IMG/VR virus record: IMGVR_UViG_3300028481_000016
Location: 1 to 33,466 of that record
Length of the DNA stretch: 33,466 bases
Direction: 5' to 3' (one strand)
Origin: a virus
Part shown: positions 1 through 33,466 of the stretch, piece after piece
How the letters are laid out: the number at the start of each line of letters is the position of its first letter
Position numbering within the stretch: the first letter of the stretch is position 1
The notes under the pieces: model-generated
Database searches by the model: none
What the model saw: the letters and a program-made list of their open reading frames with translations, nothing else
What the model was told of the DNA's origin: nothing
Translations under genes and position numbers: made by a program

Positions 1-130
1 AAAGCGGATTTTTACCATACTTTTTTTTCTTTTTCCCGCCAGTTTTTTTAAAAATCTTATGTATTTGTAAACATTTCTTTAAAATGTCAAAAAAAAGTGC
101 TTGACAAGCCTTTTTTTTTGTGTTATCATA
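1..130 (+). repeat. Terminal direct repeat (copy 1), matches 33337-33466
   Basis: 1-126 is identical to 33337-33462. Position 127 is C versus T at 33463, then 3 nt match. Consistent with a circular-assembly overlap. Confidence 0.9.
101..129 (+). promoter_or_regulatory. Sigma-A-type promoter of leader/protein module A
   Basis: TTGACA (101-106), 17-nt spacer, TG-n-TATCAT (124-129). Confidence 0.8.
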
Positions 131-135
131 TTCTC

Positions 136-261
136 ATAATGATTGATTGATTTGTTGGTGCCTCAACCGCTGACAAATTAGAGAAAAAGCTTTTTATAAC
201 GTTTAACTGGTTGAGGCAGTTAGGCGTCATAAAGAGCTTTTTCTTATTAAAAAATCATTAT
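136..261 (+). ncRNA. Candidate structured leader RNA, copy A
   Basis: Outer stem 136-144/253-261. Interleaved stems 159-168/209-218 (10 bp) and 182-197/229-244 (16 bp, one G-U). Same layout as 1221-1346. Confidence 0.6.
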
Positions 262-300
262 AAAAGCAGATTGAAAATTTAATATAGAGAGGTGAAAAAC

Positions 301-633
301 ATGGACGCGAGGGAGTTCTATGCCCAAATAGACAAAGCGGATGATGATCTTTACGAATTAATCAGGAGCTTGTGGAATATATGCAGTGAAGCAGATAATT
401 TAAAGTATATTTTTGAAGAAATAACAAGGGGCGCGGAGAATATAAAAGACGAAGAGAAGAGAGAAAAATTCAGTTCTGTATTGTCGTATTTAAATGACCG
501 GTTACACGAGATTAGCGAACAATGTAATGACATTGGCATAGATTTAGACATGGTGCGCGATTGTGATTTTATTGAGCTAGTAGAAGAAGCCGAATATATT
601 GCAAATGAAGAGGAAAAAAAAACCGCTAACTAA
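301..633 (+). CDS. Acidic, predicted helical hypothetical protein; probable distant paralog of 1377-1658
   Basis: ORF 292-633. RBS GAGGTG with 6-nt spacing favours ATG 301. Confidence 0.75.
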   Translation: MDAREFYAQIDKADDDLYELIRSLWNICSEADNLKYIFEEITRGAENIKDEEKREKFSSVLSYLNDRLHEISEQCNDIGIDLDMVRDCDFIELVEEAEYIANEEEKKTAN

Positions 634-718
634 TGGCAATAGTTAGACGGCAAGGTTTTAAAGGAAAGGGGTTGTACCCCAAACCTGAAAAAAAAATGTC
701 ACATATAAATTTTTTTCA
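614..718 (-). ncRNA. Candidate antisense (counter-transcribed) sRNA
   Basis: Minus-strand TTGACA (748-753), 17-nt spacer, GATAGT. 5' hairpin with A/T-tract arms. Terminator stem 623-650 followed by a T9 tract (614-622 on minus). The start position is estimated. Confidence 0.55.
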
Positions 719-791
719 GGTTTTACTATCTCACTAAAAAAAAAGGTTGTCAAGGGTTTTATAAAAAAAATTTTATGGGGGATAAAAAACC

Positions 792-1142
792 ATGTTAAGG
801 GACATGTTCAAAGATTGGCACAGGAGAATACCAAGATTGATAGGCCTTTATGAGAATAAAACAAAAAAAAAATATGACCTGGATATTTTAGAGGCAATAT
901 ATTTGCACGCATTAAAAAAAGAATATGAGCGGAATAAAAAAAAAGGGCTTCTTTTAAGAAATGGCGCATTTGTTACTACTTTATATGATATGTGCGGGGC
1001 AAGTCGACTTCCGCTATATTATCAAGAAAAAGCGATTCAAGAGTTAGAAAATCGAGGATTTATCGAATACGATCCGCTTTTATTTGATAAATACGATGAA
1101 CTCTCAGATAAATGTGTTATGTTTATGATTAAAATTTTATGA
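792..1142 (+). CDS. Winged-helix DNA-binding protein resembling the N-terminus of phage replication initiators
   Basis: Motif FVTTLYDMCGASRLPLYYQEKAIQELENRGFIEY resembles the wHTH of replisome organizers; GGGGG RBS. Confidence 0.5.
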   Translation: MLRDMFKDWHRRIPRLIGLYENKTKKKYDLDILEAIYLHALKKEYERNKKKGLLLRNGAFVTTLYDMCGASRLPLYYQEKAIQELENRGFIEYDPLLFDKYDELSDKCVMFMIKIL

Positions 1143-1186
1143 GTTTATATTATTAGTAATTTACTAAAAATGTCAAAAAAAAGTGC

Positions 1187-1215
1187 TTGACAAGTATAAA
1201 AAAATGTGTTATTAT
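1187..1215 (+). promoter_or_regulatory. Sigma-A-type promoter of module B
   Basis: TTGACA, 17-nt spacer, TG-n-TATTAT. The upstream AAAATGTCAAAAAAAAGTGCTTGACAAG is shared with module A. Confidence 0.8.
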
Positions 1216-1220
1216 ATAAT

Positions 1221-1346
1221 TATAATGATTGATTGATTTATTTGGCGCTCTACCCGCTAAATAAATTTGAGAAAGTGGTTTTTTTCTCCGTTTGTCGGTA
1301 GAGGGCAAGCGGGCAAAAAGACCACTTTTTTAATTCAATCATTATA
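1221..1346 (+). ncRNA. Candidate structured leader RNA, copy B
   Basis: Outer stem 1221-1232/1335-1346. Interleaved stems 1245-1254/1297-1306 and 1271-1285/1315-1329. The 3' AAAAGCAGATTGAAAATTT is shared with copy A. Confidence 0.6.
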
Positions 1347-1376
1347 AAAGCAGATTGAAAATTTGGGGGAGTTTAT

Positions 1377-1658
1377 ATGGAGGCGAAATATAATTATTTT
1401 GCATTGATAGAAATAATGCTATCAACTTTAAAAATTATGGATAGAGAGGTTTCAAATTTAGTTCATGCACTTGGGGCAAATGACAATTTAAAAAACGAGG
1501 ATGATATTTGGCGGTTTGTCTATAATTTGGATTATCGAATTTTTACATTATCTGAAATATTAGTTAAACGCTATAAGAAATCAAAAACACAATTTGGCAG
1601 TACAAGCGAGAATATGGCGGAACAAGAAATTAAAAAGGAGGAAGTAAAAAATGATTGA
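1377..1658 (+). CDS. Hypothetical helical protein; probable paralog of 301-633
   Basis: ORF with GGGGGAG RBS; same upstream cassette; shared residue pattern. Confidence 0.7.
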   Translation: MEAKYNYFALIEIMLSTLKIMDREVSNLVHALGANDNLKNEDDIWRFVYNLDYRIFTLSEILVKRYKKSKTQFGSTSENMAEQEIKKEEVKND

Positions 1659-1995
1659 TGAAGTAAGAAGAGCAAGTGAAAAAGCGTTTGAAAGTTATAA
1701 AAAACATTTTGGGATTGTACACCCGTCAGGGGTACACCCCGCAGTTGTTTTTTCTGATCCGTTTTCGGAAACGCTAAAAAGATACGACATAATCGGAGAA
1801 CCAGAAACAAAAAAAGAAATTTTAGAAACTTTATACAAATGGACTCATGGCATGGCAGAAATTGAAACAATTGCAAATAATAAATTTTGGCGTGCGGATC
1901 AAATAAAAGAAAATTTGGCTGTCATAATTTGGGGGTATCATAACAAAGGGCAAACGGTTATTTTGAATTATTGTTTTAATTATGGGAGATTTTAA
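1651..1995 (+). CDS. Hypothetical protein
   Basis: AAGGAGG RBS; overlaps the previous stop. Confidence 0.7.
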   Translation: MIDEVRRASEKAFESYKKHFGIVHPSGVHPAVVFSDPFSETLKRYDIIGEPETKKEILETLYKWTHGMAEIETIANNKFWRADQIKENLAVIIWGYHNKGQTVILNYCFNYGRF

Positions 1996-1998
1996 GGT

Positions 1999-2553
1999 AT
2001 GGAAACTAATTTGACAAATGACGAGTTACAAACGCTTAATATTTTTGAACGTTTACAACTTTTGCGCATGGATATACAAAAAGCAAATTTAAAGCAAAGC
2101 GGAATTAATGAATTTGCCAATTATAAATATTTTGATTTAAAAGACATTGTGCCAACTATTAATATCCTTTTATTAAAATATAAATTGACTACCCTTATAA
2201 CTTTTACAAATGAAATGGCAACTTTGACAATAATAAATTGCCACAAACCAGACGAGAAAATTATTTTTACCTCACCAATGAGAGATTTAGAGATTAAAAA
2301 ACTAAATAAAATACAAGTTTTGGGCGGTGTTGAAACTTATCAGAGGCGTTATTTGTATCTGATGGCATTTGATATTGTAGAAAGTGATTTAATTGAGGTT
2401 CAAAAAGCTTTACCAATTTCAAACGATCAAATTGAGACCATACAAAAACACGCCGATAAAATTGGAGTACTTCTTAAAAAATTTAATATCAGTGACATAA
2501 AAAAATTATCTTACGCGCAAGCGGATTTTATTATTAAAAAATTGACAGATTAA
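1999..2553 (+). CDS. erf: ERF-family single-strand annealing recombinase
   Basis: Motifs LKQSGINEFANYKYFDLKDIVP and LGGVETYQRRYLYLMAFDI are typical of ERF. Confidence 0.85.
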   Translation: METNLTNDELQTLNIFERLQLLRMDIQKANLKQSGINEFANYKYFDLKDIVPTINILLLKYKLTTLITFTNEMATLTIINCHKPDEKIIFTSPMRDLEIKKLNKIQVLGGVETYQRRYLYLMAFDIVESDLIEVQKALPISNDQIETIQKHADKIGVLLKKFNISDIKKLSYAQADFIIKKLTD

Positions 2554-2955
2554 AAAAGGCGAAAAAAGAGGCGTATTTCCCTTTTTCCCGCTTTCTTTCC
2601 GATTCCACGAGCCAAAATTTAAAATCCAAGAGCCACCGCAAGGAGATGCGAAGCATGTTAAACCAAGCGGGAGCGCGGAGAAATTTTCACAAACAAAAAT
2701 TTAAAATTCACAAGCAAAAAAATCTCCGTTCCGATAGCCGTCGGGCGGTCTTCTAGCCCTTATTTTGACACTCATCTTATCGCGTCCAATTTATTCACCC
2801 CTTCGCTAATAACATGTAGCCATAGATTTCCACAAACCGCAGATGGTATTCTTCTAGCCATGTTTTACCAATAGCCTGCTTTTGTTTATACTTTCTTGAA
2901 ATTTGTTATTGCCTTGTTTATAATTTGCTTATTAATATTTGTTGAAGGTGATTTT

Positions 2956-3348
2956 GTGTATGATTTAGTCGTTTCTCGTTTATCTTCTTTTGGTTATGAT
3001 TTGCAACCTGGAGATCAGCAAAAAATCGAATATTCTATTTCGCTTGTTTCTGAGTATATTAAAAACTTTTGTAATATTTATGGTGATTTGCCCGAAAGAT
3101 TAAAATATTATACTATTGATAAAATTTGTGGTGATTTCCTTAAGTCTAAGTTGCTGACTGGTAATTTACAATTTTCTGATATTAATTTTTCTTCTCCTGT
3201 TGTTAAAAGTATTACTGAGGGGGATTCTTCTGTTTCTTTTGCCGTTGATAAATCACAAACGCCAGCTCAAATGCTTACTTCTTTTATTGACAATTTGCTT
3301 GCATTTGATAAAAATATTTTGTATCGTTTTAGACGGCTTGAATGGTAA
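2956..3348 (+). CDS. Head-tail connector (SPP1 gp15-like)
   Basis: ORF 2896-3348; GTG at 2956 follows a GAAGGTGA RBS. VKSITEGDSSVSF and the C-terminal YRFRRLEW are typical of this family. Confidence 0.75.
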   Translation: MYDLVVSRLSSFGYDLQPGDQQKIEYSISLVSEYIKNFCNIYGDLPERLKYYTIDKICGDFLKSKLLTGNLQFSDINFSSPVVKSITEGDSSVSFAVDKSQTPAQMLTSFIDNLLAFDKNILYRFRRLEW

Positions 3349-3363
3349 GGAGGTTGTTGTTTT

Positions 3364-3774
3364 ATGTATTTTGATGTCGCTAGAACTGCTATTGAATCTT
3401 TGTATTCTGGACGTTGTACTATATCTATAAAGAGTAAACAATTTAATCAGACTACTAAACAGACTGAGTTTGTTGATACTGTTTTGATCGAAAATCAGCC
3501 TTGCCGTTTGTCTTATCTGAATCTTTATCCTAGCGAGGGAAATGTTCAGCATGGTTTTATTTCAAATAATGTTTCTTCAAAAGAGCGTGAGAGATTTTAC
3601 GTTAAATATCAGACTATAAAATTATTTATTTCTCCTTTAGTTAATGTTCCTCCTGGTTCTAAAATTACTGTTACCCAAAATAATCAAATACAAGTTTATA
3701 AATCTAGTGGACAACCTGCTGTTTATACTAATCATCAGGAAATTGAGTTAGAATTGTTTGATGAGGTGGTTTGA
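3364..3774 (+). CDS. Head-closure / head-tail adaptor protein
   Basis: IESLYSGRC, ENQPCRLSY, KLFISPLVNVPPGSKITVTQ and YTNHQEIEL motifs; position in the block. Confidence 0.75.
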   Translation: MYFDVARTAIESLYSGRCTISIKSKQFNQTTKQTEFVDTVLIENQPCRLSYLNLYPSEGNVQHGFISNNVSSKERERFYVKYQTIKLFISPLVNVPPGSKITVTQNNQIQVYKSSGQPAVYTNHQEIELELFDEVV

Positions 3775-4182
3775 ATGTTTTCTGTTAGAGTTGATATTAA
3801 TGATTTGATAAAATTAAATAATCAAATTAAACATTTGATGACTATAAATCCAAATAATCTCTGTCGTGATATAGCTTCTGAAACTGCACAAAATTTGTTG
3901 GCTGATATTAAATCCAAAACTCCTGTTGATACCGGAAGATTATTAAATAATTGGACTCTTAAAGGGCGAGAACTCCCTTCAGGTTATGAAATAATAATTT
4001 TGAATAATACTGGTTATGCTCATTATGTTGAGTATGGTCATAAGCAAAAAACAAAACATGGTTTTAAGTGGATTGGTGGGATTTATATGTTATCTCGTTC
4101 TTGTAAAAATGCTCGTCCGTTGTTAAAATCAATATCTTTAAAAAGTGTTGCTTCTTTCTTTAGGAGGTTTTTTAAATTTTAA
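3775..4182 (+). CDS. HK97 gp10-like neck/tail-completion protein
   Basis: KTPVDTGRLLNNW and NNTGYAHYVEYGH motifs. Confidence 0.85.
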   Translation: MFSVRVDINDLIKLNNQIKHLMTINPNNLCRDIASETAQNLLADIKSKTPVDTGRLLNNWTLKGRELPSGYEIIILNNTGYAHYVEYGHKQKTKHGFKWIGGIYMLSRSCKNARPLLKSISLKSVASFFRRFFKF

Positions 4183-4613
4183 GACAGATTGTTAATGGAA
4201 TATCCAATAAGTTGTTTTCTTTTTATGGGGCGGTTTATGATATTTATCTTGAGAATGTTTCTCAAAACCTTACTCCACCTTGCTTTTTGATTAACTTAAT
4301 CTCCTCTGATATTAAAATGTATTTTAAACCTCGTTACCGTTTTTATTCTAATTTCGACGTTATTTATTTTAGTAATAATGTTAAACAATATGATGATTGT
4401 TTGGCTCGTTCTTCTGAGTTGTTTGATTTGCTTGAGTATATTACTCTTTCAGATGATTCTCTTATTCGTGGTTCTAAAATGTCTACTTATATTCAAGATG
4501 ATATCTTGTATTTTAATGTTTCTTACAACTTGATTTTGCAAAATAAATCTGACATAATAAACATGATGGAAGAACAAAAAAATAATATTGGAGTGATAAA
4601 TAGATGGGTTTAG
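4176..4613 (+). CDS. Tail terminator/completion protein; probable ATT start at 4176 (ORF track start 4212)
   Basis: ENVSQNLTPPCFLI and FDVIYF motifs. AGGAGG at 4162-4167 lies 8 nt before an in-frame ATT, and an in-frame TAA sits immediately upstream. Confidence 0.7.
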   Translation: MLRQIVNGISNKLFSFYGAVYDIYLENVSQNLTPPCFLINLISSDIKMYFKPRYRFYSNFDVIYFSNNVKQYDDCLARSSELFDLLEYITLSDDSLIRGSKMSTYIQDDILYFNVSYNLILQNKSDIINMMEEQKNNIGVINRWV

Positions 4614-5950
4614 GTGGAGGAACCTTTGTAAGTGTTGGTGAGAAGAAATTACCAGGCAGTTATATTAATTTTGTTTCTACGTCTAGAGCAATTGGAATAT
4701 TAAGTGAGCGTGGATTTGTAGCCATGCCACTTTTATTAGATTGGGGAGTAGAACAAGAAGTTAAAAGTGTAGAGCAAGAAGAAATTGAGAGTAAATCATT
4801 AGTCTTGTTTGGATATGATTATGGCGATGAAGAATTGAAACCGATAAGAGAGATATTCAAACATGCTAGGACATTATATTATTATCGTTTAGGGCAAGGT
4901 GTAAAAGCCACATCTACGATAGCAACGGCTAAATATGCAGGTACACGTGGCAATAAAATAAAAATTGTTACTACGGCTATAATATCGGACGAAACTACAA
5001 CAGGATATACGGTTAAGACCTTTCTTGATGATATTTTAGTTGATAGCCAAGAAGTAAGCGGAGCAACATCAACGACAGACGATTTAGCAGTTAATGATTT
5101 TGTTGATTGGATAGCAGAAGTAAGTTTGTCAGCAGGTACTATTAATTTAAGCGGAGGTACAAATGCGACAGTTACAAGTGGTGACTATGCAACATTTTTG
5201 ACAGCGATAGAACCATATTCGTTTAACACGATAGGATATGCAGGAACAGATTCAGCAGTTAAATCTTTATTTACTTCTTTTACAGAAAGGATGAGAGACA
5301 ATCAAGGGATAAAGTTTCAATGTGTGTTGTATAAGTATGAAAGTGCAAATTACGAGGGGATAATATCAGTTGAGAATAGTCCAGTTAGTAGCAGCAATGC
5401 CGATGGCACCAGTGCCTCTTCTTTAAACCCCTTAGTTTATTGGGTTGTTGGAGCTCAAGCAGGTTGTGCAGTAAATAAATCGAATACAAATATTAAATAC
5501 GATGGCGAATATGATATCAATGTAAGTTATACGCAGGCACAACTTGAAGATGGATTAGATAGCGGTAAGTTTATGTTTCATAAAGTCGGCGATGAAGTAA
5601 GAGTTCTTGAAGATATAAACACATTGACAACATTTTCTGTGGATAAAAACGAAGACTTTAAATATAATCAAACTATAAGAGTAATAGATCAGATAGGAAA
5701 TGATATAGCGGTAATATTTAATACTCAGTTTTTGGGCAAAATACCGAATGACGATAGCGGGAGAGCGTCTTTATGGAATGAGTTAGTTAAATATCATGAA
5801 CGATTGCAAACTGTGAGAGCAATAGAGAATTTTTCAAGTGGGGATATAACTGTTACTGCGGGTGATACCAAGAAGATGGTTGTTGTTGATGAGGTTATAA
5901 CTCCGACTAATTGCATGACGCAACTTTATATGACTTGTAAAATATCTTAA
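4604..5950 (+). CDS. xkdK: Contractile tail sheath protein (XkdK-like)
   Basis: MGLGGGTF..KKLPGSYINF N-terminus, NQTIRVIDQIGND, C-terminal TQLYMT. Confidence 0.92.
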   Translation: MGLGGGTFVSVGEKKLPGSYINFVSTSRAIGILSERGFVAMPLLLDWGVEQEVKSVEQEEIESKSLVLFGYDYGDEELKPIREIFKHARTLYYYRLGQGVKATSTIATAKYAGTRGNKIKIVTTAIISDETTTGYTVKTFLDDILVDSQEVSGATSTTDDLAVNDFVDWIAEVSLSAGTINLSGGTNATVTSGDYATFLTAIEPYSFNTIGYAGTDSAVKSLFTSFTERMRDNQGIKFQCVLYKYESANYEGIISVENSPVSSSNADGTSASSLNPLVYWVVGAQAGCAVNKSNTNIKYDGEYDINVSYTQAQLEDGLDSGKFMFHKVGDEVRVLEDINTLTTFSVDKNEDFKYNQTIRVIDQIGNDIAVIFNTQFLGKIPNDDSGRASLWNELVKYHERLQTVRAIENFSSGDITVTAGDTKKMVVVDEVITPTNCMTQLYMTCKIS

Positions 5951-5967
5951 AAGGAGGCGAATAAAAT

Positions 5968-6441
5968 ATGGCGCAAAAAATGTTGGCAAAAGATACGATA
6001 TCAGCTGCTTTGGCTGAGTGTTATGTCATTATAAATGACAATAGATATAATTTTATGCAGGCAATCAATTTAGAAGCAAAGATAAAAAAAACAAAAACAG
6101 AAGTACCAATATTAGGACAAACTGGTAAAGGCCATAAGGCTGTCGGTTGGAAAGGTACTGGTTCAGCTACTTTTCACTTTAATACGTCAATTTTTGCTAA
6201 ACTTTTAGAAGATTACAAAGATACTGGCAAAGATATATATTTTGATATACAGGTTAAAATAAATGATCCTACGTCATCAGCTGGTTCTTATACTGTTTTT
6301 TTGAAGAATTGCAACTTAGATGGTGGCATATTGACAAAGTTTGACGCTGACGCAGAATATCTTGATTGTGATTTGGATTTCACTTTTGATAATTTTAGTG
6401 TTTATGAGGAATTTGAGCGTTTGGATGGGATGATGTTATAA
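5968..6441 (+). CDS. xkdM: Tail tube protein (XkdM-like)
   Basis: KDTISAALAECY, GHKAVGWKGTGS and FTFDNF motifs; follows the sheath gene. Confidence 0.92.
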   Translation: MAQKMLAKDTISAALAECYVIINDNRYNFMQAINLEAKIKKTKTEVPILGQTGKGHKAVGWKGTGSATFHFNTSIFAKLLEDYKDTGKDIYFDIQVKINDPTSSAGSYTVFLKNCNLDGGILTKFDADAEYLDCDLDFTFDNFSVYEEFERLDGMML

Positions 6442-6479
6442 TTAAAAGGTTTTAACGAGCTAATTTTACAACCAAAATA

Positions 6480-6510
6480 AAAAGCACACCGCATTTGATG
6501 TGCTTTTTTT
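6480..6510. terminator. Bidirectional intrinsic terminator
   Basis: AAAAGCACA-loop-TGTGCTTTTTTT between convergent units. Confidence 0.75.
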
Positions 6511-6540
6511 TAATTAGATGTCTATTTATTATTTTCTTTA

Positions 6541-6597
6541 ATCGTTTTTAAAATAAATAATCAGTACGAATAAAATACCTGTTATAAATCCAATCAT
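6541..6597 (-). CDS. Possible small hydrophobic peptide (MIGFITGILFVLIIYFKND)
   Basis: AGGAGG upstream fits an in-frame ATA 4 codons earlier better than this ATG; single TM-like stretch. Confidence 0.3.
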
Positions 6598-6621
6598 ATA
6601 ATCAAGTATTGTTTATTCCTC

Positions 6622-6825
6622 CTAAAGTATATATTGTCTTTTACAAATACATTCTTCTTCTTTATCGCTTGTTTTTGGTATCACACTTGCTCCAGTTAGT
6701 AATTCATATTTTTGCCGACTTATCTCTAATAATTTATTATCTGACTTATTATTTCTTAGATCCCTATTTTCTACATTTCTCTTTATGCCATTTAATAAAT
6801 CATATTTATCAATATTTTTTTGCAA
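6622..6825 (-). CDS. Hypothetical protein
   Basis: ORF 6622-6897; TTG at 6825 follows a GGGGGAAG RBS, downstream of terL. Confidence 0.5.
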   Translation of the reverse strand: MQKNIDKYDLLNGIKRNVENRDLRNNKSDNKLLEISRQKYELLTGASVIPKTSDKEEECICKRQYIL

Positions 6826-6850
6826 TCTTCTTCCCCCTTGACATATTAAT

Positions 6851-8164
6851 TTAATTAAAAGAAAAAATATCACCTTTTGTGAAATCTTCTGTTGCATATC
6901 TCATAGCGTCCATTAAGTGATTAAAATCATCTATCGGCTTATTTATTTGTTTTCCATTTTTATCTGTTTGCCAAGCGTAATTTTGTATTTCTAATAAAAA
7001 ATTTACACAAATTGGATGAACAATAATCTTAAAGTCCTGTAGATAATCAATGCCATTAATAATACTGTCTTTTCCTTTTCTAGCTGCTTTAATACCATGT
7101 ATTCCCAAATCATATAATCTATCTATACTTTTTGGTTCAGCTGAATCCGCTATTATTTTTTCTTTTGAATATCCCATTTTAAATATTTTTTCTGCTATTT
7201 TTTCATTGCTTAAATTCTTTTCATAAAGCTCATCAAATACATATAACAATTTTTCTTGCTCGAATATAATTCCACAAAATAAAGCAGTAGCATCATTAAC
7301 ATATCCAAAGTCAAGACCAAAACAAACTTTTGCATTCGTCCGTTTCTTTATTTCTGATATGTCAAAATCTTCCTCTATAAAATCTTCATATATTAAGCCT
7401 TCTGAAATGCCCCATTCGCCAAGAGCAGCTGTTTTATAACGTCTTGGATTATTAGTCTTCATTTTCTCAAATAATTTTATATCCGCTTCATCCAAAAACT
7501 CATTTATTTTATAAGTTGTTGTCATTGTTAAAACGTCATCATCGGGTTTATCAAAAAATCTCGTTTTTAACCAACATTCAGCCCATGGATTAAACGTAAG
7601 CGTTATCCGTTTCCATAAACCATTAGGCAATTCTCCTCTTATTGACTCGTCTATAAAATCAAAATCTTCCTCTTTCGTAATTTCATATGCTTCCTCGCAC
7701 CAAACAAAACAAATACTTCCAGTTTCTGTTGATATAGATGTTAATTTAAGCGGATCATCCAAACCACGAAATATAATTCGCTGGTGTGTTGGTAAATAAA
7801 CAAGTTCCAGTGGTGATAAAGTTGCTTTCCAATAAGCATTAACTCCTAAACGATTAATTGCCCATTTTAAATCTGAATAACAACTATCTCTTAATGTTCT
7901 TTCTGTCTTCCTTATTACTAGAGCATTTGCACCTGGATGTTGCATTATATGAACTATATGCCATAAAGCAGCTGTCTTTGACTTCTTACTTGCACGGCTA
8001 CCCTTACATATAACATATCGCTTTTTTGTATTCCAGAATTCAGAATAACCTTTACCAATTATATTTTGCAACGATATTCCTTCTTCCTTTACCCATTTCT
8101 TCACTTCTTTCTGTATTATTTTCTCGGAAGTGCTTAATAATCCACGTTTATTTTTCTGTTCCAT
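6851..8164 (-). CDS. terL: Terminase large subunit, PBSX family
   Basis: KGSRASKKSKT Walker A, WCEEAYE Walker B, GLDFGY, ADSAEPKSI and NHLMDAMRYA nuclease motifs. Confidence 0.95.
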   Translation of the reverse strand: MEQKNKRGLLSTSEKIIQKEVKKWVKEEGISLQNIIGKGYSEFWNTKKRYVICKGSRASKKSKTAALWHIVHIMQHPGANALVIRKTERTLRDSCYSDLKWAINRLGVNAYWKATLSPLELVYLPTHQRIIFRGLDDPLKLTSISTETGSICFVWCEEAYEITKEEDFDFIDESIRGELPNGLWKRITLTFNPWAECWLKTRFFDKPDDDVLTMTTTYKINEFLDEADIKLFEKMKTNNPRRYKTAALGEWGISEGLIYEDFIEEDFDISEIKKRTNAKVCFGLDFGYVNDATALFCGIIFEQEKLLYVFDELYEKNLSNEKIAEKIFKMGYSKEKIIADSAEPKSIDRLYDLGIHGIKAARKGKDSIINGIDYLQDFKIIVHPICVNFLLEIQNYAWQTDKNGKQINKPIDDFNHLMDAMRYATEDFTKGDIFSFN

Positions 8165-8171
8165 GATTTAA

Positions 8172-8609
8172 CTATTCAACTACATCATTTTTTATTATAA
8201 TTGGTTTATCACTACCATCAAGTTGTATATCCCATCTATCTCGCCAATTTTTAGAATCTCTATTCTTTAAATAAAACATTAAAGCTGGTACACTCGGGGG
8301 TATATACTTCTTATATATCGTAGTGTTGCCGTCTTTATCAGTCTTTTCTTCTTCTACATAATACCCCTCACACATACGTTTTAAAGCATTTACACAATCA
8401 AATATTGCTGGTTGCAGTCCTTCATAATATGCTCCTTTAAATTTCTCATGTTTACCGCACATATAATAAAAATTACCTTTCGATATTTTCAACACTTTGT
8501 CGCATATATCTTTTATAGACATACCTTCACTTACACATTTAGTCAATAATTTTAAATTAGATGGCTCTAATAATACTTCTTCTTTAAAACTGCTCCCATC
8601 TGTTTTCAC
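8172..8609 (-). CDS. terS: Terminase small subunit
   Basis: N-terminal HTH-like region plus YIPPSVPALMFYLKNRDSKNWRD; directly upstream of terL. Confidence 0.75.
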   Translation of the reverse strand: MKTDGSSFKEEVLLEPSNLKLLTKCVSEGMSIKDICDKVLKISKGNFYYMCGKHEKFKGAYYEGLQPAIFDCVNALKRMCEGYYVEEEKTDKDGNTTIYKKYIPPSVPALMFYLKNRDSKNWRDRWDIQLDGSDKPIIIKNDVVE

Positions 8610-8667
8610 ATCAATTCACTCCATTTTTATTTTTTTCTTTTTTAAAATATCACAAAGGAGAAAAAAA

Positions 8668-9315
8668 ATGAATTATAAATTTATAATTGATAATATTGTT
8701 TTACCTATCACTCCTAAAGAGATAAAAACAAAAATAAACAATAAAAACTCTACTATCGACATTATTAATTTAGGAGAGGTAAATATATTAAAATTACCAG
8801 GTCTCAATACTTTTGAATTTGATTTCGTGGCTCCTGCTTTTAACTATCATTTTGTTTCTGATTTTAAAGAACAAAACTTCTATTACTCTTGGCTCGAAAA
8901 ATTAAAAACTGAAAAAAAAATATTCCCTTTCTCTATCTCAAGACAACTTCCTGACGGTAGCATTAAATATCCTACTATCGCTAACGTATCTCTAGAAGAA
9001 TATTCTATATTAGAATCTTCTGACGAGGGATTTGATATCATTTTCTCAGTAATACTCAAACAATATAAACATTTCCATACTCAATATATCCAAATTAGCA
9101 ACTCTAATAACGGTGATAAAACTGTTCAACAAAAAAAACAACGAGAATATACTAAAGAACCAGAAAAAACTTACACTGTTAAAAAAGGTGATACGCTCTG
9201 GAATATCGCTAAAAAAGAATTAAATGACGGGGCTAAATATATTGATATTGCTAAACTAAACAACATCGAAAATCCTAATAAAATATATCCAGGTCAAATT
9301 CTAAAACTAAATTAA
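8668..9315 (+). CDS. xkdP: LysM-domain tail protein (XkdP-like)
   Basis: LPITPKEIK, VSLEEYSI and C-terminal LysM YTVKKGDTLWNIAKK..NPNKIYPGQILKL. ATG 8668 follows AAAGGAG. Confidence 0.9.
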   Translation: MNYKFIIDNIVLPITPKEIKTKINNKNSTIDIINLGEVNILKLPGLNTFEFDFVAPAFNYHFVSDFKEQNFYYSWLEKLKTEKKIFPFSISRQLPDGSIKYPTIANVSLEEYSILESSDEGFDIIFSVILKQYKHFHTQYIQISNSNNGDKTVQQKKQREYTKEPEKTYTVKKGDTLWNIAKKELNDGAKYIDIAKLNNIENPNKIYPGQILKLN

Positions 9316-9372
9316 AAAAATACCTGACAAATATTTTTCATATTATAAAATAAATAAAGGTGGAATATAAAT

Positions 9373-9771
9373 ATGTTGCCTAACATTAATTTGACAGATA
9401 ATATCGAATTTAAATCACAAACATCAAACACATACAAATTAAACATTAAAAAAAATAATATATCGGGGTTTATAGACGAAATTAATGCAGTAAAACAAGC
9501 GGTATATTTAATCCTTAATATTGAACGTTATCGTTATTTGATTTATGATTGGGATTATGGATTCGAAATATCTGACTTAATCGGTCAAGATATTAACATT
9601 ATACAAATTGAAATTCAAAAGCGTATATCTGACGCTCTAAAACAAGATGAAAGAATTATTGATGTTTACGACTTCATCTTTAAAAAAATAAACAAAATTT
9701 TACATGTAACTTTCTCTATTAATACAATATTTGGAGAATATACTGAGGAAAAGAACTTTGAAATAGCTTAA
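9373..9771 (+). CDS. xkdS: Baseplate wedge protein DUF2634 (XkdS-like)
   Basis: AVKQAVYLILNIERYRYLIYDWDYGFE and DALKQDERI motifs. Confidence 0.88.
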   Translation: MLPNINLTDNIEFKSQTSNTYKLNIKKNNISGFIDEINAVKQAVYLILNIERYRYLIYDWDYGFEISDLIGQDINIIQIEIQKRISDALKQDERIIDVYDFIFKKINKILHVTFSINTIFGEYTEEKNFEIA

Positions 9772-9791
9772 TAAATGGGGGTGTTTGTAAC

Positions 9792-10910
9792 TTGAATGAA
9801 AACATCGGCATAAATAATAAAATTACCGTTACACAAAATTACACGGAAACCTTTTCTCAAATTAATCAAATAATAGAAAAAACTATCACAGATATAAATA
9901 ATCTCTCAAACGTATCTCAAAACATATTTAACATCAAACAAATTGAAAGCACAAAAGAGAAACTATCTGATCTAGCAATAAATAACATTCCTGATTTGTC
10001 ATGGCTTAATTCTATACCTGAAAAACTTACTAACATAAATAACTCAATCGCTAATATCAATAATTCAATCGCTAATACTATATCTTCAATTTCTGCCCCT
10101 ATTGAAACAACAGAAAACAATATCTCAAATATAAACTTAACTCTAAATTCAATCTCCGCAAATGCTATAGCAACATCAAATATAATTACTTCAGCAATAA
10201 ATAGCATAAATAATCAAATCATAAATTCTTATATGCTTATCAATAATACGTCTGGCTCTACTTTCTCATTAATTAATGATTCATTGTATTTTACTGCCAA
10301 TTCATTTTTAAGCACTTTCAACTATATTCAAACCGCTTTCTCTAATTTGACAAATTTCACTCAAAATATCGGCTCAGCTTCGGTAAGTTTTTGGACTAAT
10401 ATCGCCAATAAAATTTCAAATGTTATGATTAACTCAATAAACGACATTATAAAATCATGGAATAACCTGTTAAATTTGATTGGAACAAATATATCTGCTA
10501 ATATGAACATAACAAAAAAAGAAACTACATCTTATAAAAATATAATTAAATCTTCTACAATCTCAATCCCTCAAACATTAGCTAATAACAACATCTCAAA
10601 AAATATCGGAACAACTACTAAAAATAACTCATCTATCCCTACAAATATTCTAAACAATGTAATCAGTAAAGCAAATAACAATACAAATAATATACTAACT
10701 TCTAACAATGAAAACAAAAATATAAAATACATTCAAGAATCAGCTTTTAAAGAATCAAATAACACTTTCAACTCAAACAATATAAAAATAAATATGACTA
10801 ACAACAACAACATAAGCTCAAATATGGATGTGAACGACGTAATTAATAACATGACCAAACTTTTACACGAACAATTAAATATACAAGCAAACGGTATAAA
10901 TAATTATTAA
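9792..10910 (+). CDS. Short, N/S/I/T-rich tape-measure-like protein (XkdO-like termini)
   Basis: C-terminal IKINMTNNNNISSNMDVNDVINNMTKLLHEQL resembles the end of clostridial myophage tape measures; no other candidate in the window. Confidence 0.6.
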   Translation: MNENIGINNKITVTQNYTETFSQINQIIEKTITDINNLSNVSQNIFNIKQIESTKEKLSDLAINNIPDLSWLNSIPEKLTNINNSIANINNSIANTISSISAPIETTENNISNINLTLNSISANAIATSNIITSAINSINNQIINSYMLINNTSGSTFSLINDSLYFTANSFLSTFNYIQTAFSNLTNFTQNIGSASVSFWTNIANKISNVMINSINDIIKSWNNLLNLIGTNISANMNITKKETTSYKNIIKSSTISIPQTLANNNISKNIGTTTKNNSSIPTNILNNVISKANNNTNNILTSNNENKNIKYIQESAFKESNNTFNSNNIKINMTNNNNISSNMDVNDVINNMTKLLHEQLNIQANGINNY

Positions 10911-10922
10911 GAGGTGATTATT

Positions 10923-11678
10923 TTGAGCACAAATACGCATATTATCAAAATTTGTATTGATGCAGGACACGGTGGCAAAGATCCTGGTGCTGTTTATGGT
11001 GATTGGTTGGAGAAAGAATTTACTCTTGATATCGCTTTAAAATTAAAGAAAAAACTTAATAGCTATAAACAAATAAATGCTATTATGACAAGAGAAACAG
11101 ATGAATTTATAAGTTTGTCTGCTCGTTGTCTTGTTGCTAATCAGAATAAATGCGATTTGTTCGTTTCTATTCATATAAACTCAGCTACTAATCAATTAGC
11201 TAGCGGAATAGAAACTCATATATACAGCAAAAATGAAAATTTGACAGGGCAAATTTTCCAAAATAAATTAATAGAAGCCACACAAGCAATTAATCGAGGT
11301 GTTAAAATTAGCCCTACTTTATATGTATTAAACTCAACTAAAATGCCATCTGTTTTACTTGAACTCGGATTTATTAATAACTTTAATGATATAAACAAGC
11401 TAAGGAAAGAAACTTATCGAGATAATCTTGCTACAGCCATTGAAAAAGCTATTTGCAGATATTTTAATATCGAAGTTTTAAAAGAAAACAAAAAGGAGCG
11501 TATAAAAATGATATACAAGACTGTTAACGAGATACCTGAATATGCTAAAAGTATAATTAAAGATTTAGTCGATTCGGGTGTTATTAAAGGCGAAGAAAAC
11601 GGTAATTTAAACTTGTCGGATGAAATGATAAGAACTATTATTATTACTAAACGTATGATCGAGAGGGAAAAAGCTTAA
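10923..11678 (+). CDS. Endolysin, N-acetylmuramoyl-L-alanine amidase (Amidase_3)
   Basis: IDAGHGGKDPGA, FVSIHINS and VLLELGFINN. ORF starts at 10914; the RBS favours TTG 10923. Confidence 0.92.
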   Translation: MSTNTHIIKICIDAGHGGKDPGAVYGDWLEKEFTLDIALKLKKKLNSYKQINAIMTRETDEFISLSARCLVANQNKCDLFVSIHINSATNQLASGIETHIYSKNENLTGQIFQNKLIEATQAINRGVKISPTLYVLNSTKMPSVLLELGFINNFNDINKLRKETYRDNLATAIEKAICRYFNIEVLKENKKERIKMIYKTVNEIPEYAKSIIKDLVDSGVIKGEENGNLNLSDEMIRTIIITKRMIEREKA

Positions 11679-11679
11679 T

Positions 11680-12306
11680 ATGTTAAAAAAAAAAATTAAT
11701 GGTGTTTGGCAAAATTGCTATGTTGTTAAAAATAAAGTAAGTGGTTCTTGGGTTGATATTAAAAGATCTGGTGGGAAACCACTAAAAAGATATACAAATG
11801 GTTCATGGGTGTTGATTTATTATCCTGAACTCAACAGAATAGGTTATTCTTTCGGACCACGTGGAGGATGGAATACTATCTATAACAGCAATTCAAAAAT
11901 AACAATTTCGGATCATGAATATGACGCTACTTATCCAAGAACAACAAAAGCTTATTATGGTACTTTCCCTGTTGTATCTGGTGATGTACTTACAGGTAGC
12001 ACAGAATATAATATTTACGGGGATTCAGATTATAATTCTATAAAAGTCTCAATTGTGAATTTTTCAAGCTCTACATCGACTAGCTACTCCACAATATATG
12101 TTATTCGTACTGCAGATTCATCCGGTGGATCAAGTCAAACTTTTAGCTATAGATTTAGCAACTCTTATAATAATATAGGTTTGTATTTGGAGACTAAAGC
12201 TGCAGAAGGTGATTATGCTATGTCAAATGTTGACCTATATGTAAAAAATTTCGCTCTAAATGATGTTGAATTTAAAATACAGGGTGAACAAATATTTAAT
12301 GAATGA
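11680..12306 (+). CDS. Putative tail-fibre tip / receptor-binding protein
   Basis: N-terminal KKKINGVWQ..KNKVSGSW..RYTNGSW repeats of the type seen in fibre-associated proteins, followed by a beta-rich domain. Confidence 0.4.
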   Translation: MLKKKINGVWQNCYVVKNKVSGSWVDIKRSGGKPLKRYTNGSWVLIYYPELNRIGYSFGPRGGWNTIYNSNSKITISDHEYDATYPRTTKAYYGTFPVVSGDVLTGSTEYNIYGDSDYNSIKVSIVNFSSSTSTSYSTIYVIRTADSSGGSSQTFSYRFSNSYNNIGLYLETKAAEGDYAMSNVDLYVKNFALNDVEFKIQGEQIFNE

Positions 12307-12335
12307 TTGACAACTTTTTTTTACTGATATAAAAT
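12307..12335 (+). promoter_or_regulatory. Sigma-A-type promoter
   Basis: TTGACA, 17-nt spacer, TAAAAT upstream of 12359. Confidence 0.8.
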
Positions 12336-12358
12336 TAATTAAATAGAGGAGGTAATTT

Positions 12359-12904
12359 ATGCAAAATTATTATTATCAGCCTAATATCAACGATACTTAT
12401 TTAAACCGCTTACAACGTCTTAATCAGTTGCAAAATCAATTTAACAGCCAATATCCACCATATAATAACCCTTTACCATTAAACAACCAAATTATATTTG
12501 TACAAGGCGAAACAGGGGCTAAAGCTTATCAAATTCCAAATAATACAACGATTTTATTAATGTCAAGCGAAGGCAATGAATTCTTTATCAAGACAACAGA
12601 TTCAAGCGGATTTCCAACTATAAGAAAATTCACATTTCAAGAACAGCCAAACCAAGAACAACAACCAAAACAATGTTCTTGCGATTGCCAAAACAACAGC
12701 ACTGCACCTTTACCTTTAAAAGACTATGTAACACAGGAAGAATTTAATAACTTCAAAAAGGAGATTTTAAATTTCTATGAATCCAATTTATCAAATGGTA
12801 AGCCAACAATTGGCAACAAAAAATCCAATGATGGCTACAATGATAAAAAACTTGTCAAGCGGAATGACGCCAAAACAAATGGTAATGAATATGATGAAAA
12901 ATAA
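12359..12904 (+). CDS. Conserved gut-phage hypothetical protein (Q/P-rich N-terminus, FVQGETGAKAY motif)
   Basis: First gene of a block recalled from clostridial phages; GAGGAGG RBS. Confidence 0.7.
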   Translation: MQNYYYQPNINDTYLNRLQRLNQLQNQFNSQYPPYNNPLPLNNQIIFVQGETGAKAYQIPNNTTILLMSSEGNEFFIKTTDSSGFPTIRKFTFQEQPNQEQQPKQCSCDCQNNSTAPLPLKDYVTQEEFNNFKKEILNFYESNLSNGKPTIGNKKSNDGYNDKKLVKRNDAKTNGNEYDEK

Positions 12905-13007
12905 TAATAATCCAATGTTATCTCAGCTTGTGAATATGGCTAATAATGGAAACATAAACAACATAGAAAATATGGCTCGTCAATTGTTTCAGCAAAGATG
13001 TACTTGA
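12777..13007 (+). CDS. Small M/N/Q-rich hypothetical protein, probably 3'-truncated
   Basis: MNPIYQMV...NIENMARQLFQQR, then an abrupt CT-stop at the inferred deletion junction. Confidence 0.55.
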   Translation: MNPIYQMVSQQLATKNPMMATMIKNLSSGMTPKQMVMNMMKNNNNPMLSQLVNMANNGNINNIENMARQLFQQRCT

Positions 13008-13482
13008 AAACAGATACACAAATCAATTAGGGATACAACAAGTAATTGCAAATGACAATAATTGTTGTATGCAGACACAAAATCAAATTCTGAATAGTAA
13101 GTATGATCTGGATAAAGAGATATTACAGAACAGATACGAGAATTCTATACAGACGCAAACATTATCAGGACAATTGGCTCAGTGTTGTTGTGACATTAAA
13201 AACACAGCACATCAAGAGGGAGAAGCAACTCGCGCTTTGATTACTCAAAATATGATTGATAATTTGAGAGATCAATTAGCTGCTACAAGGGAACAATTAA
13301 CCAATGCTAGAAGTGCTAATTTGGCTAATTCAATAATGGCTGATAATGCAGCACAAACACAGACATTGATTAGTTCTCTTTTGCCAAGACCAGTACCAGC
13401 ATATCCTTCTGCGTCACCTTATATGGCGTATAATTGGAGCAACTATTTTAATAATGGTGGTTGCCCGTATAATAACATTTAG
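12997..13482 (+). pseudogene. 5'-truncated Cys-rich (QCCCD) conserved phage protein
   Basis: Frame is open from 12967 with coding-like DVLENRYTNQLG but has no start or RBS. Internal ATG 13069 lacks an RBS. Confidence 0.55.
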
Positions 13483-13636
13483 AAAATTTATTATCTTGCA
13501 TTTAAATCGACCATATTATAAAAAGGGTTTAAATTTGTACTTATTCGCTTAATGATTTAGGGTTTAAAGAAAAAAAGCAATAGCTTTGTAAAAACTTTTT
13601 TTGATGCAACGAGCTGATGAGTCAGCCAAAATTCAC

Positions 13637-13679
13637 AGGGATGAACGTCTGACTGAATTGTTCATTTCTGTTTTTTTTT
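13637..13679 (+). terminator. Terminator-like hairpin directly before the RBS of 13692
   Basis: ACAGGGATGAAC / GTTCATTTCTGT stem followed by a T-tract, then AGGAGG. Confidence 0.6.
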
Positions 13680-13691
13680 AGGAGGTTTATT

Positions 13692-14111
13692 ATGATCGAA
13701 GTTTATACTCAAAATGTAACAGTACCAGCAATGACTGCTATACCTTTTAATAACACGACAATTCAAAAGGGAATAACAGCAATAAAAACTGGAACTGCTA
13801 CTATTCAATTTAATCGTATTGGTGTTTATGTAGTATCTTTTGACGCTTCTGCTTCTTTGGCAGATGGTGGAACAACTGGTGATATTATTTGTCAGCTTTA
13901 TAAAAATGGCTCAAATCAAATTCAAGCGACTACAAGTGCAACATCTACAAGCGAAACAGACATTGTGCATATGTCATTCACAACGCTTGTTCAAGTACCC
14001 CAAAATAATACTTGCAATTGTGCTACTTCTCCGACTACAATACAAATAATGAATATCGGTGTACCTGCTTTATTTGCTCAAGCCGATCTAGTAGTTACTA
14101 AATTATGTTGA
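13692..14111 (+). CDS. Beta-sandwich protein, possibly BclA-C/C1q-like
   Basis: AIPFNNT..IQFNRIGVYVVSF..QLYKNG pattern; AGGAGG RBS. Confidence 0.55.
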   Translation: MIEVYTQNVTVPAMTAIPFNNTTIQKGITAIKTGTATIQFNRIGVYVVSFDASASLADGGTTGDIICQLYKNGSNQIQATTSATSTSETDIVHMSFTTLVQVPQNNTCNCATSPTTIQIMNIGVPALFAQADLVVTKLC

Positions 14112-14121
14112 GGGTGGAAAA

Positions 14122-14589
14122 ATGTATAATTGGGAAGAAATGTTTAATATAATTTGCAAAAAATATACAGGTGAAGCATTAAAAGAAAAATATGGTGCTT
14201 GTATGGAAAAATTTATGCGGAAATTAAAGAATGAAAATCAAGATTTATATTATGAGCTAATGTCTGGTTTATATGTTTTAGTTTTTGGCGAACATTTTAA
14301 TGAAGAACTAGCAAAAGAAGCGGTTGAAAATATGAAAAATGGAGACGGTACAACTGGAGCGCATTGGACATTACAAGAAGCAATAGAAATAGCCAAAAAT
14401 GAAGGAATAAGCTTTAAAAAATTTAACGAATATGATTGGTTTTATGTTTTGAATATGATTTACAGTGATTTTTATAAAGTATTCATAAACAATACAAATC
14501 TTTATGTTAAAACAGCTGTTGAATGGCTGAATGATATTGACGTAACACCAGGTAAAGCTTACAGATACTATATAAAAGTTGTAAAATAA
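14122..14589 (+). CDS. Conserved phage hypothetical protein (HWT..NMIYSD..WLND.D..GKAYRYY)
   Basis: Recognisable conserved motif set; last gene of the accessory block. Confidence 0.7.
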   Translation: MYNWEEMFNIICKKYTGEALKEKYGACMEKFMRKLKNENQDLYYELMSGLYVLVFGEHFNEELAKEAVENMKNGDGTTGAHWTLQEAIEIAKNEGISFKKFNEYDWFYVLNMIYSDFYKVFINNTNLYVKTAVEWLNDIDVTPGKAYRYYIKVVK

Positions 14590-14626
14590 TAAATGGCTGA
14601 TACAATTTTATAAAGAGGTGAAACTC

Positions 14627-15043
14627 ATGGATCTTTCCAGCTTTTTTCGTGAAAATGCAATCAAAACTAAAGAAATAAAATATGTCGCTTCCACAAGATT
14701 TGTGAATAAAAATAAAGAACCTATTGAGTGGATATTAAAACCTGTTTCTTCTCAAATAGACGAGGATTTAAGGAGACAAGCAACTAAATATAAAAATATA
14801 TCAGGACAGACACAATATGATTTTGACGCAAATAAATATATCGGATTATTGGCTGTTGCTTGTACTATTTACCCAAACTTAAACGATGCTAATCTACAAA
14901 ACTCATATAATGTAATGGGGGCAGACTCTTTATTAAAAAAAATGTTATTACCAGGTGAATATGCAAATTATTTAAATAAAGTACAAGAAATTTGCGGATT
15001 CACACAAAATATAAATGATATGGTACAACAAGCAAAAAACTAA
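14627..15043 (+). CDS. xkdN: Tail assembly chaperone (XkdN-like, gpG equivalent)
   Basis: YVASTRF..PIEW and YPNLNDANLQNSYNVMGADSLLKKMLLPGEY motifs; ATG follows GAGGTG. Confidence 0.9.
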   Translation: MDLSSFFRENAIKTKEIKYVASTRFVNKNKEPIEWILKPVSSQIDEDLRRQATKYKNISGQTQYDFDANKYIGLLAVACTIYPNLNDANLQNSYNVMGADSLLKKMLLPGEYANYLNKVQEICGFTQNINDMVQQAKN

Positions 15044-15228
15044 TAAAAGACGGTGATTTCGATAGTAATTATGCATATTACTGTTTGCACAAACTAAAGA
15101 TATTACCGTCGCAATTTATTAATATGTCTAAACCCGAAAAAGCTTTTATTATCGCTGCTATCGACTTCAAAATAGAAAAAGACAAAAAAGAACTTACAAA
15201 AATAAAAAATAAAAACACAAAAAAATAG
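15034..15228 (+). CDS. -1 frameshift extension of the tail chaperone (gpGT equivalent)
   Basis: Slippery A AAA AAC (15034-15040) precedes TAA. The -1 frame reads KLIKDGDFDSNYAYYCLHKLKILPSQF..AFIIAAID, ending at TAG 15228. Confidence 0.8.
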   Translation, partial: KKLIKDGDFDSNYAYYCLHKLKILPSQFINMSKPEKAFIIAAIDFKIEKDKKELTKIKNKNTKK

Positions 15229-15304
15229 TCTTACTGGCGGATTTTTAAATTGCCTTAAAAAAAAATATCATATTGACAAATATTTTTATGTGTTAATATT
15301 GTCT

Positions 15305-15420
15305 TGCGTGTATTATAGCACGTAAATAAAATAAATTCAAATTTAAAATTTATTTATGTGAAAAATATTTTGAGAAAATTTTTTTGACGCGAGCGACTAT
15401 ATATTTTTATAGTCGTTTTT
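15305..15420 (+). ncRNA. Candidate intergenic sRNA
   Basis: TTGACA at 15273 with TATTGT 18 nt downstream; two hairpins; terminator CGACTAT..ATAGTCG followed by a T-tract; no ORF with an RBS. Confidence 0.4.
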
Positions 15421-15442
15421 TTGTTATTATTACAACATAATT

Positions 15443-15766
15443 TTAAATTGTATCTTCAAGCTTTTTTTTATCTTCTTCTAATTTTATATTAATCTTTTCC
15501 ATATCTTCAAATGTCTTTTTATCATTCTCAATTGCTATATCAGCCTTTTTATTAAGTGTATCAAGCCTATTCATCATATCATCGTAAAATTTAAATTTAT
15601 TCTTATCTTTATTTATGTCAACGACAGGAGCTTCTGCTTCATTTTCAAACTTTGGCTCTGTAGAAATAATAATATGCTCGTTTCTGTTTCTACGGCAAAA
15701 AAATACAATTAAACATATGCAAATCAAGACAAATAAACAAATTGCGCCTAAAATAAGCCATTCCAT
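15443..15766 (-). CDS. Single-pass membrane protein with a coiled-coil C-terminus
   Basis: Hydrophobic, Cys-containing N-terminus followed by RRNR; own promoter (TTGACA 15830-15835 on minus). Confidence 0.7.
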   Translation of the reverse strand: MEWLILGAICLFVLICICLIVFFCRRNRNEHIIISTEPKFENEAEAPVVDINKDKNKFKFYDDMMNRLDTLNKKADIAIENDKKTFEDMEKINIKLEEDKKKLEDTI

Positions 15767-15871
15767 TGTATTTATCACCACCAGTTTTAAATATTGTTAC
15801 GATTATATATTAATATGTAATTTCTATATTGTCAAGCAAAAATTATGATATATAAATAAAATTATAAGAAA

Positions 15872-15901
15872 AAAAATAGCCTATATCACAAGGCTATTTT
15901 T
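15872..15901. terminator. Bidirectional terminator after the capsid gene
   Basis: AAAAATAGCCT-8 nt-AGGCTATTTTT. Confidence 0.75.
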
Positions 15902-15923
15902 GCAGTTCAGTTTAATTATAATA

Positions 15924-17132
15924 CTATCCTCTCGAAATAATTCTGGCAATTGGAATTGCTTTATGATCGAAATAAACTCTAGCTGCACCTATTCCAGCGT
16001 CATGAACTAAAGTCCAGTTTGCTCCCGCTTCAAATTGAGCGTTTGTTGGAGACATACCCATTCCATTCGGTATTTCAAACGATATTCCCATTGGTGATAA
16101 ACATTTTCTTTGTCTGGTATATAAAGTGTCTTCCCCGCCGTTAGTTTTTGGATCGCGTGACATTTCATAAGGTACTTTTGCTCCGATATCTTCATAATCA
16201 AAAGCTCCGTCTCCTAATACATAAGTTGTATATGCGGAATAAGCTTCTGCTGTCATTTCGTAATAATCGCCAATATCATCTACATCAGGTGTCTCTACTG
16301 CTGTATAAGTGTTTCCTTCTTTTGTGTAATACGTTTTTGAACTGTCTATTGCCACATCTGAAGTCTTTGTATAAACAGCGTCTATTTCTGTTACTGGCAT
16401 TGAATCATCAATTATTACTGACCGACCATTCCATGTCGCCAAGCTCAAATCTCTTTGTATGCCGTTTGCGTCTGTATAAGTCAAATATTTTAGCAAGTTA
16501 AGATTTTCAAGGTTAGTAGCAACTTCAGAATGCATTATAGCTATTGTGAATTTACCTTTATTCTGCCCAGCAGCTTTTTGTATGGCTTTGTTTAATGTTG
16601 TTGGCCCTACCATATTATTTGGATTACCTTGACTGTCATTACCGCTTTCACTAGTTACGTCATAAGTGTGTCCATTAACAAAATTAAGGTTGTTCGCACC
16701 TGTCATAGAAAAAATACCTTTTAAGATACTTAATAAAATATCTTGGTCTATTTCTTCCCAATATTCAGAAACTTGTTTTGCTACGTTAGACATAAAATCT
16801 ACGCCACTTGTTATATCATACGAAAAATCTTTCTCTGTCCATGCTTTTGCACGTCCAAATACTACAACTCCTTTTTCAAACGTTGTTGTACTTGTAGCCG
16901 TGATATTAGTTGAACCATCATAATTTACAGGTGCCCCACCTAAATTGCCATACATCGGAATGCGTCCATAATAACTACCTGTTTGGCTACTAAACATATT
17001 TTTAATTTGCTGATTGCCTTTTAATGCTCTTGATTTAATCAATTCATTTCTCTTTAAATTTGGTACATTTTCCATATAAATTCCAAAAGCTTCTGGATTA
17101 AAACTTTTAGAATCAAATTTTGTATTTGCCAT
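15924..17132 (-). CDS. Major capsid protein
   Basis: FDSKSFNPEAFG, GRAKAWTEKDFS and GGEDTLYTRQR motifs of clostridial phage coat proteins; ~45-aa T/Y/D-rich insertion; follows the scaffold gene. Confidence 0.88.
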   Translation of the reverse strand: MANTKFDSKSFNPEAFGIYMENVPNLKRNELIKSRALKGNQQIKNMFSSQTGSYYGRIPMYGNLGGAPVNYDGSTNITATSTTTFEKGVVVFGRAKAWTEKDFSYDITSGVDFMSNVAKQVSEYWEEIDQDILLSILKGIFSMTGANNLNFVNGHTYDVTSESGNDSQGNPNNMVGPTTLNKAIQKAAGQNKGKFTIAIMHSEVATNLENLNLLKYLTYTDANGIQRDLSLATWNGRSVIIDDSMPVTEIDAVYTKTSDVAIDSSKTYYTKEGNTYTAVETPDVDDIGDYYEMTAEAYSAYTTYVLGDGAFDYEDIGAKVPYEMSRDPKTNGGEDTLYTRQRKCLSPMGISFEIPNGMGMSPTNAQFEAGANWTLVHDAGIGAARVYFDHKAIPIARIISRG

Positions 17133-17146
17133 TTATAACACTCCTA

Positions 17147-17734
17147 TTAAGTTTTATTTTTTATTGCTTCACAAATTTGTTCATAAGTCATATTTTTATA
17201 ATCAGATGTTGCATTTACTTGAGAATTTAAAGCTACGCCTGGTGTTTTACCTTGTATTGTATTCTCTATATCTTTAAACAAAAATTTTGTATCTTCACTT
17301 TCTTTTATTTGTTTTATTTGTTCTTCTAATCCATTTACATTTCCCTTTTCGTCAATTTCTGCTTTATCTAAAAATTCTTTTAATAGTGGTATAACTACTT
17401 TTTGGTTTATTGCACCAGCACTATTCAACGCTTTCTCTAAACCTGATTTTAATTTTATTTCTCTTATTTGTTGCTTATATTCATTGTCATTTTTTGTCTT
17501 TTCTTCTTGTAACAAGTCATAATCTTGTTTTAATTTTGTATAAGATTCATTATCTTTTTGCATACTATTTATTACTTCTTCTTGTTCTTTTATCTTGTCA
17601 TTCAAGAATGTTATTTTAACTTCATTTTCTTTTTTCTCAGTTTTATATTTTTCTATATCCAATCCATATTGAGTCATAATTTTGTCCATTATTTCATCAG
17701 ATAACCCTAAATCTTTTAAAAAATCTCTCCTCAT
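17147..17734 (-). CDS. Capsid scaffolding protein
   Basis: MRRDFLKDLGLSDE..KIM..YG N-terminus, coiled coil, ALNSAGAIN and FLF motifs. Confidence 0.85.
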   Translation of the reverse strand: MRRDFLKDLGLSDEIMDKIMTQYGLDIEKYKTEKKENEVKITFLNDKIKEQEEVINSMQKDNESYTKLKQDYDLLQEEKTKNDNEYKQQIREIKLKSGLEKALNSAGAINQKVVIPLLKEFLDKAEIDEKGNVNGLEEQIKQIKESEDTKFLFKDIENTIQGKTPGVALNSQVNATSDYKNMTYEQICEAIKNKT

Positions 17735-17853
17735 AAATTTCCTCCACTACGATTTTTAACGCCTTTTTTCTTGGCTTGTGCCAACCTTTTTACGTCTTGC
17801 TGAGGACTAATTATTTTATATCACAACTAAATTATTAAATCAATTTTTTCTCT

Positions 17854-18033
17854 CGCGCGCGCGCGCGTATATATATATATCCTTTTATTTTTATATTTAT
17901 ATATTTAGGGGGCGTTTTGTCTCTCTTAACAAGAGAAGTTTGCCTTTTTCAGGTGGATATTTTACCCCCTTTGGGGTGGAGATTTTACCCCCTTTGGGGT
18001 GGAGATTTTACCCCCCCAAAAAACTGTGGATAA
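17854..18033 (+). promoter_or_regulatory. Replication origin module 1: (CG)n(TA)n tract, 3 x 23-bp iterons, DnaA box
   Basis: CG run 17854-17867 and TA run to 17880. GGTGGAGATTTTACCCCCTTTGG repeats start at 17952, 17975 and 17998. TGTGGATAA at 18025-18033. Confidence 0.85.
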
Positions 18034-18129
18034 CTTTTTTAAACTACTTGTTTTGATTTATGTATGTAAGTGATTTTTTTTGCATTTTTTTTAAAAAATG
18101 TGTTAGTATAATATTTGGGTGATTAAAAT

Positions 18130-18894
18130 ATGCGAGAAGAACAAAATTATTTGGTTGTAAAACACAACGATTTGATTCGTAAAGTTCAGGCTCTGTTATC
18201 CCTGACTGTAAACGAGCAAAAAGTTGCTTTGTATTTGGTTTCTTTGATTAATCCTGATGATAAGGATTTTGATGCTGTGCTTGTTTCAATTAGTGCGTTA
18301 TGCGAATTGTTTGGCTTAGAAAAAGAAAAAGGCAACTACAAAAACTTAAAAAAAGCAATAAAAGCTCTAAGTGATAAATCTCATTGGCTTAACGGAGAAC
18401 TCTTCCGCTGGGTTGATACAGCAAAAGTAATACCAAATAGCGGCATGGTTAGAGTAAAATTATCAGAAAGCTTAAAGCCGTATTTGTTGCAACTGAAAGA
18501 AAATTTTACTAAGTACAAGCTCTATAATGTTTTGGTTTTAAAGAGCAAATATTCCATTAGAATGTATGAATTAATAAAAAGCTATTTTTGGGAAGGAACT
18601 TATTCAGTAACAATCCAAGAATTTAAAAAGAGTATTTGTTGTGATGCTTTTAATGAATTCAAAGATTTTAATAAATGGGTTTTAGCCCCTGCGATAAAAG
18701 AAATAAATGAGTTAACAGATATCTATGTAGAGGTAACAAAACTTAAAACCGGCAAATGTATTACAGATTTAAAGTTTGATATACACGAAACAAGCGAAAA
18801 ACTTCCGTTTGACAAGATACTGTCTAAAATATATGAGGTAGATATGAGATTAAAGAAGGCATCATCCACATCTAAAAGAAAAAGAAAGTTTTAG
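18130..18894 (+). CDS. repB: Rep_3 (RepB-type) plasmid replication initiator 1
   Basis: VVKHNDLI, LKPYLLQLKENFTKY, LKSKYSIRMYELIKS and VLAPAIKEINE motifs. Confidence 0.92.
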   Translation: MREEQNYLVVKHNDLIRKVQALLSLTVNEQKVALYLVSLINPDDKDFDAVLVSISALCELFGLEKEKGNYKNLKKAIKALSDKSHWLNGELFRWVDTAKVIPNSGMVRVKLSESLKPYLLQLKENFTKYKLYNVLVLKSKYSIRMYELIKSYFWEGTYSVTIQEFKKSICCDAFNEFKDFNKWVLAPAIKEINELTDIYVEVTKLKTGKCITDLKFDIHETSEKLPFDKILSKIYEVDMRLKKASSTSKRKRKF

Positions 18895-18940
18895 AGGCAA
18901 TGTTTTTTAGTTTGGACCACTTTTTTGGCCCAAACTTTTT

Positions 18941-19303
18941 TTAAAAAAGTAGCAAATAAAATTTTTGTCCTTCGCTAAATCGCAATAAATAGACAGACAT
19001 ACCAGCTTCCAGTTTTGTTGGTATTTTTATTGTTATTTCCTGTTCTTTTATCGTATATTCCTTTTCTTCTTCATTTTCATCCAATAAATTAATTTTTTGC
19101 TCTGGTATTATTATTTTTTCTTCATGTTCTTTATATTCACTTGGGATAACCATCATATCTTCTTTTATATCGATAAACTGGCTTAAATTTATTTTTAACG
19201 GTTCTACTGAAATTATATTACCAATTAGAACATCAAGAGGTTTCTTTGTTTCAATAGCGTCAACGGCTATTTGTTTTATTATCTGTGTTAATTTTTGTTG
19301 CAT
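18941..19303 (-). CDS. Baseplate spike DUF2577 (XkdR-like)
   Basis: IKQIAVDAIETKKP..GNIISVEPLKI and LEAGMSVYLLRFSEGQKF motifs; ATG 19303 follows AAGGAG. Confidence 0.8.
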   Translation of the reverse strand: MQQKLTQIIKQIAVDAIETKKPLDVLIGNIISVEPLKINLSQFIDIKEDMMVIPSEYKEHEEKIIIPEQKINLLDENEEEKEYTIKEQEITIKIPTKLEAGMSVYLLRFSEGQKFYLLLF

Positions 19304-19334
19304 AAGCACCAGTGCTCCTTATTTAAAACCATTT

Positions 19335-19892
19335 TTACCACGCCCACAAACTTCCATCTGGTGCATTTGAAGGTGTGGTTGATTGTACATATATTTTCCT
19401 GCATGCGTCAGCTATTGTCCCATCTGAATTAAACACTGTTTTTTGATTCGTAGTTGTTCCGCTTGTAATACTTGAACTAACTGTCAAATATTGTATTCCG
19501 CTCGTCATTGCTAAATTTATTTTATTTGCATTTATTTCCATTGTATTATCAGTTGGCTCTTTAATTTGGACATTTGTCCCGTCACCAAAAGTCAAAGCAC
19601 AACCATAATTTGAACTTGAAGTTTTTAATTTGACATCTCCTGCAATCGTTCCACCACTTGATGAAAACGCACCTAAATTACTTAATGCTCCTGAAGCGGT
19701 ATTTGCGCCTGTTCCGCCTGCTGTTATTGGTACTACTCCACCGCCACCGCCTGATATATTACTGAAATCTGTATTTAACTTGTTATTTAAAGCGGTATCT
19801 ATTATGTCTGAGTTGCCGTTAAAATCATCGACATCAAAAAAATCATCTTGTGCTGGCTTCTTTAAATTATAATTCGGTGTATAACTCGCCAT
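19335..19892 (-). CDS. Short tail fibre
   Basis: N-terminal NLKKPA..DFN.N.DIID anchor shared with 19906-21183; GGTGA repeat; C-terminal VQSTTPSNAPDGSLW. Confidence 0.75.
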   Translation of the reverse strand: MASYTPNYNLKKPAQDDFFDVDDFNGNSDIIDTALNNKLNTDFSNISGGGGGVVPITAGGTGANTASGALSNLGAFSSSGGTIAGDVKLKTSSSNYGCALTFGDGTNVQIKEPTDNTMEINANKINLAMTSGIQYLTVSSSITSGTTTNQKTVFNSDGTIADACRKIYVQSTTPSNAPDGSLWAW

Positions 19893-19905
19893 TTAAAATC
19901 ACTCC

Positions 19906-21183
19906 TTATAAAATCATAATTTGTATATGTGTTTCATCAATGCGTTTCATAACACGATATTTTGTCTTTTCTTCTGAATATGTCGCAATTGAATTTTCAT
20001 TTGGTTTTACATATCCGTTAATCTCTGATGTTCCGTCATCAATACATATTAATTTTCCTAACAATCCAACTGCTATCCATTCTTTTCGTTTATCTCTTGC
20101 TATATATGGCTGAGTATTATCATATTGTTTTGAAACTTTAAGCTGTTCCTCTGTATGTTCTTCGACAATAATATTCCCGTCATCGTCTTTTTCTTCTGGT
20201 ATAGTCACAGTTTCATAAATTGGTCTGCCGAAAATATCTTGTTCAAACATATATGCCCATTGATCAGAATGTGAATCCCCTATTACTGACGGATTACCAG
20301 AAACAACGCCTAAAATATAATCATCTTGGCTAGTTGCAAGTTTTATTTTATCTCCGTCAAGAGTAACAAATTTACCAATTCTATCTTCATTTGCAATATT
20401 TCCATCAAGCCATTCAAACATTTCAGCATAGTCCGCACCAGAAGAACTATATGTTTTTCCGTAAACTTTTGATTCTGTCGCTCTTAAACAATTGGCTGTT
20501 GCCGAAGAACCTGTTCCACATCCAACAATAAAATAACCACTATCTGTTGTATAAGACAACGTAGAGCCTTTTTCAACATTATACCTTCCAACCACCGTTT
20601 GATAGAAATTAGCAGCAGTGTGATAACCAGTCGCATGCGAATAGTGACCCTTAGCCGCAGTGGCTTGACCCTCTGCATGCGCAAAATTACCACTTACTGT
20701 TGTATTCCACCCCTCTGCATGTGAATACATTCCACTTGCCGTTGTATTGTACCCCTCAGCATGTGAATAATTTCCACTTGCTGTTGTGTCGTCGCCTTCA
20801 CAAGTTGCGTATGAACCTATCGTTGTACCTGATTTTTGCCCTGTCCTTATATATCCATTAGCATTACCTGTCCCACCTGCTGTAATCGGTATCATTCCTG
20901 TTACATTGCTTAAATCTTTATCTGCCTTATTACTTAAAGCAGTATCTACGCCAAGATTAGTTAAAGCATCAGAAGCTGTTGTTGCTCCTGTTCCACCATT
21001 TGCTATTGCTATTGCTCCACCTGAAACATTTGAAAAATCGGTATTGAGTTTACCATCTAAAGCGGTATCTATATCCCCAACAGCCGTATCGATTATATCC
21101 GCATTGTTATTAAAATCAGCAACACTAAAATAATCAGTTCTTGCTGGCTTCTTTAAATTTAAATTTTCTGTGTAATCAGCCAT
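19906..21183 (-). CDS. Tail fibre with YadA-like 14-aa repeats and a C-terminal Peptidase G2 autocleaving chaperone domain
   Basis: TTASGNYSHAEG repeats; GADYAEMFEWLDGN..GKFVTLDGDKI and EWIAVGLLGKL motifs. Confidence 0.85.
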   Translation of the reverse strand: MADYTENLNLKKPARTDYFSVADFNNNADIIDTAVGDIDTALDGKLNTDFSNVSGGAIAIANGGTGATTASDALTNLGVDTALSNKADKDLSNVTGMIPITAGGTGNANGYIRTGQKSGTTIGSYATCEGDDTTASGNYSHAEGYNTTASGMYSHAEGWNTTVSGNFAHAEGQATAAKGHYSHATGYHTAANFYQTVVGRYNVEKGSTLSYTTDSGYFIVGCGTGSSATANCLRATESKVYGKTYSSSGADYAEMFEWLDGNIANEDRIGKFVTLDGDKIKLATSQDDYILGVVSGNPSVIGDSHSDQWAYMFEQDIFGRPIYETVTIPEEKDDDGNIIVEEHTEEQLKVSKQYDNTQPYIARDKRKEWIAVGLLGKLICIDDGTSEINGYVKPNENSIATYSEEKTKYRVMKRIDETHIQIMIL

Positions 21184-21209
21184 TTTAAAACTCTCCCCTT
21201 TTTAAACAA

Positions 21210-21839
21210 TTATAACTTTGCTATATCACTGAAAGTATAATCTTCTAAACTACCATAATCATAAGATTCTAAGTTTAAATATTCATTGATAAAAAAGTTT
21301 TCTTCTATCCTTATCTCATAACACGTATAATTCACTAATAATCTATATCTATACGGTTTTATAATTTTGTATTGATTGTATTTTAAGCTAACATTACATA
21401 TTAAATTTGCAGGTATTACTCTGGCTAATAAATTCGATACTTCATCAAATTGATTTTGTCGACTTAAACTTAATAGTACTGTAAGAGTATAATTCTCATT
21501 ATCTAAAGTCATAGTATAATCATCAGCACAAATATTACGCAAGAAATTTTCTAACTGTCTATAAGTATAAGGCAATGAAGCATTTATTCTAGCTAAAATT
21601 GCCAATCGTCTATCTTCTACTGTCGCTGTGCCTTTTGGAGTTATATCCAACATTTTTTCCCAACGTGTGCAACCTTGTTCGTCTAAAGTGTTTATAAATT
21701 GATTGTTAAACGTCTTCCTGTGATTTTCCCACAAACTATTTATAGTAGGATTTTCTGCATTTGCTATTTCTTGATATTCTGTTACATCCTTAATCACATC
21801 TGGCAAATAATCTAATATATCTATATTTAATCTATCCAT
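21210..21839 (-). CDS. xkdU: Baseplate protein DUF2313 (XkdU-like)
   Basis: YLPDVIKDV, RWEKMLDITP, EDRRLAILAR and VIPANL motifs; ATG 21839 overlaps the portal stop. Confidence 0.85.
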   Translation of the reverse strand: MDRLNIDILDYLPDVIKDVTEYQEIANAENPTINSLWENHRKTFNNQFINTLDEQGCTRWEKMLDITPKGTATVEDRRLAILARINASLPYTYRQLENFLRNICADDYTMTLDNENYTLTVLLSLSRQNQFDEVSNLLARVIPANLICNVSLKYNQYKIIKPYRYRLLVNYTCYEIRIEENFFINEYLNLESYDYGSLEDYTFSDIAKL

Positions 21840-23301
21840 TATTGCCTTCTTTTGCCCCTTTTTTAATATTATCATCTACATCATTATCTGTTTTTTTGCT
21901 ATCATTTACTTGAAGATTATTATTAACAAAATGTTCTTCTTGAATTTGTTTTTCTTCTTGTTCTACGTCATAAACATATGGATGATTTTTTAATAATGTT
22001 TTGTGTGAAACTATACCAACTGAATTTTTTATATCATTTATAACCTGTGATTCATTAGTTATTTGATCTTTATTAAATATAATTTCAGTATCATCATTAA
22101 AGAAATTGCCAATATTCCTATTTGCTAAATCTGCTTTGAAAAACCATAAAATTCGTTTTAAAGAGTGTTTAAATTCTAAATCCATACTATTTGCGTCCAT
22201 ATCTATATCATTCAATACAGATTTTATTTGTAGTTCATTAGGTTCATTTCCAGAACGTAAATCTATTGCGTCGTATGCTTTTGCTATGCTTATCATTTCT
22301 TTTTTTATAAACTCAATAAATTCTTTGTATTGCCCTGTATTAATTTCTACTTTTAATAATTTAACATCACCATCTTCTCTAATTTTAACCGCGCCATAAG
22401 TTGCTAAATTCTGTCTGAACTCGCCTAAATTTTCACCATCATAATTTTTTAATACTAATATTGAATTTCTGCTATCTTCCTGCATATCATTTCTCCAATC
22501 ACTCAAAGCAGTATTTAGAACATCTTGTAATGTTTTTAAATCACGTATTAAAGGCAACATAAAATAATTATACTTGAAATAAGTTATTGGTATTTTACCC
22601 CAATTATAATTTTTATTGTTAATTTTAAAATATGCTCCTGATTCTTTAGTTGTATCTTGTATTAATTGGTTATTAATAAAATTATAGTATTCTATACCAT
22701 CTTGTTTATATATTTCTACTTTATGGCATATCTTAAACTCACCATTTACATATTTTTTTATATCATAAAATCTAATAACAAATTCAAGTTCTGTTTTTTC
22801 TTCGTCTGCCCATATCGGTAAAATTTCATAAGGAGCAAATCTTTTTAATTTAAAATTGCCTTTTTCGTCATAGTAAGCATAAAGCCAACCAATGCCACAA
22901 TTAAGAGAATCAGCGCAAATAGCTTTCATCAATATATTAAAGTCATAGTCGAAATATTTGTTAATTTCATCTTGAAGTTTTTTATTAACAGCTAATTCTG
23001 CTAAAAAAGTAACGCTTTTACTTACTAGATAATTTGTCTTTTGGTCAACTAATTTTTTATATTGATTATCTACTATTTTATTATTCGGCAAATTATCTAC
23101 TTCTATAAGTTTCCCATCGTTACCTATTGCGGTTCTTTTTCTAAACAAAATATCATGTATTCCTTTATAGTACTTATTACCTGCTATTTGTTCCAATCTA
23201 TCTTTTGAAAATAACCAATCTACAATGCGTTTTTCGTTAACTTTCAAATTTATTGTTATTGGTTGTTCTGGCAAATCCTGTTTGAATAGATTTAAAAACA
23301 T
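21832..23301 (-). CDS. Portal protein, SPP1 gp6-like
   Basis: YYKGIHDI, NQYKKLVDQKTNYL and ILVLKNYDGENLGEFRQNL motifs; ATG 23301 follows AAGGAGG. Confidence 0.93.
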   Translation of the reverse strand: MFLNLFKQDLPEQPITINLKVNEKRIVDWLFSKDRLEQIAGNKYYKGIHDILFRKRTAIGNDGKLIEVDNLPNNKIVDNQYKKLVDQKTNYLVSKSVTFLAELAVNKKLQDEINKYFDYDFNILMKAICADSLNCGIGWLYAYYDEKGNFKLKRFAPYEILPIWADEEKTELEFVIRFYDIKKYVNGEFKICHKVEIYKQDGIEYYNFINNQLIQDTTKESGAYFKINNKNYNWGKIPITYFKYNYFMLPLIRDLKTLQDVLNTALSDWRNDMQEDSRNSILVLKNYDGENLGEFRQNLATYGAVKIREDGDVKLLKVEINTGQYKEFIEFIKKEMISIAKAYDAIDLRSGNEPNELQIKSVLNDIDMDANSMDLEFKHSLKRILWFFKADLANRNIGNFFNDDTEIIFNKDQITNESQVINDIKNSVGIVSHKTLLKNHPYVYDVEQEEKQIQEEHFVNNNLQVNDSKKTDNDVDDNIKKGAKEGNNG

Positions 23302-23339
23302 TTGTTTTACCTCCTTACATAATAGATTTAAAAACATTT
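23285..23339 (+). repeat. 19-bp direct repeat flanking the portal RBS
   Basis: AATAGATTTAAAAACATTT at 23285-23303 and 23321-23339. Confidence 0.85.
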
Positions 23340-23546
23340 TTATTCACTCCGCTTTTTATATACAAACATTTCTTGTATTGGAACTTTCAAATATTCACAA
23401 ATTGAAAACGCATAATCCATATTGGGTTGATATTTATTATTACACCATCTATTCACGCTTTGATATGAAACAAATATTGCTTCACTTAACTCCAATTCAC
23501 TTATCTTTCTTTCTTGAATAATCTTTTTTATATTGTTTTTAACCAT
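23340..23546 (-). CDS. XRE/HTH_3 transcriptional regulator
   Basis: NNIKKIIQERKISELELSEAIFVSYQSVNRWCNNKYQPN; ATG 23546 follows GGAGG. Confidence 0.85.
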   Translation of the reverse strand: MVKNNIKKIIQERKISELELSEAIFVSYQSVNRWCNNKYQPNMDYAFSICEYLKVPIQEMFVYKKRSE

Positions 23547-23562
23547 ATGAACCTCCAAGAAA

Positions 23563-23670
23563 TTGAGCCTTTCATGACTAAAACCACTAGATTCTTGGGA
23601 ACTCCTTTCTATTGAAAAGATATTTACCAAGCTATCCCGATAGTTCCCACCGTTCTTTTATTCGTCTACG
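23563..23670 (-). ncRNA. omegaRNA scaffold / IS200-IS605 right end of tnpB copy 1
   Basis: GAACGGTGGGAACTATCGGGATAGCTTGG...GAATCTAGTGGTTTTAGTCATGAAAGGCTCAA ends in TCAA; predicted guide 23543-23562. Confidence 0.75.
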
Positions 23671-24769
23671 CCACTTCTAACATCCTCAATCCTTCATTAA
23701 GAATATTTATGGCTGCATTTACATCTCTGTCATGATGCGTATGACAACAAGGACATTTCCATTCTCTAATACTAAGATTTTTCACATCCTTATTAACATA
23801 CCCACAACAATTACAAGTCTGTGAACTAGCATAGAATTTATCTACTTTAACAACTTGTTTTCCATACCAATTTGCTTTGTATTCTAATTGTCTTACAAAT
23901 TCTGACCATGACACATCTGCGATTGACTGTGCGAGTTTATGATTCTTAATTATATTCTTTACTTGTAAATCTTCTAGACAGATAACATCATTATTTCTGA
24001 TAATTTCAGTAGATAATTTTTGTAAAAAATCTTTTCTCTGATTAGCAATATGTTCTTGAAGTCTTGCAACTTTGATCCTTGCTTTATTACGATTTGAACC
24101 ACCTTTTGTTTTTCGAGATAGTTGTCTTTGCAACTTTGCGAGTTTATCTAAAGACTTCTTCAAATACTTTGGATTTGAAATCATTTCACCGTCAGATGTA
24201 ATACAAAATTCTTTTATTCCTAAATCAATTCCAACTACATTTTCAGTTTTCTCAAATGGTTTGATGTCCACATCTGTACAACAAATAGATACAAAATATT
24301 TTCCACTTGGTTTTTGTGATACAGTTGCATTAAGAATCCTACCTTTTGGTATTAACTTGTTTTTCGTCTTTACCATTCCAAGTTTAGGCAATTTAATATG
24401 CTTGTCACAATACTGAATATTTCCATTTACACATTTTGACTTATATGAAAATCTATGTGTTTTCTTGGATTTGAATTTAGGATAGCCAGTGTGTTCTTTA
24501 AAGAACTTTTGATAAGCATAATCCAAATCTTTAAGCGAAGATTGAAGAGCAGTAGAATCAACTTCTTTTAACCATTCCAACTCTGATTTGAGTTTTTTCA
24601 TGTCATTTGCACACTGTACATATGAAAATGTTTCTTTATTCTGTTCATACGTTTCAATTCGTTTTGCAAGATATTTATTATACACAAATCGACAGCATCC
24701 AAACGTTTTTGCAATTATTTCTTTTTGCTTTTTATTTGGATATATACGATACTTATAAGCTTTTTCCAC
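23666..24769 (-). CDS. tnpB: TnpB RNA-guided endonuclease (IS200/IS605 family), copy 1
   Basis: [12 protein letters not shown]; GIDLG, LEDL and [10 protein letters not shown] RuvC motifs intact; Zn ribbon; GTG start follows GAGGTG. Confidence 0.95.
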
Positions 24770-24809
24770 CAACTTCACCTCACTTTCTTTTTTGATAAGA
24801 AAATAAAAA

Positions 24810-25082
24810 TTAATTTGGAAAAACATATTTCATTGCTCTTGCACTATCATTTATCCCTTGTGTTGTTGGATCATTTATTGTATTTAAAACATTAATTACA
24901 ATAACTCCTAATATATAAGGGTTACATAGTGCATCTTTTAAAAGTTTAAATACTTTATCCCAACCTGTTAAATCTTTAAAATTTAATCCGTAATAAGTTA
25001 ATAATGGTGTAAAAACAGCTAAAAATACTTGCCACCACCAAATCGGATTATTTATTCTGACCGTCCAATTTATATCCATCAT
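24810..25082 (-). CDS. Holin, phiLC3 family
   Basis: [13 protein letters not shown] and [16 protein letters not shown] motifs. Confidence 0.92.
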
Positions 25083-25411
25083 TTTTCCAATGCTTCTATA
25101 CGTTTCAAAAGTTCATTGTACTTAATCTCTTGCGCGGTTAATTGTGCTATTATCAATACATATTCTGTTCCGTTATATTTAAGCTCATGAAAGATCTCAT
25201 AATTTGTATACACATAATCATTATCATTATCTTTTATTGTTATAGTTCCACTAATCAAATTTGTACTTGCAAAAGTTTTTAAATCTGTATTATTCCATTC
25301 TTTTAAATGAATAATTAAACATTCTCTATCCGCACCATGACTATAACGTCTTTCTAATTCTACCAATTCGCAATTTAATTCTAACCCACTCTCAAATATA
25401 ATTTTGCTCAT
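25079..25411 (-). CDS. Hypothetical protein, possibly a tail-fibre assembly helper
   Basis: ORF with a GGAGTGA RBS; C-terminal short coiled coil. Confidence 0.5.
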   Translation of the reverse strand: MSKIIFESGLELNCELVELERRYSHGADRECLIIHLKEWNNTDLKTFASTNLISGTITIKDNDNDYVYTNYEIFHELKYNGTEYVLIIAQLTAQEIKYNELLKRIEALEK

Positions 25412-25452
25412 ATTAAAATCACTCCATTTTTTTTATTCACAATCACATTTTA

Positions 25453-26424
25453 TCAATATTGAAAACCACTAACAAGTAAATCAGCAAAATATTGATCGTT
25501 AGAAAAATTATGAGTTGCATGTTCGACCAACATTAATTGTTGTAATATCAAATCACCAAGATCAAAATCACAATATACCGTTGCACCTGCTCTTAATCGT
25601 ATATCACCTAATGTATTTTTTATAGTCAACAAACGATTAGTTTTATTATATAAATTCAGCATAGTTTTAGCCTTATTAGTTGGATTTTCATTCTCATTTA
25701 ATTTTTCAGTTAATTGTAATATTCCCCATCTATCAACATTAAAATTATCTTGCTCTGGATAAAATTTACGCTGTTTTTCTATATCCTCATACAAAATAAT
25801 CTTGTTATATACTTCATTATCAATTGTAGTTTTATAATCAAAATTTTGTGTAGAATTACCATTAATAATTATATCATTTACAAGCAATGTATTTAAATCT
25901 ACTAATGACAATTTTCCTGCATCATCATATAAAGTAAATAACTTACCTGTATTTAAATAAGTCTCTGATATAGCAAACTGAATCATATCAATTAATGTTG
26001 TATTATCTTCTATTCTTGAAGATATCTTATACCCTGTATCTTGTATTTCCCCAGTAACTAAACCAAAATCAGAAGCTATCATTTTTACTAATTCAGAAGC
26101 AGTTTTATTCTCATATATATAAGTATGTTTATTTTTTAAATATCTCATCTGGTCATATGCTACAACTTTTATATGATGTTCTTTATCCCTTGACTTTTCA
26201 AAAACAAAACCTTTAAATATATCTTTTTGTTTATACCTAAATATTACTAAGCTCCCCTCATTAAACGAAACAAGATTATCTTTTATGACTGTAAACATTA
26301 ATTTGCTAGGCGAATCTTTTCTAAATGTTTCCCATATAATCTCATTTTTAACTATCGGAAAAAACATTTGCTTATCATAATTTTGTATATATAATTCAAG
26401 GTCAATAGACTTATTATCCAACAT
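25453..26424 (-). CDS. xkdQ: Baseplate hub / late control D protein (XkdQ-like)
   Basis: SPSKLMFTV, VAYDQMRYLKNK, LYDDAGKLSL and GDIRLRAG motifs. Confidence 0.9.
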   Translation of the reverse strand: MLDNKSIDLELYIQNYDKQMFFPIVKNEIIWETFRKDSPSKLMFTVIKDNLVSFNEGSLVIFRYKQKDIFKGFVFEKSRDKEHHIKVVAYDQMRYLKNKHTYIYENKTASELVKMIASDFGLVTGEIQDTGYKISSRIEDNTTLIDMIQFAISETYLNTGKLFTLYDDAGKLSLVDLNTLLVNDIIINGNSTQNFDYKTTIDNEVYNKIILYEDIEKQRKFYPEQDNFNVDRWGILQLTEKLNENENPTNKAKTMLNLYNKTNRLLTIKNTLGDIRLRAGATVYCDFDLGDLILQQLMLVEHATHNFSNDQYFADLLVSGFQY

Positions 26425-26451
26425 AAAAAAACACCACCGCTTATAAAACCG

Positions 26452-26856
26452 TTAAAATGGTAAATCAATGTTATCTAATTCTTTTAATTTATCATTATCT
26501 TCTTTTAAAAGTTCACTTAAATCTTTTTTATCGTCTTTTTTACTGTCAGCAAAATACTGTTCTTCCACAACAACTTCATTAACATAAACTTTTTCTTTTT
26601 TATCATTATCATAATTTCTAGTTTGTATTCTACCTATAACACCAAATAATCTACCTTTTTTCATATATTTTTCTGCAAACTCAGCGGACTTCCCAAAAGC
26701 AACACAATTTATAAAATCTGCTGATGGCTGTCCTTCTTTTTTAAACCGTCTATCTACCGCTAATGTATATCTAGCTATAGCTAACATATTCTCACTTTGT
26801 GTATATCTGACATCTGGATCTTTAGTTAAACGCCCAAGTAGTATTACTTTATTCAT
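26452..26856 (-). CDS. ssb: Single-stranded DNA-binding protein
   Basis: MNKVILLGRLTKDP, ADFINCVAFGK, acidic DLPF tail. Confidence 0.95.
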   Translation of the reverse strand: MNKVILLGRLTKDPDVRYTQSENMLAIARYTLAVDRRFKKEGQPSADFINCVAFGKSAEFAEKYMKKGRLFGVIGRIQTRNYDNDKKEKVYVNEVVVEEQYFADSKKDDKKDLSELLKEDNDKLKELDNIDLPF

Positions 26857-26875
26857 AATTTCCCCTCCATTTTAT

Positions 26876-27943
26876 CTATGCAGGTGACAAAGAATTTAAT
26901 GCAACAATATTATTTGCTTGTGCCTGATAATTTTCTGCCACATTGTTTATCTCTGTATCTGCAACATCTATTATACCAGAAACATTTAATAAATGTGTTT
27001 CAATTTGAGAAATTCTGACTATAATATTATTTTGGTTTTCCCAATCTGAATTCAATTCAAGCAAATATTGATTTATCGTCTGTTCCGCTAAATCTTTCAC
27101 ATCTTCCCATACATAACCATCTTGCAAAGTTATTTCTGATACTATATTGATATCTTCTACTCCTACTCCTGCGACTGTTACGACATGTCCTATTGGTGCA
27201 ATTCCTAACCCAGTACCGCTATTTTGTATCGGATCAATTATTGTTTGTACCTGATCAATCAATGTCAAACTCGGCTGTTGAAATAATGAATTTTGTATCA
27301 CCAATTTTACTGTTCCGCCACCATTCCAAACAGGATAAACTTTAACACCACCAACACCATCTATCGATTTTGTTTTATATTTATAATCAATTACATTCCC
27401 ACCAAATGCTTCTGTCTGTACGCTTAAAAAATATCTTTTTCTAAAATCTTCAGTGCTTTCTTCATCTTCTCCTGGTATTAATATTTCAGTTATTTCGGCA
27501 TATTCTAACCCTTGAATATAATTAATTGGTATTAATTGTCCTAAAACATAAGAAGGCTCTGCTCCTGTCTCTTCACATTGTAATTTATAATTCTCATCAC
27601 TTATTTTTTCAGTAACAATATAATTAAATTTATCAAGAGAAAATCTTTCTCCAATACTCAATTCCAAACTTGACGGTGTTATTTCTGCTTTAACTATACA
27701 ATGTGTAGCAGGATAAGGTGTTATCCCCCTTTCTTCTGCTCTTTTTATTAAGTATTCTCTTGAAGCGGTATCAGCAAACGTTTCATTTAATATTACATCC
27801 AAATTTATATACATATTTTGTAATTCGACAGCAGCAGGTGCTAATGCGTTATATACAATAGAACCCTGTCTTTTATCAATTGTATCTGGTACTCTTGCCA
27901 ACATCGCATTTAATATCACTTCAAAAGTATATTCTTCAAACAT
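26876..27943 (-). CDS. xkdT: Baseplate J protein (XkdT-like)
   Basis: MFEEYTFE, DKRQGSIVYNALAP, FGGNVIDY, WNGGGTVK and APIGHVVTV motifs. Confidence 0.93.
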   Translation of the reverse strand: MFEEYTFEVILNAMLARVPDTIDKRQGSIVYNALAPAAVELQNMYINLDVILNETFADTASREYLIKRAEERGITPYPATHCIVKAEITPSSLELSIGERFSLDKFNYIVTEKISDENYKLQCEETGAEPSYVLGQLIPINYIQGLEYAEITEILIPGEDEESTEDFRKRYFLSVQTEAFGGNVIDYKYKTKSIDGVGGVKVYPVWNGGGTVKLVIQNSLFQQPSLTLIDQVQTIIDPIQNSGTGLGIAPIGHVVTVAGVGVEDINIVSEITLQDGYVWEDVKDLAEQTINQYLLELNSDWENQNNIIVRISQIETHLLNVSGIIDVADTEINNVAENYQAQANNIVALNSLSPA

Positions 27944-27980
27944 TTTTATCACCTTTAAAATTATAACAATCTTATAACAC

Positions 27981-28018
27981 AAAAAAAAGATGGCTATTTG
28001 GGGAACCATCTTTTTTTT
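27981..28018. terminator. Bidirectional hairpin terminator
   Basis: AAAAAAAAGATGG-loop-CCATCTTTTTTTT. Confidence 0.75.
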
Positions 28019-28137
28019 AGCTTAGGTTTAAAATTTGTTAGATTCACAAAATGATTTTTATATACCATGCGGTCACCCGCTTTTTTAATATATCAATTAT
28101 AACATAAGCACATATTAAAAATTTTTACCATTAGGTT

Positions 28138-28184
28138 AAAAAAAGCAGTGGCAAATGCTGAGACAAACACCACTGCAAAAAAAA
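28138..28184. terminator. Hairpin terminator (T-tract on the minus strand)
   Basis: A-tract, GCAGTGG..CCACTGC, A-tract. Confidence 0.65.
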
Positions 28185-28229
28185 TAAAAGGTAATACTTT
28201 TGGATATTTTTTTGGAAGGAGATGATAAT

Positions 28230-28295
28230 ATGTTTTTATGTTTATTGTTGCTGTTGGTTATCCTTTTTTATTCTAAAACAGTGTACAAGATATAG
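28230..28295 (+). CDS. Possible 21-aa hydrophobic peptide (MFLCLLLLLVILFYSKTVYKI)
   Basis: GAAGGAG RBS; TM-like stretch with basic C-terminal residues. Confidence 0.35.
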   Translation: MFLCLLLLLVILFYSKTVYKI

Positions 28296-28336
28296 AATGA
28301 CATATATTTTTATATGAAATCTCAAAAAAATGTCAT

Positions 28337-28445
28337 TTGAACTTCTCATGACTAAAGCCACGAGATTCTTGGGAACTCTTTTCTACTAAAAAGATATTTA
28401 CCAAGCTATCTCGGCAGTTCCTGCCGTTATTGTTTATATTTACTA
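28337..28445 (-). ncRNA. omegaRNA scaffold / right end of tnpB copy 2
   Basis: Homologous to 23563-23670 and ends GAGAAGTTCAA; predicted guide 28317-28336. Confidence 0.75.
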
Positions 28446-29546
28446 TGCTGCATTTAATATTCTAAGTCCTTCATCAAGAATATTCTTTGCAGCATTGATA
28501 TCTCTATCATGATGTGTATTACAGTGAGGACAATACCATTCTCTTACTGAAAGATTTTTAGTATCTTTATTTACATATCCACATACGTTACAAATCTGAC
28601 TACTTGCATAGAATTTATCTATTTTAACAACCTTTTTCCCATACCAATTTGCTTTGTATTGAAGTTGTCTTACAAATTTTGACCAAGATACGTCTGCAAT
28701 AGATTGTGCAAGTTTATGATTTTTAATCATATTTTTTATTCGCAAATCTTCCATACAAACTACATCATTATTTCTGATAATTTCAGTAGATAGTTTCTGT
28801 AAAAAATCTTTCCTTTGATTTACAATATGTTCTTGAAGCCTCGCAACTTTAATTCTTGCTTTATTACGATTTGAACTACCTTTTGATTTTCGAGATAATT
28901 CTTTTTGTAATTTGACAAGTTTCTTTAGAGACTTCTTTAAATAATGTGGATTTGATATTATATCGCCATTGCTTGTAATACAAAATTCCTTTATACCTAA
29001 ATCAATACCAATACTATTATCTGTTTTGTCTAATGACTGAATATCAACATCAGTGCAACACAGTGATATATAATATTTTCCACTTGGCTCTTGTGATATT
29101 GTTGCGTTAAGTATTCTTCCTTGTGGTGTTAACTTGTTTTTCGTTTTAACCATTCCAACTTTAGGTATCTTTATATACTTCCAACAATACTGAATATTTC
29201 CATTTACACATTTTGACTTATATGAAAATCTATGCGTTTTCTTTGATTTGAATTTTGGATAACCAGAATGTTCTTTAAAGAATTTTTGATATGCTTTATC
29301 CAAATCTCTAAGTGATGATTGAAGAGCTGTAGAATCAACTTCTTTGAGCCATTCCAGTTCTGATTTGAGCTGTTTCATATCATTGCACATTGAAACATAT
29401 GAGAATGTTGTTTGACTTTGCTTATACATTTTGATTCTTTTAGCAAGATATTGATTGTATACAAAACGGCAACATCCAAATGTTTTAGACATTATTTCTT
29501 TCTGTTTCTTATTTGGATATATTCTGTATTTATAAGCCTTTTCCAC
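28443..29546 (-). CDS. tnpB: TnpB RNA-guided endonuclease, copy 2
   Basis: GIDLG, MEDL and [10 protein letters not shown] intact; close paralog of copy 1; its RBS overlaps the rep2 stop. Confidence 0.95.
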
Positions 29547-29552
29547 ATTTTT

Positions 29553-30608
29553 TCACCTCTTCAAAATCTCCTTAGGCAATTTATTTATATCGTCGTCTTC
29601 ATCATCATCTTCGCCAGTCTTATCAATAATTTTTCTTAAAGCGTCAAAATCCCATTGTTTATACTCGAAAGCAGGGAGACCAGGTTTTTTTCTAGGAGTA
29701 TTATAGGGTTTATTAACCCTTTCTTTTAAAACCTTCTTTTTAGAGTAATTGTATTTATATTGTGTGGTAGTGGTAGTTTCATTTAAATTCTCTATTTGTT
29801 TTTGTGGTTGCGTTATATTTTCTGTTTTGTTGGTTGTATCTATAATATTTTTTTGCTGTTTTGTTAGTTTTTTAGGGGATTCGGACAAATCAAATAGGAT
29901 TGATGTTACAGTACGACCTGTTTTGATTGTTTTATATTTGAACTTATAGTTTATTTTTTTTGCAAGTTCCTTTTGTGCTTTTTTAAGAATAAGATCATTA
30001 AAATGTCTAAAGTCATCATATGTTTCTTCTTTGTCACACCGTAAAACTTTTTTCAGATTTTCTACTTTCACTTCAAATGTATTTCTAAAACGATTGAGAG
30101 CTAAAAAAAGGAATAACATGTAATCACATTGTCGTTTTAAAGATATTGAATAGTTTAATTCATATGGGATATAGCCTTTTTTTTGTACGTTAAATATATA
30201 TTCCATTGCTTTTGCACTACATATCATTTTAATTTGTTGAACCCCAGAAGTATTTTCAGGATGGTCTGTTGCCTGGAGAGAGGCTGCCTCCATTAAGTTG
30301 AGCCAAACTTTAACACATTTACCGTTTATTTTATCTTCAATCTGAACTTTATTATTCATAAGTTGGTCTAGTGCAGGTTCGAGTTTTTCTTTTCGGATTC
30401 TCTTTACCCCAAATATTTTTTCAAGCAGACTCTTAGGAAAAACCACACATTTTGTTTCAGGATTACCCATATTTATTTTAGACAAATAGACATCAAAAAT
30501 TTTTAAAGCATATGATGACAAATTAGAACACCATAAAGCAAATAATGGTCTACTTTTGTTTATAATTGCCATTATATCACTACCAACCTTTTTGTTTTTT
30601 TCGATCAT
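29553..30608 (-). CDS. repB: Rep_3 plasmid replication initiator 2 with a low-complexity C-terminal extension
   Basis: KSRPLFALWCSNL..KIFDVYLSKIN, FRHFNDLILKKAQKEL and KTGRTVTSILF motifs; start may be the second Met. Confidence 0.88.
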   Translation of the reverse strand: MIEKNKKVGSDIMAIINKSRPLFALWCSNLSSYALKIFDVYLSKINMGNPETKCVVFPKSLLEKIFGVKRIRKEKLEPALDQLMNNKVQIEDKINGKCVKVWLNLMEAASLQATDHPENTSGVQQIKMICSAKAMEYIFNVQKKGYIPYELNYSISLKRQCDYMLFLFLALNRFRNTFEVKVENLKKVLRCDKEETYDDFRHFNDLILKKAQKELAKKINYKFKYKTIKTGRTVTSILFDLSESPKKLTKQQKNIIDTTNKTENITQPQKQIENLNETTTTTQYKYNYSKKKVLKERVNKPYNTPRKKPGLPAFEYKQWDFDALRKIIDKTGEDDDEDDDINKLPKEILKR

Positions 30609-30644
30609 AACAAATTCAAACCCTTTTTATTTTTTTTCATACAA

Positions 30645-30673
30645 ATAATAGCACAAAGAAAATAAAAAGTCAA
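30645..30673 (-). promoter_or_regulatory. rep2 promoter
   Basis: TTGACT, 17-nt spacer, TATTAT; near-inverted copy of the promoter at 31076. Confidence 0.75.
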
Positions 30674-30752
30674 TACATATTTTATTTATTTTACTTATAT
30701 GTAAATTAAGCCTTACAAAATCTTAATTACATAGTGAAAAAATTATTTTTAA

Positions 30753-31010
30753 TAAAGAAATACAATGTGGTTTTTAGTAAAGAAATACAATGTGGTTTTT
30801 AAAATATGAGTGGATTTTTTTATGACATATAGTGGATTTTTTTATGACATATAGTGGATTTTTTTATGACATATAGTGGATTTTTTTATGACATATTTTC
30901 TCGAAAGTCCGCTTAGTGTGGGGGCTTTCAGCCCCCCTTAATTCTTTTAAGAAAACCTTAATTATATATAAACGCGCGCGCGCGCGCGCGTACGTAAATA
31001 TATATATATA
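30753..31010. promoter_or_regulatory. Replication origin module 2: 2 x 25-bp repeats, 4 x 22-bp iterons, (CG)n/(TA)n tract
   Basis: TAAAGAAATACAATGTGGTTTTTA at 30753 and 30778. AGTGGATTTTTTTATGACATAT at 30809, 30831, 30853 and 30875. CG run 30973-30990. Confidence 0.88.
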
Positions 31011-31142
31011 CGTATATTAATTAATATATATATAGAGAAATGTAGTATTTAATTCACATAAAAACAAAATTTATATTGACTTTTTATTTTTCTTGTGTTA
31101 TATTTCATATGCAAAAAAAATAAAATAAAAGGAGTGGTAAAT

Positions 31143-31658
31143 ATGGAATGCCATAACAACAATAATATTAGAACAATTAATTTTAAGGACGCATTTGGGG
31201 AAAACAGTAATATTTACGATGTATTTGGTGATTTATTGTCAATTGAGGAAGAAGGACCAACATATGAGATACCAATACAACCATTAGAACCAGAACGTGA
31301 TTGCAGTGCGTTAATGGCAGAAACCATGAAAAACAGAAAAACAAATTTTCAACACCTAGTTAAACAAGCAGAAAAAGAAGGATTATATGGTATTGAAAAA
31401 TTTATCAATGATTGGGCAAAAGAAGCATATGTTTTATATGACACACAAGAAACACAAAAATACGATGGAGTTAATATTGATCCAAACTTACAAAAAGGAA
31501 TAGACGATATAGCAAGAAATTTGTTGGAGTGCGATAATAATACAGATGGGCTTGCTGTCCCATGCGGAAGTATTATTGAGCATGGAATTATTGCGAAATT
31601 ATATAAGCGTAGATATGAAGTATTACTTGAAGACAAAGCGAAAGAATACGGATTTTAA
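31143..31658 (+). CDS. Acidic hypothetical protein
   Basis: Promoter TTGACT-17-TATATT (31076-31104); AAGGAG RBS. Confidence 0.75.
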   Translation: MECHNNNNIRTINFKDAFGENSNIYDVFGDLLSIEEEGPTYEIPIQPLEPERDCSALMAETMKNRKTNFQHLVKQAEKEGLYGIEKFINDWAKEAYVLYDTQETQKYDGVNIDPNLQKGIDDIARNLLECDNNTDGLAVPCGSIIEHGIIAKLYKRRYEVLLEDKAKEYGF

Positions 31659-31666
31659 AAAAAGTG

Positions 31667-31918
31667 GTGAGGAAATAGGGGGACCTAAGTGAGGAAATAG
31701 GGGGACCTATCTCTCTTTAATCCTCCTTGTTAAGGACAGTTTCAGGCTCCTATAATCAAGATATATAATCAAGATATATAAATATATATATAAACGCGCG
31801 CGCGCGTACGTAAATATATATATAATATACGTATATAATATATATAGATAGATGTAATGTTTAATTTACATATTAAAATAATATTTGTATTGACTTTTAA
31901 TTTTTCTTGTGTTATAGT
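31667..31918. promoter_or_regulatory. Third origin-like module with no rep gene
   Basis: 2 x 22-bp GTGAGGAAATAGGGGGACCTA (31667, 31689); 2 x 13-bp TATAATCAAGATA (31751, 31764); CG run 31795-31806; promoter TTGACT-17-TATAGT (31890-31918). Confidence 0.65.
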
Positions 31919-32221
31919 TTGTACGTAAAAAAACAAAAAAATGGGGGTGGGAAAAAAAATGGCAGAACAACTAAAAGAAATGATGGCAACAGTATAACTA
32001 ATTACATAATAAAAAAACTCTAAACGATACAAATGATATATTTTTTTAATAGTAATAGCTTTAAATAAATTTTATGACGTCTAGCGCAAAAAATAAGAAA
32101 GTTTTAATATAAAAGGCATAAAATTATATGTATAAAAAAATAAATTGATTCTAAAACGTTTTAGAGGCTAATAATTACACTATAAAAAAACTCTATTGCA
32201 TAAGGTTTAAAAAAATGACTA

Positions 32222-32659
32222 TTATTTGATAAATAGCCATTTATTTTTTCTTGTTATATTTAACGCGGTGGTTGTTAATTTTGTTTTTACTGTTTGTATA
32301 TTTATTTTACATTGTGCATTTTTTGTCATCAATATTCTTAATTTTTCTATCCACTCCTTGCTTAGATCCTCATTGTTTATTAAAACGTTGTAATACATAT
32401 CATTTGTTATAAATTGCTTGTATATATTCGGTATTTTTATTGTTATTTGGTTGTATTTTTCTGTTAATGTGTCGAATTTTTTTTTTAGTTTTGTGTATTC
32501 GGTAAAAACTTCTTTGCCTTCTTGTGGCATTGTATATAGTTTATTAAACTCTTTTATTTCTTCTTTTATATTTTTAAATTGTTGCGTGTAATAGTCGATA
32601 TCTTTAAACACTTTATTAAAACCATCTTCATATTTTATTTTTAAAACTTCTTCATTCAT
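32222..32659 (-). CDS. Hypothetical coiled-coil protein
   Basis: ORF overlaps the stop of 32656-33078. Confidence 0.65.
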   Translation of the reverse strand: MNEEVLKIKYEDGFNKVFKDIDYYTQQFKNIKEEIKEFNKLYTMPQEGKEVFTEYTKLKKKFDTLTEKYNQITIKIPNIYKQFITNDMYYNVLINNEDLSKEWIEKLRILMTKNAQCKINIQTVKTKLTTTALNITRKNKWLFIK

Positions 32660-33078
32660 TTTACAATCCTCTTATTTTGCATATCTATTAATCCCAGAAT
32701 TATTTTTGTTCCGTCTGTATTCTCGTGCCATATTATCAATGGATTATTTTTTTCTTGTATTTCTATAATATCAATGTACCAATTTTTTATTTCTTCGTCC
32801 CAGTCGTCATAATCATTCGATAGGTCATAGCAAAAAAGCGGGTTACAGTGTTCTAATTCTTTCGTCCATATTTTAATATATTCTTCATATTTCTTTTTTT
32901 CGTTTTCTTCTAGTTCATCTAGAGTTCCAGACAGAGAAAAAGTATATTCGATTTTCTCGTTTATATTTGTTTCTTCTCCGCTTATATCTGGTGTGTCAAT
33001 TTTGTGTTCATCCTCCCAAATATTATTTGCAATTTTTCTAAACTTCTTAAAATAAAAATCTTTCATATACTCAGACAT
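32656..33078 (-). CDS. Acidic hypothetical protein
   Basis: AAGGAG RBS; promoter TTGACA-17-TATTAT at 33296-33268. Confidence 0.75.
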   Translation of the reverse strand: MSEYMKDFYFKKFRKIANNIWEDEHKIDTPDISGEETNINEKIEYTFSLSGTLDELEENEKKKYEEYIKIWTKELEHCNPLFCYDLSNDYDDWDEEIKNWYIDIIEIQEKNNPLIIWHENTDGTKIILGLIDMQNKRIVK

Positions 33079-33142
33079 GATAATTATCTCCTTAAAAAAT
33101 TATTTGCCCTTGACAATATTTTTTTTTGTGAGATAATGACCA

Positions 33143-33219
33143 TCTAAAAATTTATTACCAATATTTTTTTAGACAGTCGGTTTGTAAATTGTTCTCAGCA
33201 ATTTATAAACCTTTTTTTT
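33143..33219 (+). ncRNA. Candidate antisense sRNA against the leader of 32656-33078
   Basis: TTGACA (33110-33115), 16-nt spacer, GATAAT. Hairpin 33143-33173. Terminator 33179-33211 followed by T9. Confidence 0.6.
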
Positions 33220-33336
33220 TATCTCGTAAGATTTATTTCGGGCATTTAAAATAAATCTTATAATTATATAATATCACAAAAAAAACCGCTTGTCAAGAGG
33301 TAAAACGATTTTTTTTTTAATATTTTGAAAGAAAAA

Positions 33337-33466
33337 AAAGCGGATTTTTACCATACTTTTTTTTCTTTTTCCCGCCAGTTTTTTTAAAAATCTTATGTAT
33401 TTGTAAACATTTCTTTAAAATGTCAAAAAAAAGTGCTTGACAAGCCTTTTTTTTTGTGTTATTATA
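33337..33466 (+). repeat. Terminal direct repeat (copy 2)
   Basis: See 1-130. Confidence 0.9.

Follow-up and report, generated by a model that had tools for sequence, protein, structure and literature searches.

Two promoter-leader cassettes in a rumen phage-plasmid

The window, i.e., the whole 33,466-nt stretch of DNA analyzed here, carries the genome of a contractile-tailed phage with a Terminase_3 large subunit, Rep_3 replicons, and sheath and tube genes, and together with its relatives it belongs to a lineage of uncultured rumen myovirus-type phage-plasmids. Two of its genes each lie behind a copy of a promoter-plus-leader cassette. The first gene behind copy A (301-633, plus strand; Shine-Dalgarno sequence (SD) around 288-296) encodes a 110-aa acidic helical protein of the MDAREFYAQIDK family, and the first gene behind copy B (1377-1658, plus strand) encodes a 93-aa protein. 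Family searches assigned neither product to a known family, and an Atlas model of the copy A downstream protein is a long generic helical hairpin that indicates no function. The A-type copies of relatives precede the same protein family as copy A, and across relatives the module sits at several places and in both orientations, heading long operons before unrelated genes. An earlier note on this DNA, made from the sequence alone, had taken the genes behind the two cassettes to be paralogous, but no such relationship was detectable between the window genes (BLASTP E 0.67).

The same note had described two diverged cassettes sharing a promoter flank and 5' and 3' blocks, which alignment confirmed, and every sequence string that it quoted is found at its position. 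Copies A and B align at 83% mean column identity with an identical promoter flank, and both contain the 5' block ATAATGATTGATTGATTT and a 28-nt 3' block (253-280, the same as 1337-1364). A covariance model search, in which copy A scored 162 bits and copy B 136 bits, found no third copy of the cassette in the window.

Promoter A (86-129, plus strand) includes a TGTCAA-N9-TTGACA inverted repeat and has 11/12 consensus matches, with a -35 element TTGACA at 101-106, a 17-nt spacer, TG at 121-122, and a -10 element TATCAT at 124-129. Promoter B (1171-1215, plus strand) has a -35 element TTGACA at 1187-1192 and a -10 element TATTAT with TG at 1210-1215, and a back-to-back -35 lies on the opposite strand (1176-1171, minus strand). 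Both promoters are near-consensus (TTGACA-17-TGnTATNAT) and should be strong, and the same -35 and -10 elements occur at a constant distance upstream of all 25 distinct copies of the module. Because this distance is fixed, P1, the outer stem of the leader RNA, starts at the predicted +1 in every copy, and a sigma-A-type promoter should, judging by these elements, initiate transcription exactly at the first P1 base (predicted +1 at A136 in copy A and A1222 in copy B). The initially transcribed region overlaps P1, in which a -10-like (T/C)ATAAT lies, and the P1 arms, ATAATGATT and AATCATTAT, are 9-11-bp terminal inverted repeats bounding the module. A promoter scan found no countertranscript promoter inside the element.

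Fold, covariation, and loop diversity of the leader RNA

The predicted leader RNA is a nested three-way junction with a P1 of 9-11 bp, a P2 of 13 bp, and a P3 of about 28 bp. In copy A (A-type; 136-280, plus strand), P1 pairs 136-144 with 253-261, P2 pairs 148-160 with 168-180 around the loop CCUCAAC (161-167), and P3 pairs 181-209 with 217-245 around the loop GUUGAGG (210-216) with an A.C mismatch at 198/228; the junction strand J3/1 occupies 246-252 and the conserved tail 262-280. In copy B (B-type; 1222-1364, plus strand), P1 pairs 1222-1232 with 1335-1345, P2 pairs 1235-1247 with 1255-1267 around the loop CUCUACC (1248-1254), and P3 pairs 1268-1296 with 1304-1332 around the loop GGUAGAG (1297-1303) with a C.C mismatch at 1286/1314; a U-tract lies at 1327-1332 and the tail at 1346-1364. 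The minimum free energies (MFE) of -51.5 and -57.0 kcal/mol for A and B compare with -23.9 and -26.5 kcal/mol for shuffled sequences (z = -9.4 and -9.3, with 0/200 shuffles as good), and the minus-strand folds are weaker (z = -5.5 and -4.8). When folded singly, all 25 distinct copies give the same junction. The nested fold accounts for 19-23% of the structural ensemble, with a centroid identical to the MFE structure, so there is no competing equilibrium state.

In every copy, P2 and P3 are separated by only 0-2 nt and P3 is longer by 15 bp. The upper part of P3, about 10-11 bp, is bounded by a mostly conserved internal mismatch that is absent in 3/25 copies, and the SD is unpaired, 25-30 nt past P1. 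No conserved reading frame runs through the leader, with stops in all frames; an AUG at +4 opens a frame of 2-3 codons in most copies, with varying lengths in the rest, on which grounds a translated leader-peptide attenuator was rejected.

Outside the nested stems, the sole further pairing is a kissing contact of 6-7 bp between the tips of P2 and P3, whose loops lie on the same strand 49 nt apart. The earlier note had seen two complementary segment pairs in the order a-b-a'-b', and these complementarities stand, except that a/a' in copy B comprises 7 perfect bp rather than the 10 claimed (a single base separates GGTAGAGGGC from the reverse complement of GCGCTCTACC). The note overlooked P2 (148-180 and 1235-1267) and missed that a and a' each form the apical loop of a hairpin of their own and that b/b' is the lower part of P3, continuing into the 10-11-bp upper stem.

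We aligned 32 copies of the element (25 distinct) from 14 related contigs. Across the 25 distinct sequences, 95.8% of alignment cells are paired, and double-sided changes occur at 29/57 pairs, including 7/13 pairs of P2 and 15/28 pairs of P3; 0/500 shuffles matched any of these measures. The compensatory change that the earlier note had read from two copies therefore extends well beyond them, and its outer closing stem, the placement between promoter and ribosome-binding site (RBS), and an RNA of about that size are likewise supported. G.U pairs are conserved as well, e.g., at alignment columns 68/110 in 24/25 copies and 79/99 in 22/25. As such, the comparative sequence data support a functional plus-strand RNA of roughly 125 nt that is maintained by compensatory change.

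The apical loops are GC-rich, 6-7 nt long, and the fastest-changing part of the element, with an identity of 0.53 compared with 0.75-0.86 for the stems and 0.96 for P1. For instance, the copies L126(-) and L282(+) differ at 7/131 non-loop positions and at 9/13 loop positions (P about 2e-9). Eleven loop-pair variants occur in the contigs, and a twelfth, marked by the paired changes 1249 T>C and 1302 A>G, came from DNA contigs of four bovine or goat gut sequencing runs. All 12 cognate loop pairs are perfectly Watson-Crick over 6-7 bp, while non-cognate combinations mostly reach 4 or fewer. Two copies within one genome never have the same loop pair, and their cross-pairing is limited to 3 Watson-Crick bp or fewer. 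No other complement of a loop was found in a sensible place in the 33-kb genome, the only occurrence being a chance GTTGAGG at 14107. P1 and the 19-nt tail are near-invariant across copies, and the junction strands are least conserved (J1/2 identity 0.56, J3/1 0.35-0.46).

In keeping with the earlier note's failure to recognize a known family, cmscan of the whole window against Rfam 15 at gathering thresholds returned 0 matches, C4 antisense RNA, IsrK, pRNA, riboswitch, and ribozyme families included; at E up to 10, positions 1-1500 gave only miRNA-type hairpin noise far below threshold. A hammerhead or other ribozyme was rejected on the unconserved junction and the lack of an Rfam match, and a riboswitch on the junctions being least conserved, the SD being unpaired 25-30 nt past P1, and, again, the lack of an Rfam match. 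A blastn search of positions 60-1400 against INPHARED phages and PLSDB plasmids found no match. Short AT-rich pattern scans of IMG/VR and JGI metagenomes yielded mostly chance hits among the matches listed, of which the covariance model verified only L001, L002, L069, and L272. The model found no copy in L130-L134, phages with 72% and 69% identical sheaths (L130 was also searched with model filters off), none in the nearest GTDB match, a Clostridia metagenome-assembled genome (MAG) with a 49% identical sheath, and none in 151 genomes sampled from that MAG's order. No RNA run is among the sequencing runs listed as containing the sequence. The best explanation of the sequence data is that these leader RNAs form an uncatalogued new family, promoter-proximal and non-coding.

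Possible roles of the complementary loops

The 3' end of the junction resembles a terminator. In 18/25 copies, 6-7 of the 8 nt after a hairpin of 50-55 nt (-25 to -34 kcal/mol) are U; an A-tract precedes this hairpin, and the U-tract pairs with it in the stable fold. A consensus terminator scan did not call P3. The kiss is worth about -9 kcal/mol and lower P3 about -21.5 kcal/mol, which favors the full P3 by about 12 kcal/mol at equilibrium, so a kissed state can only be kinetic. Because P2 abuts P3 and differs from it by 15 bp, the two loops could not touch intramolecularly with P3 fully zipped, and by a back-of-envelope steric estimate the intramolecular kiss and the lower 17 bp of P3 would be mutually exclusive. 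The two-state switch envisaged in the earlier note may thus survive in an altered form, as the kiss against the lower 17 bp of P3, though not as the pairing that it described.

By analogy with P4 CI, P1 C4, and IsrK, the reading that we prefer, while giving it somewhat less than an even chance, is a kissing-loop-controlled terminator in which the loops are the specificity determinants. On this reading, the leader would decide, in a copy-specific manner, whether transcription continues into the genes behind it. In the nascent RNA, the P2 loop would kiss the top of P3, a hairpin of about 10-11 bp reaching to the mismatch, and thereby keep the A/U-rich lower 17 bp of P3 open; if the kiss were absent or displaced, P3 would close completely as far as the U-tract at its 3' end and serve as an intrinsic terminator. 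Free leader molecules with matching specificity, be they terminated or read-through, would present both loops and could compete in trans for the nascent loops, much as IsrK and P4 CI RNA are leaders regulating their own read-through form or transcript in trans (PMC4825925). The operon behind each promoter would then be attenuated in proportion to dose, in a copy-number or immunity-like manner, and the loop sequence would be the address by which the two cassettes of one genome, and those of co-resident relatives, stay independent. Given the equilibrium preference for full P3, the terminator model rests on kinetics, and since the U-tract is paired with the A-tract and some of these pairs covary, the U-tract may serve pairing only. 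A 28-bp stem is also atypically long for an intrinsic terminator, and the near-invariance of P1 and the 19-nt tail is left unaccounted for by this model.

Less probable, though deserving serious consideration, is a purely cis-acting structured leader in which the loops pair within one molecule, as a tertiary or kinetic folding contact, and have no partner in trans. Such a leader might be a 5' stabilizer, an RNase III site (by way of its 28-bp helix), or a put/EAR-like processive antitermination RNA, which would modify the polymerase leaving the promoter; the adjacent stem-loop pair behind two promoters of one phage recalls putL and putR of HK022. An RNA that begins at +1 with a paired 5' end and heads long operons in either orientation before unrelated genes would suit these roles, and a near-invariant P1 and tail would be expected if a conserved host factor recognizes them. 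However, pairing alone leaves unexplained why the loops change faster than the stems, a stable intramolecular kiss appears sterically implausible in the folded junction, where P2 and P3 abut with their 15-bp difference, and the unconserved junction nucleotides argue against a ligand or protein pocket there.

We consider it improbable that the RNA instead assembles with itself. Here, P2 and P3 would stack as a roughly 42-bp rod with complementary loops at both ends, and head-to-tail kissing would build rings or filaments from which the P1 and mRNA of each unit project, the loop address separating the assemblies of the two cassettes and those of closely related phage-plasmids. The 0-2 nt between P2 and P3 favor coaxial stacking, the stable fold leaves both loops exposed, with full complementarity over 6-7 nt, helix lengths are conserved, and loop pairs are orthogonal within genomes. 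Fully paired kissing complexes are familiar from ColE1 RNA I/II and TAR/TAR*. Natural short RNAs and phage-associated RNAs form RNA-only homo-oligomers via kissing loops (PMC12286853; bioRxiv 10.64898/2026.07.01.735769). Scaffolding, protection or localization of mRNA, and concentration sensing are possible roles, and an RNA-only, sequence-addressed self-recognition system that gauges the element's own copy number via kissing multimers would be a similarly long shot. Nevertheless, the element does not stand alone as an RNA gene but forms the 5' end of an mRNA, the conservation of helix lengths may merely reflect the shallow divergence of the family, and such an assembly has no apparent function.

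The earlier note's proposal of a long-stem H-type pseudoknot, in which a:a' and b:b' would coexist, or of a thermodynamic two-state switch, with CCCGCT/AGCGGG as the competing pairing, now seems very unlikely. The segment order a-b-a'-b' is real and both pairings are compensatorily maintained, but the MFE fold is fully nested: b:b' makes up the lower part of the 28-bp hairpin that a' caps, and the second hairpin is capped by a. The partners are thus apical loops of separate hairpins whose 7 nt pair over their whole length and leave no linkers, a kissing-loop topology. The thermodynamic switch is at odds with the ensemble and centroid described above, and its competing pairing shows no covariation; AGCGGG is invariant as part of P3, its partner segment reads CCCACC in L002 copy B, and A-type copies are without such a pairing.

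A DNA-level element (operator pairs or a repressor looping site, a cruciform, or a miniature inverted-repeat mobile element) would fit terminal inverted repeats of 9-11 bp, a module that occurs at several places and in both orientations, and the -10-like (T/C)ATAAT in P1, yet we regard it as scarcely credible and rejected it on the strand-asymmetric z-scores and the conserved G.U pairs, which are A.C mismatches on the other strand, with conservation also running past the inverted repeats on both sides into promoter and tail and the twelve exactly complementary loop pairs each needing a matching protein.

At a minimum, the element is an uncatalogued, strongly covarying RNA family heading operons of an abundant rumen phage-plasmid lineage. 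If the preferred reading as a loop-addressed terminator holds, it would be an RNA control element whose specificity lies in two co-evolving same-strand loops, and a 125-nt RNA would let one ask how a loop-loop kiss gates a terminator. It would also bear on RNA versus repressor-protein control of immunity or dosage in phage-plasmids of Gram-positive-type hosts, and on whether small mRNA leaders multimerize in cells. With a scaffold that hardly varies, the family offers at least 12 natural loop pairs that are orthogonal, and such a series of kissing pairs is a parts list for RNA engineering.

Comparison with known RNA systems

The lambdoid PR'-6S RNA-tR' unit likewise places a terminator-like hairpin no more than about 110 nt behind a strong promoter, and lambda PR' has a -10-like element in its first transcribed bases, as does the leader here. 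The put RNAs of HK022 (putL and putR) occur as two copies behind two promoters, each with two adjacent stem-loops, but are not known to have loop-loop complementarity. No Q-like or Nun-like gene was recognized in the genome, and neither the lambdoid nor the put units account for hypervariable complementary loops.

The phi29-family prohead RNA (pRNA) is similar in size, at about 120 nt, and in architecture: like the leader, it has a three-way junction whose closing helix joins the 5' and 3' ends, and two loops that are complementary to each other. In pRNA the loops pair between molecules, and relatives keep the structure while the sequence is free (PMC3753930, PMC5340915). In contrast to the 6-7 nt here, pRNA loops pair over 4 nt, and pRNA is a free RNA of small terminal-protein podoviruses that binds connector and ATPase, whereas the element here is an mRNA leader without an Rfam pRNA match in a contractile-tailed phage with ordinary TerS/TerL that is not phi29-like.

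Plasmid antisense systems (pT181 repC, pIP501/pAMbeta1, ColE1 RNA I/RNA II with Rop, and R1 CopA/CopT) likewise have GC-rich 6-7-nt loops. In these systems the initial contact runs through the loops and sets the specificity, altered loops give rise to new specificities (incompatibility), and the pT181-class read-out is an intrinsic terminator in the leader. Their complementarity comes free, from opposite strands of one DNA segment, whereas the same-strand loops here must co-evolve through two separate changes.

Phage RNAs with effector and target on one transcript are P4 CI (seqA/seqC), P1/P7 C4, and Gifsy-1 IsrK. In P1/P7, the C4 RNA has its targets in the c4-icd-ant transcript. For P4 CI and IsrK, transcription ends prematurely or the read-through form is activated (PMC4825925). 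The leader differs from these RNAs in having no sequence or structure match to them (nothing scores in Rfam, even at E up to 10), in having both partners as apical loops of one compact three-way junction, in a target that is not the RBS, in showing no evident RNase P-type processing signal, and in its Gram-positive-type host. It resembles them in that effector and target share one transcript, in the single constitutive-looking promoter of a temperate phage or phage-plasmid, and in a specificity-defining complementarity that is kept by paired changes, here in 12 complementary variants.

Two promoter-plus-leader cassettes and their predicted fold

Each of the two cassettes opens with a near-consensus promoter (101-129 and 1187-1215; TTGACA, 17 nt, TG, then TATCAT or TATTAT), with 11 of 12 consensus matches in both. 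Seven bases past each -10 begins a shared block, with ATAATGATTGATTGATTT on the 5' side, and a 28-nt 3' block is identical in the two (253-280 and 1337-1364), the interior between these shared ends having diverged. The strings quoted in the earlier note were all found where it placed them in the window. An inverted repeat, TGTCAA-N9-TTGACA, lies over each -35 (86-106 and 1171-1192) and is either a putative back-to-back divergent promoter or an operator. On the minus strand the repeat also supplies a -35, possibly followed by a -10 (1176 to 1149), and in some relatives its left arm is swapped for a terminator-like hairpin, GACCC-AATA-GGGTC, abutting the -35. The upstream flank of the first promoter runs on across the genome junction (terminal repeat 1-130 and 33337-33466).

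When the plus-strand leaders of the two cassettes (copy A, 136-280; copy B, 1222-1364) were folded as RNA, one common, fully nested structure was obtained, with a minimum free energy of -51.5 kcal/mol in copy A (z -9.4) and of -57.0 kcal/mol in copy B (z -9.3), which no shuffled sequence equalled, and with the centroid equal to the minimum-energy fold in both. The minus strand folds far worse (z -5.5 and -4.8). The overall shape is a three-way junction. Helix P1 forms between the first 9-11 bases and AATCATTAT; hairpin P2 has 13 bp and a loop of 7 nt; and hairpin P3, directly after P2, has 28 bp and a loop of 7 nt, with mostly one internal mismatch 10-11 bp below that loop. The gap between P2 and P3 is 0-2 nt, and P3 is the longer by 15 bp in every copy. 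The apical loops of P2 and P3 are CCUCAAC/GUUGAGG in copy A and CUCUACC/GGUAGAG in copy B. The earlier note had described two interleaved sets of complementary segments forming a long-stem pseudoknot. Their complementarity stands, but the first set is the two apical loops and the second is the lower half of P3; the sole pairing outside the nested fold is therefore a kiss between the apical loops rather than a long-stem knot.

A conserved, unpaired 19-nt tail (262-280 and 1346-1364) leads to the ribosome-binding site. It reads ..CAGATTGAAAATTT in the window and GATTGACAATTG in other contigs, is kept even where a ribosome-binding site is absent downstream, and resembles the 5'-end GATTGATTGATTT as a direct repeat rather than a complement. 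Neither a partner for pairing nor a role was found for the tail.

Covariation in relatives and the diversity of loop pairs

Relatives were gathered by an exact-word scan, by protein-guided scans and from contigs with 74-98% identical tail-sheath genes, and a covariance model was built from five copies. Searching with this model yielded 32 copies from 14 contigs at 84-162 bits, among which 25 are distinct, and no further copy elsewhere in the window. The same junction was recovered when each distinct copy was folded singly, and the spacing from -35/-10 to leader is constant in 25/25, which places the beginning of P1 at the predicted +1. Transcription starting only downstream of the structure, which the earlier note named as a refutation, is thus not what the promoters predict. 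In the alignment of distinct copies, standard pairs fill 95.8% of cells and both sides have changed in 29 of 57 pairs (7/13 in P2, 15/28 in P3). None of 500 column shuffles reached any of these measures, upholding the compensatory change claimed in the earlier note, and pairing falls to 40-54% when the partners are offset by 1-3 columns. P1 is nearly invariant, with a compensatory A-U to G-C change in a minus-strand copy on the related contig L282. The family is shallow (sheath identity at least 74%) and many of the pairs in common are therefore owed to shared ancestry; the independent evidence for the fold is the count of distinct loop versions together with the double changes. Both the conserved G.U pairs and the unequal folding of the two strands argue for a plus-strand RNA. 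No translated frame is conserved through the fold, an AUG at +4 giving 2-3 codons in most copies.

Eleven loop versions occur among the contigs (CCUCAAC, CCGCAAC, CUCUACC, CCACACC, CCGUACC, AUAGCGC, ACACGAC, CCACAC, AAGCCC, CCCGUCC and AGGCAC), every time with the exact complement in the partner loop. In a twelfth, T>C at 1249 always appears together with A>G at 1302 (contigs, four bovine/goat gut runs), these being the mutually paired loop positions 2 and 6. Cognate loops form 6-7 contiguous Watson-Crick pairs, as against at most 4 in 128 of 132 non-cognate combinations. Among A-type copies the loops are also the least conserved structured part, identity being 0.53 in loops, 0.75-0.86 in stems and 0.96 in P1, and copy pairs that are 5-13% different elsewhere differ at 9/13 or 12/14 loop positions (binomial P ~1e-9). 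Where a genome has two copies, a loop pair is never common to both.

A near-perfect -10-like hexamer, (C/T)ATAAT, spans the predicted start (-1 to +5; 135-140 and 1221-1226) and is nearly invariant across copies (P1 5' strand identity 0.96-1.0). By analogy with lambda PR', the hexamer may signal a sigma-dependent pause close to the promoter, a role that would also account for the unvarying P1.

A portable module in a phage-plasmid lineage

The earlier note took the genes behind the two leaders for paralogues, but the two window genes have no detectable relation. A-type copies precede an acidic 110-aa helical protein family (window 301-633) that has no Pfam or PHROG match and is modelled in the Atlas as a long helical hairpin with a likeness to chemoreceptor signalling bundles; in the related contig L069 the protein is apparently tandemly duplicated (12678-13001 and the following ORF). 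B-type copies precede a 77-94-aa family. Among other relatives, L126 and L286 have an antitoxin-toxin-Erf operon behind the leader. Further leader modules lie behind it in L126, L153, L282 and L286, 150-380 nt ahead of the next gene, and in L126, L282 and L286 one of the copies is on the strand opposite that of the sheath gene. The differing downstream genes and orientations thus indicate a portable promoter-plus-leader module and no appendage of a single gene. A second conserved module follows the leader in L126 (430-560, minus strand), L153 (after 2526) and L282 (4637-4795; 940-1090, minus strand), and the two may work together. It consists of a hairpin, an A-run and then CTTGTCAAG, a -35 on the opposite strand, and resembles window 614-791, the region ahead of ORF 792.

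The window record (33.3 kb) has a 130-nt terminal direct repeat (1-130 and 33337-33466, 99% identical) and is terminally redundant or circularly closed, with circularity probable. Its head-tail adaptors, tail terminator, sheath and Erf recombinase are those of a contractile-tailed phage. It also carries two divergent Rep_3 initiator genes (18130-18894, plus strand; 29553-30608, minus strand), along with iterons of 22 bp, four in tandem, and three tracts of (CG)n(TA)n (30809-30896, 17854-17907, 30973-31034 and 31797-31850). The phage has at least two origin modules of the plasmid type. Relatives likewise have Rep_3 genes, as well as a DUF6290/ParE pair, and the combination of phage and plasmid genes therefore identifies a phage-plasmid. 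There is also a paralogous gene pair (23666-24826 and 28443-29546, minus strand), whose DNA is 79-80% identical in stretches of 300 and 152 nt. TnpB-type genes (OrfB_IS605/Cas12f-like TNB) sit elsewhere in relatives (L154 12781-13899; L158 4042-5145) and so insert variably within the lineage.

The element comes from bovine and goat gut metagenomes, and the closest cultured sheaths, at ~50% identity, belong to Clostridioides difficile myophages. LysM/Amidase_3-type lysis genes are consistent with a bacterial host. One source labels P0075, a close sheath homologue at 71% identity, as coming from a Methanobrevibacter MAG; a binning error is more likely than an archaeal host, because the lineage has bacterial-type promoters, SD sequences and those lysis genes. 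No similar DNA was found in INPHARED or PLSDB, nor were copies found in the 69-72% sheath relatives or in sampled Clostridia genomes, and the leader family seems confined to the present phage lineage. Rfam 15 gave no match at gathering thresholds and hairpin noise only at E up to 10, in keeping with the earlier note's failure to recognise a family.

A possible loop-controlled terminator and its alternatives

At its base P3 has a G/C block, with a U-tract after it (6-7 U in 8 in 18/25 copies) and an A-tract before it, the apparent anatomy of an intrinsic terminator. The short P2-P3 gap would favour coaxial stacking. A 28-bp A-form helix would be stiff and about 80 Å long against ~36 Å for P2, so we infer that the loops of a single fully folded molecule cannot meet. 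In a kissed state, the stack would comprise P2, the kiss of 7 bp and n bp of P3, all of which the unzipped 5' strand of P3 would have to span; by our arithmetic, (20+n) x 2.8 Å <= (28-n) x ~6 Å gives n of ~12 or fewer, which would match the length of upper P3 above the usual mismatch. Two exclusive states would result, kissed with lower P3 open and unkissed with P3 zipped to its base. The computed energy of lower P3 (~-21.5 kcal/mol) outweighs that of the kiss (~-9), and the kissed state would therefore be only kinetic and co-transcriptional, arising as the upper hairpin emerges and ahead of synthesis of the lower P3 3' strand.

The kiss would then be a built-in antiterminator, and occupying a nascent loop would favour termination, the obvious candidate competitor being a completed leader RNA with matching specificity, whose complementary loop is exposed. 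The outcome would be negative feedback that scales with the dose of template and is addressed by the loop pair. We tentatively propose such a kissing-loop-controlled terminator leader with trans feedback, at somewhat short of an even chance. It would explain the exact complementarity and fast paired diversification (cf. immunity/incompatibility determinants), the cassettes' distinct addresses, the abutting helices and the mismatch position; the invariance of P1 and the tail is left outside it.

Position and portability also agree with a fold acting only in cis, whether by stabilising the RNA, by offering RNase III a site or by antitermination in the manner of put RNAs, but loop hypervariability does not, and we consider this rather doubtful. 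Head-to-tail self-assembly of the P2-P3 rod via its exposed loops would be thermodynamically natural and has recent precedents in natural RNAs (PMC12286853; bioRxiv 10.64898/2026.07.01.735769), though we hold it unlikely. The long-stem pseudoknot or equilibrium switch of the earlier note is very improbable, contradicted by the nested fold and by a proposed competing pairing that is not conserved among copies. A DNA-level element is scarcely credible given the G.U pairs.

The proposed terminator leader is a member of none of the known systems that it most resembles, because homology tests fail and the defining contexts differ. In logic it is closest to three regulatory RNAs of temperate elements that pair on the same strand, P4 CI, IsrK and P1/P7 C4, the last regulating in a similar way. 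P4 CI RNA brings about termination by pairing with seqA and seqC on its own transcript, and the terminated form of IsrK targets its read-through form (PMC4825925). In chemistry the closest are the plasmid copy-control RNAs, with their 6-7-nt kissing loops, and in shape it is phi29 pRNA.

Follow-up and report, generated by a model that had tools for sequence, protein, structure and literature searches.

The circular element analysed here carries two copies of a structured RNA of about 125 nt at its early promoters. We consider it a genuine, uncatalogued RNA family, known to date only from a single clade of rumen phage-plasmids. Two hairpin loops of the RNA are complementary to each other and appear to act as a specificity code rather than as a passive strut. 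The sequence leads us to favour, by a little, a reading in which each cassette is a promoter-proximal transcription attenuator, where loop pairing in cis would block a terminator.

The window, by which we mean the whole stretch of 33,466 nucleotides (IMG/VR record IMGVR_UViG_3300028481_000016), represents one circular 33-kb element, since bases 1–130 recur at 33337–33466. Two Rep3 initiators, accompanied by iteron arrays, are encoded on it, as are an ERF annealing protein and two TnpB proteins. The structural genes include the small terminase (8172–8609), the large terminase, the portal, the capsid and a contractile tail. Circularity, the Rep3 genes with their iterons and the phage structural genes thus identify a phage-plasmid, temperate and of the Firmicute type. 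The capsid relatives are phages of Clostridia and Bacilli (50–67% identity), and the close relatives are, judged by record names, mostly of ruminant gut metagenome origin.

Structure and distribution of the cassette RNA

Both cassettes lie on the plus strand behind predicted promoters of the sigma-70 type. Promoter A (101–129) comprises the −35 box TTGACA, a 17-nt spacer and the extended −10 box TG-n-TATCAT, with the predicted +1 at 136. Promoter B (1187–1215) has TTGACA, a 17-nt spacer and TG-n-TATTAT, and its predicted +1 is at 1222. The cassettes (136–261 and 1222–1345) start at these predicted +1 positions. In 31/31 distinct homologs of the first set, the sequence of the closing helix P1 begins with the base 7 nt past the −10 box; one of them has a short duplication of it. 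With this spacing fixed, the RNA most likely starts with P1. A promoter scan found no minus-strand promoter reading into either cassette.

The predicted fold is a three-way junction. RNA A is made of P1 (136–144/253–261), P2 (148–160/168–180) and P3, the last divided into P3a (181–197/229–245) and P3b (199–209/217–227) by a 1×1 mismatch (198/228). RNA B has the same arrangement, with P1 at 1222–1232/1335–1345, P2 at 1235–1247/1255–1267, P3a at 1268–1285/1315–1332, the mismatch at 1286/1314 and P3b at 1287–1296/1304–1313. P1 measures 9–11 bp, P2 is a 13-bp hairpin and P3 a 28-bp hairpin, whose single mismatch lies 10–11 bp below the loop in both A and B. Zero to one nucleotide separates P2 from P3. 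The minimum free energy is −51.5 kcal mol−1 for RNA A (z −8.3) and −57.0 kcal mol−1 for RNA B (z −10.0), and 0/200 shuffles were as good in each case. The minus strand of both copies folds approximately 16–22 kcal mol−1 worse than the plus strand, and G·U pairs make up 15% of the pairs.

Homologs were gathered by pattern scans and from contigs reached via relatives of ORF-A (the gene behind cassette A) and of the ERF protein. This gave 125 instances and 38 distinct sequences; as many instances come from near-identical phages, their counts overstate independence. In the alignment of A-type homologs (n=13), 98% of the cells are paired. P2 and P3b are kept and covary among both A-type and B-type homologs. 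P1 is kept as well, with compensatory change in one divergent relative (L102). The initial annotation had proposed a functional RNA of about 125 nt maintained by compensatory change, and both the covariation and the folding z-scores bear this out. The segments on which it was built, namely the shared promoter flank, the closing-stem blocks and the pairs a/a′ and b/b′, are all found in both copies, and the 28-nt 3′ block occurs twice in the window against 0.00 expected. For a/a′ of copy B the pairing needs trimming, as it includes a G·G mismatch and only the central 7 nt pair. That annotation did not include the hairpins P2 and P3b, the U-tract behind P3, or the boxA-like motif described below.

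The a and a′ segments are two 7-nt loops and b/b′ form the lower part of P3, so that the a-b-a′-b′ order describes a kissing contact over a nested fold. A competing pairing between CCCGCT (1253–1258) and AGCGGG (1308–1313) had also been proposed. Both words are present, but the pairing is imperfect in 17/30 homologs even with free register and G·U pairs allowed, and the bases involved are part of P2 and P3b.

At the sensitivity of our searches the family appears to be confined to its clade, since no matches were found outside the relatives. A covariance-model search, which the initial annotation had suggested, found four copies in L102 and none in 47 more distant phage records or 95 further loci. 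A descriptor of structure and loop complementarity gave no match across other phage and prophage loci totalling 3.0 Mb, and its positive control on the window worked; there it matches only the two cassettes. When viral and metagenome contigs were scanned with loose patterns, most matches were due to chance, and only members of this phage-plasmid clade folded. With blastn, the cassettes matched annotated phages and plasmids only as promoter-flank noise. The view that the RNA belongs to no known family withstood a comparison with Rfam 15, in which the window and eight homolog loci gave no match at the gathering score, C4 and the phage motifs included. An E-value search of Rfam returned only generic hairpin matches far below the cut-off; the RNA may be among the unnamed candidates of a phage RNA paper that lists ten thousand of them (PMC10690425). 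An HDV-like ribozyme was rejected by inspection, as the nested hairpins and the conserved catalytic bases are missing where they are needed. A CRISPR-repeat mimic was also rejected; only the ATTGAAA end fits.

Cassette A is followed by a Shine–Dalgarno sequence (289–294) and ORF-A (301–633; together 289–633), which encodes an acidic, helical early protein of 110 aa with no family match in Pfam, PHROGs or Atlas. Behind cassette B, a Shine–Dalgarno sequence and an operon (1365–2553) comprise ORFs of 93 aa (1377–1658) and 114 aa (1651–1995) and an ERF-family single-strand annealing protein (1999–2553). The first genes behind the two cassettes had been taken for paralogs. A comparison of ORF 301–633 with ORF 1377–1658 speaks against this (E=0.67; HHalign probability 0.3%), and in some relatives the protein behind cassette B has only about 26 N-terminal residues in common with ORF 301. 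The suggested link to the ribosome-binding site fared no better. The Shine–Dalgarno sequence lies 20–30 nt outside the fold and is left unpaired by it, and one copy in L102 (L102:4304–4430) has its own promoter, no ORF behind it and the next promoter directly after.

Kissing loops and their code

Loop L1 of A (CCUCAAC, 161–167) is complementary to loop L2 of A (GUUGAGG, 210–216). The loops of B, placed by folding and by the B-type homologs, are CUCUACC (L1, 1248–1254) and GGUAGAG (L2, 1297–1303). Cross-pairing of the B and A loops gives −2.2 and −3.5 kcal mol−1, versus approximately −9 kcal mol−1 for the matched pairs.

The 125 instances were located by promoter and 5′ anchors, not by complementarity. 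They contain 16 loop codes of 6 or 7 nt, all of which are fully Watson–Crick complementary, with no loop mismatch in any of the 125 instances (38 distinct sequences). The L1–L2 spacing is constant at 47–50 nt. Among the A-type homologs (n=13), six of the seven kissing pairs change on both sides while remaining 100% paired, versus 1/13 pairs of P2 and 4/28 pairs of P3. The p-distance is 0.23–0.34 for the loops and 0.02–0.13 for the stems; the loops thus vary 2–10 times faster.

Copies that share one locus always differ in their codes (57 multi-copy loci), and none of 110 cross-combinations is fully complementary. Within a genome, self pairing amounts to about −9.4 kcal mol−1 and cross pairing to about −2.3 kcal mol−1. 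One identical ORF-A protein is found downstream of three different A loop codes. The fast loops, the orthogonal copies and the single ORF-A behind three codes are what lead us to regard the loops as a specificity code. We also considered the loops as guides to other phage sites and rejected this, the loop words being absent elsewhere near the cassettes. A likeness of loop B to a tRNA D-loop was dismissed, as the other codes do not have it.

In every B-type copy, complementarity goes no further than the loops (extension 0/0). In A-type copies the extra a/a′ pairs are two invariant G–C closing pairs, and a pairing of 9–10 nt is possible. A rigid-rod estimate, which is rough geometry, indicates that a cis kiss together with a full P3a would require angles of 60–70° at the 1×1 mismatch. 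The alternative in the same model is the fraying of 5–7 weak P3a pairs at a cost of 7–10 kcal mol−1, which is about the energy yielded by the kiss. Such fraying could permit a cis kiss in the mature RNA, and the model agrees with the kiss and a complete P3a being mutually exclusive.

Predicted terminator and boxA-like motif

The P3 arm is laid out like an intrinsic terminator. An A-tract comes first, followed by a GC-rich base and a hairpin of 49–55 nt (−23 to −30 kcal mol−1), and a U-tract ends the series. The U-tract of A (238–245, 7 of 8 U) immediately follows the GC base of P3, a 49-nt hairpin, and that of B (1326–1333, 6 of 8 U) follows the GC base of its P3; these form predicted terminators A and B. 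Six to seven U residues are present among the 8 nt after the P3 hairpin in 31/31 variants, and the d'Aubenton-Carafa score is positive in 29/31. The tail U residues are kept when the 5′ partner changes (126 A–U, 33 G·U) and never flip, although this conservation may be partly structural because the U-tract pairs with the upstream A-tract. A simple terminator scan did not list P3; its rules leave out long interrupted stems. Altogether, the anatomy suggests that P3 is probably a working intrinsic terminator. The 3′ strand of P1 is located beyond the U-tract of P3, and P1 can therefore be formed only in read-through RNA.

The G(C/G)UUUUU tract of A (189–197) is invariant without covariation and starts 9–13 nt past the end of P2. 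Within this U5 tract, 30/39 sequences contain TTNTTT, which is the NusG pause motif of B. subtilis (PMC7819879). By analogy, we infer that the tract is a candidate pause site, and it may also be a weak hinge of P3a.

A boxA-like motif is found downstream of P1 in both copies (GCAGATTGAAAATT at 266–279 in A; 1350–1363 in B) and is contained only in the read-through RNA. Its consensus, G-N-A-G-N-TTGA(A/C)AATT, lies 7–9 nt past P1 in 124/125 instances. The distance from the motif to the Shine–Dalgarno sequence is variable, and the motif is present even where no gene follows. A core of G-N4-TTGA(A/C)AA(C/T), including the G five bases upstream, precedes the 16S rRNA in seven leaders of Clostridial metagenome-assembled genomes, at a distance of 120–210 nt and in several of them just after a 5′ hairpin; the chance of a match is about 5e-4 per 10-nt slot. 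The boxA of B. subtilis (AUGAUCUUUGAAA), to which NusB binds, has a 5′ hairpin immediately ahead of it (PMC13753749). Two bases before TT, the phage motif has a G, a position at which the boxA consensus, which is Clostridial and may not be that of the host, has a pyrimidine. We predict the motif to be a boxA-like signal, with a layout like that of Clostridial rRNA leaders.

Proposed attenuation mechanism and its alternatives

In the mechanism that we propose, the transcript would begin with P1, and P2 with L1 would form first (+13 to +45). L2 (+75 to +82) would then emerge from the polymerase while the 3′ strand of P3 cannot yet pair. Nested folding gives L1:L2 as the best fold of the 81–89-nt prefix of A, before P3 can close; for copy B it favours L1:L2 at one prefix length only, in a model that cannot score kissing. 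L1 could thereby catch L2 in cis at the polymerase exit, making a closed ring that includes the 5′ strand of P3. The argument is topological: the tethered 3′ strand could not wind two and a half turns around a ringed 5′ strand, and for this reason the full P3 should fail to zip in time. The polymerase would read through, and boxA would load the host NusB–S10 for the remaining operon, protecting the read-through transcript. Taken together, P3 as terminator and the cis kiss as antiterminator stand at slightly better than even in our estimation. A circular Rep3 and iteron element needs a quiet resident state, and we count this in favour of attenuation, together with the antisense-RNA units found ahead of other early genes.

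The further fate of the RNA can be set out more tentatively. Once released or trimmed, it would settle into the stable junction closed by P1. There the 28-bp P3, being rigid, could not reach the loop of its own P2, so that both loops would be free. The RNA could then engage L1 of newly made transcripts in trans, perhaps at the U5 pause; cis pairing would be blocked and termination restored. The time for trans pairing is short, approximately 40 nt of transcription unless the U5 pause is real. Overall, repression in trans by accumulated RNA seems to us possible, at about one chance in three or slightly above. It would have the result that early genes are expressed when the element has just entered a cell and are shut down as the RNA builds up. 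The loop code would decide which promoters and which superinfecting relatives are silenced, giving heteroimmunity between variants. A positive feedback by trans pairing to L2 was rejected by reasoning, the window of approximately 15 nt being too short.

Viewed as a whole, the cassette might be a self-contained, protein-free immunity and timing device in which one RNA serves as terminator, cis antiterminator and, when refolded, trans repressor. The code would diversify under selection so that each promoter or variant has its own channel, and ORF-less copies would widen the silencing range. We hold this full picture with some doubt, at roughly one chance in three.

The same cassette could instead support processive antitermination of the nut or put kind. 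The kissed junction would then be a scaffold binding RNA polymerase, NusA or a phage protein, and together with boxA it would modify the elongation complex, with P3 not terminating. The position at +1 of early promoters is that of HK022 putL (PMC9378689), and the boxA-like motif 7–9 nt past P1 mirrors the hairpin-then-boxA order of rRNA leaders (PMC13753749); the constant loop spacing and the downstream intergenic hairpins with short U-tails are also consistent with it. We nevertheless regard it as unlikely. It leaves the hypervariable loops, the orthogonal codes within a genome and the fixed U-tract after the GC base unexplained. No arginine-rich, N-like protein is present in the window (no ORF reaches 5 Arg within 12 residues), no GNRA-like boxB loop was found, and strong sense-strand terminators downstream are few. 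A fixed U-tract and a hypervariable, orthogonal code, along with boxA, likewise stand against a 5′ stabiliser or RNase III element, for which a plain hairpin would suffice. There, P1 would shield the 5′ end against RppH and RNase J, the loops would be covered by the kiss and RNase III would cut P3. P1 does begin at the predicted +1, P3 (10–11 bp, a mismatch and 15–18 bp) is sized as an RNase III substrate, and the G·U share and the better folding of the plus strand do point to RNA, and still this function strikes us as improbable.

The near absence of a gap between P2 and P3 would allow the two to stack as a rod of approximately 43 bp with complementary end loops. Such rods could assemble head to tail into rings or filaments, as in phi29 pRNA or ROOL/GOLLD cages, the code keeping the assemblies separate. 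The geometric difficulty of a cis kiss in the mature fold, the orthogonal codes and the ORF-less copy agree with this, and in pRNA, itself a three-way junction, two complementary loops join one molecule to another (PMC4201828). Against assembly, the element has an ordinary small and large terminase and a portal, so no pRNA is needed; each genome has two to four copies that differ from one another, all of them placed at early promoters and with boxA behind them; a 49-nt repeat corresponds to 4.5 helical turns and gives no planar ring closure; and the terminator anatomy is not accounted for. We think it quite unlikely. The initial annotation had offered a long-stem H-type pseudoknot or a two-state switch. 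The switch probably stands. The pseudoknot can draw on the 9–10-nt a/a′ pairing of A-type copies and on its transient appearance in prefix folds, but a/a′ are the loops of conserved hairpins, the connectors form the conserved and covarying P2 and P3b, and the pairing is not extended in B-type copies. A translational switch is countered by a ribosome-binding site that the fold does not affect, and a DNA-level single-strand signal by a fold that starts at +1 with the promoter outside it, unlike single-strand promoters, which is also why a single-strand DNA promoter was rejected. Pseudoknot, translational switch and DNA signal together seem very improbable to us.

The RNA would operate much as P4 immunity and pT181 attenuation do, and is a member of neither. 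The C4-type fold of P1 c4 has its targets outside the RNA, both upstream and downstream. In P4 immunity (seqA–CI RNA–seqC), the CI RNA is cut out of the leader and, by pairing with the nascent transcript, makes transcription end prematurely; P1 c4 and Gifsy-1 IsrK are its relatives (PMC4825925). The likeness to P4 CI and P1 c4 lies in the phage-plasmid setting, in a leader RNA of the same strand and, as proposed here, in trans pairing with its own nascent transcript and termination of early genes. L1 and L2 both lie on the same strand, inside the first 82 nt of the predicted transcript. The present RNA differs in its fold, does not match the C4 model and has no outside targets, both partners being loops of one 125-nt unit. 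Unlike in P4 CI, the terminator appears to be the loop-bearing hairpin itself, two to four orthogonal copies are present, the host is of the Firmicute type and a boxA-like motif follows. In the pT181 and pIP501 attenuators a kissing-hairpin contact sets termination versus read-through, and loop swaps change the specificity (PMC3753616). These share the kissing contact and the Gram-positive mobile element with our case; their effector is an antisense RNA, whereas here both loops are on one strand and no antisense promoter was found. Loops of the pT181 and pIP501 type are complementary automatically because the effector comes from the opposite strand; here true compensatory change is needed.

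Other systems are more distant. HK022 put, lambda nut, pLS20 conAn2 and EAR are also structured RNAs behind early promoters, with a boxA in nut as in rRNA leaders (PMC9378689, PMC8191782). None of them matches in sequence or fold, and they are without covarying loop codes or a terminator-shaped second hairpin. The phi29 pRNA is similar in having about 120 nt, a three-way junction and two complementary, phage-specific loops (PMC4201828). In the present RNA the closing helix is short (P1 only 9–11 bp) and the looped arm long, the reverse of pRNA; it is an mRNA leader in 2–4 copies, not a single RNA gene, and the terminase has two subunits, unlike the phi29 motor, which has no small terminase. 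The pLS20 zipper-type attenuator and the EGeRS1 establishment leaders, which also belong to Firmicute mobile elements, use long imperfect stems for attenuation of entry-stage or transfer genes (PMC13401043, PMC8708921). Those are 400–600 nt long and switch by stem extension, without a kissing-loop code.

If the proposed mechanism is true, the cassette would be the first attenuator made of RNA alone whose kissing loop is both the cis antiterminator and the trans repressor contact; its boxA-type signal would also be the first to be put forward for a phage of Firmicutes. The timing of early genes and the heteroimmunity of phage-plasmids would then be explained without a protein repressor–operator pair. 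With 16 natural codes, orthogonal to one another and carried by one fixed scaffold of 125 nt, nature would also have supplied a set of RNA transcription switches ready for use. Should the mechanism prove wrong, there would still be an uncatalogued RNA family in which a tertiary contact covaries unusually cleanly.

Gene exchange at the cassettes and genome rearrangement

Among relatives, the open reading frames (ORFs) behind cassette B have mosaic N-termini. Alignment A4 revealed identical first codons fused to unrelated protein bodies, and the region comprising the cassette, ribosome-binding site and start codon is thus a joint for gene swapping. The divergent relative L102 carries a tandem pair of promoter-plus-RNA units (L102:4304–4646), the first of which lacks any ORF, and the four loop codes (complementary loop pairs) of this genome are all different. 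Comparison of close relatives (L080 with L081; L074 with the window) showed gene blocks that are permuted or inverted, an ERF operon in flipped orientation, and virion genes on both strands. In some relatives, the tail operon adjoins cassette A.

Antisense units and other candidate RNAs

A predicted antisense RNA unit is located on the minus strand at 612–753 (folding z −3.8) and consists of a reverse promoter, hairpins and a U-tailed terminator. Its predicted RNA of approximately 107 nt spans the leader of ORF 792–1142 and the end of ORF-A. Units of this type, in at least two sequence variants, also lie upstream of other early genes in relatives (L074:4400–4550; L080:8320–8490 and 9350–9495; L105:8525–8673 and 9430–9580). 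These predicted units form a second, antisense-type layer of RNA control.

The region 33100–33297 contains a leftward divergent promoter and a structured leader for ORF 32656–33078 (folding z −6.8). Within this leader is a rightward promoter for a predicted terminated antisense RNA of approximately 77 nt (folding z −5.5). The conserved, GC-richer non-coding stretch 3′ of ERF (2554–2900 in the window; L105:10545–10960) folds much more strongly on the minus strand (−92.7 vs. −60.9 kcal mol−1), and could represent a single-strand origin or a further RNA.

Repeats and accessory genes

The (CG)n(TA)n tracts at 17854–18015, 30809–31010 and 31667–31830 adjoin three different iteron sets. The element carries two Rep3 genes. 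The block of four genes at 12359–14589 resembles the spore-coat-like module that is frequent among phages of gut Firmicutes. One of them, ORF 13069–13482, may be truncated, since it encodes 137 residues compared with 252–255 in its cluster. The window also holds two TnpB genes, which are approximately 80 % alike.

Follow-up and report, generated by a model that had tools for sequence, protein, structure and literature searches.

Virion genes in scrambled order on both strands of a contractile-tailed phage genome with Rep_3 replicons, and other orders among its close relatives

The window analyzed here is the whole of IMG/VR record IMGVR_UViG_3300028481_000016 (33,466 nucleotides), which has the IMG/VR status linear and 72% complete. 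Its first 130 nt occur again at 33337-33466, with 129 of 130 positions identical, and one relative, L001, continues from the end of the window to its beginning and has the overlap stretch only once. The terminal overlap and the continuation of L001 across the junction indicate that the sequence closes on itself, either as a circle or as a terminally redundant genome, to give a unit of ~33.3 kb. Genes were called from PHROG and Pfam scans, with matches above curated cut-offs. These scans matched the gene identities and places that an earlier sequence-only reading had proposed, with the exception of the ORF at 11680-12306, named "RBP" in that reading, for which the PHROG and Pfam scans gave no family match.

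The first group of virion genes (2896-6441, plus strand) is in canonical order internally and comprises two head-tail adaptors identified by PHROG and Pfam (2896/2956-3348 and 3364-3774), Neck1 (3775-4182), the tail terminator (PF20765; 4212-4613), the sheath (4604-5950) and the tube (PF09393; 5968-6441). On the minus strand at 6622-8609 are terS (8172-8609), terL (PF04466; 6851-8164) and, 3' of terL, a conserved 91-aa ORF that accompanies terL in relatives. The plus strand then carries a LysM XkdP-like gene (~8668-9315), XkdS (PF10934; 9373-9771), a tape-measure-like ORF (9792-10910), Amidase_3 (10914-11678), five conserved ORFs to which no function could be assigned, one of them with DUF7841, and XkdN (PF08890; 14618-15043), which has a frameshift extension, the segment reaching 15240. 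The assignment of the tape measure is weak, as only its C terminus matched (E=3.7e-8) and the type-W protein is unusually short (372 aa), low in complexity and rich in Asn, Ile, Ser and Thr. The tail assembly chaperone XkdN lies 3.7 kb downstream of it, whereas canonically it is directly upstream. The scaffold (PF06810; 17147-17734), the major capsid protein (15924-17132) and a 112-aa ORF form a minus-strand group at 15443-17734, beyond which a Rep_3 gene is found on the plus strand (18130-18894).

The remainder of the virion genes are on the minus strand where, in the order of transcription, Rep_3, TnpB, XkdT (Baseplate_J), SSB, XkdQ (YQBQ), an ORF and the holin are followed by TnpB, XRE, the portal, XkdU (Gp48), a Peptidase_G2 fibre, a second fibre and XkdR (DUF2577). 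They fall into four segments: a TnpB element with Rep_3 initiator b and origin module B (28337-31094), the XkdT-SSB-XkdQ cassette (25453-28121), the 110-aa ORF with the holin, a TnpB element and the XRE regulator (23340-25411, the true start of XRE being at ~23546), and the portal with XkdU, the fibres and XkdR (18941-23337). The SSB, XRE and Rep genes are thus interleaved among virion genes.

The two Rep_3 proteins of the window matched PF01051 and PF21205, and three origin-like modules were identified. A (CG)n(TA)n tract is present in both module A, which together with its Rep_3 gene covers 17735-18894 (plus strand), and module B, which adjoins initiator b (29553-30608, minus strand). Module A has in addition three iterons of ~22 nt and a DnaA-box-like sequence, and module B at least four iterons of 22 nt. 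Relatives have up to three Rep_3 genes, situated at varying junctions, and the "multi-replicon history" suggested beforehand fits these data. The window therefore combines a plasmid-type initiator, an iteron origin and virion genes, the features by which phage-plasmids are recognized. A six-frame search of the window with PF00239 and PF00589 gave no match to an integrase or resolvase, no invertase was found in it, and the examined parts of the relatives in the scrambled clade had no integrase. ParA and ParB were not found within the window, and ParE toxin-antitoxin genes were seen only in relative L185. The window is most likely the genome of a temperate myophage that would be maintained as a Rep_3 plasmid, its host being a ruminant-gut Firmicute of low GC content.

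An ERF-family single-strand annealing recombinase (PF04404, E=1.4e-11; 1999-2553, plus strand) is a candidate for the recombination enzyme, and is also encoded by relatives of types D, E and F (defined below). Five near-complete canonical relatives differ, with an integrase in four of the five and neither ERF nor Rep_3 in any; scrambled genomes have 2.3-22.6 internal repeat pairs per 10 kb versus 0-0.9 in 17 canonical genomes, although the association of repeats, ERF and Rep_3 with scrambling is a correlation inside essentially one clade, amounting to a single evolutionary event. Promoter cassettes and origin modules make up part of the dispersed repeats, the others being IS605/TnpB copies and a ~300-nt toxin-antitoxin-like repeat, and these repeats could be consequences of rearrangement instead of causes.

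The motif TTGTG(A/T)TAT(A/T) is found upstream of terS, scaffold, XkdT, Rep_3b and early genes, and its 31 hits compare with 15.5 expected, a number reached in none of 100 shuffles. Each block has, at its start, its own copy of a predicted sigma-A-like extended -10 promoter, whose motif is present on early genes as well as on virion blocks. Examples are the motif TTGTGATATA at 17817-17826, upstream of the scaffold block, and the extended -10 motif belonging to the XkdT-SSB-XkdQ cassette itself; a promoter-like site is also present at 2896-2924, in the adaptor-to-tube segment. A 58-nt divergent control region begins at 8610 between terS and the XkdP-like gene, and between the convergent tube and terL units a hairpin with A and T runs on its flanks (6479-6508) is likely to be a bidirectional terminator.

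When the virion genes were treated as 14 canonical blocks, the window had 14 breakpoints and none of the canonical adjacencies, with a DCJ distance to the canonical order of 10. The corresponding distances were 12 for type C and 7 for type E, random permutations averaged 11.6, and types W and C differed from each other by 5-6. The Xkd/phiCD119-type family set (head, neck, sheath, tube, chaperone, baseplate, fibre and lysis) is complete, apart from the weakness of the tape-measure match, and its colinear late operon is missing, which bears out the original proposal of a complete myophage virion set shuffled over both strands. The observations made in support of that proposal also hold: the holin and the amidase (lysin) are 13 kb apart on opposite strands, the portal stop overlaps the XkdU start by 8 nt (ATGGATAG), the ssb gaps measure 19 and 27 nt, and most genes retain GGAGG or GGAGTG ribosome-binding sites. 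New junctions were tightened after rearrangement, as the portal/XkdU overlap shows.

At least seven other assemblies have the order of the window, designated type W, with proteins 90-99% identical, among them MAG 2799112903 (L001, L007), STEW19 records (L174-176, L183), ERZ27279896 and ERZ914831; as these assemblies are independent, chimeric assembly, the first of two outcomes that could have overturned the proposal, does not apply. They include an IMG MAG and assemblies of rumen metagenomes that, to judge by the names of the records, stem from several studies. The second outcome, one old rearrangement that has since been fixed, is likewise set aside because relatives with 80-96% capsid identity have at least five further orders, most of them found in two or more assemblies: C (IMG 3300012983 and TONG22 records), D (ERZ27280717 and ERZ919342), E (SRR16606025 and ERZ27280168), F (a STEW19 record, part of which is matched by the short contig ERZ27280741) and G (ERZ914901 only). 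A divergent pair with P leftward and terS rightward is common to types W, C, D, E and G, and the XkdT-SSB-XkdQ cassette is conserved as a unit in W and C. Approximately 50 relatives at 30-69% capsid identity were all canonical over the stretches recovered. The reproduction of one order and the existence of at least five others support the suggestion that late-operon synteny has been given up in this lineage of tailed phages. Each order persists from sample to sample at 90-99% identity, and shuffling is therefore ongoing on an evolutionary timescale and does not act as a switch within populations.

Traces of rearrangement were found at some of the junctions. A scar at 15242-15290 is a second copy of the sequence following XkdP and includes an exact 14-mer, TGACAAATATTTTT, also present at 9325-9338; the duplicated 14-mer sits at two W/C breakpoints, and microhomologies of 10-14 nt are easily found in DNA of 30% GC. 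At the junction between XkdQ and the adjacent ORF there is a shared A-tract, which borders a dispersed repeat, and in relative L161 the 5' end of scaffold is duplicated. Taking these data together, we consider it probable that the window represents a complete natural genome (~33.3 kb) from a clade in which a colinear Xkd/phiCD119-type operon was split into five or more cassettes, each with a promoter of its own and distributed over the two strands, and these were repeatedly permuted.

The alternative that survives best, though we judge it unlikely, is that the window is a prophage carried on a plasmid and either domesticated or in decay (a defective element, a tailocin or a GTA-like producer), in which order is irrelevant because the element is not autonomous. 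In its favor, XkdT of the type-W relative L007 is broken by deletions of 62 and 44 nt, the tape measure is short and of low complexity, and relatives have the plasmid features Rep_3 and ParE toxin-antitoxin genes; in view of the broken XkdT and the short type-W tape measure, some members of the clade may be defective. Against it, genes for the capsid, portal and terminase are present, as are those for the tail and for lysis, and the virion genes are intact and under purifying selection between differently ordered genomes, with dN/dS of 0.05-0.16 between W and C for capsid, terL, portal, sheath, tube, XkdN, XkdQ and XkdT. A tailocin would not retain the capsid, portal and terminase, and the unit sizes of 31-39 kb suit a self-packaging genome. 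Moreover, mosaicism is gene-sized and its boundaries are sharp (capsid 96% identical yet scaffold 46-49%, terL 92% yet terS 41%), and nearly identical capsid and terL alleles have been swapped between lineages, as would be expected of circulating phages.

A main role for IS200/IS605 (TnpB) elements, which would have supplied portable homology between genes for inversion or movement and then excised precisely without trace, is slightly less probable still. The window has two such elements on the minus strand, one of IS605 type at ~23563-24797, with matches to PF12323, PF01385 and PF07282 (HTH_OrfB_IS605, OrfB_IS605 and Cas12f1-like TNB), and a second at ~28337-29560; both matched phrog_506 (E <=1e-135), and their right ends finish in CTCAA or TTCAA. 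The explanation gains from the presence of 1-3 copies per genome at differing intergenic sites among members, from the clean insertion of both copies relative to L007, which has empty sites for both and is otherwise colinear, and from a 20-nt local inversion adjoining the right end of the second element. It is opposed by the finding that the mapped sites (holin/XRE, Rep3b/XkdT, SSB/XkdQ, portal/XkdU and amidase/orf) match none of the W/C breakpoints. In addition, the window copies are only ~80% identical and in direct orientation, and as no match to TnpA (Y1; PF01797) was found in the window, mobilization of TnpB would need TnpA in trans.

It is very improbable that an invertase or a shufflon-type recombinase shuffles the genes in a programmed, site-specific way, with several orders in one population. 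The blocks do alternate in orientation and L185 has a gene for a serine recombinase (198 aa) in the resolvase/invertase family, but a common crossover site was looked for at the block junctions and none was found, and each order recurs unchanged in many samples and is separated from the others by substantial sequence divergence. Machinery for active, programmed reshuffling is not upheld, as the window lacks TnpA and has neither an invertase nor an integrase or resolvase. Least credible of all is an artefact, whether a chimera of several phage strains or an error of amplification or assembly: the record is indeed a metagenome-derived viral contig, but the same junctions, at 2-10% divergence and with insertions present or absent, occur in assemblies that are independent of one another and differ in study and assembler, every junction falls between intact genes, and L001 closes the circle.

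For the preferred reading, repeated permutation of a split operon, we propose a scheme in which the lineage would have switched to plasmid-type replication and gained the ERF annealing recombinase, and the dispersed repeats would then have accumulated. Low-fidelity recombination at short or diverged repeats, inside one replicon or among co-resident multi-copy replicons, would yield inversions, transpositions and fusions followed by deletion. The size that can be packaged and the requirement for all of the virion genes would act as a filter for genome-sized molecules, so that survivors would retain one copy of each gene, rearranged in order and mosaic in their alleles. That this is a living lineage which makes infectious particles with an effectively free virion order, through ERF- and repeat-driven cointegration and resolution of multi-Rep_3 phage-plasmids, is a more tentative proposition to which we give somewhat less than an even chance.

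The closest known systems are the PBSX/skin/phiCD119-type phages of Firmicutes, with which the window shares Terminase_3, the SPP1-type portal, Phage_scaffold, sheath, the DUF2001 tube, the XkdN chaperone, LysM XkdP, YQBQ XkdQ, DUF2577 XkdR, the sheath-initiator XkdS, Baseplate_J XkdT, Gp48-like XkdU, holin and Amidase_3; it differs from them in having no colinear operon and in having Rep_3 replicons in place of an integrase. P1, a plasmid prophage with a contractile tail, has its late genes in many separately promoted operons on both strands, and T4 is similar. The dispersed virion units of P1 and T4 imply that virion assembly needs no single colinear operon. Both phages are far larger, have dedicated late activators and late promoters, and keep their dispersed order stable across families, whereas the window is 33 kb, belongs to a normally colinear family, has sigma-A-like promoters, and shows variation of order at 80-96% capsid identity. 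Hin/Gin/Cin invertases and Rci shufflons employ a dedicated recombinase and repeated crossover sites at segment borders, neither of which was found in the window. The tandem-duplication/random-loss model of mitochondrial gene order is a comparable scheme.

Erf-family recombinases recombine diverged sequences efficiently, and phages are said to tolerate such relaxed recombination because they usually have no internal repeats and so avoid rearrangement (PMC3945230). The window resembles the resulting mosaicism in encoding ERF and SSB and in its sharp gene-sized boundaries and short-homology junctions; in the known cases alleles are swapped and order is kept, whereas this clade is repeat-rich and rearranges. 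It also resembles the fusion-deletion cycles of multi-replicon plasmids (PMC13672794) in its several Rep_3 modules at varying positions, its enrichment in mobile elements, its partial junction duplications and the retention of each essential gene once. No cointegrate or dimer intermediate was observed in this analysis, and the likeness to fusion-deletion is therefore a model, not a demonstrated pathway.

The order of head, neck and tail genes is among the most dependable features of tailed phages and is kept almost without exception, for which the reasons usually given are co-transcription, linkage of interacting genes and ordered assembly. Gene order also serves annotation and classification, for example in neck-module typing (PMC4362835). 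For genomes of this kind, annotation that relies on synteny can mislead, and so can estimates of completeness and tools that place prophage boundaries, as the scoring of this closed genome as linear and 72% complete illustrates. The clade breaks the order rule thoroughly and repeatedly within an otherwise obedient family while selection on its virion genes continues. Its matched scrambled and colinear relatives offer a testing ground for why order is normally conserved, with plasmid replication, an annealing recombinase and internal repeats as concrete correlates of scrambling. If virion order is indeed free in a living lineage, then the head-to-tail order of tailed phages would be upheld by lifestyle, that is, by a single late transcript and few repeats, and not by assembly.

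Gene identities were assigned by PHROG and Pfam scans of all sizeable ORFs of the window, and these bore out, almost gene for gene, the map drawn in the sequence-only reading, in which myophage virion genes are shuffled over both strands. The adaptors, Neck1, tail terminator, sheath and tube are encoded on the plus strand; terS and terL on the minus strand; the LysM protein XkdP, XkdS, a 372-aa tape-measure-like protein, Amidase_3, five ORFs annotated without a function and XkdN on the plus strand; the scaffold and capsid on the minus strand; and a Rep_3 gene on the plus strand. A further minus-strand set comprises, in transcription order, Rep_3, TnpB, XkdT, SSB, XkdQ, an orf, holin, TnpB, XRE, portal, XkdU, two fibres and XkdR. 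The label "RBP" for the ORF at 11680-12306 was without support, and protein-atlas look-ups of this ORF and of that at 13069-13482 were uninformative. Details claimed for the gene junctions held: the portal gene runs 8 nt into the start of XkdU, ssb is flanked by gaps of 19 and 27 nt, and a strong ribosome-binding site is retained at most genes. For the comparison of orders, the virion set was coded as 14 blocks of the canonical, colinear Xkd/phiCD119-type late operon. The loss of canonical neighbours proved complete, with 0 of the 14 block adjacencies left in the window. It takes 10 double-cut-and-join (DCJ) events to reach the canonical order, where random signed permutations need 11.6 on average. 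The virion order is, in effect, randomised.

An assembly artefact was effectively ruled out as the source of this order by its recurrence in independent assemblies. Two contigs of IMG MAG 2799112903, L001 and L007, with 93-99% amino acid identity to the window, are colinear with it across tube, terL, terS, XkdP, XkdS, tape measure and amidase, and across XkdT-SSB-XkdQ-orf-holin-XRE-portal, the differences being point substitutions and the absence of both TnpB elements from the two contigs. A protein search recovered many capsid homologues at 79-96% identity in ENA and Logan assemblies, and among their contigs the window's order (type W) was also present in STEW19-named records, ERZ27279896 and ERZ914831. 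Judging by how the records are named and by the JGI sample series, these genomes apparently come from the rumen or ruminant gut. The record itself is a single contig of 33,466 bp with ~30% GC, the first and last 130 nt of which are identical except for one base. Given these matching ends, and that L001 runs from the window's end into its start with a single copy of the 130-nt stretch, the sequence closes into a unit of ~33.3 kb. IMG/VR and CheckV list it as "linear, 72% complete" despite this self-closure, estimates that were probably misled by the one mismatch in the overlap and the odd architecture. Megablast of the window against the phage collection gave no match, and the best match for terL in that collection was 61%. 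No tRNA genes were found in the window, nor any Rfam match at gathering thresholds, including for a comparatively GC-rich, 342-nt non-coding stretch at 2554-2895, upstream of the first adaptor gene, which has a repeated 31-mer (2603-2633 and 2685-2715) and may act as a site for packaging or as a structured leader.

The suggestion that late-operon synteny has been abandoned was upheld by the gene orders of relatives, which include at least five more permutations at 80-96% capsid identity. One old, fixed REARRANGEMENT is ruled out by the same finding of at least five further orders among close relatives. Type C was found in IMG 3300012983 contigs and four TONG22 samples, type D in ERZ27280717 and ERZ919342, type E in SRR16606025 and ERZ27280168, type F in one STEW19 contig (a short ERZ27280741 contig matches part of it) and type G in ERZ914901 only. 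Types W and C have several odd adjacencies in common, namely XkdP divergent from terS, XkdS-tape measure-lysin, XkdT-SSB-XkdQ, holin-XRE-portal-XkdU and XkdR beside scaffold, and are separated by 5-6 DCJ events despite these. Type E is less scrambled, at a DCJ distance of 7 from the canonical order, yet lies 11 from W, and was rejected as an intermediate toward W because these distances place it on a path of its own. Among ~50 relatives with 30-69% capsid identity, the order terL-portal-scaffold-capsid-connectors-K-M-N-O-P-Q-R-S-T-U was intact over the recovered stretches. In one 68% relative (L173) the scaffold gene is preceded by fibre-like genes, not the portal, which leaves the canonical order of that relative in partial doubt.

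The dN/dS values between W and C were 0.05-0.16 for the capsid, terL, portal, sheath, tube, XkdN, XkdQ, XkdT, amidase and DUF7841, and the virion genes have therefore been under selection since the two orders diverged. From one gene to its neighbour, dS varied between 0.14 and >2. Comparison with a type-D genome revealed very sharp, gene-sized mosaic boundaries: identity was 96% for the capsid and 46-49% for the scaffold, and 92% for terL and 41% for terS, with the switches falling within ~80 nt of gene boundaries. Such boundaries indicate that near-identical alleles move between differently ordered genomes. XkdT (Baseplate_J) of the type-W contig L007 (2475-3499) is interrupted by deletions of 62 and 44 nt, which reflect either a defect of this copy or a mistake in assembly; some type-W copies may thus be defective.

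Several features correlate with scrambling. In the window, an ERF recombinase is encoded along with two Rep_3 initiators that have iteron origins, and there is a third module that looks like an origin; genes for an integrase, a resolvase or TnpA were not found. Types C, D, E, F and G also have Rep_3 or ERF genes, which sit at varying junctions, and integrase was absent from the called-gene lists of the recovered portions of scrambled relatives. Among five near-complete canonical records, four have a tyrosine integrase and none has ERF or Rep_3. Internal repeat pairs numbered 2.3-22.6 per 10 kb in scrambled genomes versus 0-0.9 in 17 canonical relatives. The repeats include promoter-leader cassettes, origin modules with (CG)n(TA)n tracts, TnpB copies, homologous N-termini of fibre genes and, in types C, D and G, a dispersed ~300-nt element. 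The alternating (CG)n then (TA)n tracts (17854-17880, 30973-31010 and 31797-31825), which readily adopt non-B DNA structures, are a mark of each of the three origin-like modules in the window, only two of which adjoin a Rep_3 gene. The dispersed element contains a hairpin (GAGAGAG) and an ORF for a hydrophobic product of 38-47 aa, its ends are inverted (GCGGTGACTTGCAA ... TTGCAAGYCACCGC), and it looks like a type I toxin-antitoxin cassette. Absent from type W, it was found in either orientation at block junctions of types C, D and G (L161 1-800, 14422-15139 and 17701-18160; L185 135-592, 3975-4681, 6126-6947 and 13419-14145; L177 3292-3598, 14307-14739 and 18100-18603; c157 5813-6260 and 8138-8478). 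Variable cargo, including a formate/nitrite-transporter-family gene, several DNA methylases (EcoRI-methylase-like, N6_Mtase) and ParE toxin-antitoxin genes, lies between virion blocks in L161 (15259-15855), L179 (3726-4685, 8745-9701 and 10595-11521) and L185 (11783-13345 and 16274-16773). Some type-W genomes, not the window, have an HNH endonuclease gene (RRXRR + HNH) inserted between XRE and portal (L175 463-1728; L182, L183 and L184 ~2582-3847).

The same exact 14-mer was present at two W/C breakpoints, and a stretch downstream of XkdP has two copies in the window, one still adjoining XkdP and the other beside the capsid block. In type W, XkdQ meets the following ORF at an A-tract; in type C, this A-tract belongs both to the dispersed element, at its edge, and to the incoming gene's ribosome-binding region. 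In L161, 224 nt from the 5' end of the scaffold gene are duplicated.

The IS605-type TnpB elements at 23563-24797 and 28337-29560 might be regarded as the driver of rearrangement, given that they are clean and truly recent insertions relative to empty sites (5600-5625 and 2100-2165) in L007, which is 94-99% identical to the window. Other clade members have 1-3 TnpB copies at different intergenic sites. However, a search for coincidence between TnpB sites and the mapped W/C breakpoints found none, and we consider the elements contributors rather than the main cause; with no TnpA in the window, their mobilisation would have to come from elsewhere. A 20-nt segment adjoining the right end of TnpB2 (~28300-28320) is inverted relative to L007 (~2165-2185), and the 433-nt XkdT-TnpB2 gap holds a small plus-strand ORF (~28230-28295) with a strong ribosome-binding site, the ~21-aa, very hydrophobic product of which looks like a type I toxin. 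Nor is there support for a programmed invertase system.

The analysis shows the virion genes to be divided into several units, each opening with a predicted housekeeping-type promoter. The XkdT-SSB-XkdQ cassette, for example, travels with its own extended -10 promoter, and the motif TTGTG(A/T)TAT(A/T) occurs upstream of terS, scaffold, XkdT, Rep_3b and early genes at ~2 times its shuffled frequency, a count reached in 0 of 100 shuffles. When k-mers were searched for a dedicated late-promoter motif, only the extended -10 motif emerged, and a generic promoter/terminator scan of this AT-rich DNA was barely over the shuffled expectation; probable hairpin terminators lie between convergent blocks. 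With separately promoted units, expression would be independent of a single long late transcript and block order would therefore be free to vary. We infer, from a correlation within one clade, that new orders would arise by low-fidelity annealing recombination (ERF with SSB) between short or diverged repeats of multi-copy or co-resident plasmid-like genomes, possibly by fusion and then deletion, and that selection for a packageable size and one intact copy per gene would filter the products. An Erf-family recombinase has been shown to recombine diverged sequence efficiently, and it has been argued that phages tolerate such recombination since they are normally without repeats (PMC3945230). Unlike those phages, the scrambled clade has repeats.

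The window has the same gene families as Xkd/phiCD119-type myophages but lacks their defining colinear operon, and no published description of a scrambled Xkd-type module was found in the literature. In architecture it comes closest to phage P1, whose prophage is a plasmid and whose late operons are dispersed; the gene order of P1 is stable within its family and dedicated late promoters are used. The tape-measure candidate (9792-10910) is short, at 372 aa, and its coding-strand GC skew of -0.41, that is, C over G, results from its Asn/Ile/Ser/Thr-rich composition. An inverted origin was rejected as the cause of the opposite strand-composition signatures of co-oriented genes, as the composition of the tape measure and XkdP explains them. 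In relatives the tape measure is 545 aa (type D), 912 aa (type E) or 713-715 aa (canonical); the 372-aa protein would give a tail about half the length of those built on 715-912 aa, and these size differences predict varied tail lengths alongside near-identical sheath and tube proteins.

Follow-up and report, generated by a model that had tools for sequence, protein, structure and literature searches.

A probable multi-replicon phage-plasmid with two Rep_3 replicons and the rep-less remains of two more

Replication modules at two loci

The window, the whole 33,466-nucleotide stretch of viral DNA that was analysed, contains CGCGCGCG only at 17854-17867 (CG7), 30973-30990 (CG9) and 31795-31806 (CG6), with 0.01 occurrences expected by chance. 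Each of these three (CG)n runs is 76-85 nt from an array of 22/23-bp iterons. Module 1, at locus A, has the following features.

17815..17843, minus strand: outward promoter for the scaffold and capsid genes (TTGATT 17838-17843, TGATATAAA 17815-17823; read from sequence)
17854..17867, no strand: (CG)7, the first bases of inserted module 1 (boundary from comparison with empty sites)
17868..17951, plus strand: predicted ori1 unwinding region, (TA)6.5 and TATATTTA 8-mers, GC 0.16
17952..18015, plus strand: iteron set 1, a 23-mer in 2.8 copies, GGTGGAGATTTTACCCCCTTTGG (repeat search)
18025..18033, minus strand: perfect DnaA box TTATCCACA, after the iterons and ahead of the rep1 promoter
18130..18894, plus strand: rep1, 254-aa Rep_3 initiator (WH1 + WH2) of the small-plasmid RepB type (Rep3_N 8e-36, Rep3_C 1e-19)
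18909..18936, plus strand: rep1 terminator hairpin, right end of inserted module 1 (read from sequence and empty-site comparison)

Module 1 is a 1.09-kb insertion, from the (CG)7 to the rep1 terminator, in the scaffold-XkdR intergenic site. This site is empty in L215, L217 and L218, relatives showing only one rep. The outward promoter at 17815..17843 is present at the empty site in all three and belongs to the backbone, outside the inserted module. The ori1 unwinding region is among the genome's least stable 30-nt windows, and its 8-mers are followed by a 39-nt spacer containing TTAACAAGAG (17926-17935). Nearly the same iterons adjoin the 99%-identical Rep1 of G001. The small number of set 1 copies was counted against the main reading given below. 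A sister strain (L209, G002) has a Rep4 module in tandem at locus A, and Rep4 in L209 has both the Rep3_N and Rep3_C domains.

The rep1 gene is nucleotide-identical in all copies, 8 other contigs included, which makes its selection unmeasurable. Rep1 homologues are also found at 88-93% identity, the 93% one on a 47-kb contig, and at 46% on small contigs. The nearest relatives of Rep1 outside the group are the Reps of 2-8-kb plasmid-like contigs and of gut plasmids. It is conceivable, though unlikely, that only the locus B origin works and that module 1, like Rep4, is a recently captured small-plasmid replicon carried as a silent passenger. These outside relatives, the discrete insertion and the identity of all rep1 copies fit such a history, as does the cumulative GC skew, which is confounded by gene orientation; it reaches its lowest point near 31 kb and does not change course at module 1, which was counted against the main reading as well. 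However, module 1 lacks nothing between (CG)7 and terminator and its gene is intact, the 88-93% identical homologues are also full length, and the (CG)7 is of the kind typical of the group, at the usual 84-nt spacing.

Module 2 is at locus B, the site of rep2, with the following features.

29553..30608, minus strand: rep2, 351-aa Rep_3 initiator (Rep3_N 6e-11, Rep3_C 3e-12)
30645..30673, minus strand: rep2 promoter (TTGACT, 17 nt, TATTAT with TG)
30804..30896, plus strand: iteron set 2, a 22-mer in 4.2 copies (repeat search)
30897..30972, no strand: ori2 spacer and AT-rich stretch beside the CG run (dyad at 30920-30936)
30973..30990, no strand: (CG)9, boundary of the type-specific origin and the conserved promoter flank (flank comparison)
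30991..31104, plus strand: TACGTA-(AT)n tract and outward promoter (31076-31104), with a 75-84% identical copy at 31807-31939
31143..31658, plus strand: 171-aa ORF of no assigned family (start ATG 31143, as called in L193)

The C-terminal ~70-80 residues of Rep2 (coding region within 29556-29795) make up a tail that hardly varies among Rep types 2, 3, 5, 6 and 7, compared with 32-50% identity across WH1-WH2. This tail is nearly confined to this group and is not present in Rep1. For rep2, comparison with the 94%-identical L198 copy gives a dN/dS of 0.44, and values within Rep types are 0.27-0.44. The rep2 promoter and leader also drive rep3 and rep7 in relatives. Set 2 iterons number 2-5 copies in other assemblies, and the L198 copies all have one G/A change. 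The GC dyad of the ori2 spacer was considered as a conserved hairpin and rejected, there being no compensating changes in L198. The (CG)9 is the genome's most stable 30-nt DNA, and the adjacent TACGTA-(AT)n tract holds several of its least stable 30-nt windows.

For the 171-aa ORF, the ATG at 31143 is the more likely start, since the GTG at 31095 lies inside the ORF's own promoter. The ORF travels with the Rep2 cassette; similarly placed ORFs of 171-173 aa, alike in position and length only, are found in L193 and L198-L201. There is no match to it in Pfam, PHROGs, PADLOC, NCBIfam or ESM Atlas.

Rep-less iterons

Two further iteron sets in the window have no rep of their own.

30754..30800, plus strand: two orphan Rep6-type iterons, AAAGAAATACAATGTGGTTTTT, 25 nt apart (the same 22-mer forms the three-copy array before rep6 in L224)
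31667..31709, plus strand: iteron set 3, a 22-mer in 2.0 copies, orphan Rep3-type (identical units before rep3 in relatives)
31710..31794, no strand: ori3 spacer, 13-mers in 2.4 copies (31751-31781) and (AT)n, with TTAACAAGG at 31722-31733; colinear with the L215 origin
31795..31806, no strand: (CG)6 of the orphan origin (exact run search)
31807..31997, plus strand: second TACGTA-(AT)n tract, a copy of the tract at 30991..31104, and outward promoter (31890-31918), then a 12-codon remnant (31959-31997)

The cognate Rep of set 3 was found via Rep2 homologues. Set 3 units are identical to those of the array before rep3 in L215 (three copies and one distal), and also precede rep3 in L216 and L217. 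Module 3 is colinear with the L215 Rep3 origin up to 'CACTTTTTTTAAAA', the homology ending at the stop of the 171-aa ORF, the 3' end of which abuts the truncated ori3. The 12-codon remnant derives from a ~100-aa ORF present here in G003 and G001. From these comparisons, module 3 is a truncated Rep3-type origin and not an independent replicon. A Rep2 cassette, bringing its own CG/TA-promoter unit and the 171-aa ORF, would have displaced rep3, its promoter and the promoter-proximal iteron, leaving module 3 behind. The exact iteron 3 pattern has no matches in viral contigs, and 26 single-copy matches in metagenome contigs were rejected as chance occurrences in unrelated, mostly high-GC DNA.

The Rep6-type pair is a fourth repeat set that the initial annotation missed, with 22-nt cores at 30754-30775 and 30779-30800 (TRF period 25, 2.3 copies). 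The pair recurs in the Rep2 modules of L198, L199 and L201; G001 also has it, on the opposite side of the (CG)7. A search of viral contigs for the pattern gave only G001 and two chance matches.

The initial annotation had described three modules with one architecture and different iterons, and the CG runs and iteron arrays are located as it described. The first module indeed runs from (CG)n(TA)n through iterons and promoter to rep at 17854-18894 on the plus strand, with CG7, 23-mers and an intact Rep1. The third set, with its (CG)n, 13-mers and 22-bp iterons, does lack a rep, the cognate Rep being present only in relatives (L215-L217). The two Rep_3 proteins are highly divergent as stated, with 26% identity over 128 aa, both are intact, and they belong to different Rep_3 clades. 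The CG run, iterons and rep of module 2 are present on the minus strand at 31010-29553, but the mirror form noted for it is not an exact mirror of module 1: its long TACGTA-(AT)n tract is on the promoter side of the CG run, with only a short TTTATATATAA on the iteron side.

Rep-iteron pairing and cassette exchange

Across 23 sequences (the window and 22 related contigs), every origin seen combines a Rep type with the iterons particular to it. As in Rep_3 theta replicons, a WH1 + WH2 initiator accompanies a direct ~22-bp array that co-varies with the Rep, here in seven types. Iterons 1, 2 and 6 have a GTGG(A)TTTT core in common, which could permit cross-binding. Rep3- and Rep7-type origins have one distal iteron close to the promoter; inspection by eye revealed none at the promoters of rep1 and rep2.

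At locus B, the promoter-side flanks are 84-96% identical across Rep types, and the origin side is alike only within a type, the identity breaking at the (CG)n. Locus B appears to be the ancestral slot for the replicon throughout the group, where at least five Rep/iteron specificities (Rep2, 3, 5, 6 and 7) replace one another, with the exchange anchored by the (CG)n and outward promoter on one side and, on the other, by the conserved 3' end of rep, which encodes the tail. The two complete origins and two gene-less leftovers of this genome are probably present because its relatives keep exchanging origin cassettes, the outer edge of which is in every case a short (CG)n run. Transposase-mediated fusion is not evident, as G003, L217 and L218 lack the TnpB that adjoins rep2.

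The anatomy, Rep-iteron pairing, breakpoints, empty sites and independent assemblies are shown here. The multi-replicon state may have arisen through recombination among co-resident phage-plasmids and small plasmids, and may have been selected as an escape from incompatibility. Same-backbone relatives show a single rep in the sequence fetched, which covers 11-20 kb of their 27-32 kb and leaves room for a second rep in the remainder. The empty locus A of relatives, and Rep4 being present in one strain and absent from another, make the extra reps look accessory rather than obligatory. This also bears on whether there is a division of labour, with one replicon for prophage-plasmid maintenance and the other for lytic replication, as in P1 with its separate plasmid (oriR/RepA) and lytic (oriL/RepL) replicons. 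The different clades of the two Reps would suit this, and the perfect DnaA box, found only in module 1, hints at different host dependence. Such a division is nevertheless improbable, given the relatives with an empty locus A and only a locus B Rep in the sequence fetched, and the variable presence of Rep4.

The (CG)n run

All complete modules follow one order: a (CG)6-9 run, ~45 nt of extreme AT richness containing 8-13-nt repeats, a spacer of 30-40 nt with higher G+C, 2-5 direct copies of a 22/23-bp iteron, promoter and rep. The layout of (CG)6-9, 75-85 nt and iterons recurs in seven unrelated Rep/iteron types among the relatives. The ~45-nt stretch is the predicted unwinding element. Of the 11 least stable 30-nt windows, 10 are at the three modules, as are the most stable ones; readily melted AT-rich DNA therefore lies beside the iterons, as in other Rep_3 theta replicons. 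DnaA boxes were rejected as a general module feature: two are perfect in the window, matches with at most one mismatch are no commoner than chance, and module 1 alone has one.

In the searches made, no equivalent of a fixed (CG)6-9 run 75-85 nt from iterons was found described. The CG-TACGTA-AT pattern has 0 matches in metagenome contigs, and matches to AAA(CG)6 in viral contigs are mostly unrelated high-GC phages. The nearest plasmids in PLSDB are the rat-gut plasmids pRGI00363, pRGI00069 and pRGI00460. The run is absent from all three, and a GC-rich stretch takes its place in the small plasmids. Since these presumably replicate without a (CG)n, a Rep_3 origin as such has no need of the run.

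Each Rep would bind its own iterons and then melt the adjoining AT-rich DNA, with the (CG)n as a stable boundary of the unwinding element, either a clamp or a supercoiling sink. The run may also supply the short stretch of homology, common to all cassettes, that their exchange uses. A further, tentative proposal is that it is a dedicated portable boundary, both recombination linker and insulator or clamp, that makes Rep_3 origins exchangeable cassettes among a community of phage-plasmids. The orphan Rep3-type origin and Rep6-type iteron pair would then be kept as decoys that titrate or handcuff the initiators of competitors (superinfection exclusion by incompatibility), or would allow replication on a competitor's Rep.

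The (CG)n might instead be mainly an intrinsic terminator or insulator, blocking outside transcription into the unwinding element and iterons of a phage-embedded origin. The (CG)n and T-rich run are indeed predicted by a scan as an origin-directed terminator, with RNA hairpins of -6 to -15 kcal/mol and, after them in most modules, UUUAU or UUUUU. The minus-strand genes at 33078-32222 point to module 3, and small plasmids, without strong neighbouring operons, have no (CG)n. However, the folds are no better than those of shuffled sequences, module 1, L219 and L224 do not have U-rich tails, and the window has no gene close by that reads in the direction of module 1, leaving this explanation doubtful.

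A complete phage-plasmid genome

The record has a 130-nt terminal direct repeat, and the genome is therefore ~33,336 bp, circular or circularly permuted. A full virion gene set is on the one circle (TerS, TerL, portal, scaffold, major capsid, sheath, tube and chaperone), together with a 372-aa tape measure, XkdP-U homologues, fibre, holin and amidase. Complete virion and lysis genes thus share a molecule with a plasmid replicon, and there is no integrase; no recombinase domain is present in any ORF scanned. A resolvase is carried by relatives. No partition genes were found in the genome. The portal gene matches the rumen MAG RUG14399, and the host is probably an uncultured rumen bacterium. The lifestyle of this 33-kb rumen phage is probably that of a plasmid, although a circular assembly is by itself no proof of a plasmid state. 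Megablast of the window against phage and plasmid collections gave no match.

The same genome, at 99% identity or more, in unchanged gene order and crossing the ends of the window, is present in the independent assembly ENA k141_579762, from another assembler and another sample. The genome, being circular, complete in virion genes and independently assembled, is neither a mis-join nor a segmented phage. The initial annotation had allowed for mis-joined contigs, a cointegrate of plasmids with phage parts, and a segmented phage. For an assembly chimera, cointegrate or single segment of a multipartite phage, there are the gene order, scrambled relative to PBSX-type phages, the CheckV completeness of 72% and the IMG/VR label of linear. 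These are outweighed by the independent assembly, the terminal overlap and the presence of every virion function, short tape measure and TerS included, and any such origin is very improbable. A cointegrate is further opposed by the single rep shown by same-backbone relatives in the sequence fetched. No virion function is split off to another molecule, and no sub-circles were seen among the contigs fetched. The other suggestion, a multi-replicon phage-plasmid, is upheld, the Rep types in relatives travelling with their own iterons.

The window is thus probably (at a rough probability of 0.7) a complete circular ~33.3-kb myovirus-type phage-plasmid, multi-replicon through origin-cassette exchange, with two full Rep_3 replicons and the rep-less remains of two more. 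What appears to be new here, on sequence comparison, is the recurrent (CG)n layout in seven types, the locus B slot, the Rep3-type remnant, the overlooked Rep6-type pair, module 1 as an insertion with Rep4 in tandem in a sister strain, and the similar layout minus (CG)n in the nearest small plasmids. Phage-plasmids are increasingly recognised as common, although the coexistence and exclusion of related ones are poorly known. With seven initiator/iteron specificities and genomes that stack two or three replicons, this group is a compact natural system for that question. Since the stranded origins have matching initiators known from relatives, incompatibility-driven evolution of phage replication modules is directly testable. 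The (CG)6-9 run may illustrate how an origin gains insulation or portability amid the dense transcription of a phage genome.

Comparison with known systems

Iteron-type theta replicons with Rep_3 initiators include those of RepA of pPS10, RepE of F, pSC101 and the lactococcal pCI305-type RepB. The modules resemble these in the WH1+WH2 initiator, 22/23-bp direct repeats upstream of rep, an AT-rich short-repeat region alongside and, in module 1, a DnaA box. The gut plasmids share 22-bp iterons and the CTTGATTA-type short repeats of Rep3/Rep6-type origins. Unlike plasmid Reps, those of locus B have the extra near-invariant C-terminal tail, and the origins are inside a phage genome.

Multi-replicon plasmids are well known, as in IncF with FIA/FIB/FII. 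Multireplicon plasmids of Staphylococcus aureus are also the subject of a report (PMC13672794). Like such plasmids, this group has two or three complete rep-ori units per molecule, gained and lost between close relatives; the carrier here, however, is a tailed phage, and the units are ~1.1-kb cassettes bounded by (CG)n.

In the lambdoid ori/O system, the DNA-binding part of O co-varies with the iterons, the C-terminal part is conserved, and alleles are swapped among related phages by recombination in conserved flanks. The same three traits are seen here. Lambda O is not a Rep_3 protein, and ori-lambda is inside gene O, whereas the present origins precede rep, with several alleles gathered in a single genome.

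The phage P1 is maintained as an iteron-controlled plasmid (oriR-repA-incA) and has an extra rep-less iteron array. This genome likewise combines an iteron-type replicon with rep-less iterons in a phage that is probably kept as a plasmid. The incA iterons bind P1's own RepA, whereas the orphan sets here are not of this kind: they match Rep3-/Rep6-type iterons of other genomes and belong to Rep types that this genome does not encode. The cp32 elements of Borrelia are related prophage-plasmids with differing maintenance loci, hence able to coexist. They make no use of Rep_3; the phage-plasmids described here, also related and differing in replicon type, are Rep_3-based.

Origin modules of the genome

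Three (CG)n runs, the iteron arrays (22- or 23-bp direct repeats beside Rep_3 genes) and two divergent Rep_3 genes, described in the initial annotation, were confirmed where it had placed them. Repeat arrays were called with Tandem Repeats Finder.

Features of the three origin modules
17854-17867, CG run of module 1, (CG)7
17926-17935, motif TTAACAAG(A/G)G
17952-18015, iteron set 1, 23-mer x2.8
18130-18894 (+), rep1, Rep3_N and Rep3_C matches above Pfam cut-offs
29553-30608 (-), rep2, Rep3_N and Rep3_C matches above Pfam cut-offs
29556-29795 (-), Rep2 C-terminal tail (tail alignment A1), threonine-rich, then acidic
30645-30673 (-), promoter family member
30746-30802, Rep6-type iteron pair, 25-nt period by Tandem Repeats Finder; 22-nt units at 30754-30800
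30804-30896, iteron set 2, 22-mer x4.2
30973-30990, CG run of module 2, (CG)9
31076-31104 (+), promoter family member
31667-31709, iteron set 3, 22-mer x2.0
31722-31733 (-), motif TTAACAAG(A/G)G
31751-31781, short repeats of module 3, 13-mer x2.4
31795-31806, CG run of module 3, (CG)6
31890-31918 (+), promoter family member

Across the window the octamer CGCGCGCG is confined to the three CG runs, with 0.01 matches expected by chance. The runs are among the most stable DNA of the genome, and 10 of its 11 least stable 30-nt windows adjoin them. Rep1 and Rep2 share merely 26% identity over 128 residues.

The promoters belong to one family, TTGACTTTT(T/A)ATTTT…TGTTAT, found upstream of rep2, the 171-aa ORF and a remnant ORF, with a further member in the related contig L215 (approximately 8725-8760). 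The rep3 and rep7 genes of relatives are predicted to be transcribed from the same family. This promoter is a portable cassette and possibly a recombination anchor in its own right. The motif TTAACAAG(A/G)G recurs in Rep1-, Rep3- and Rep7-type origins, including those of L215 and L219, which otherwise differ in sequence. It lies in the spacer that separates their AT-rich region from the iterons, and may be a host-factor site.

A complete phage genome on one circle

A direct repeat of 130 nt (99% identity) is present at the two ends of the record. An independent megahit contig (ENA ERZ27246388 k141_579762; 34,716 nt) crosses the ends of the window with the same gene order and is 99.8% identical across the 10.8 kb compared. 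The genome, of about 33.3 kb, is therefore either circular or circularly permuted and no assembly chimera; the gene order reproduced in this assembly argues against mis-joined plasmid and phage contigs.

Pfam and PHROGs searches identified a full PBSX/Xkd-like myovirus gene set: TerS, TerL, portal, scaffold, major capsid, gp10-like protein, tail terminator, sheath and tube; an XkdN-type chaperone, a short 372-aa tape measure, XkdP/Q/R/S/T/U homologues and a fibre; and a holin and amidase for lysis. Beyond these, the genome has ERF, SSB and a single XRE regulator, along with two TnpB genes; the searches found no integrase among its genes. The gene order is scrambled, and no essential gene is absent. 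With the virion set complete on the circle that bears two Rep_3 origin modules, the genome fits the multi-replicon phage-plasmid that the initial annotation had proposed, rather than its alternatives of a plasmid cointegrate carrying parts of a phage or a segmented phage. The portal gene, at 89% identity, is also present in the rumen MAG RUG14399.

Among genomes of at least 99% identity there are strain-level indels at 12888-14490, 23666-24826 and 28443-29546. The first, a 1.6-kb block, is missing in L206, L207 and L212. The TnpB gene beside rep2 is missing in G003, L217, L218 and L223, and that beside the holin gene in G003. In relatives, Rep is followed by an uncharacterised gene of 188-229 aa and by a serine recombinase of 199 aa with Resolvase and HTH domains (L198 2338-4297; L215 9813-11576), neither of which is in the window. 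This difference could have a bearing on multimer resolution or the scrambled gene order.

Rep and iteron types among relatives

Typing of 23 sequences, the window and 22 related contigs, with tblastn for the Reps and pattern searches for the iterons, identified seven Rep types, each always adjoined by its own iteron type. Within types, dN/dS is 0.27-0.44.

Rep types and the sequences carrying them
Rep1: window, G001
Rep2: window, L198-L201
Rep3: L215-L217
Rep4: G002, L209
Rep5: G003, G001
Rep6: L218, L223, L224
Rep7: L219

In all complete origins the first iteron lies 75-85 nt from (CG)6-9 (measured by hand in L224), and the sequences between are unrelated. On the CG side this interval begins with about 45 nt of 9-27% G+C, which in most origins contain repeats of 8-13 nt, followed by 30-40 nt of 34-54% G+C.

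Between the window (30804-30896) and L198 (873-982), which has a 94%-identical Rep2, iteron 2 differs by one G/A change shared across all copies, which indicates concerted evolution of the array. Its copy number is 2 to 5 across near-identical assemblies.

Locus B as an exchange slot

The replicon slot that holds rep2, locus B, was compared between modules set in the same orientation, using 120 nt on each side of (CG)n. The promoter side is 84-96% identical between locus-B modules regardless of Rep type. On the origin side, similarity is restricted to pairs of one Rep type (module 3 and L215, 85%; module 2 and L198, 87%; G003 and G001, 92%), the remaining pairs having the 55-65% identity of AT-rich background.

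The C-terminal tail (about 70 aa; …PGLPAFEYKQWDFDALRKIIDKTGEDDD…) is near-invariant across Rep types 2, 3, 5, 6 and 7, with only 32-50% identity in their WH1-WH2 parts. In a library of 1.8 billion representative proteins the tail is nearly limited to this group, and the closest plasmid Reps lack it; it may serve a conserved partner as a docking surface. In L217, L218 and L223 the rep gene adjoins the baseplate-J/SSB/XkdQ block that also adjoins rep2 in the window, without the TnpB gene. The conserved promoter flank at one end and the conserved tail and neighbouring block at the other indicate that a specificity cassette, reaching from (CG)n into the variable region of rep, has been replaced between two anchors. 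Such replacement matches the pattern expected from homologous recombination.

Module 3, the origin without a rep gene (31660-31806), and the Rep3-type origin of L215 are colinear: they share a CG run (six repeats in module 3, seven in L215), the 13-mers, a spacer with TTAACAAG and identical iterons (two in module 3, three in L215), then 'CACTTTTTTTAAAA'. Past this, where the 171-aa ORF has its stop codon, the homology ends, and L215 continues with a distal iteron, the promoter and rep3 (8795-9820). This colinearity and its break identify module 3 as a Rep3-type origin of which the distal part is left. Its rep gene was displaced by an incoming Rep2 cassette, which carried the 171-aa ORF and a CG/TA-promoter unit of its own; in L193 and L198-L201 an ORF of comparable length (171-173 aa) occupies the equivalent place next to Rep2. 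The cis elements left behind may still be responsive to Rep3 in trans, since the Rep7-type origin of L219 has two adjacent iterons and one distal copy.

The 22-nt unit of the pair at 30754-30800 exactly matches the unit of the three-copy array directly 5' of rep6 in L224. The pair, spaced at 25-26 nt, is found in all Rep2 modules, including those with a 94%-identical Rep2. In G001 it is on the opposite side of the CG run, adjoining the Rep5 origin. It behaves as a mobile unit of about 54 nt, for which a relic, an operator and a decoy are possible readings.

Insertion at locus A

The scaffold-XkdR intergenic site, locus A, is empty in L215, L217 and L218, where scaffold adjoins XkdR and the scaffold promoter is intact. 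Compared with these sites, module 1 amounts to about 1.09 kb of inserted DNA, starting at 'ttttctct(CG)7' and ending with the rep1 terminator (18909-18936). L209 and G002 have a Rep4 module in tandem behind rep1; this module carries (CG)7 and 56 nt of backbone flank in duplicate, and accounts for the approximately 1.2 kb greater length of the Rep4-bearing contig. Rep1 and Rep4 are without the conserved tail. Outside the group, Rep1 is closest to Reps from plasmid-like contigs of 2-8 kb and from rat-gut plasmids.

The (CG)n run and known replicons

Three gut plasmids, with Reps 38-42% identical, have the same plan of short CTTGATTA-type repeats, a spacer, four to five 22-bp iterons, promoter and rep. 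Unlike the phage-plasmid origins they have no (CG)n; the rat-gut plasmids pRGI00460 and pRGI00363 have in its place a clearly and a moderately GC-rich stretch, respectively. The run is thus not needed by Rep_3 origins as such. It is a trait of this phage-plasmid group, acquired also by the Rep1 and Rep4 modules, which are from other Rep_3 clades. It could be read as a putative terminator-like insulator facing the origin. The preferred reading is that (CG)n is a putative stable boundary for the unwinding element and, in addition, the shared microhomology used in cassette exchange.

In unrelated low-GC viral contigs, AAAA(CG)7-8 adjoins a divergent regulatory region (L047 2720; L075 2001; L110 7515; L115 3712), with 4-5 copies of a CCCAAAATTGGGA-type repeat about 300 nt away. 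The association of (CG)n with iteron-like arrays may extend more widely among low-GC phages.

Multi-replicon plasmids are already known, as is the exchange of initiator and origin alleles between related phages. What is new here is their combination in a tailed phage-plasmid lineage, together with the fixed (CG)n boundary of the origins and the presence of stranded heterologous origins.
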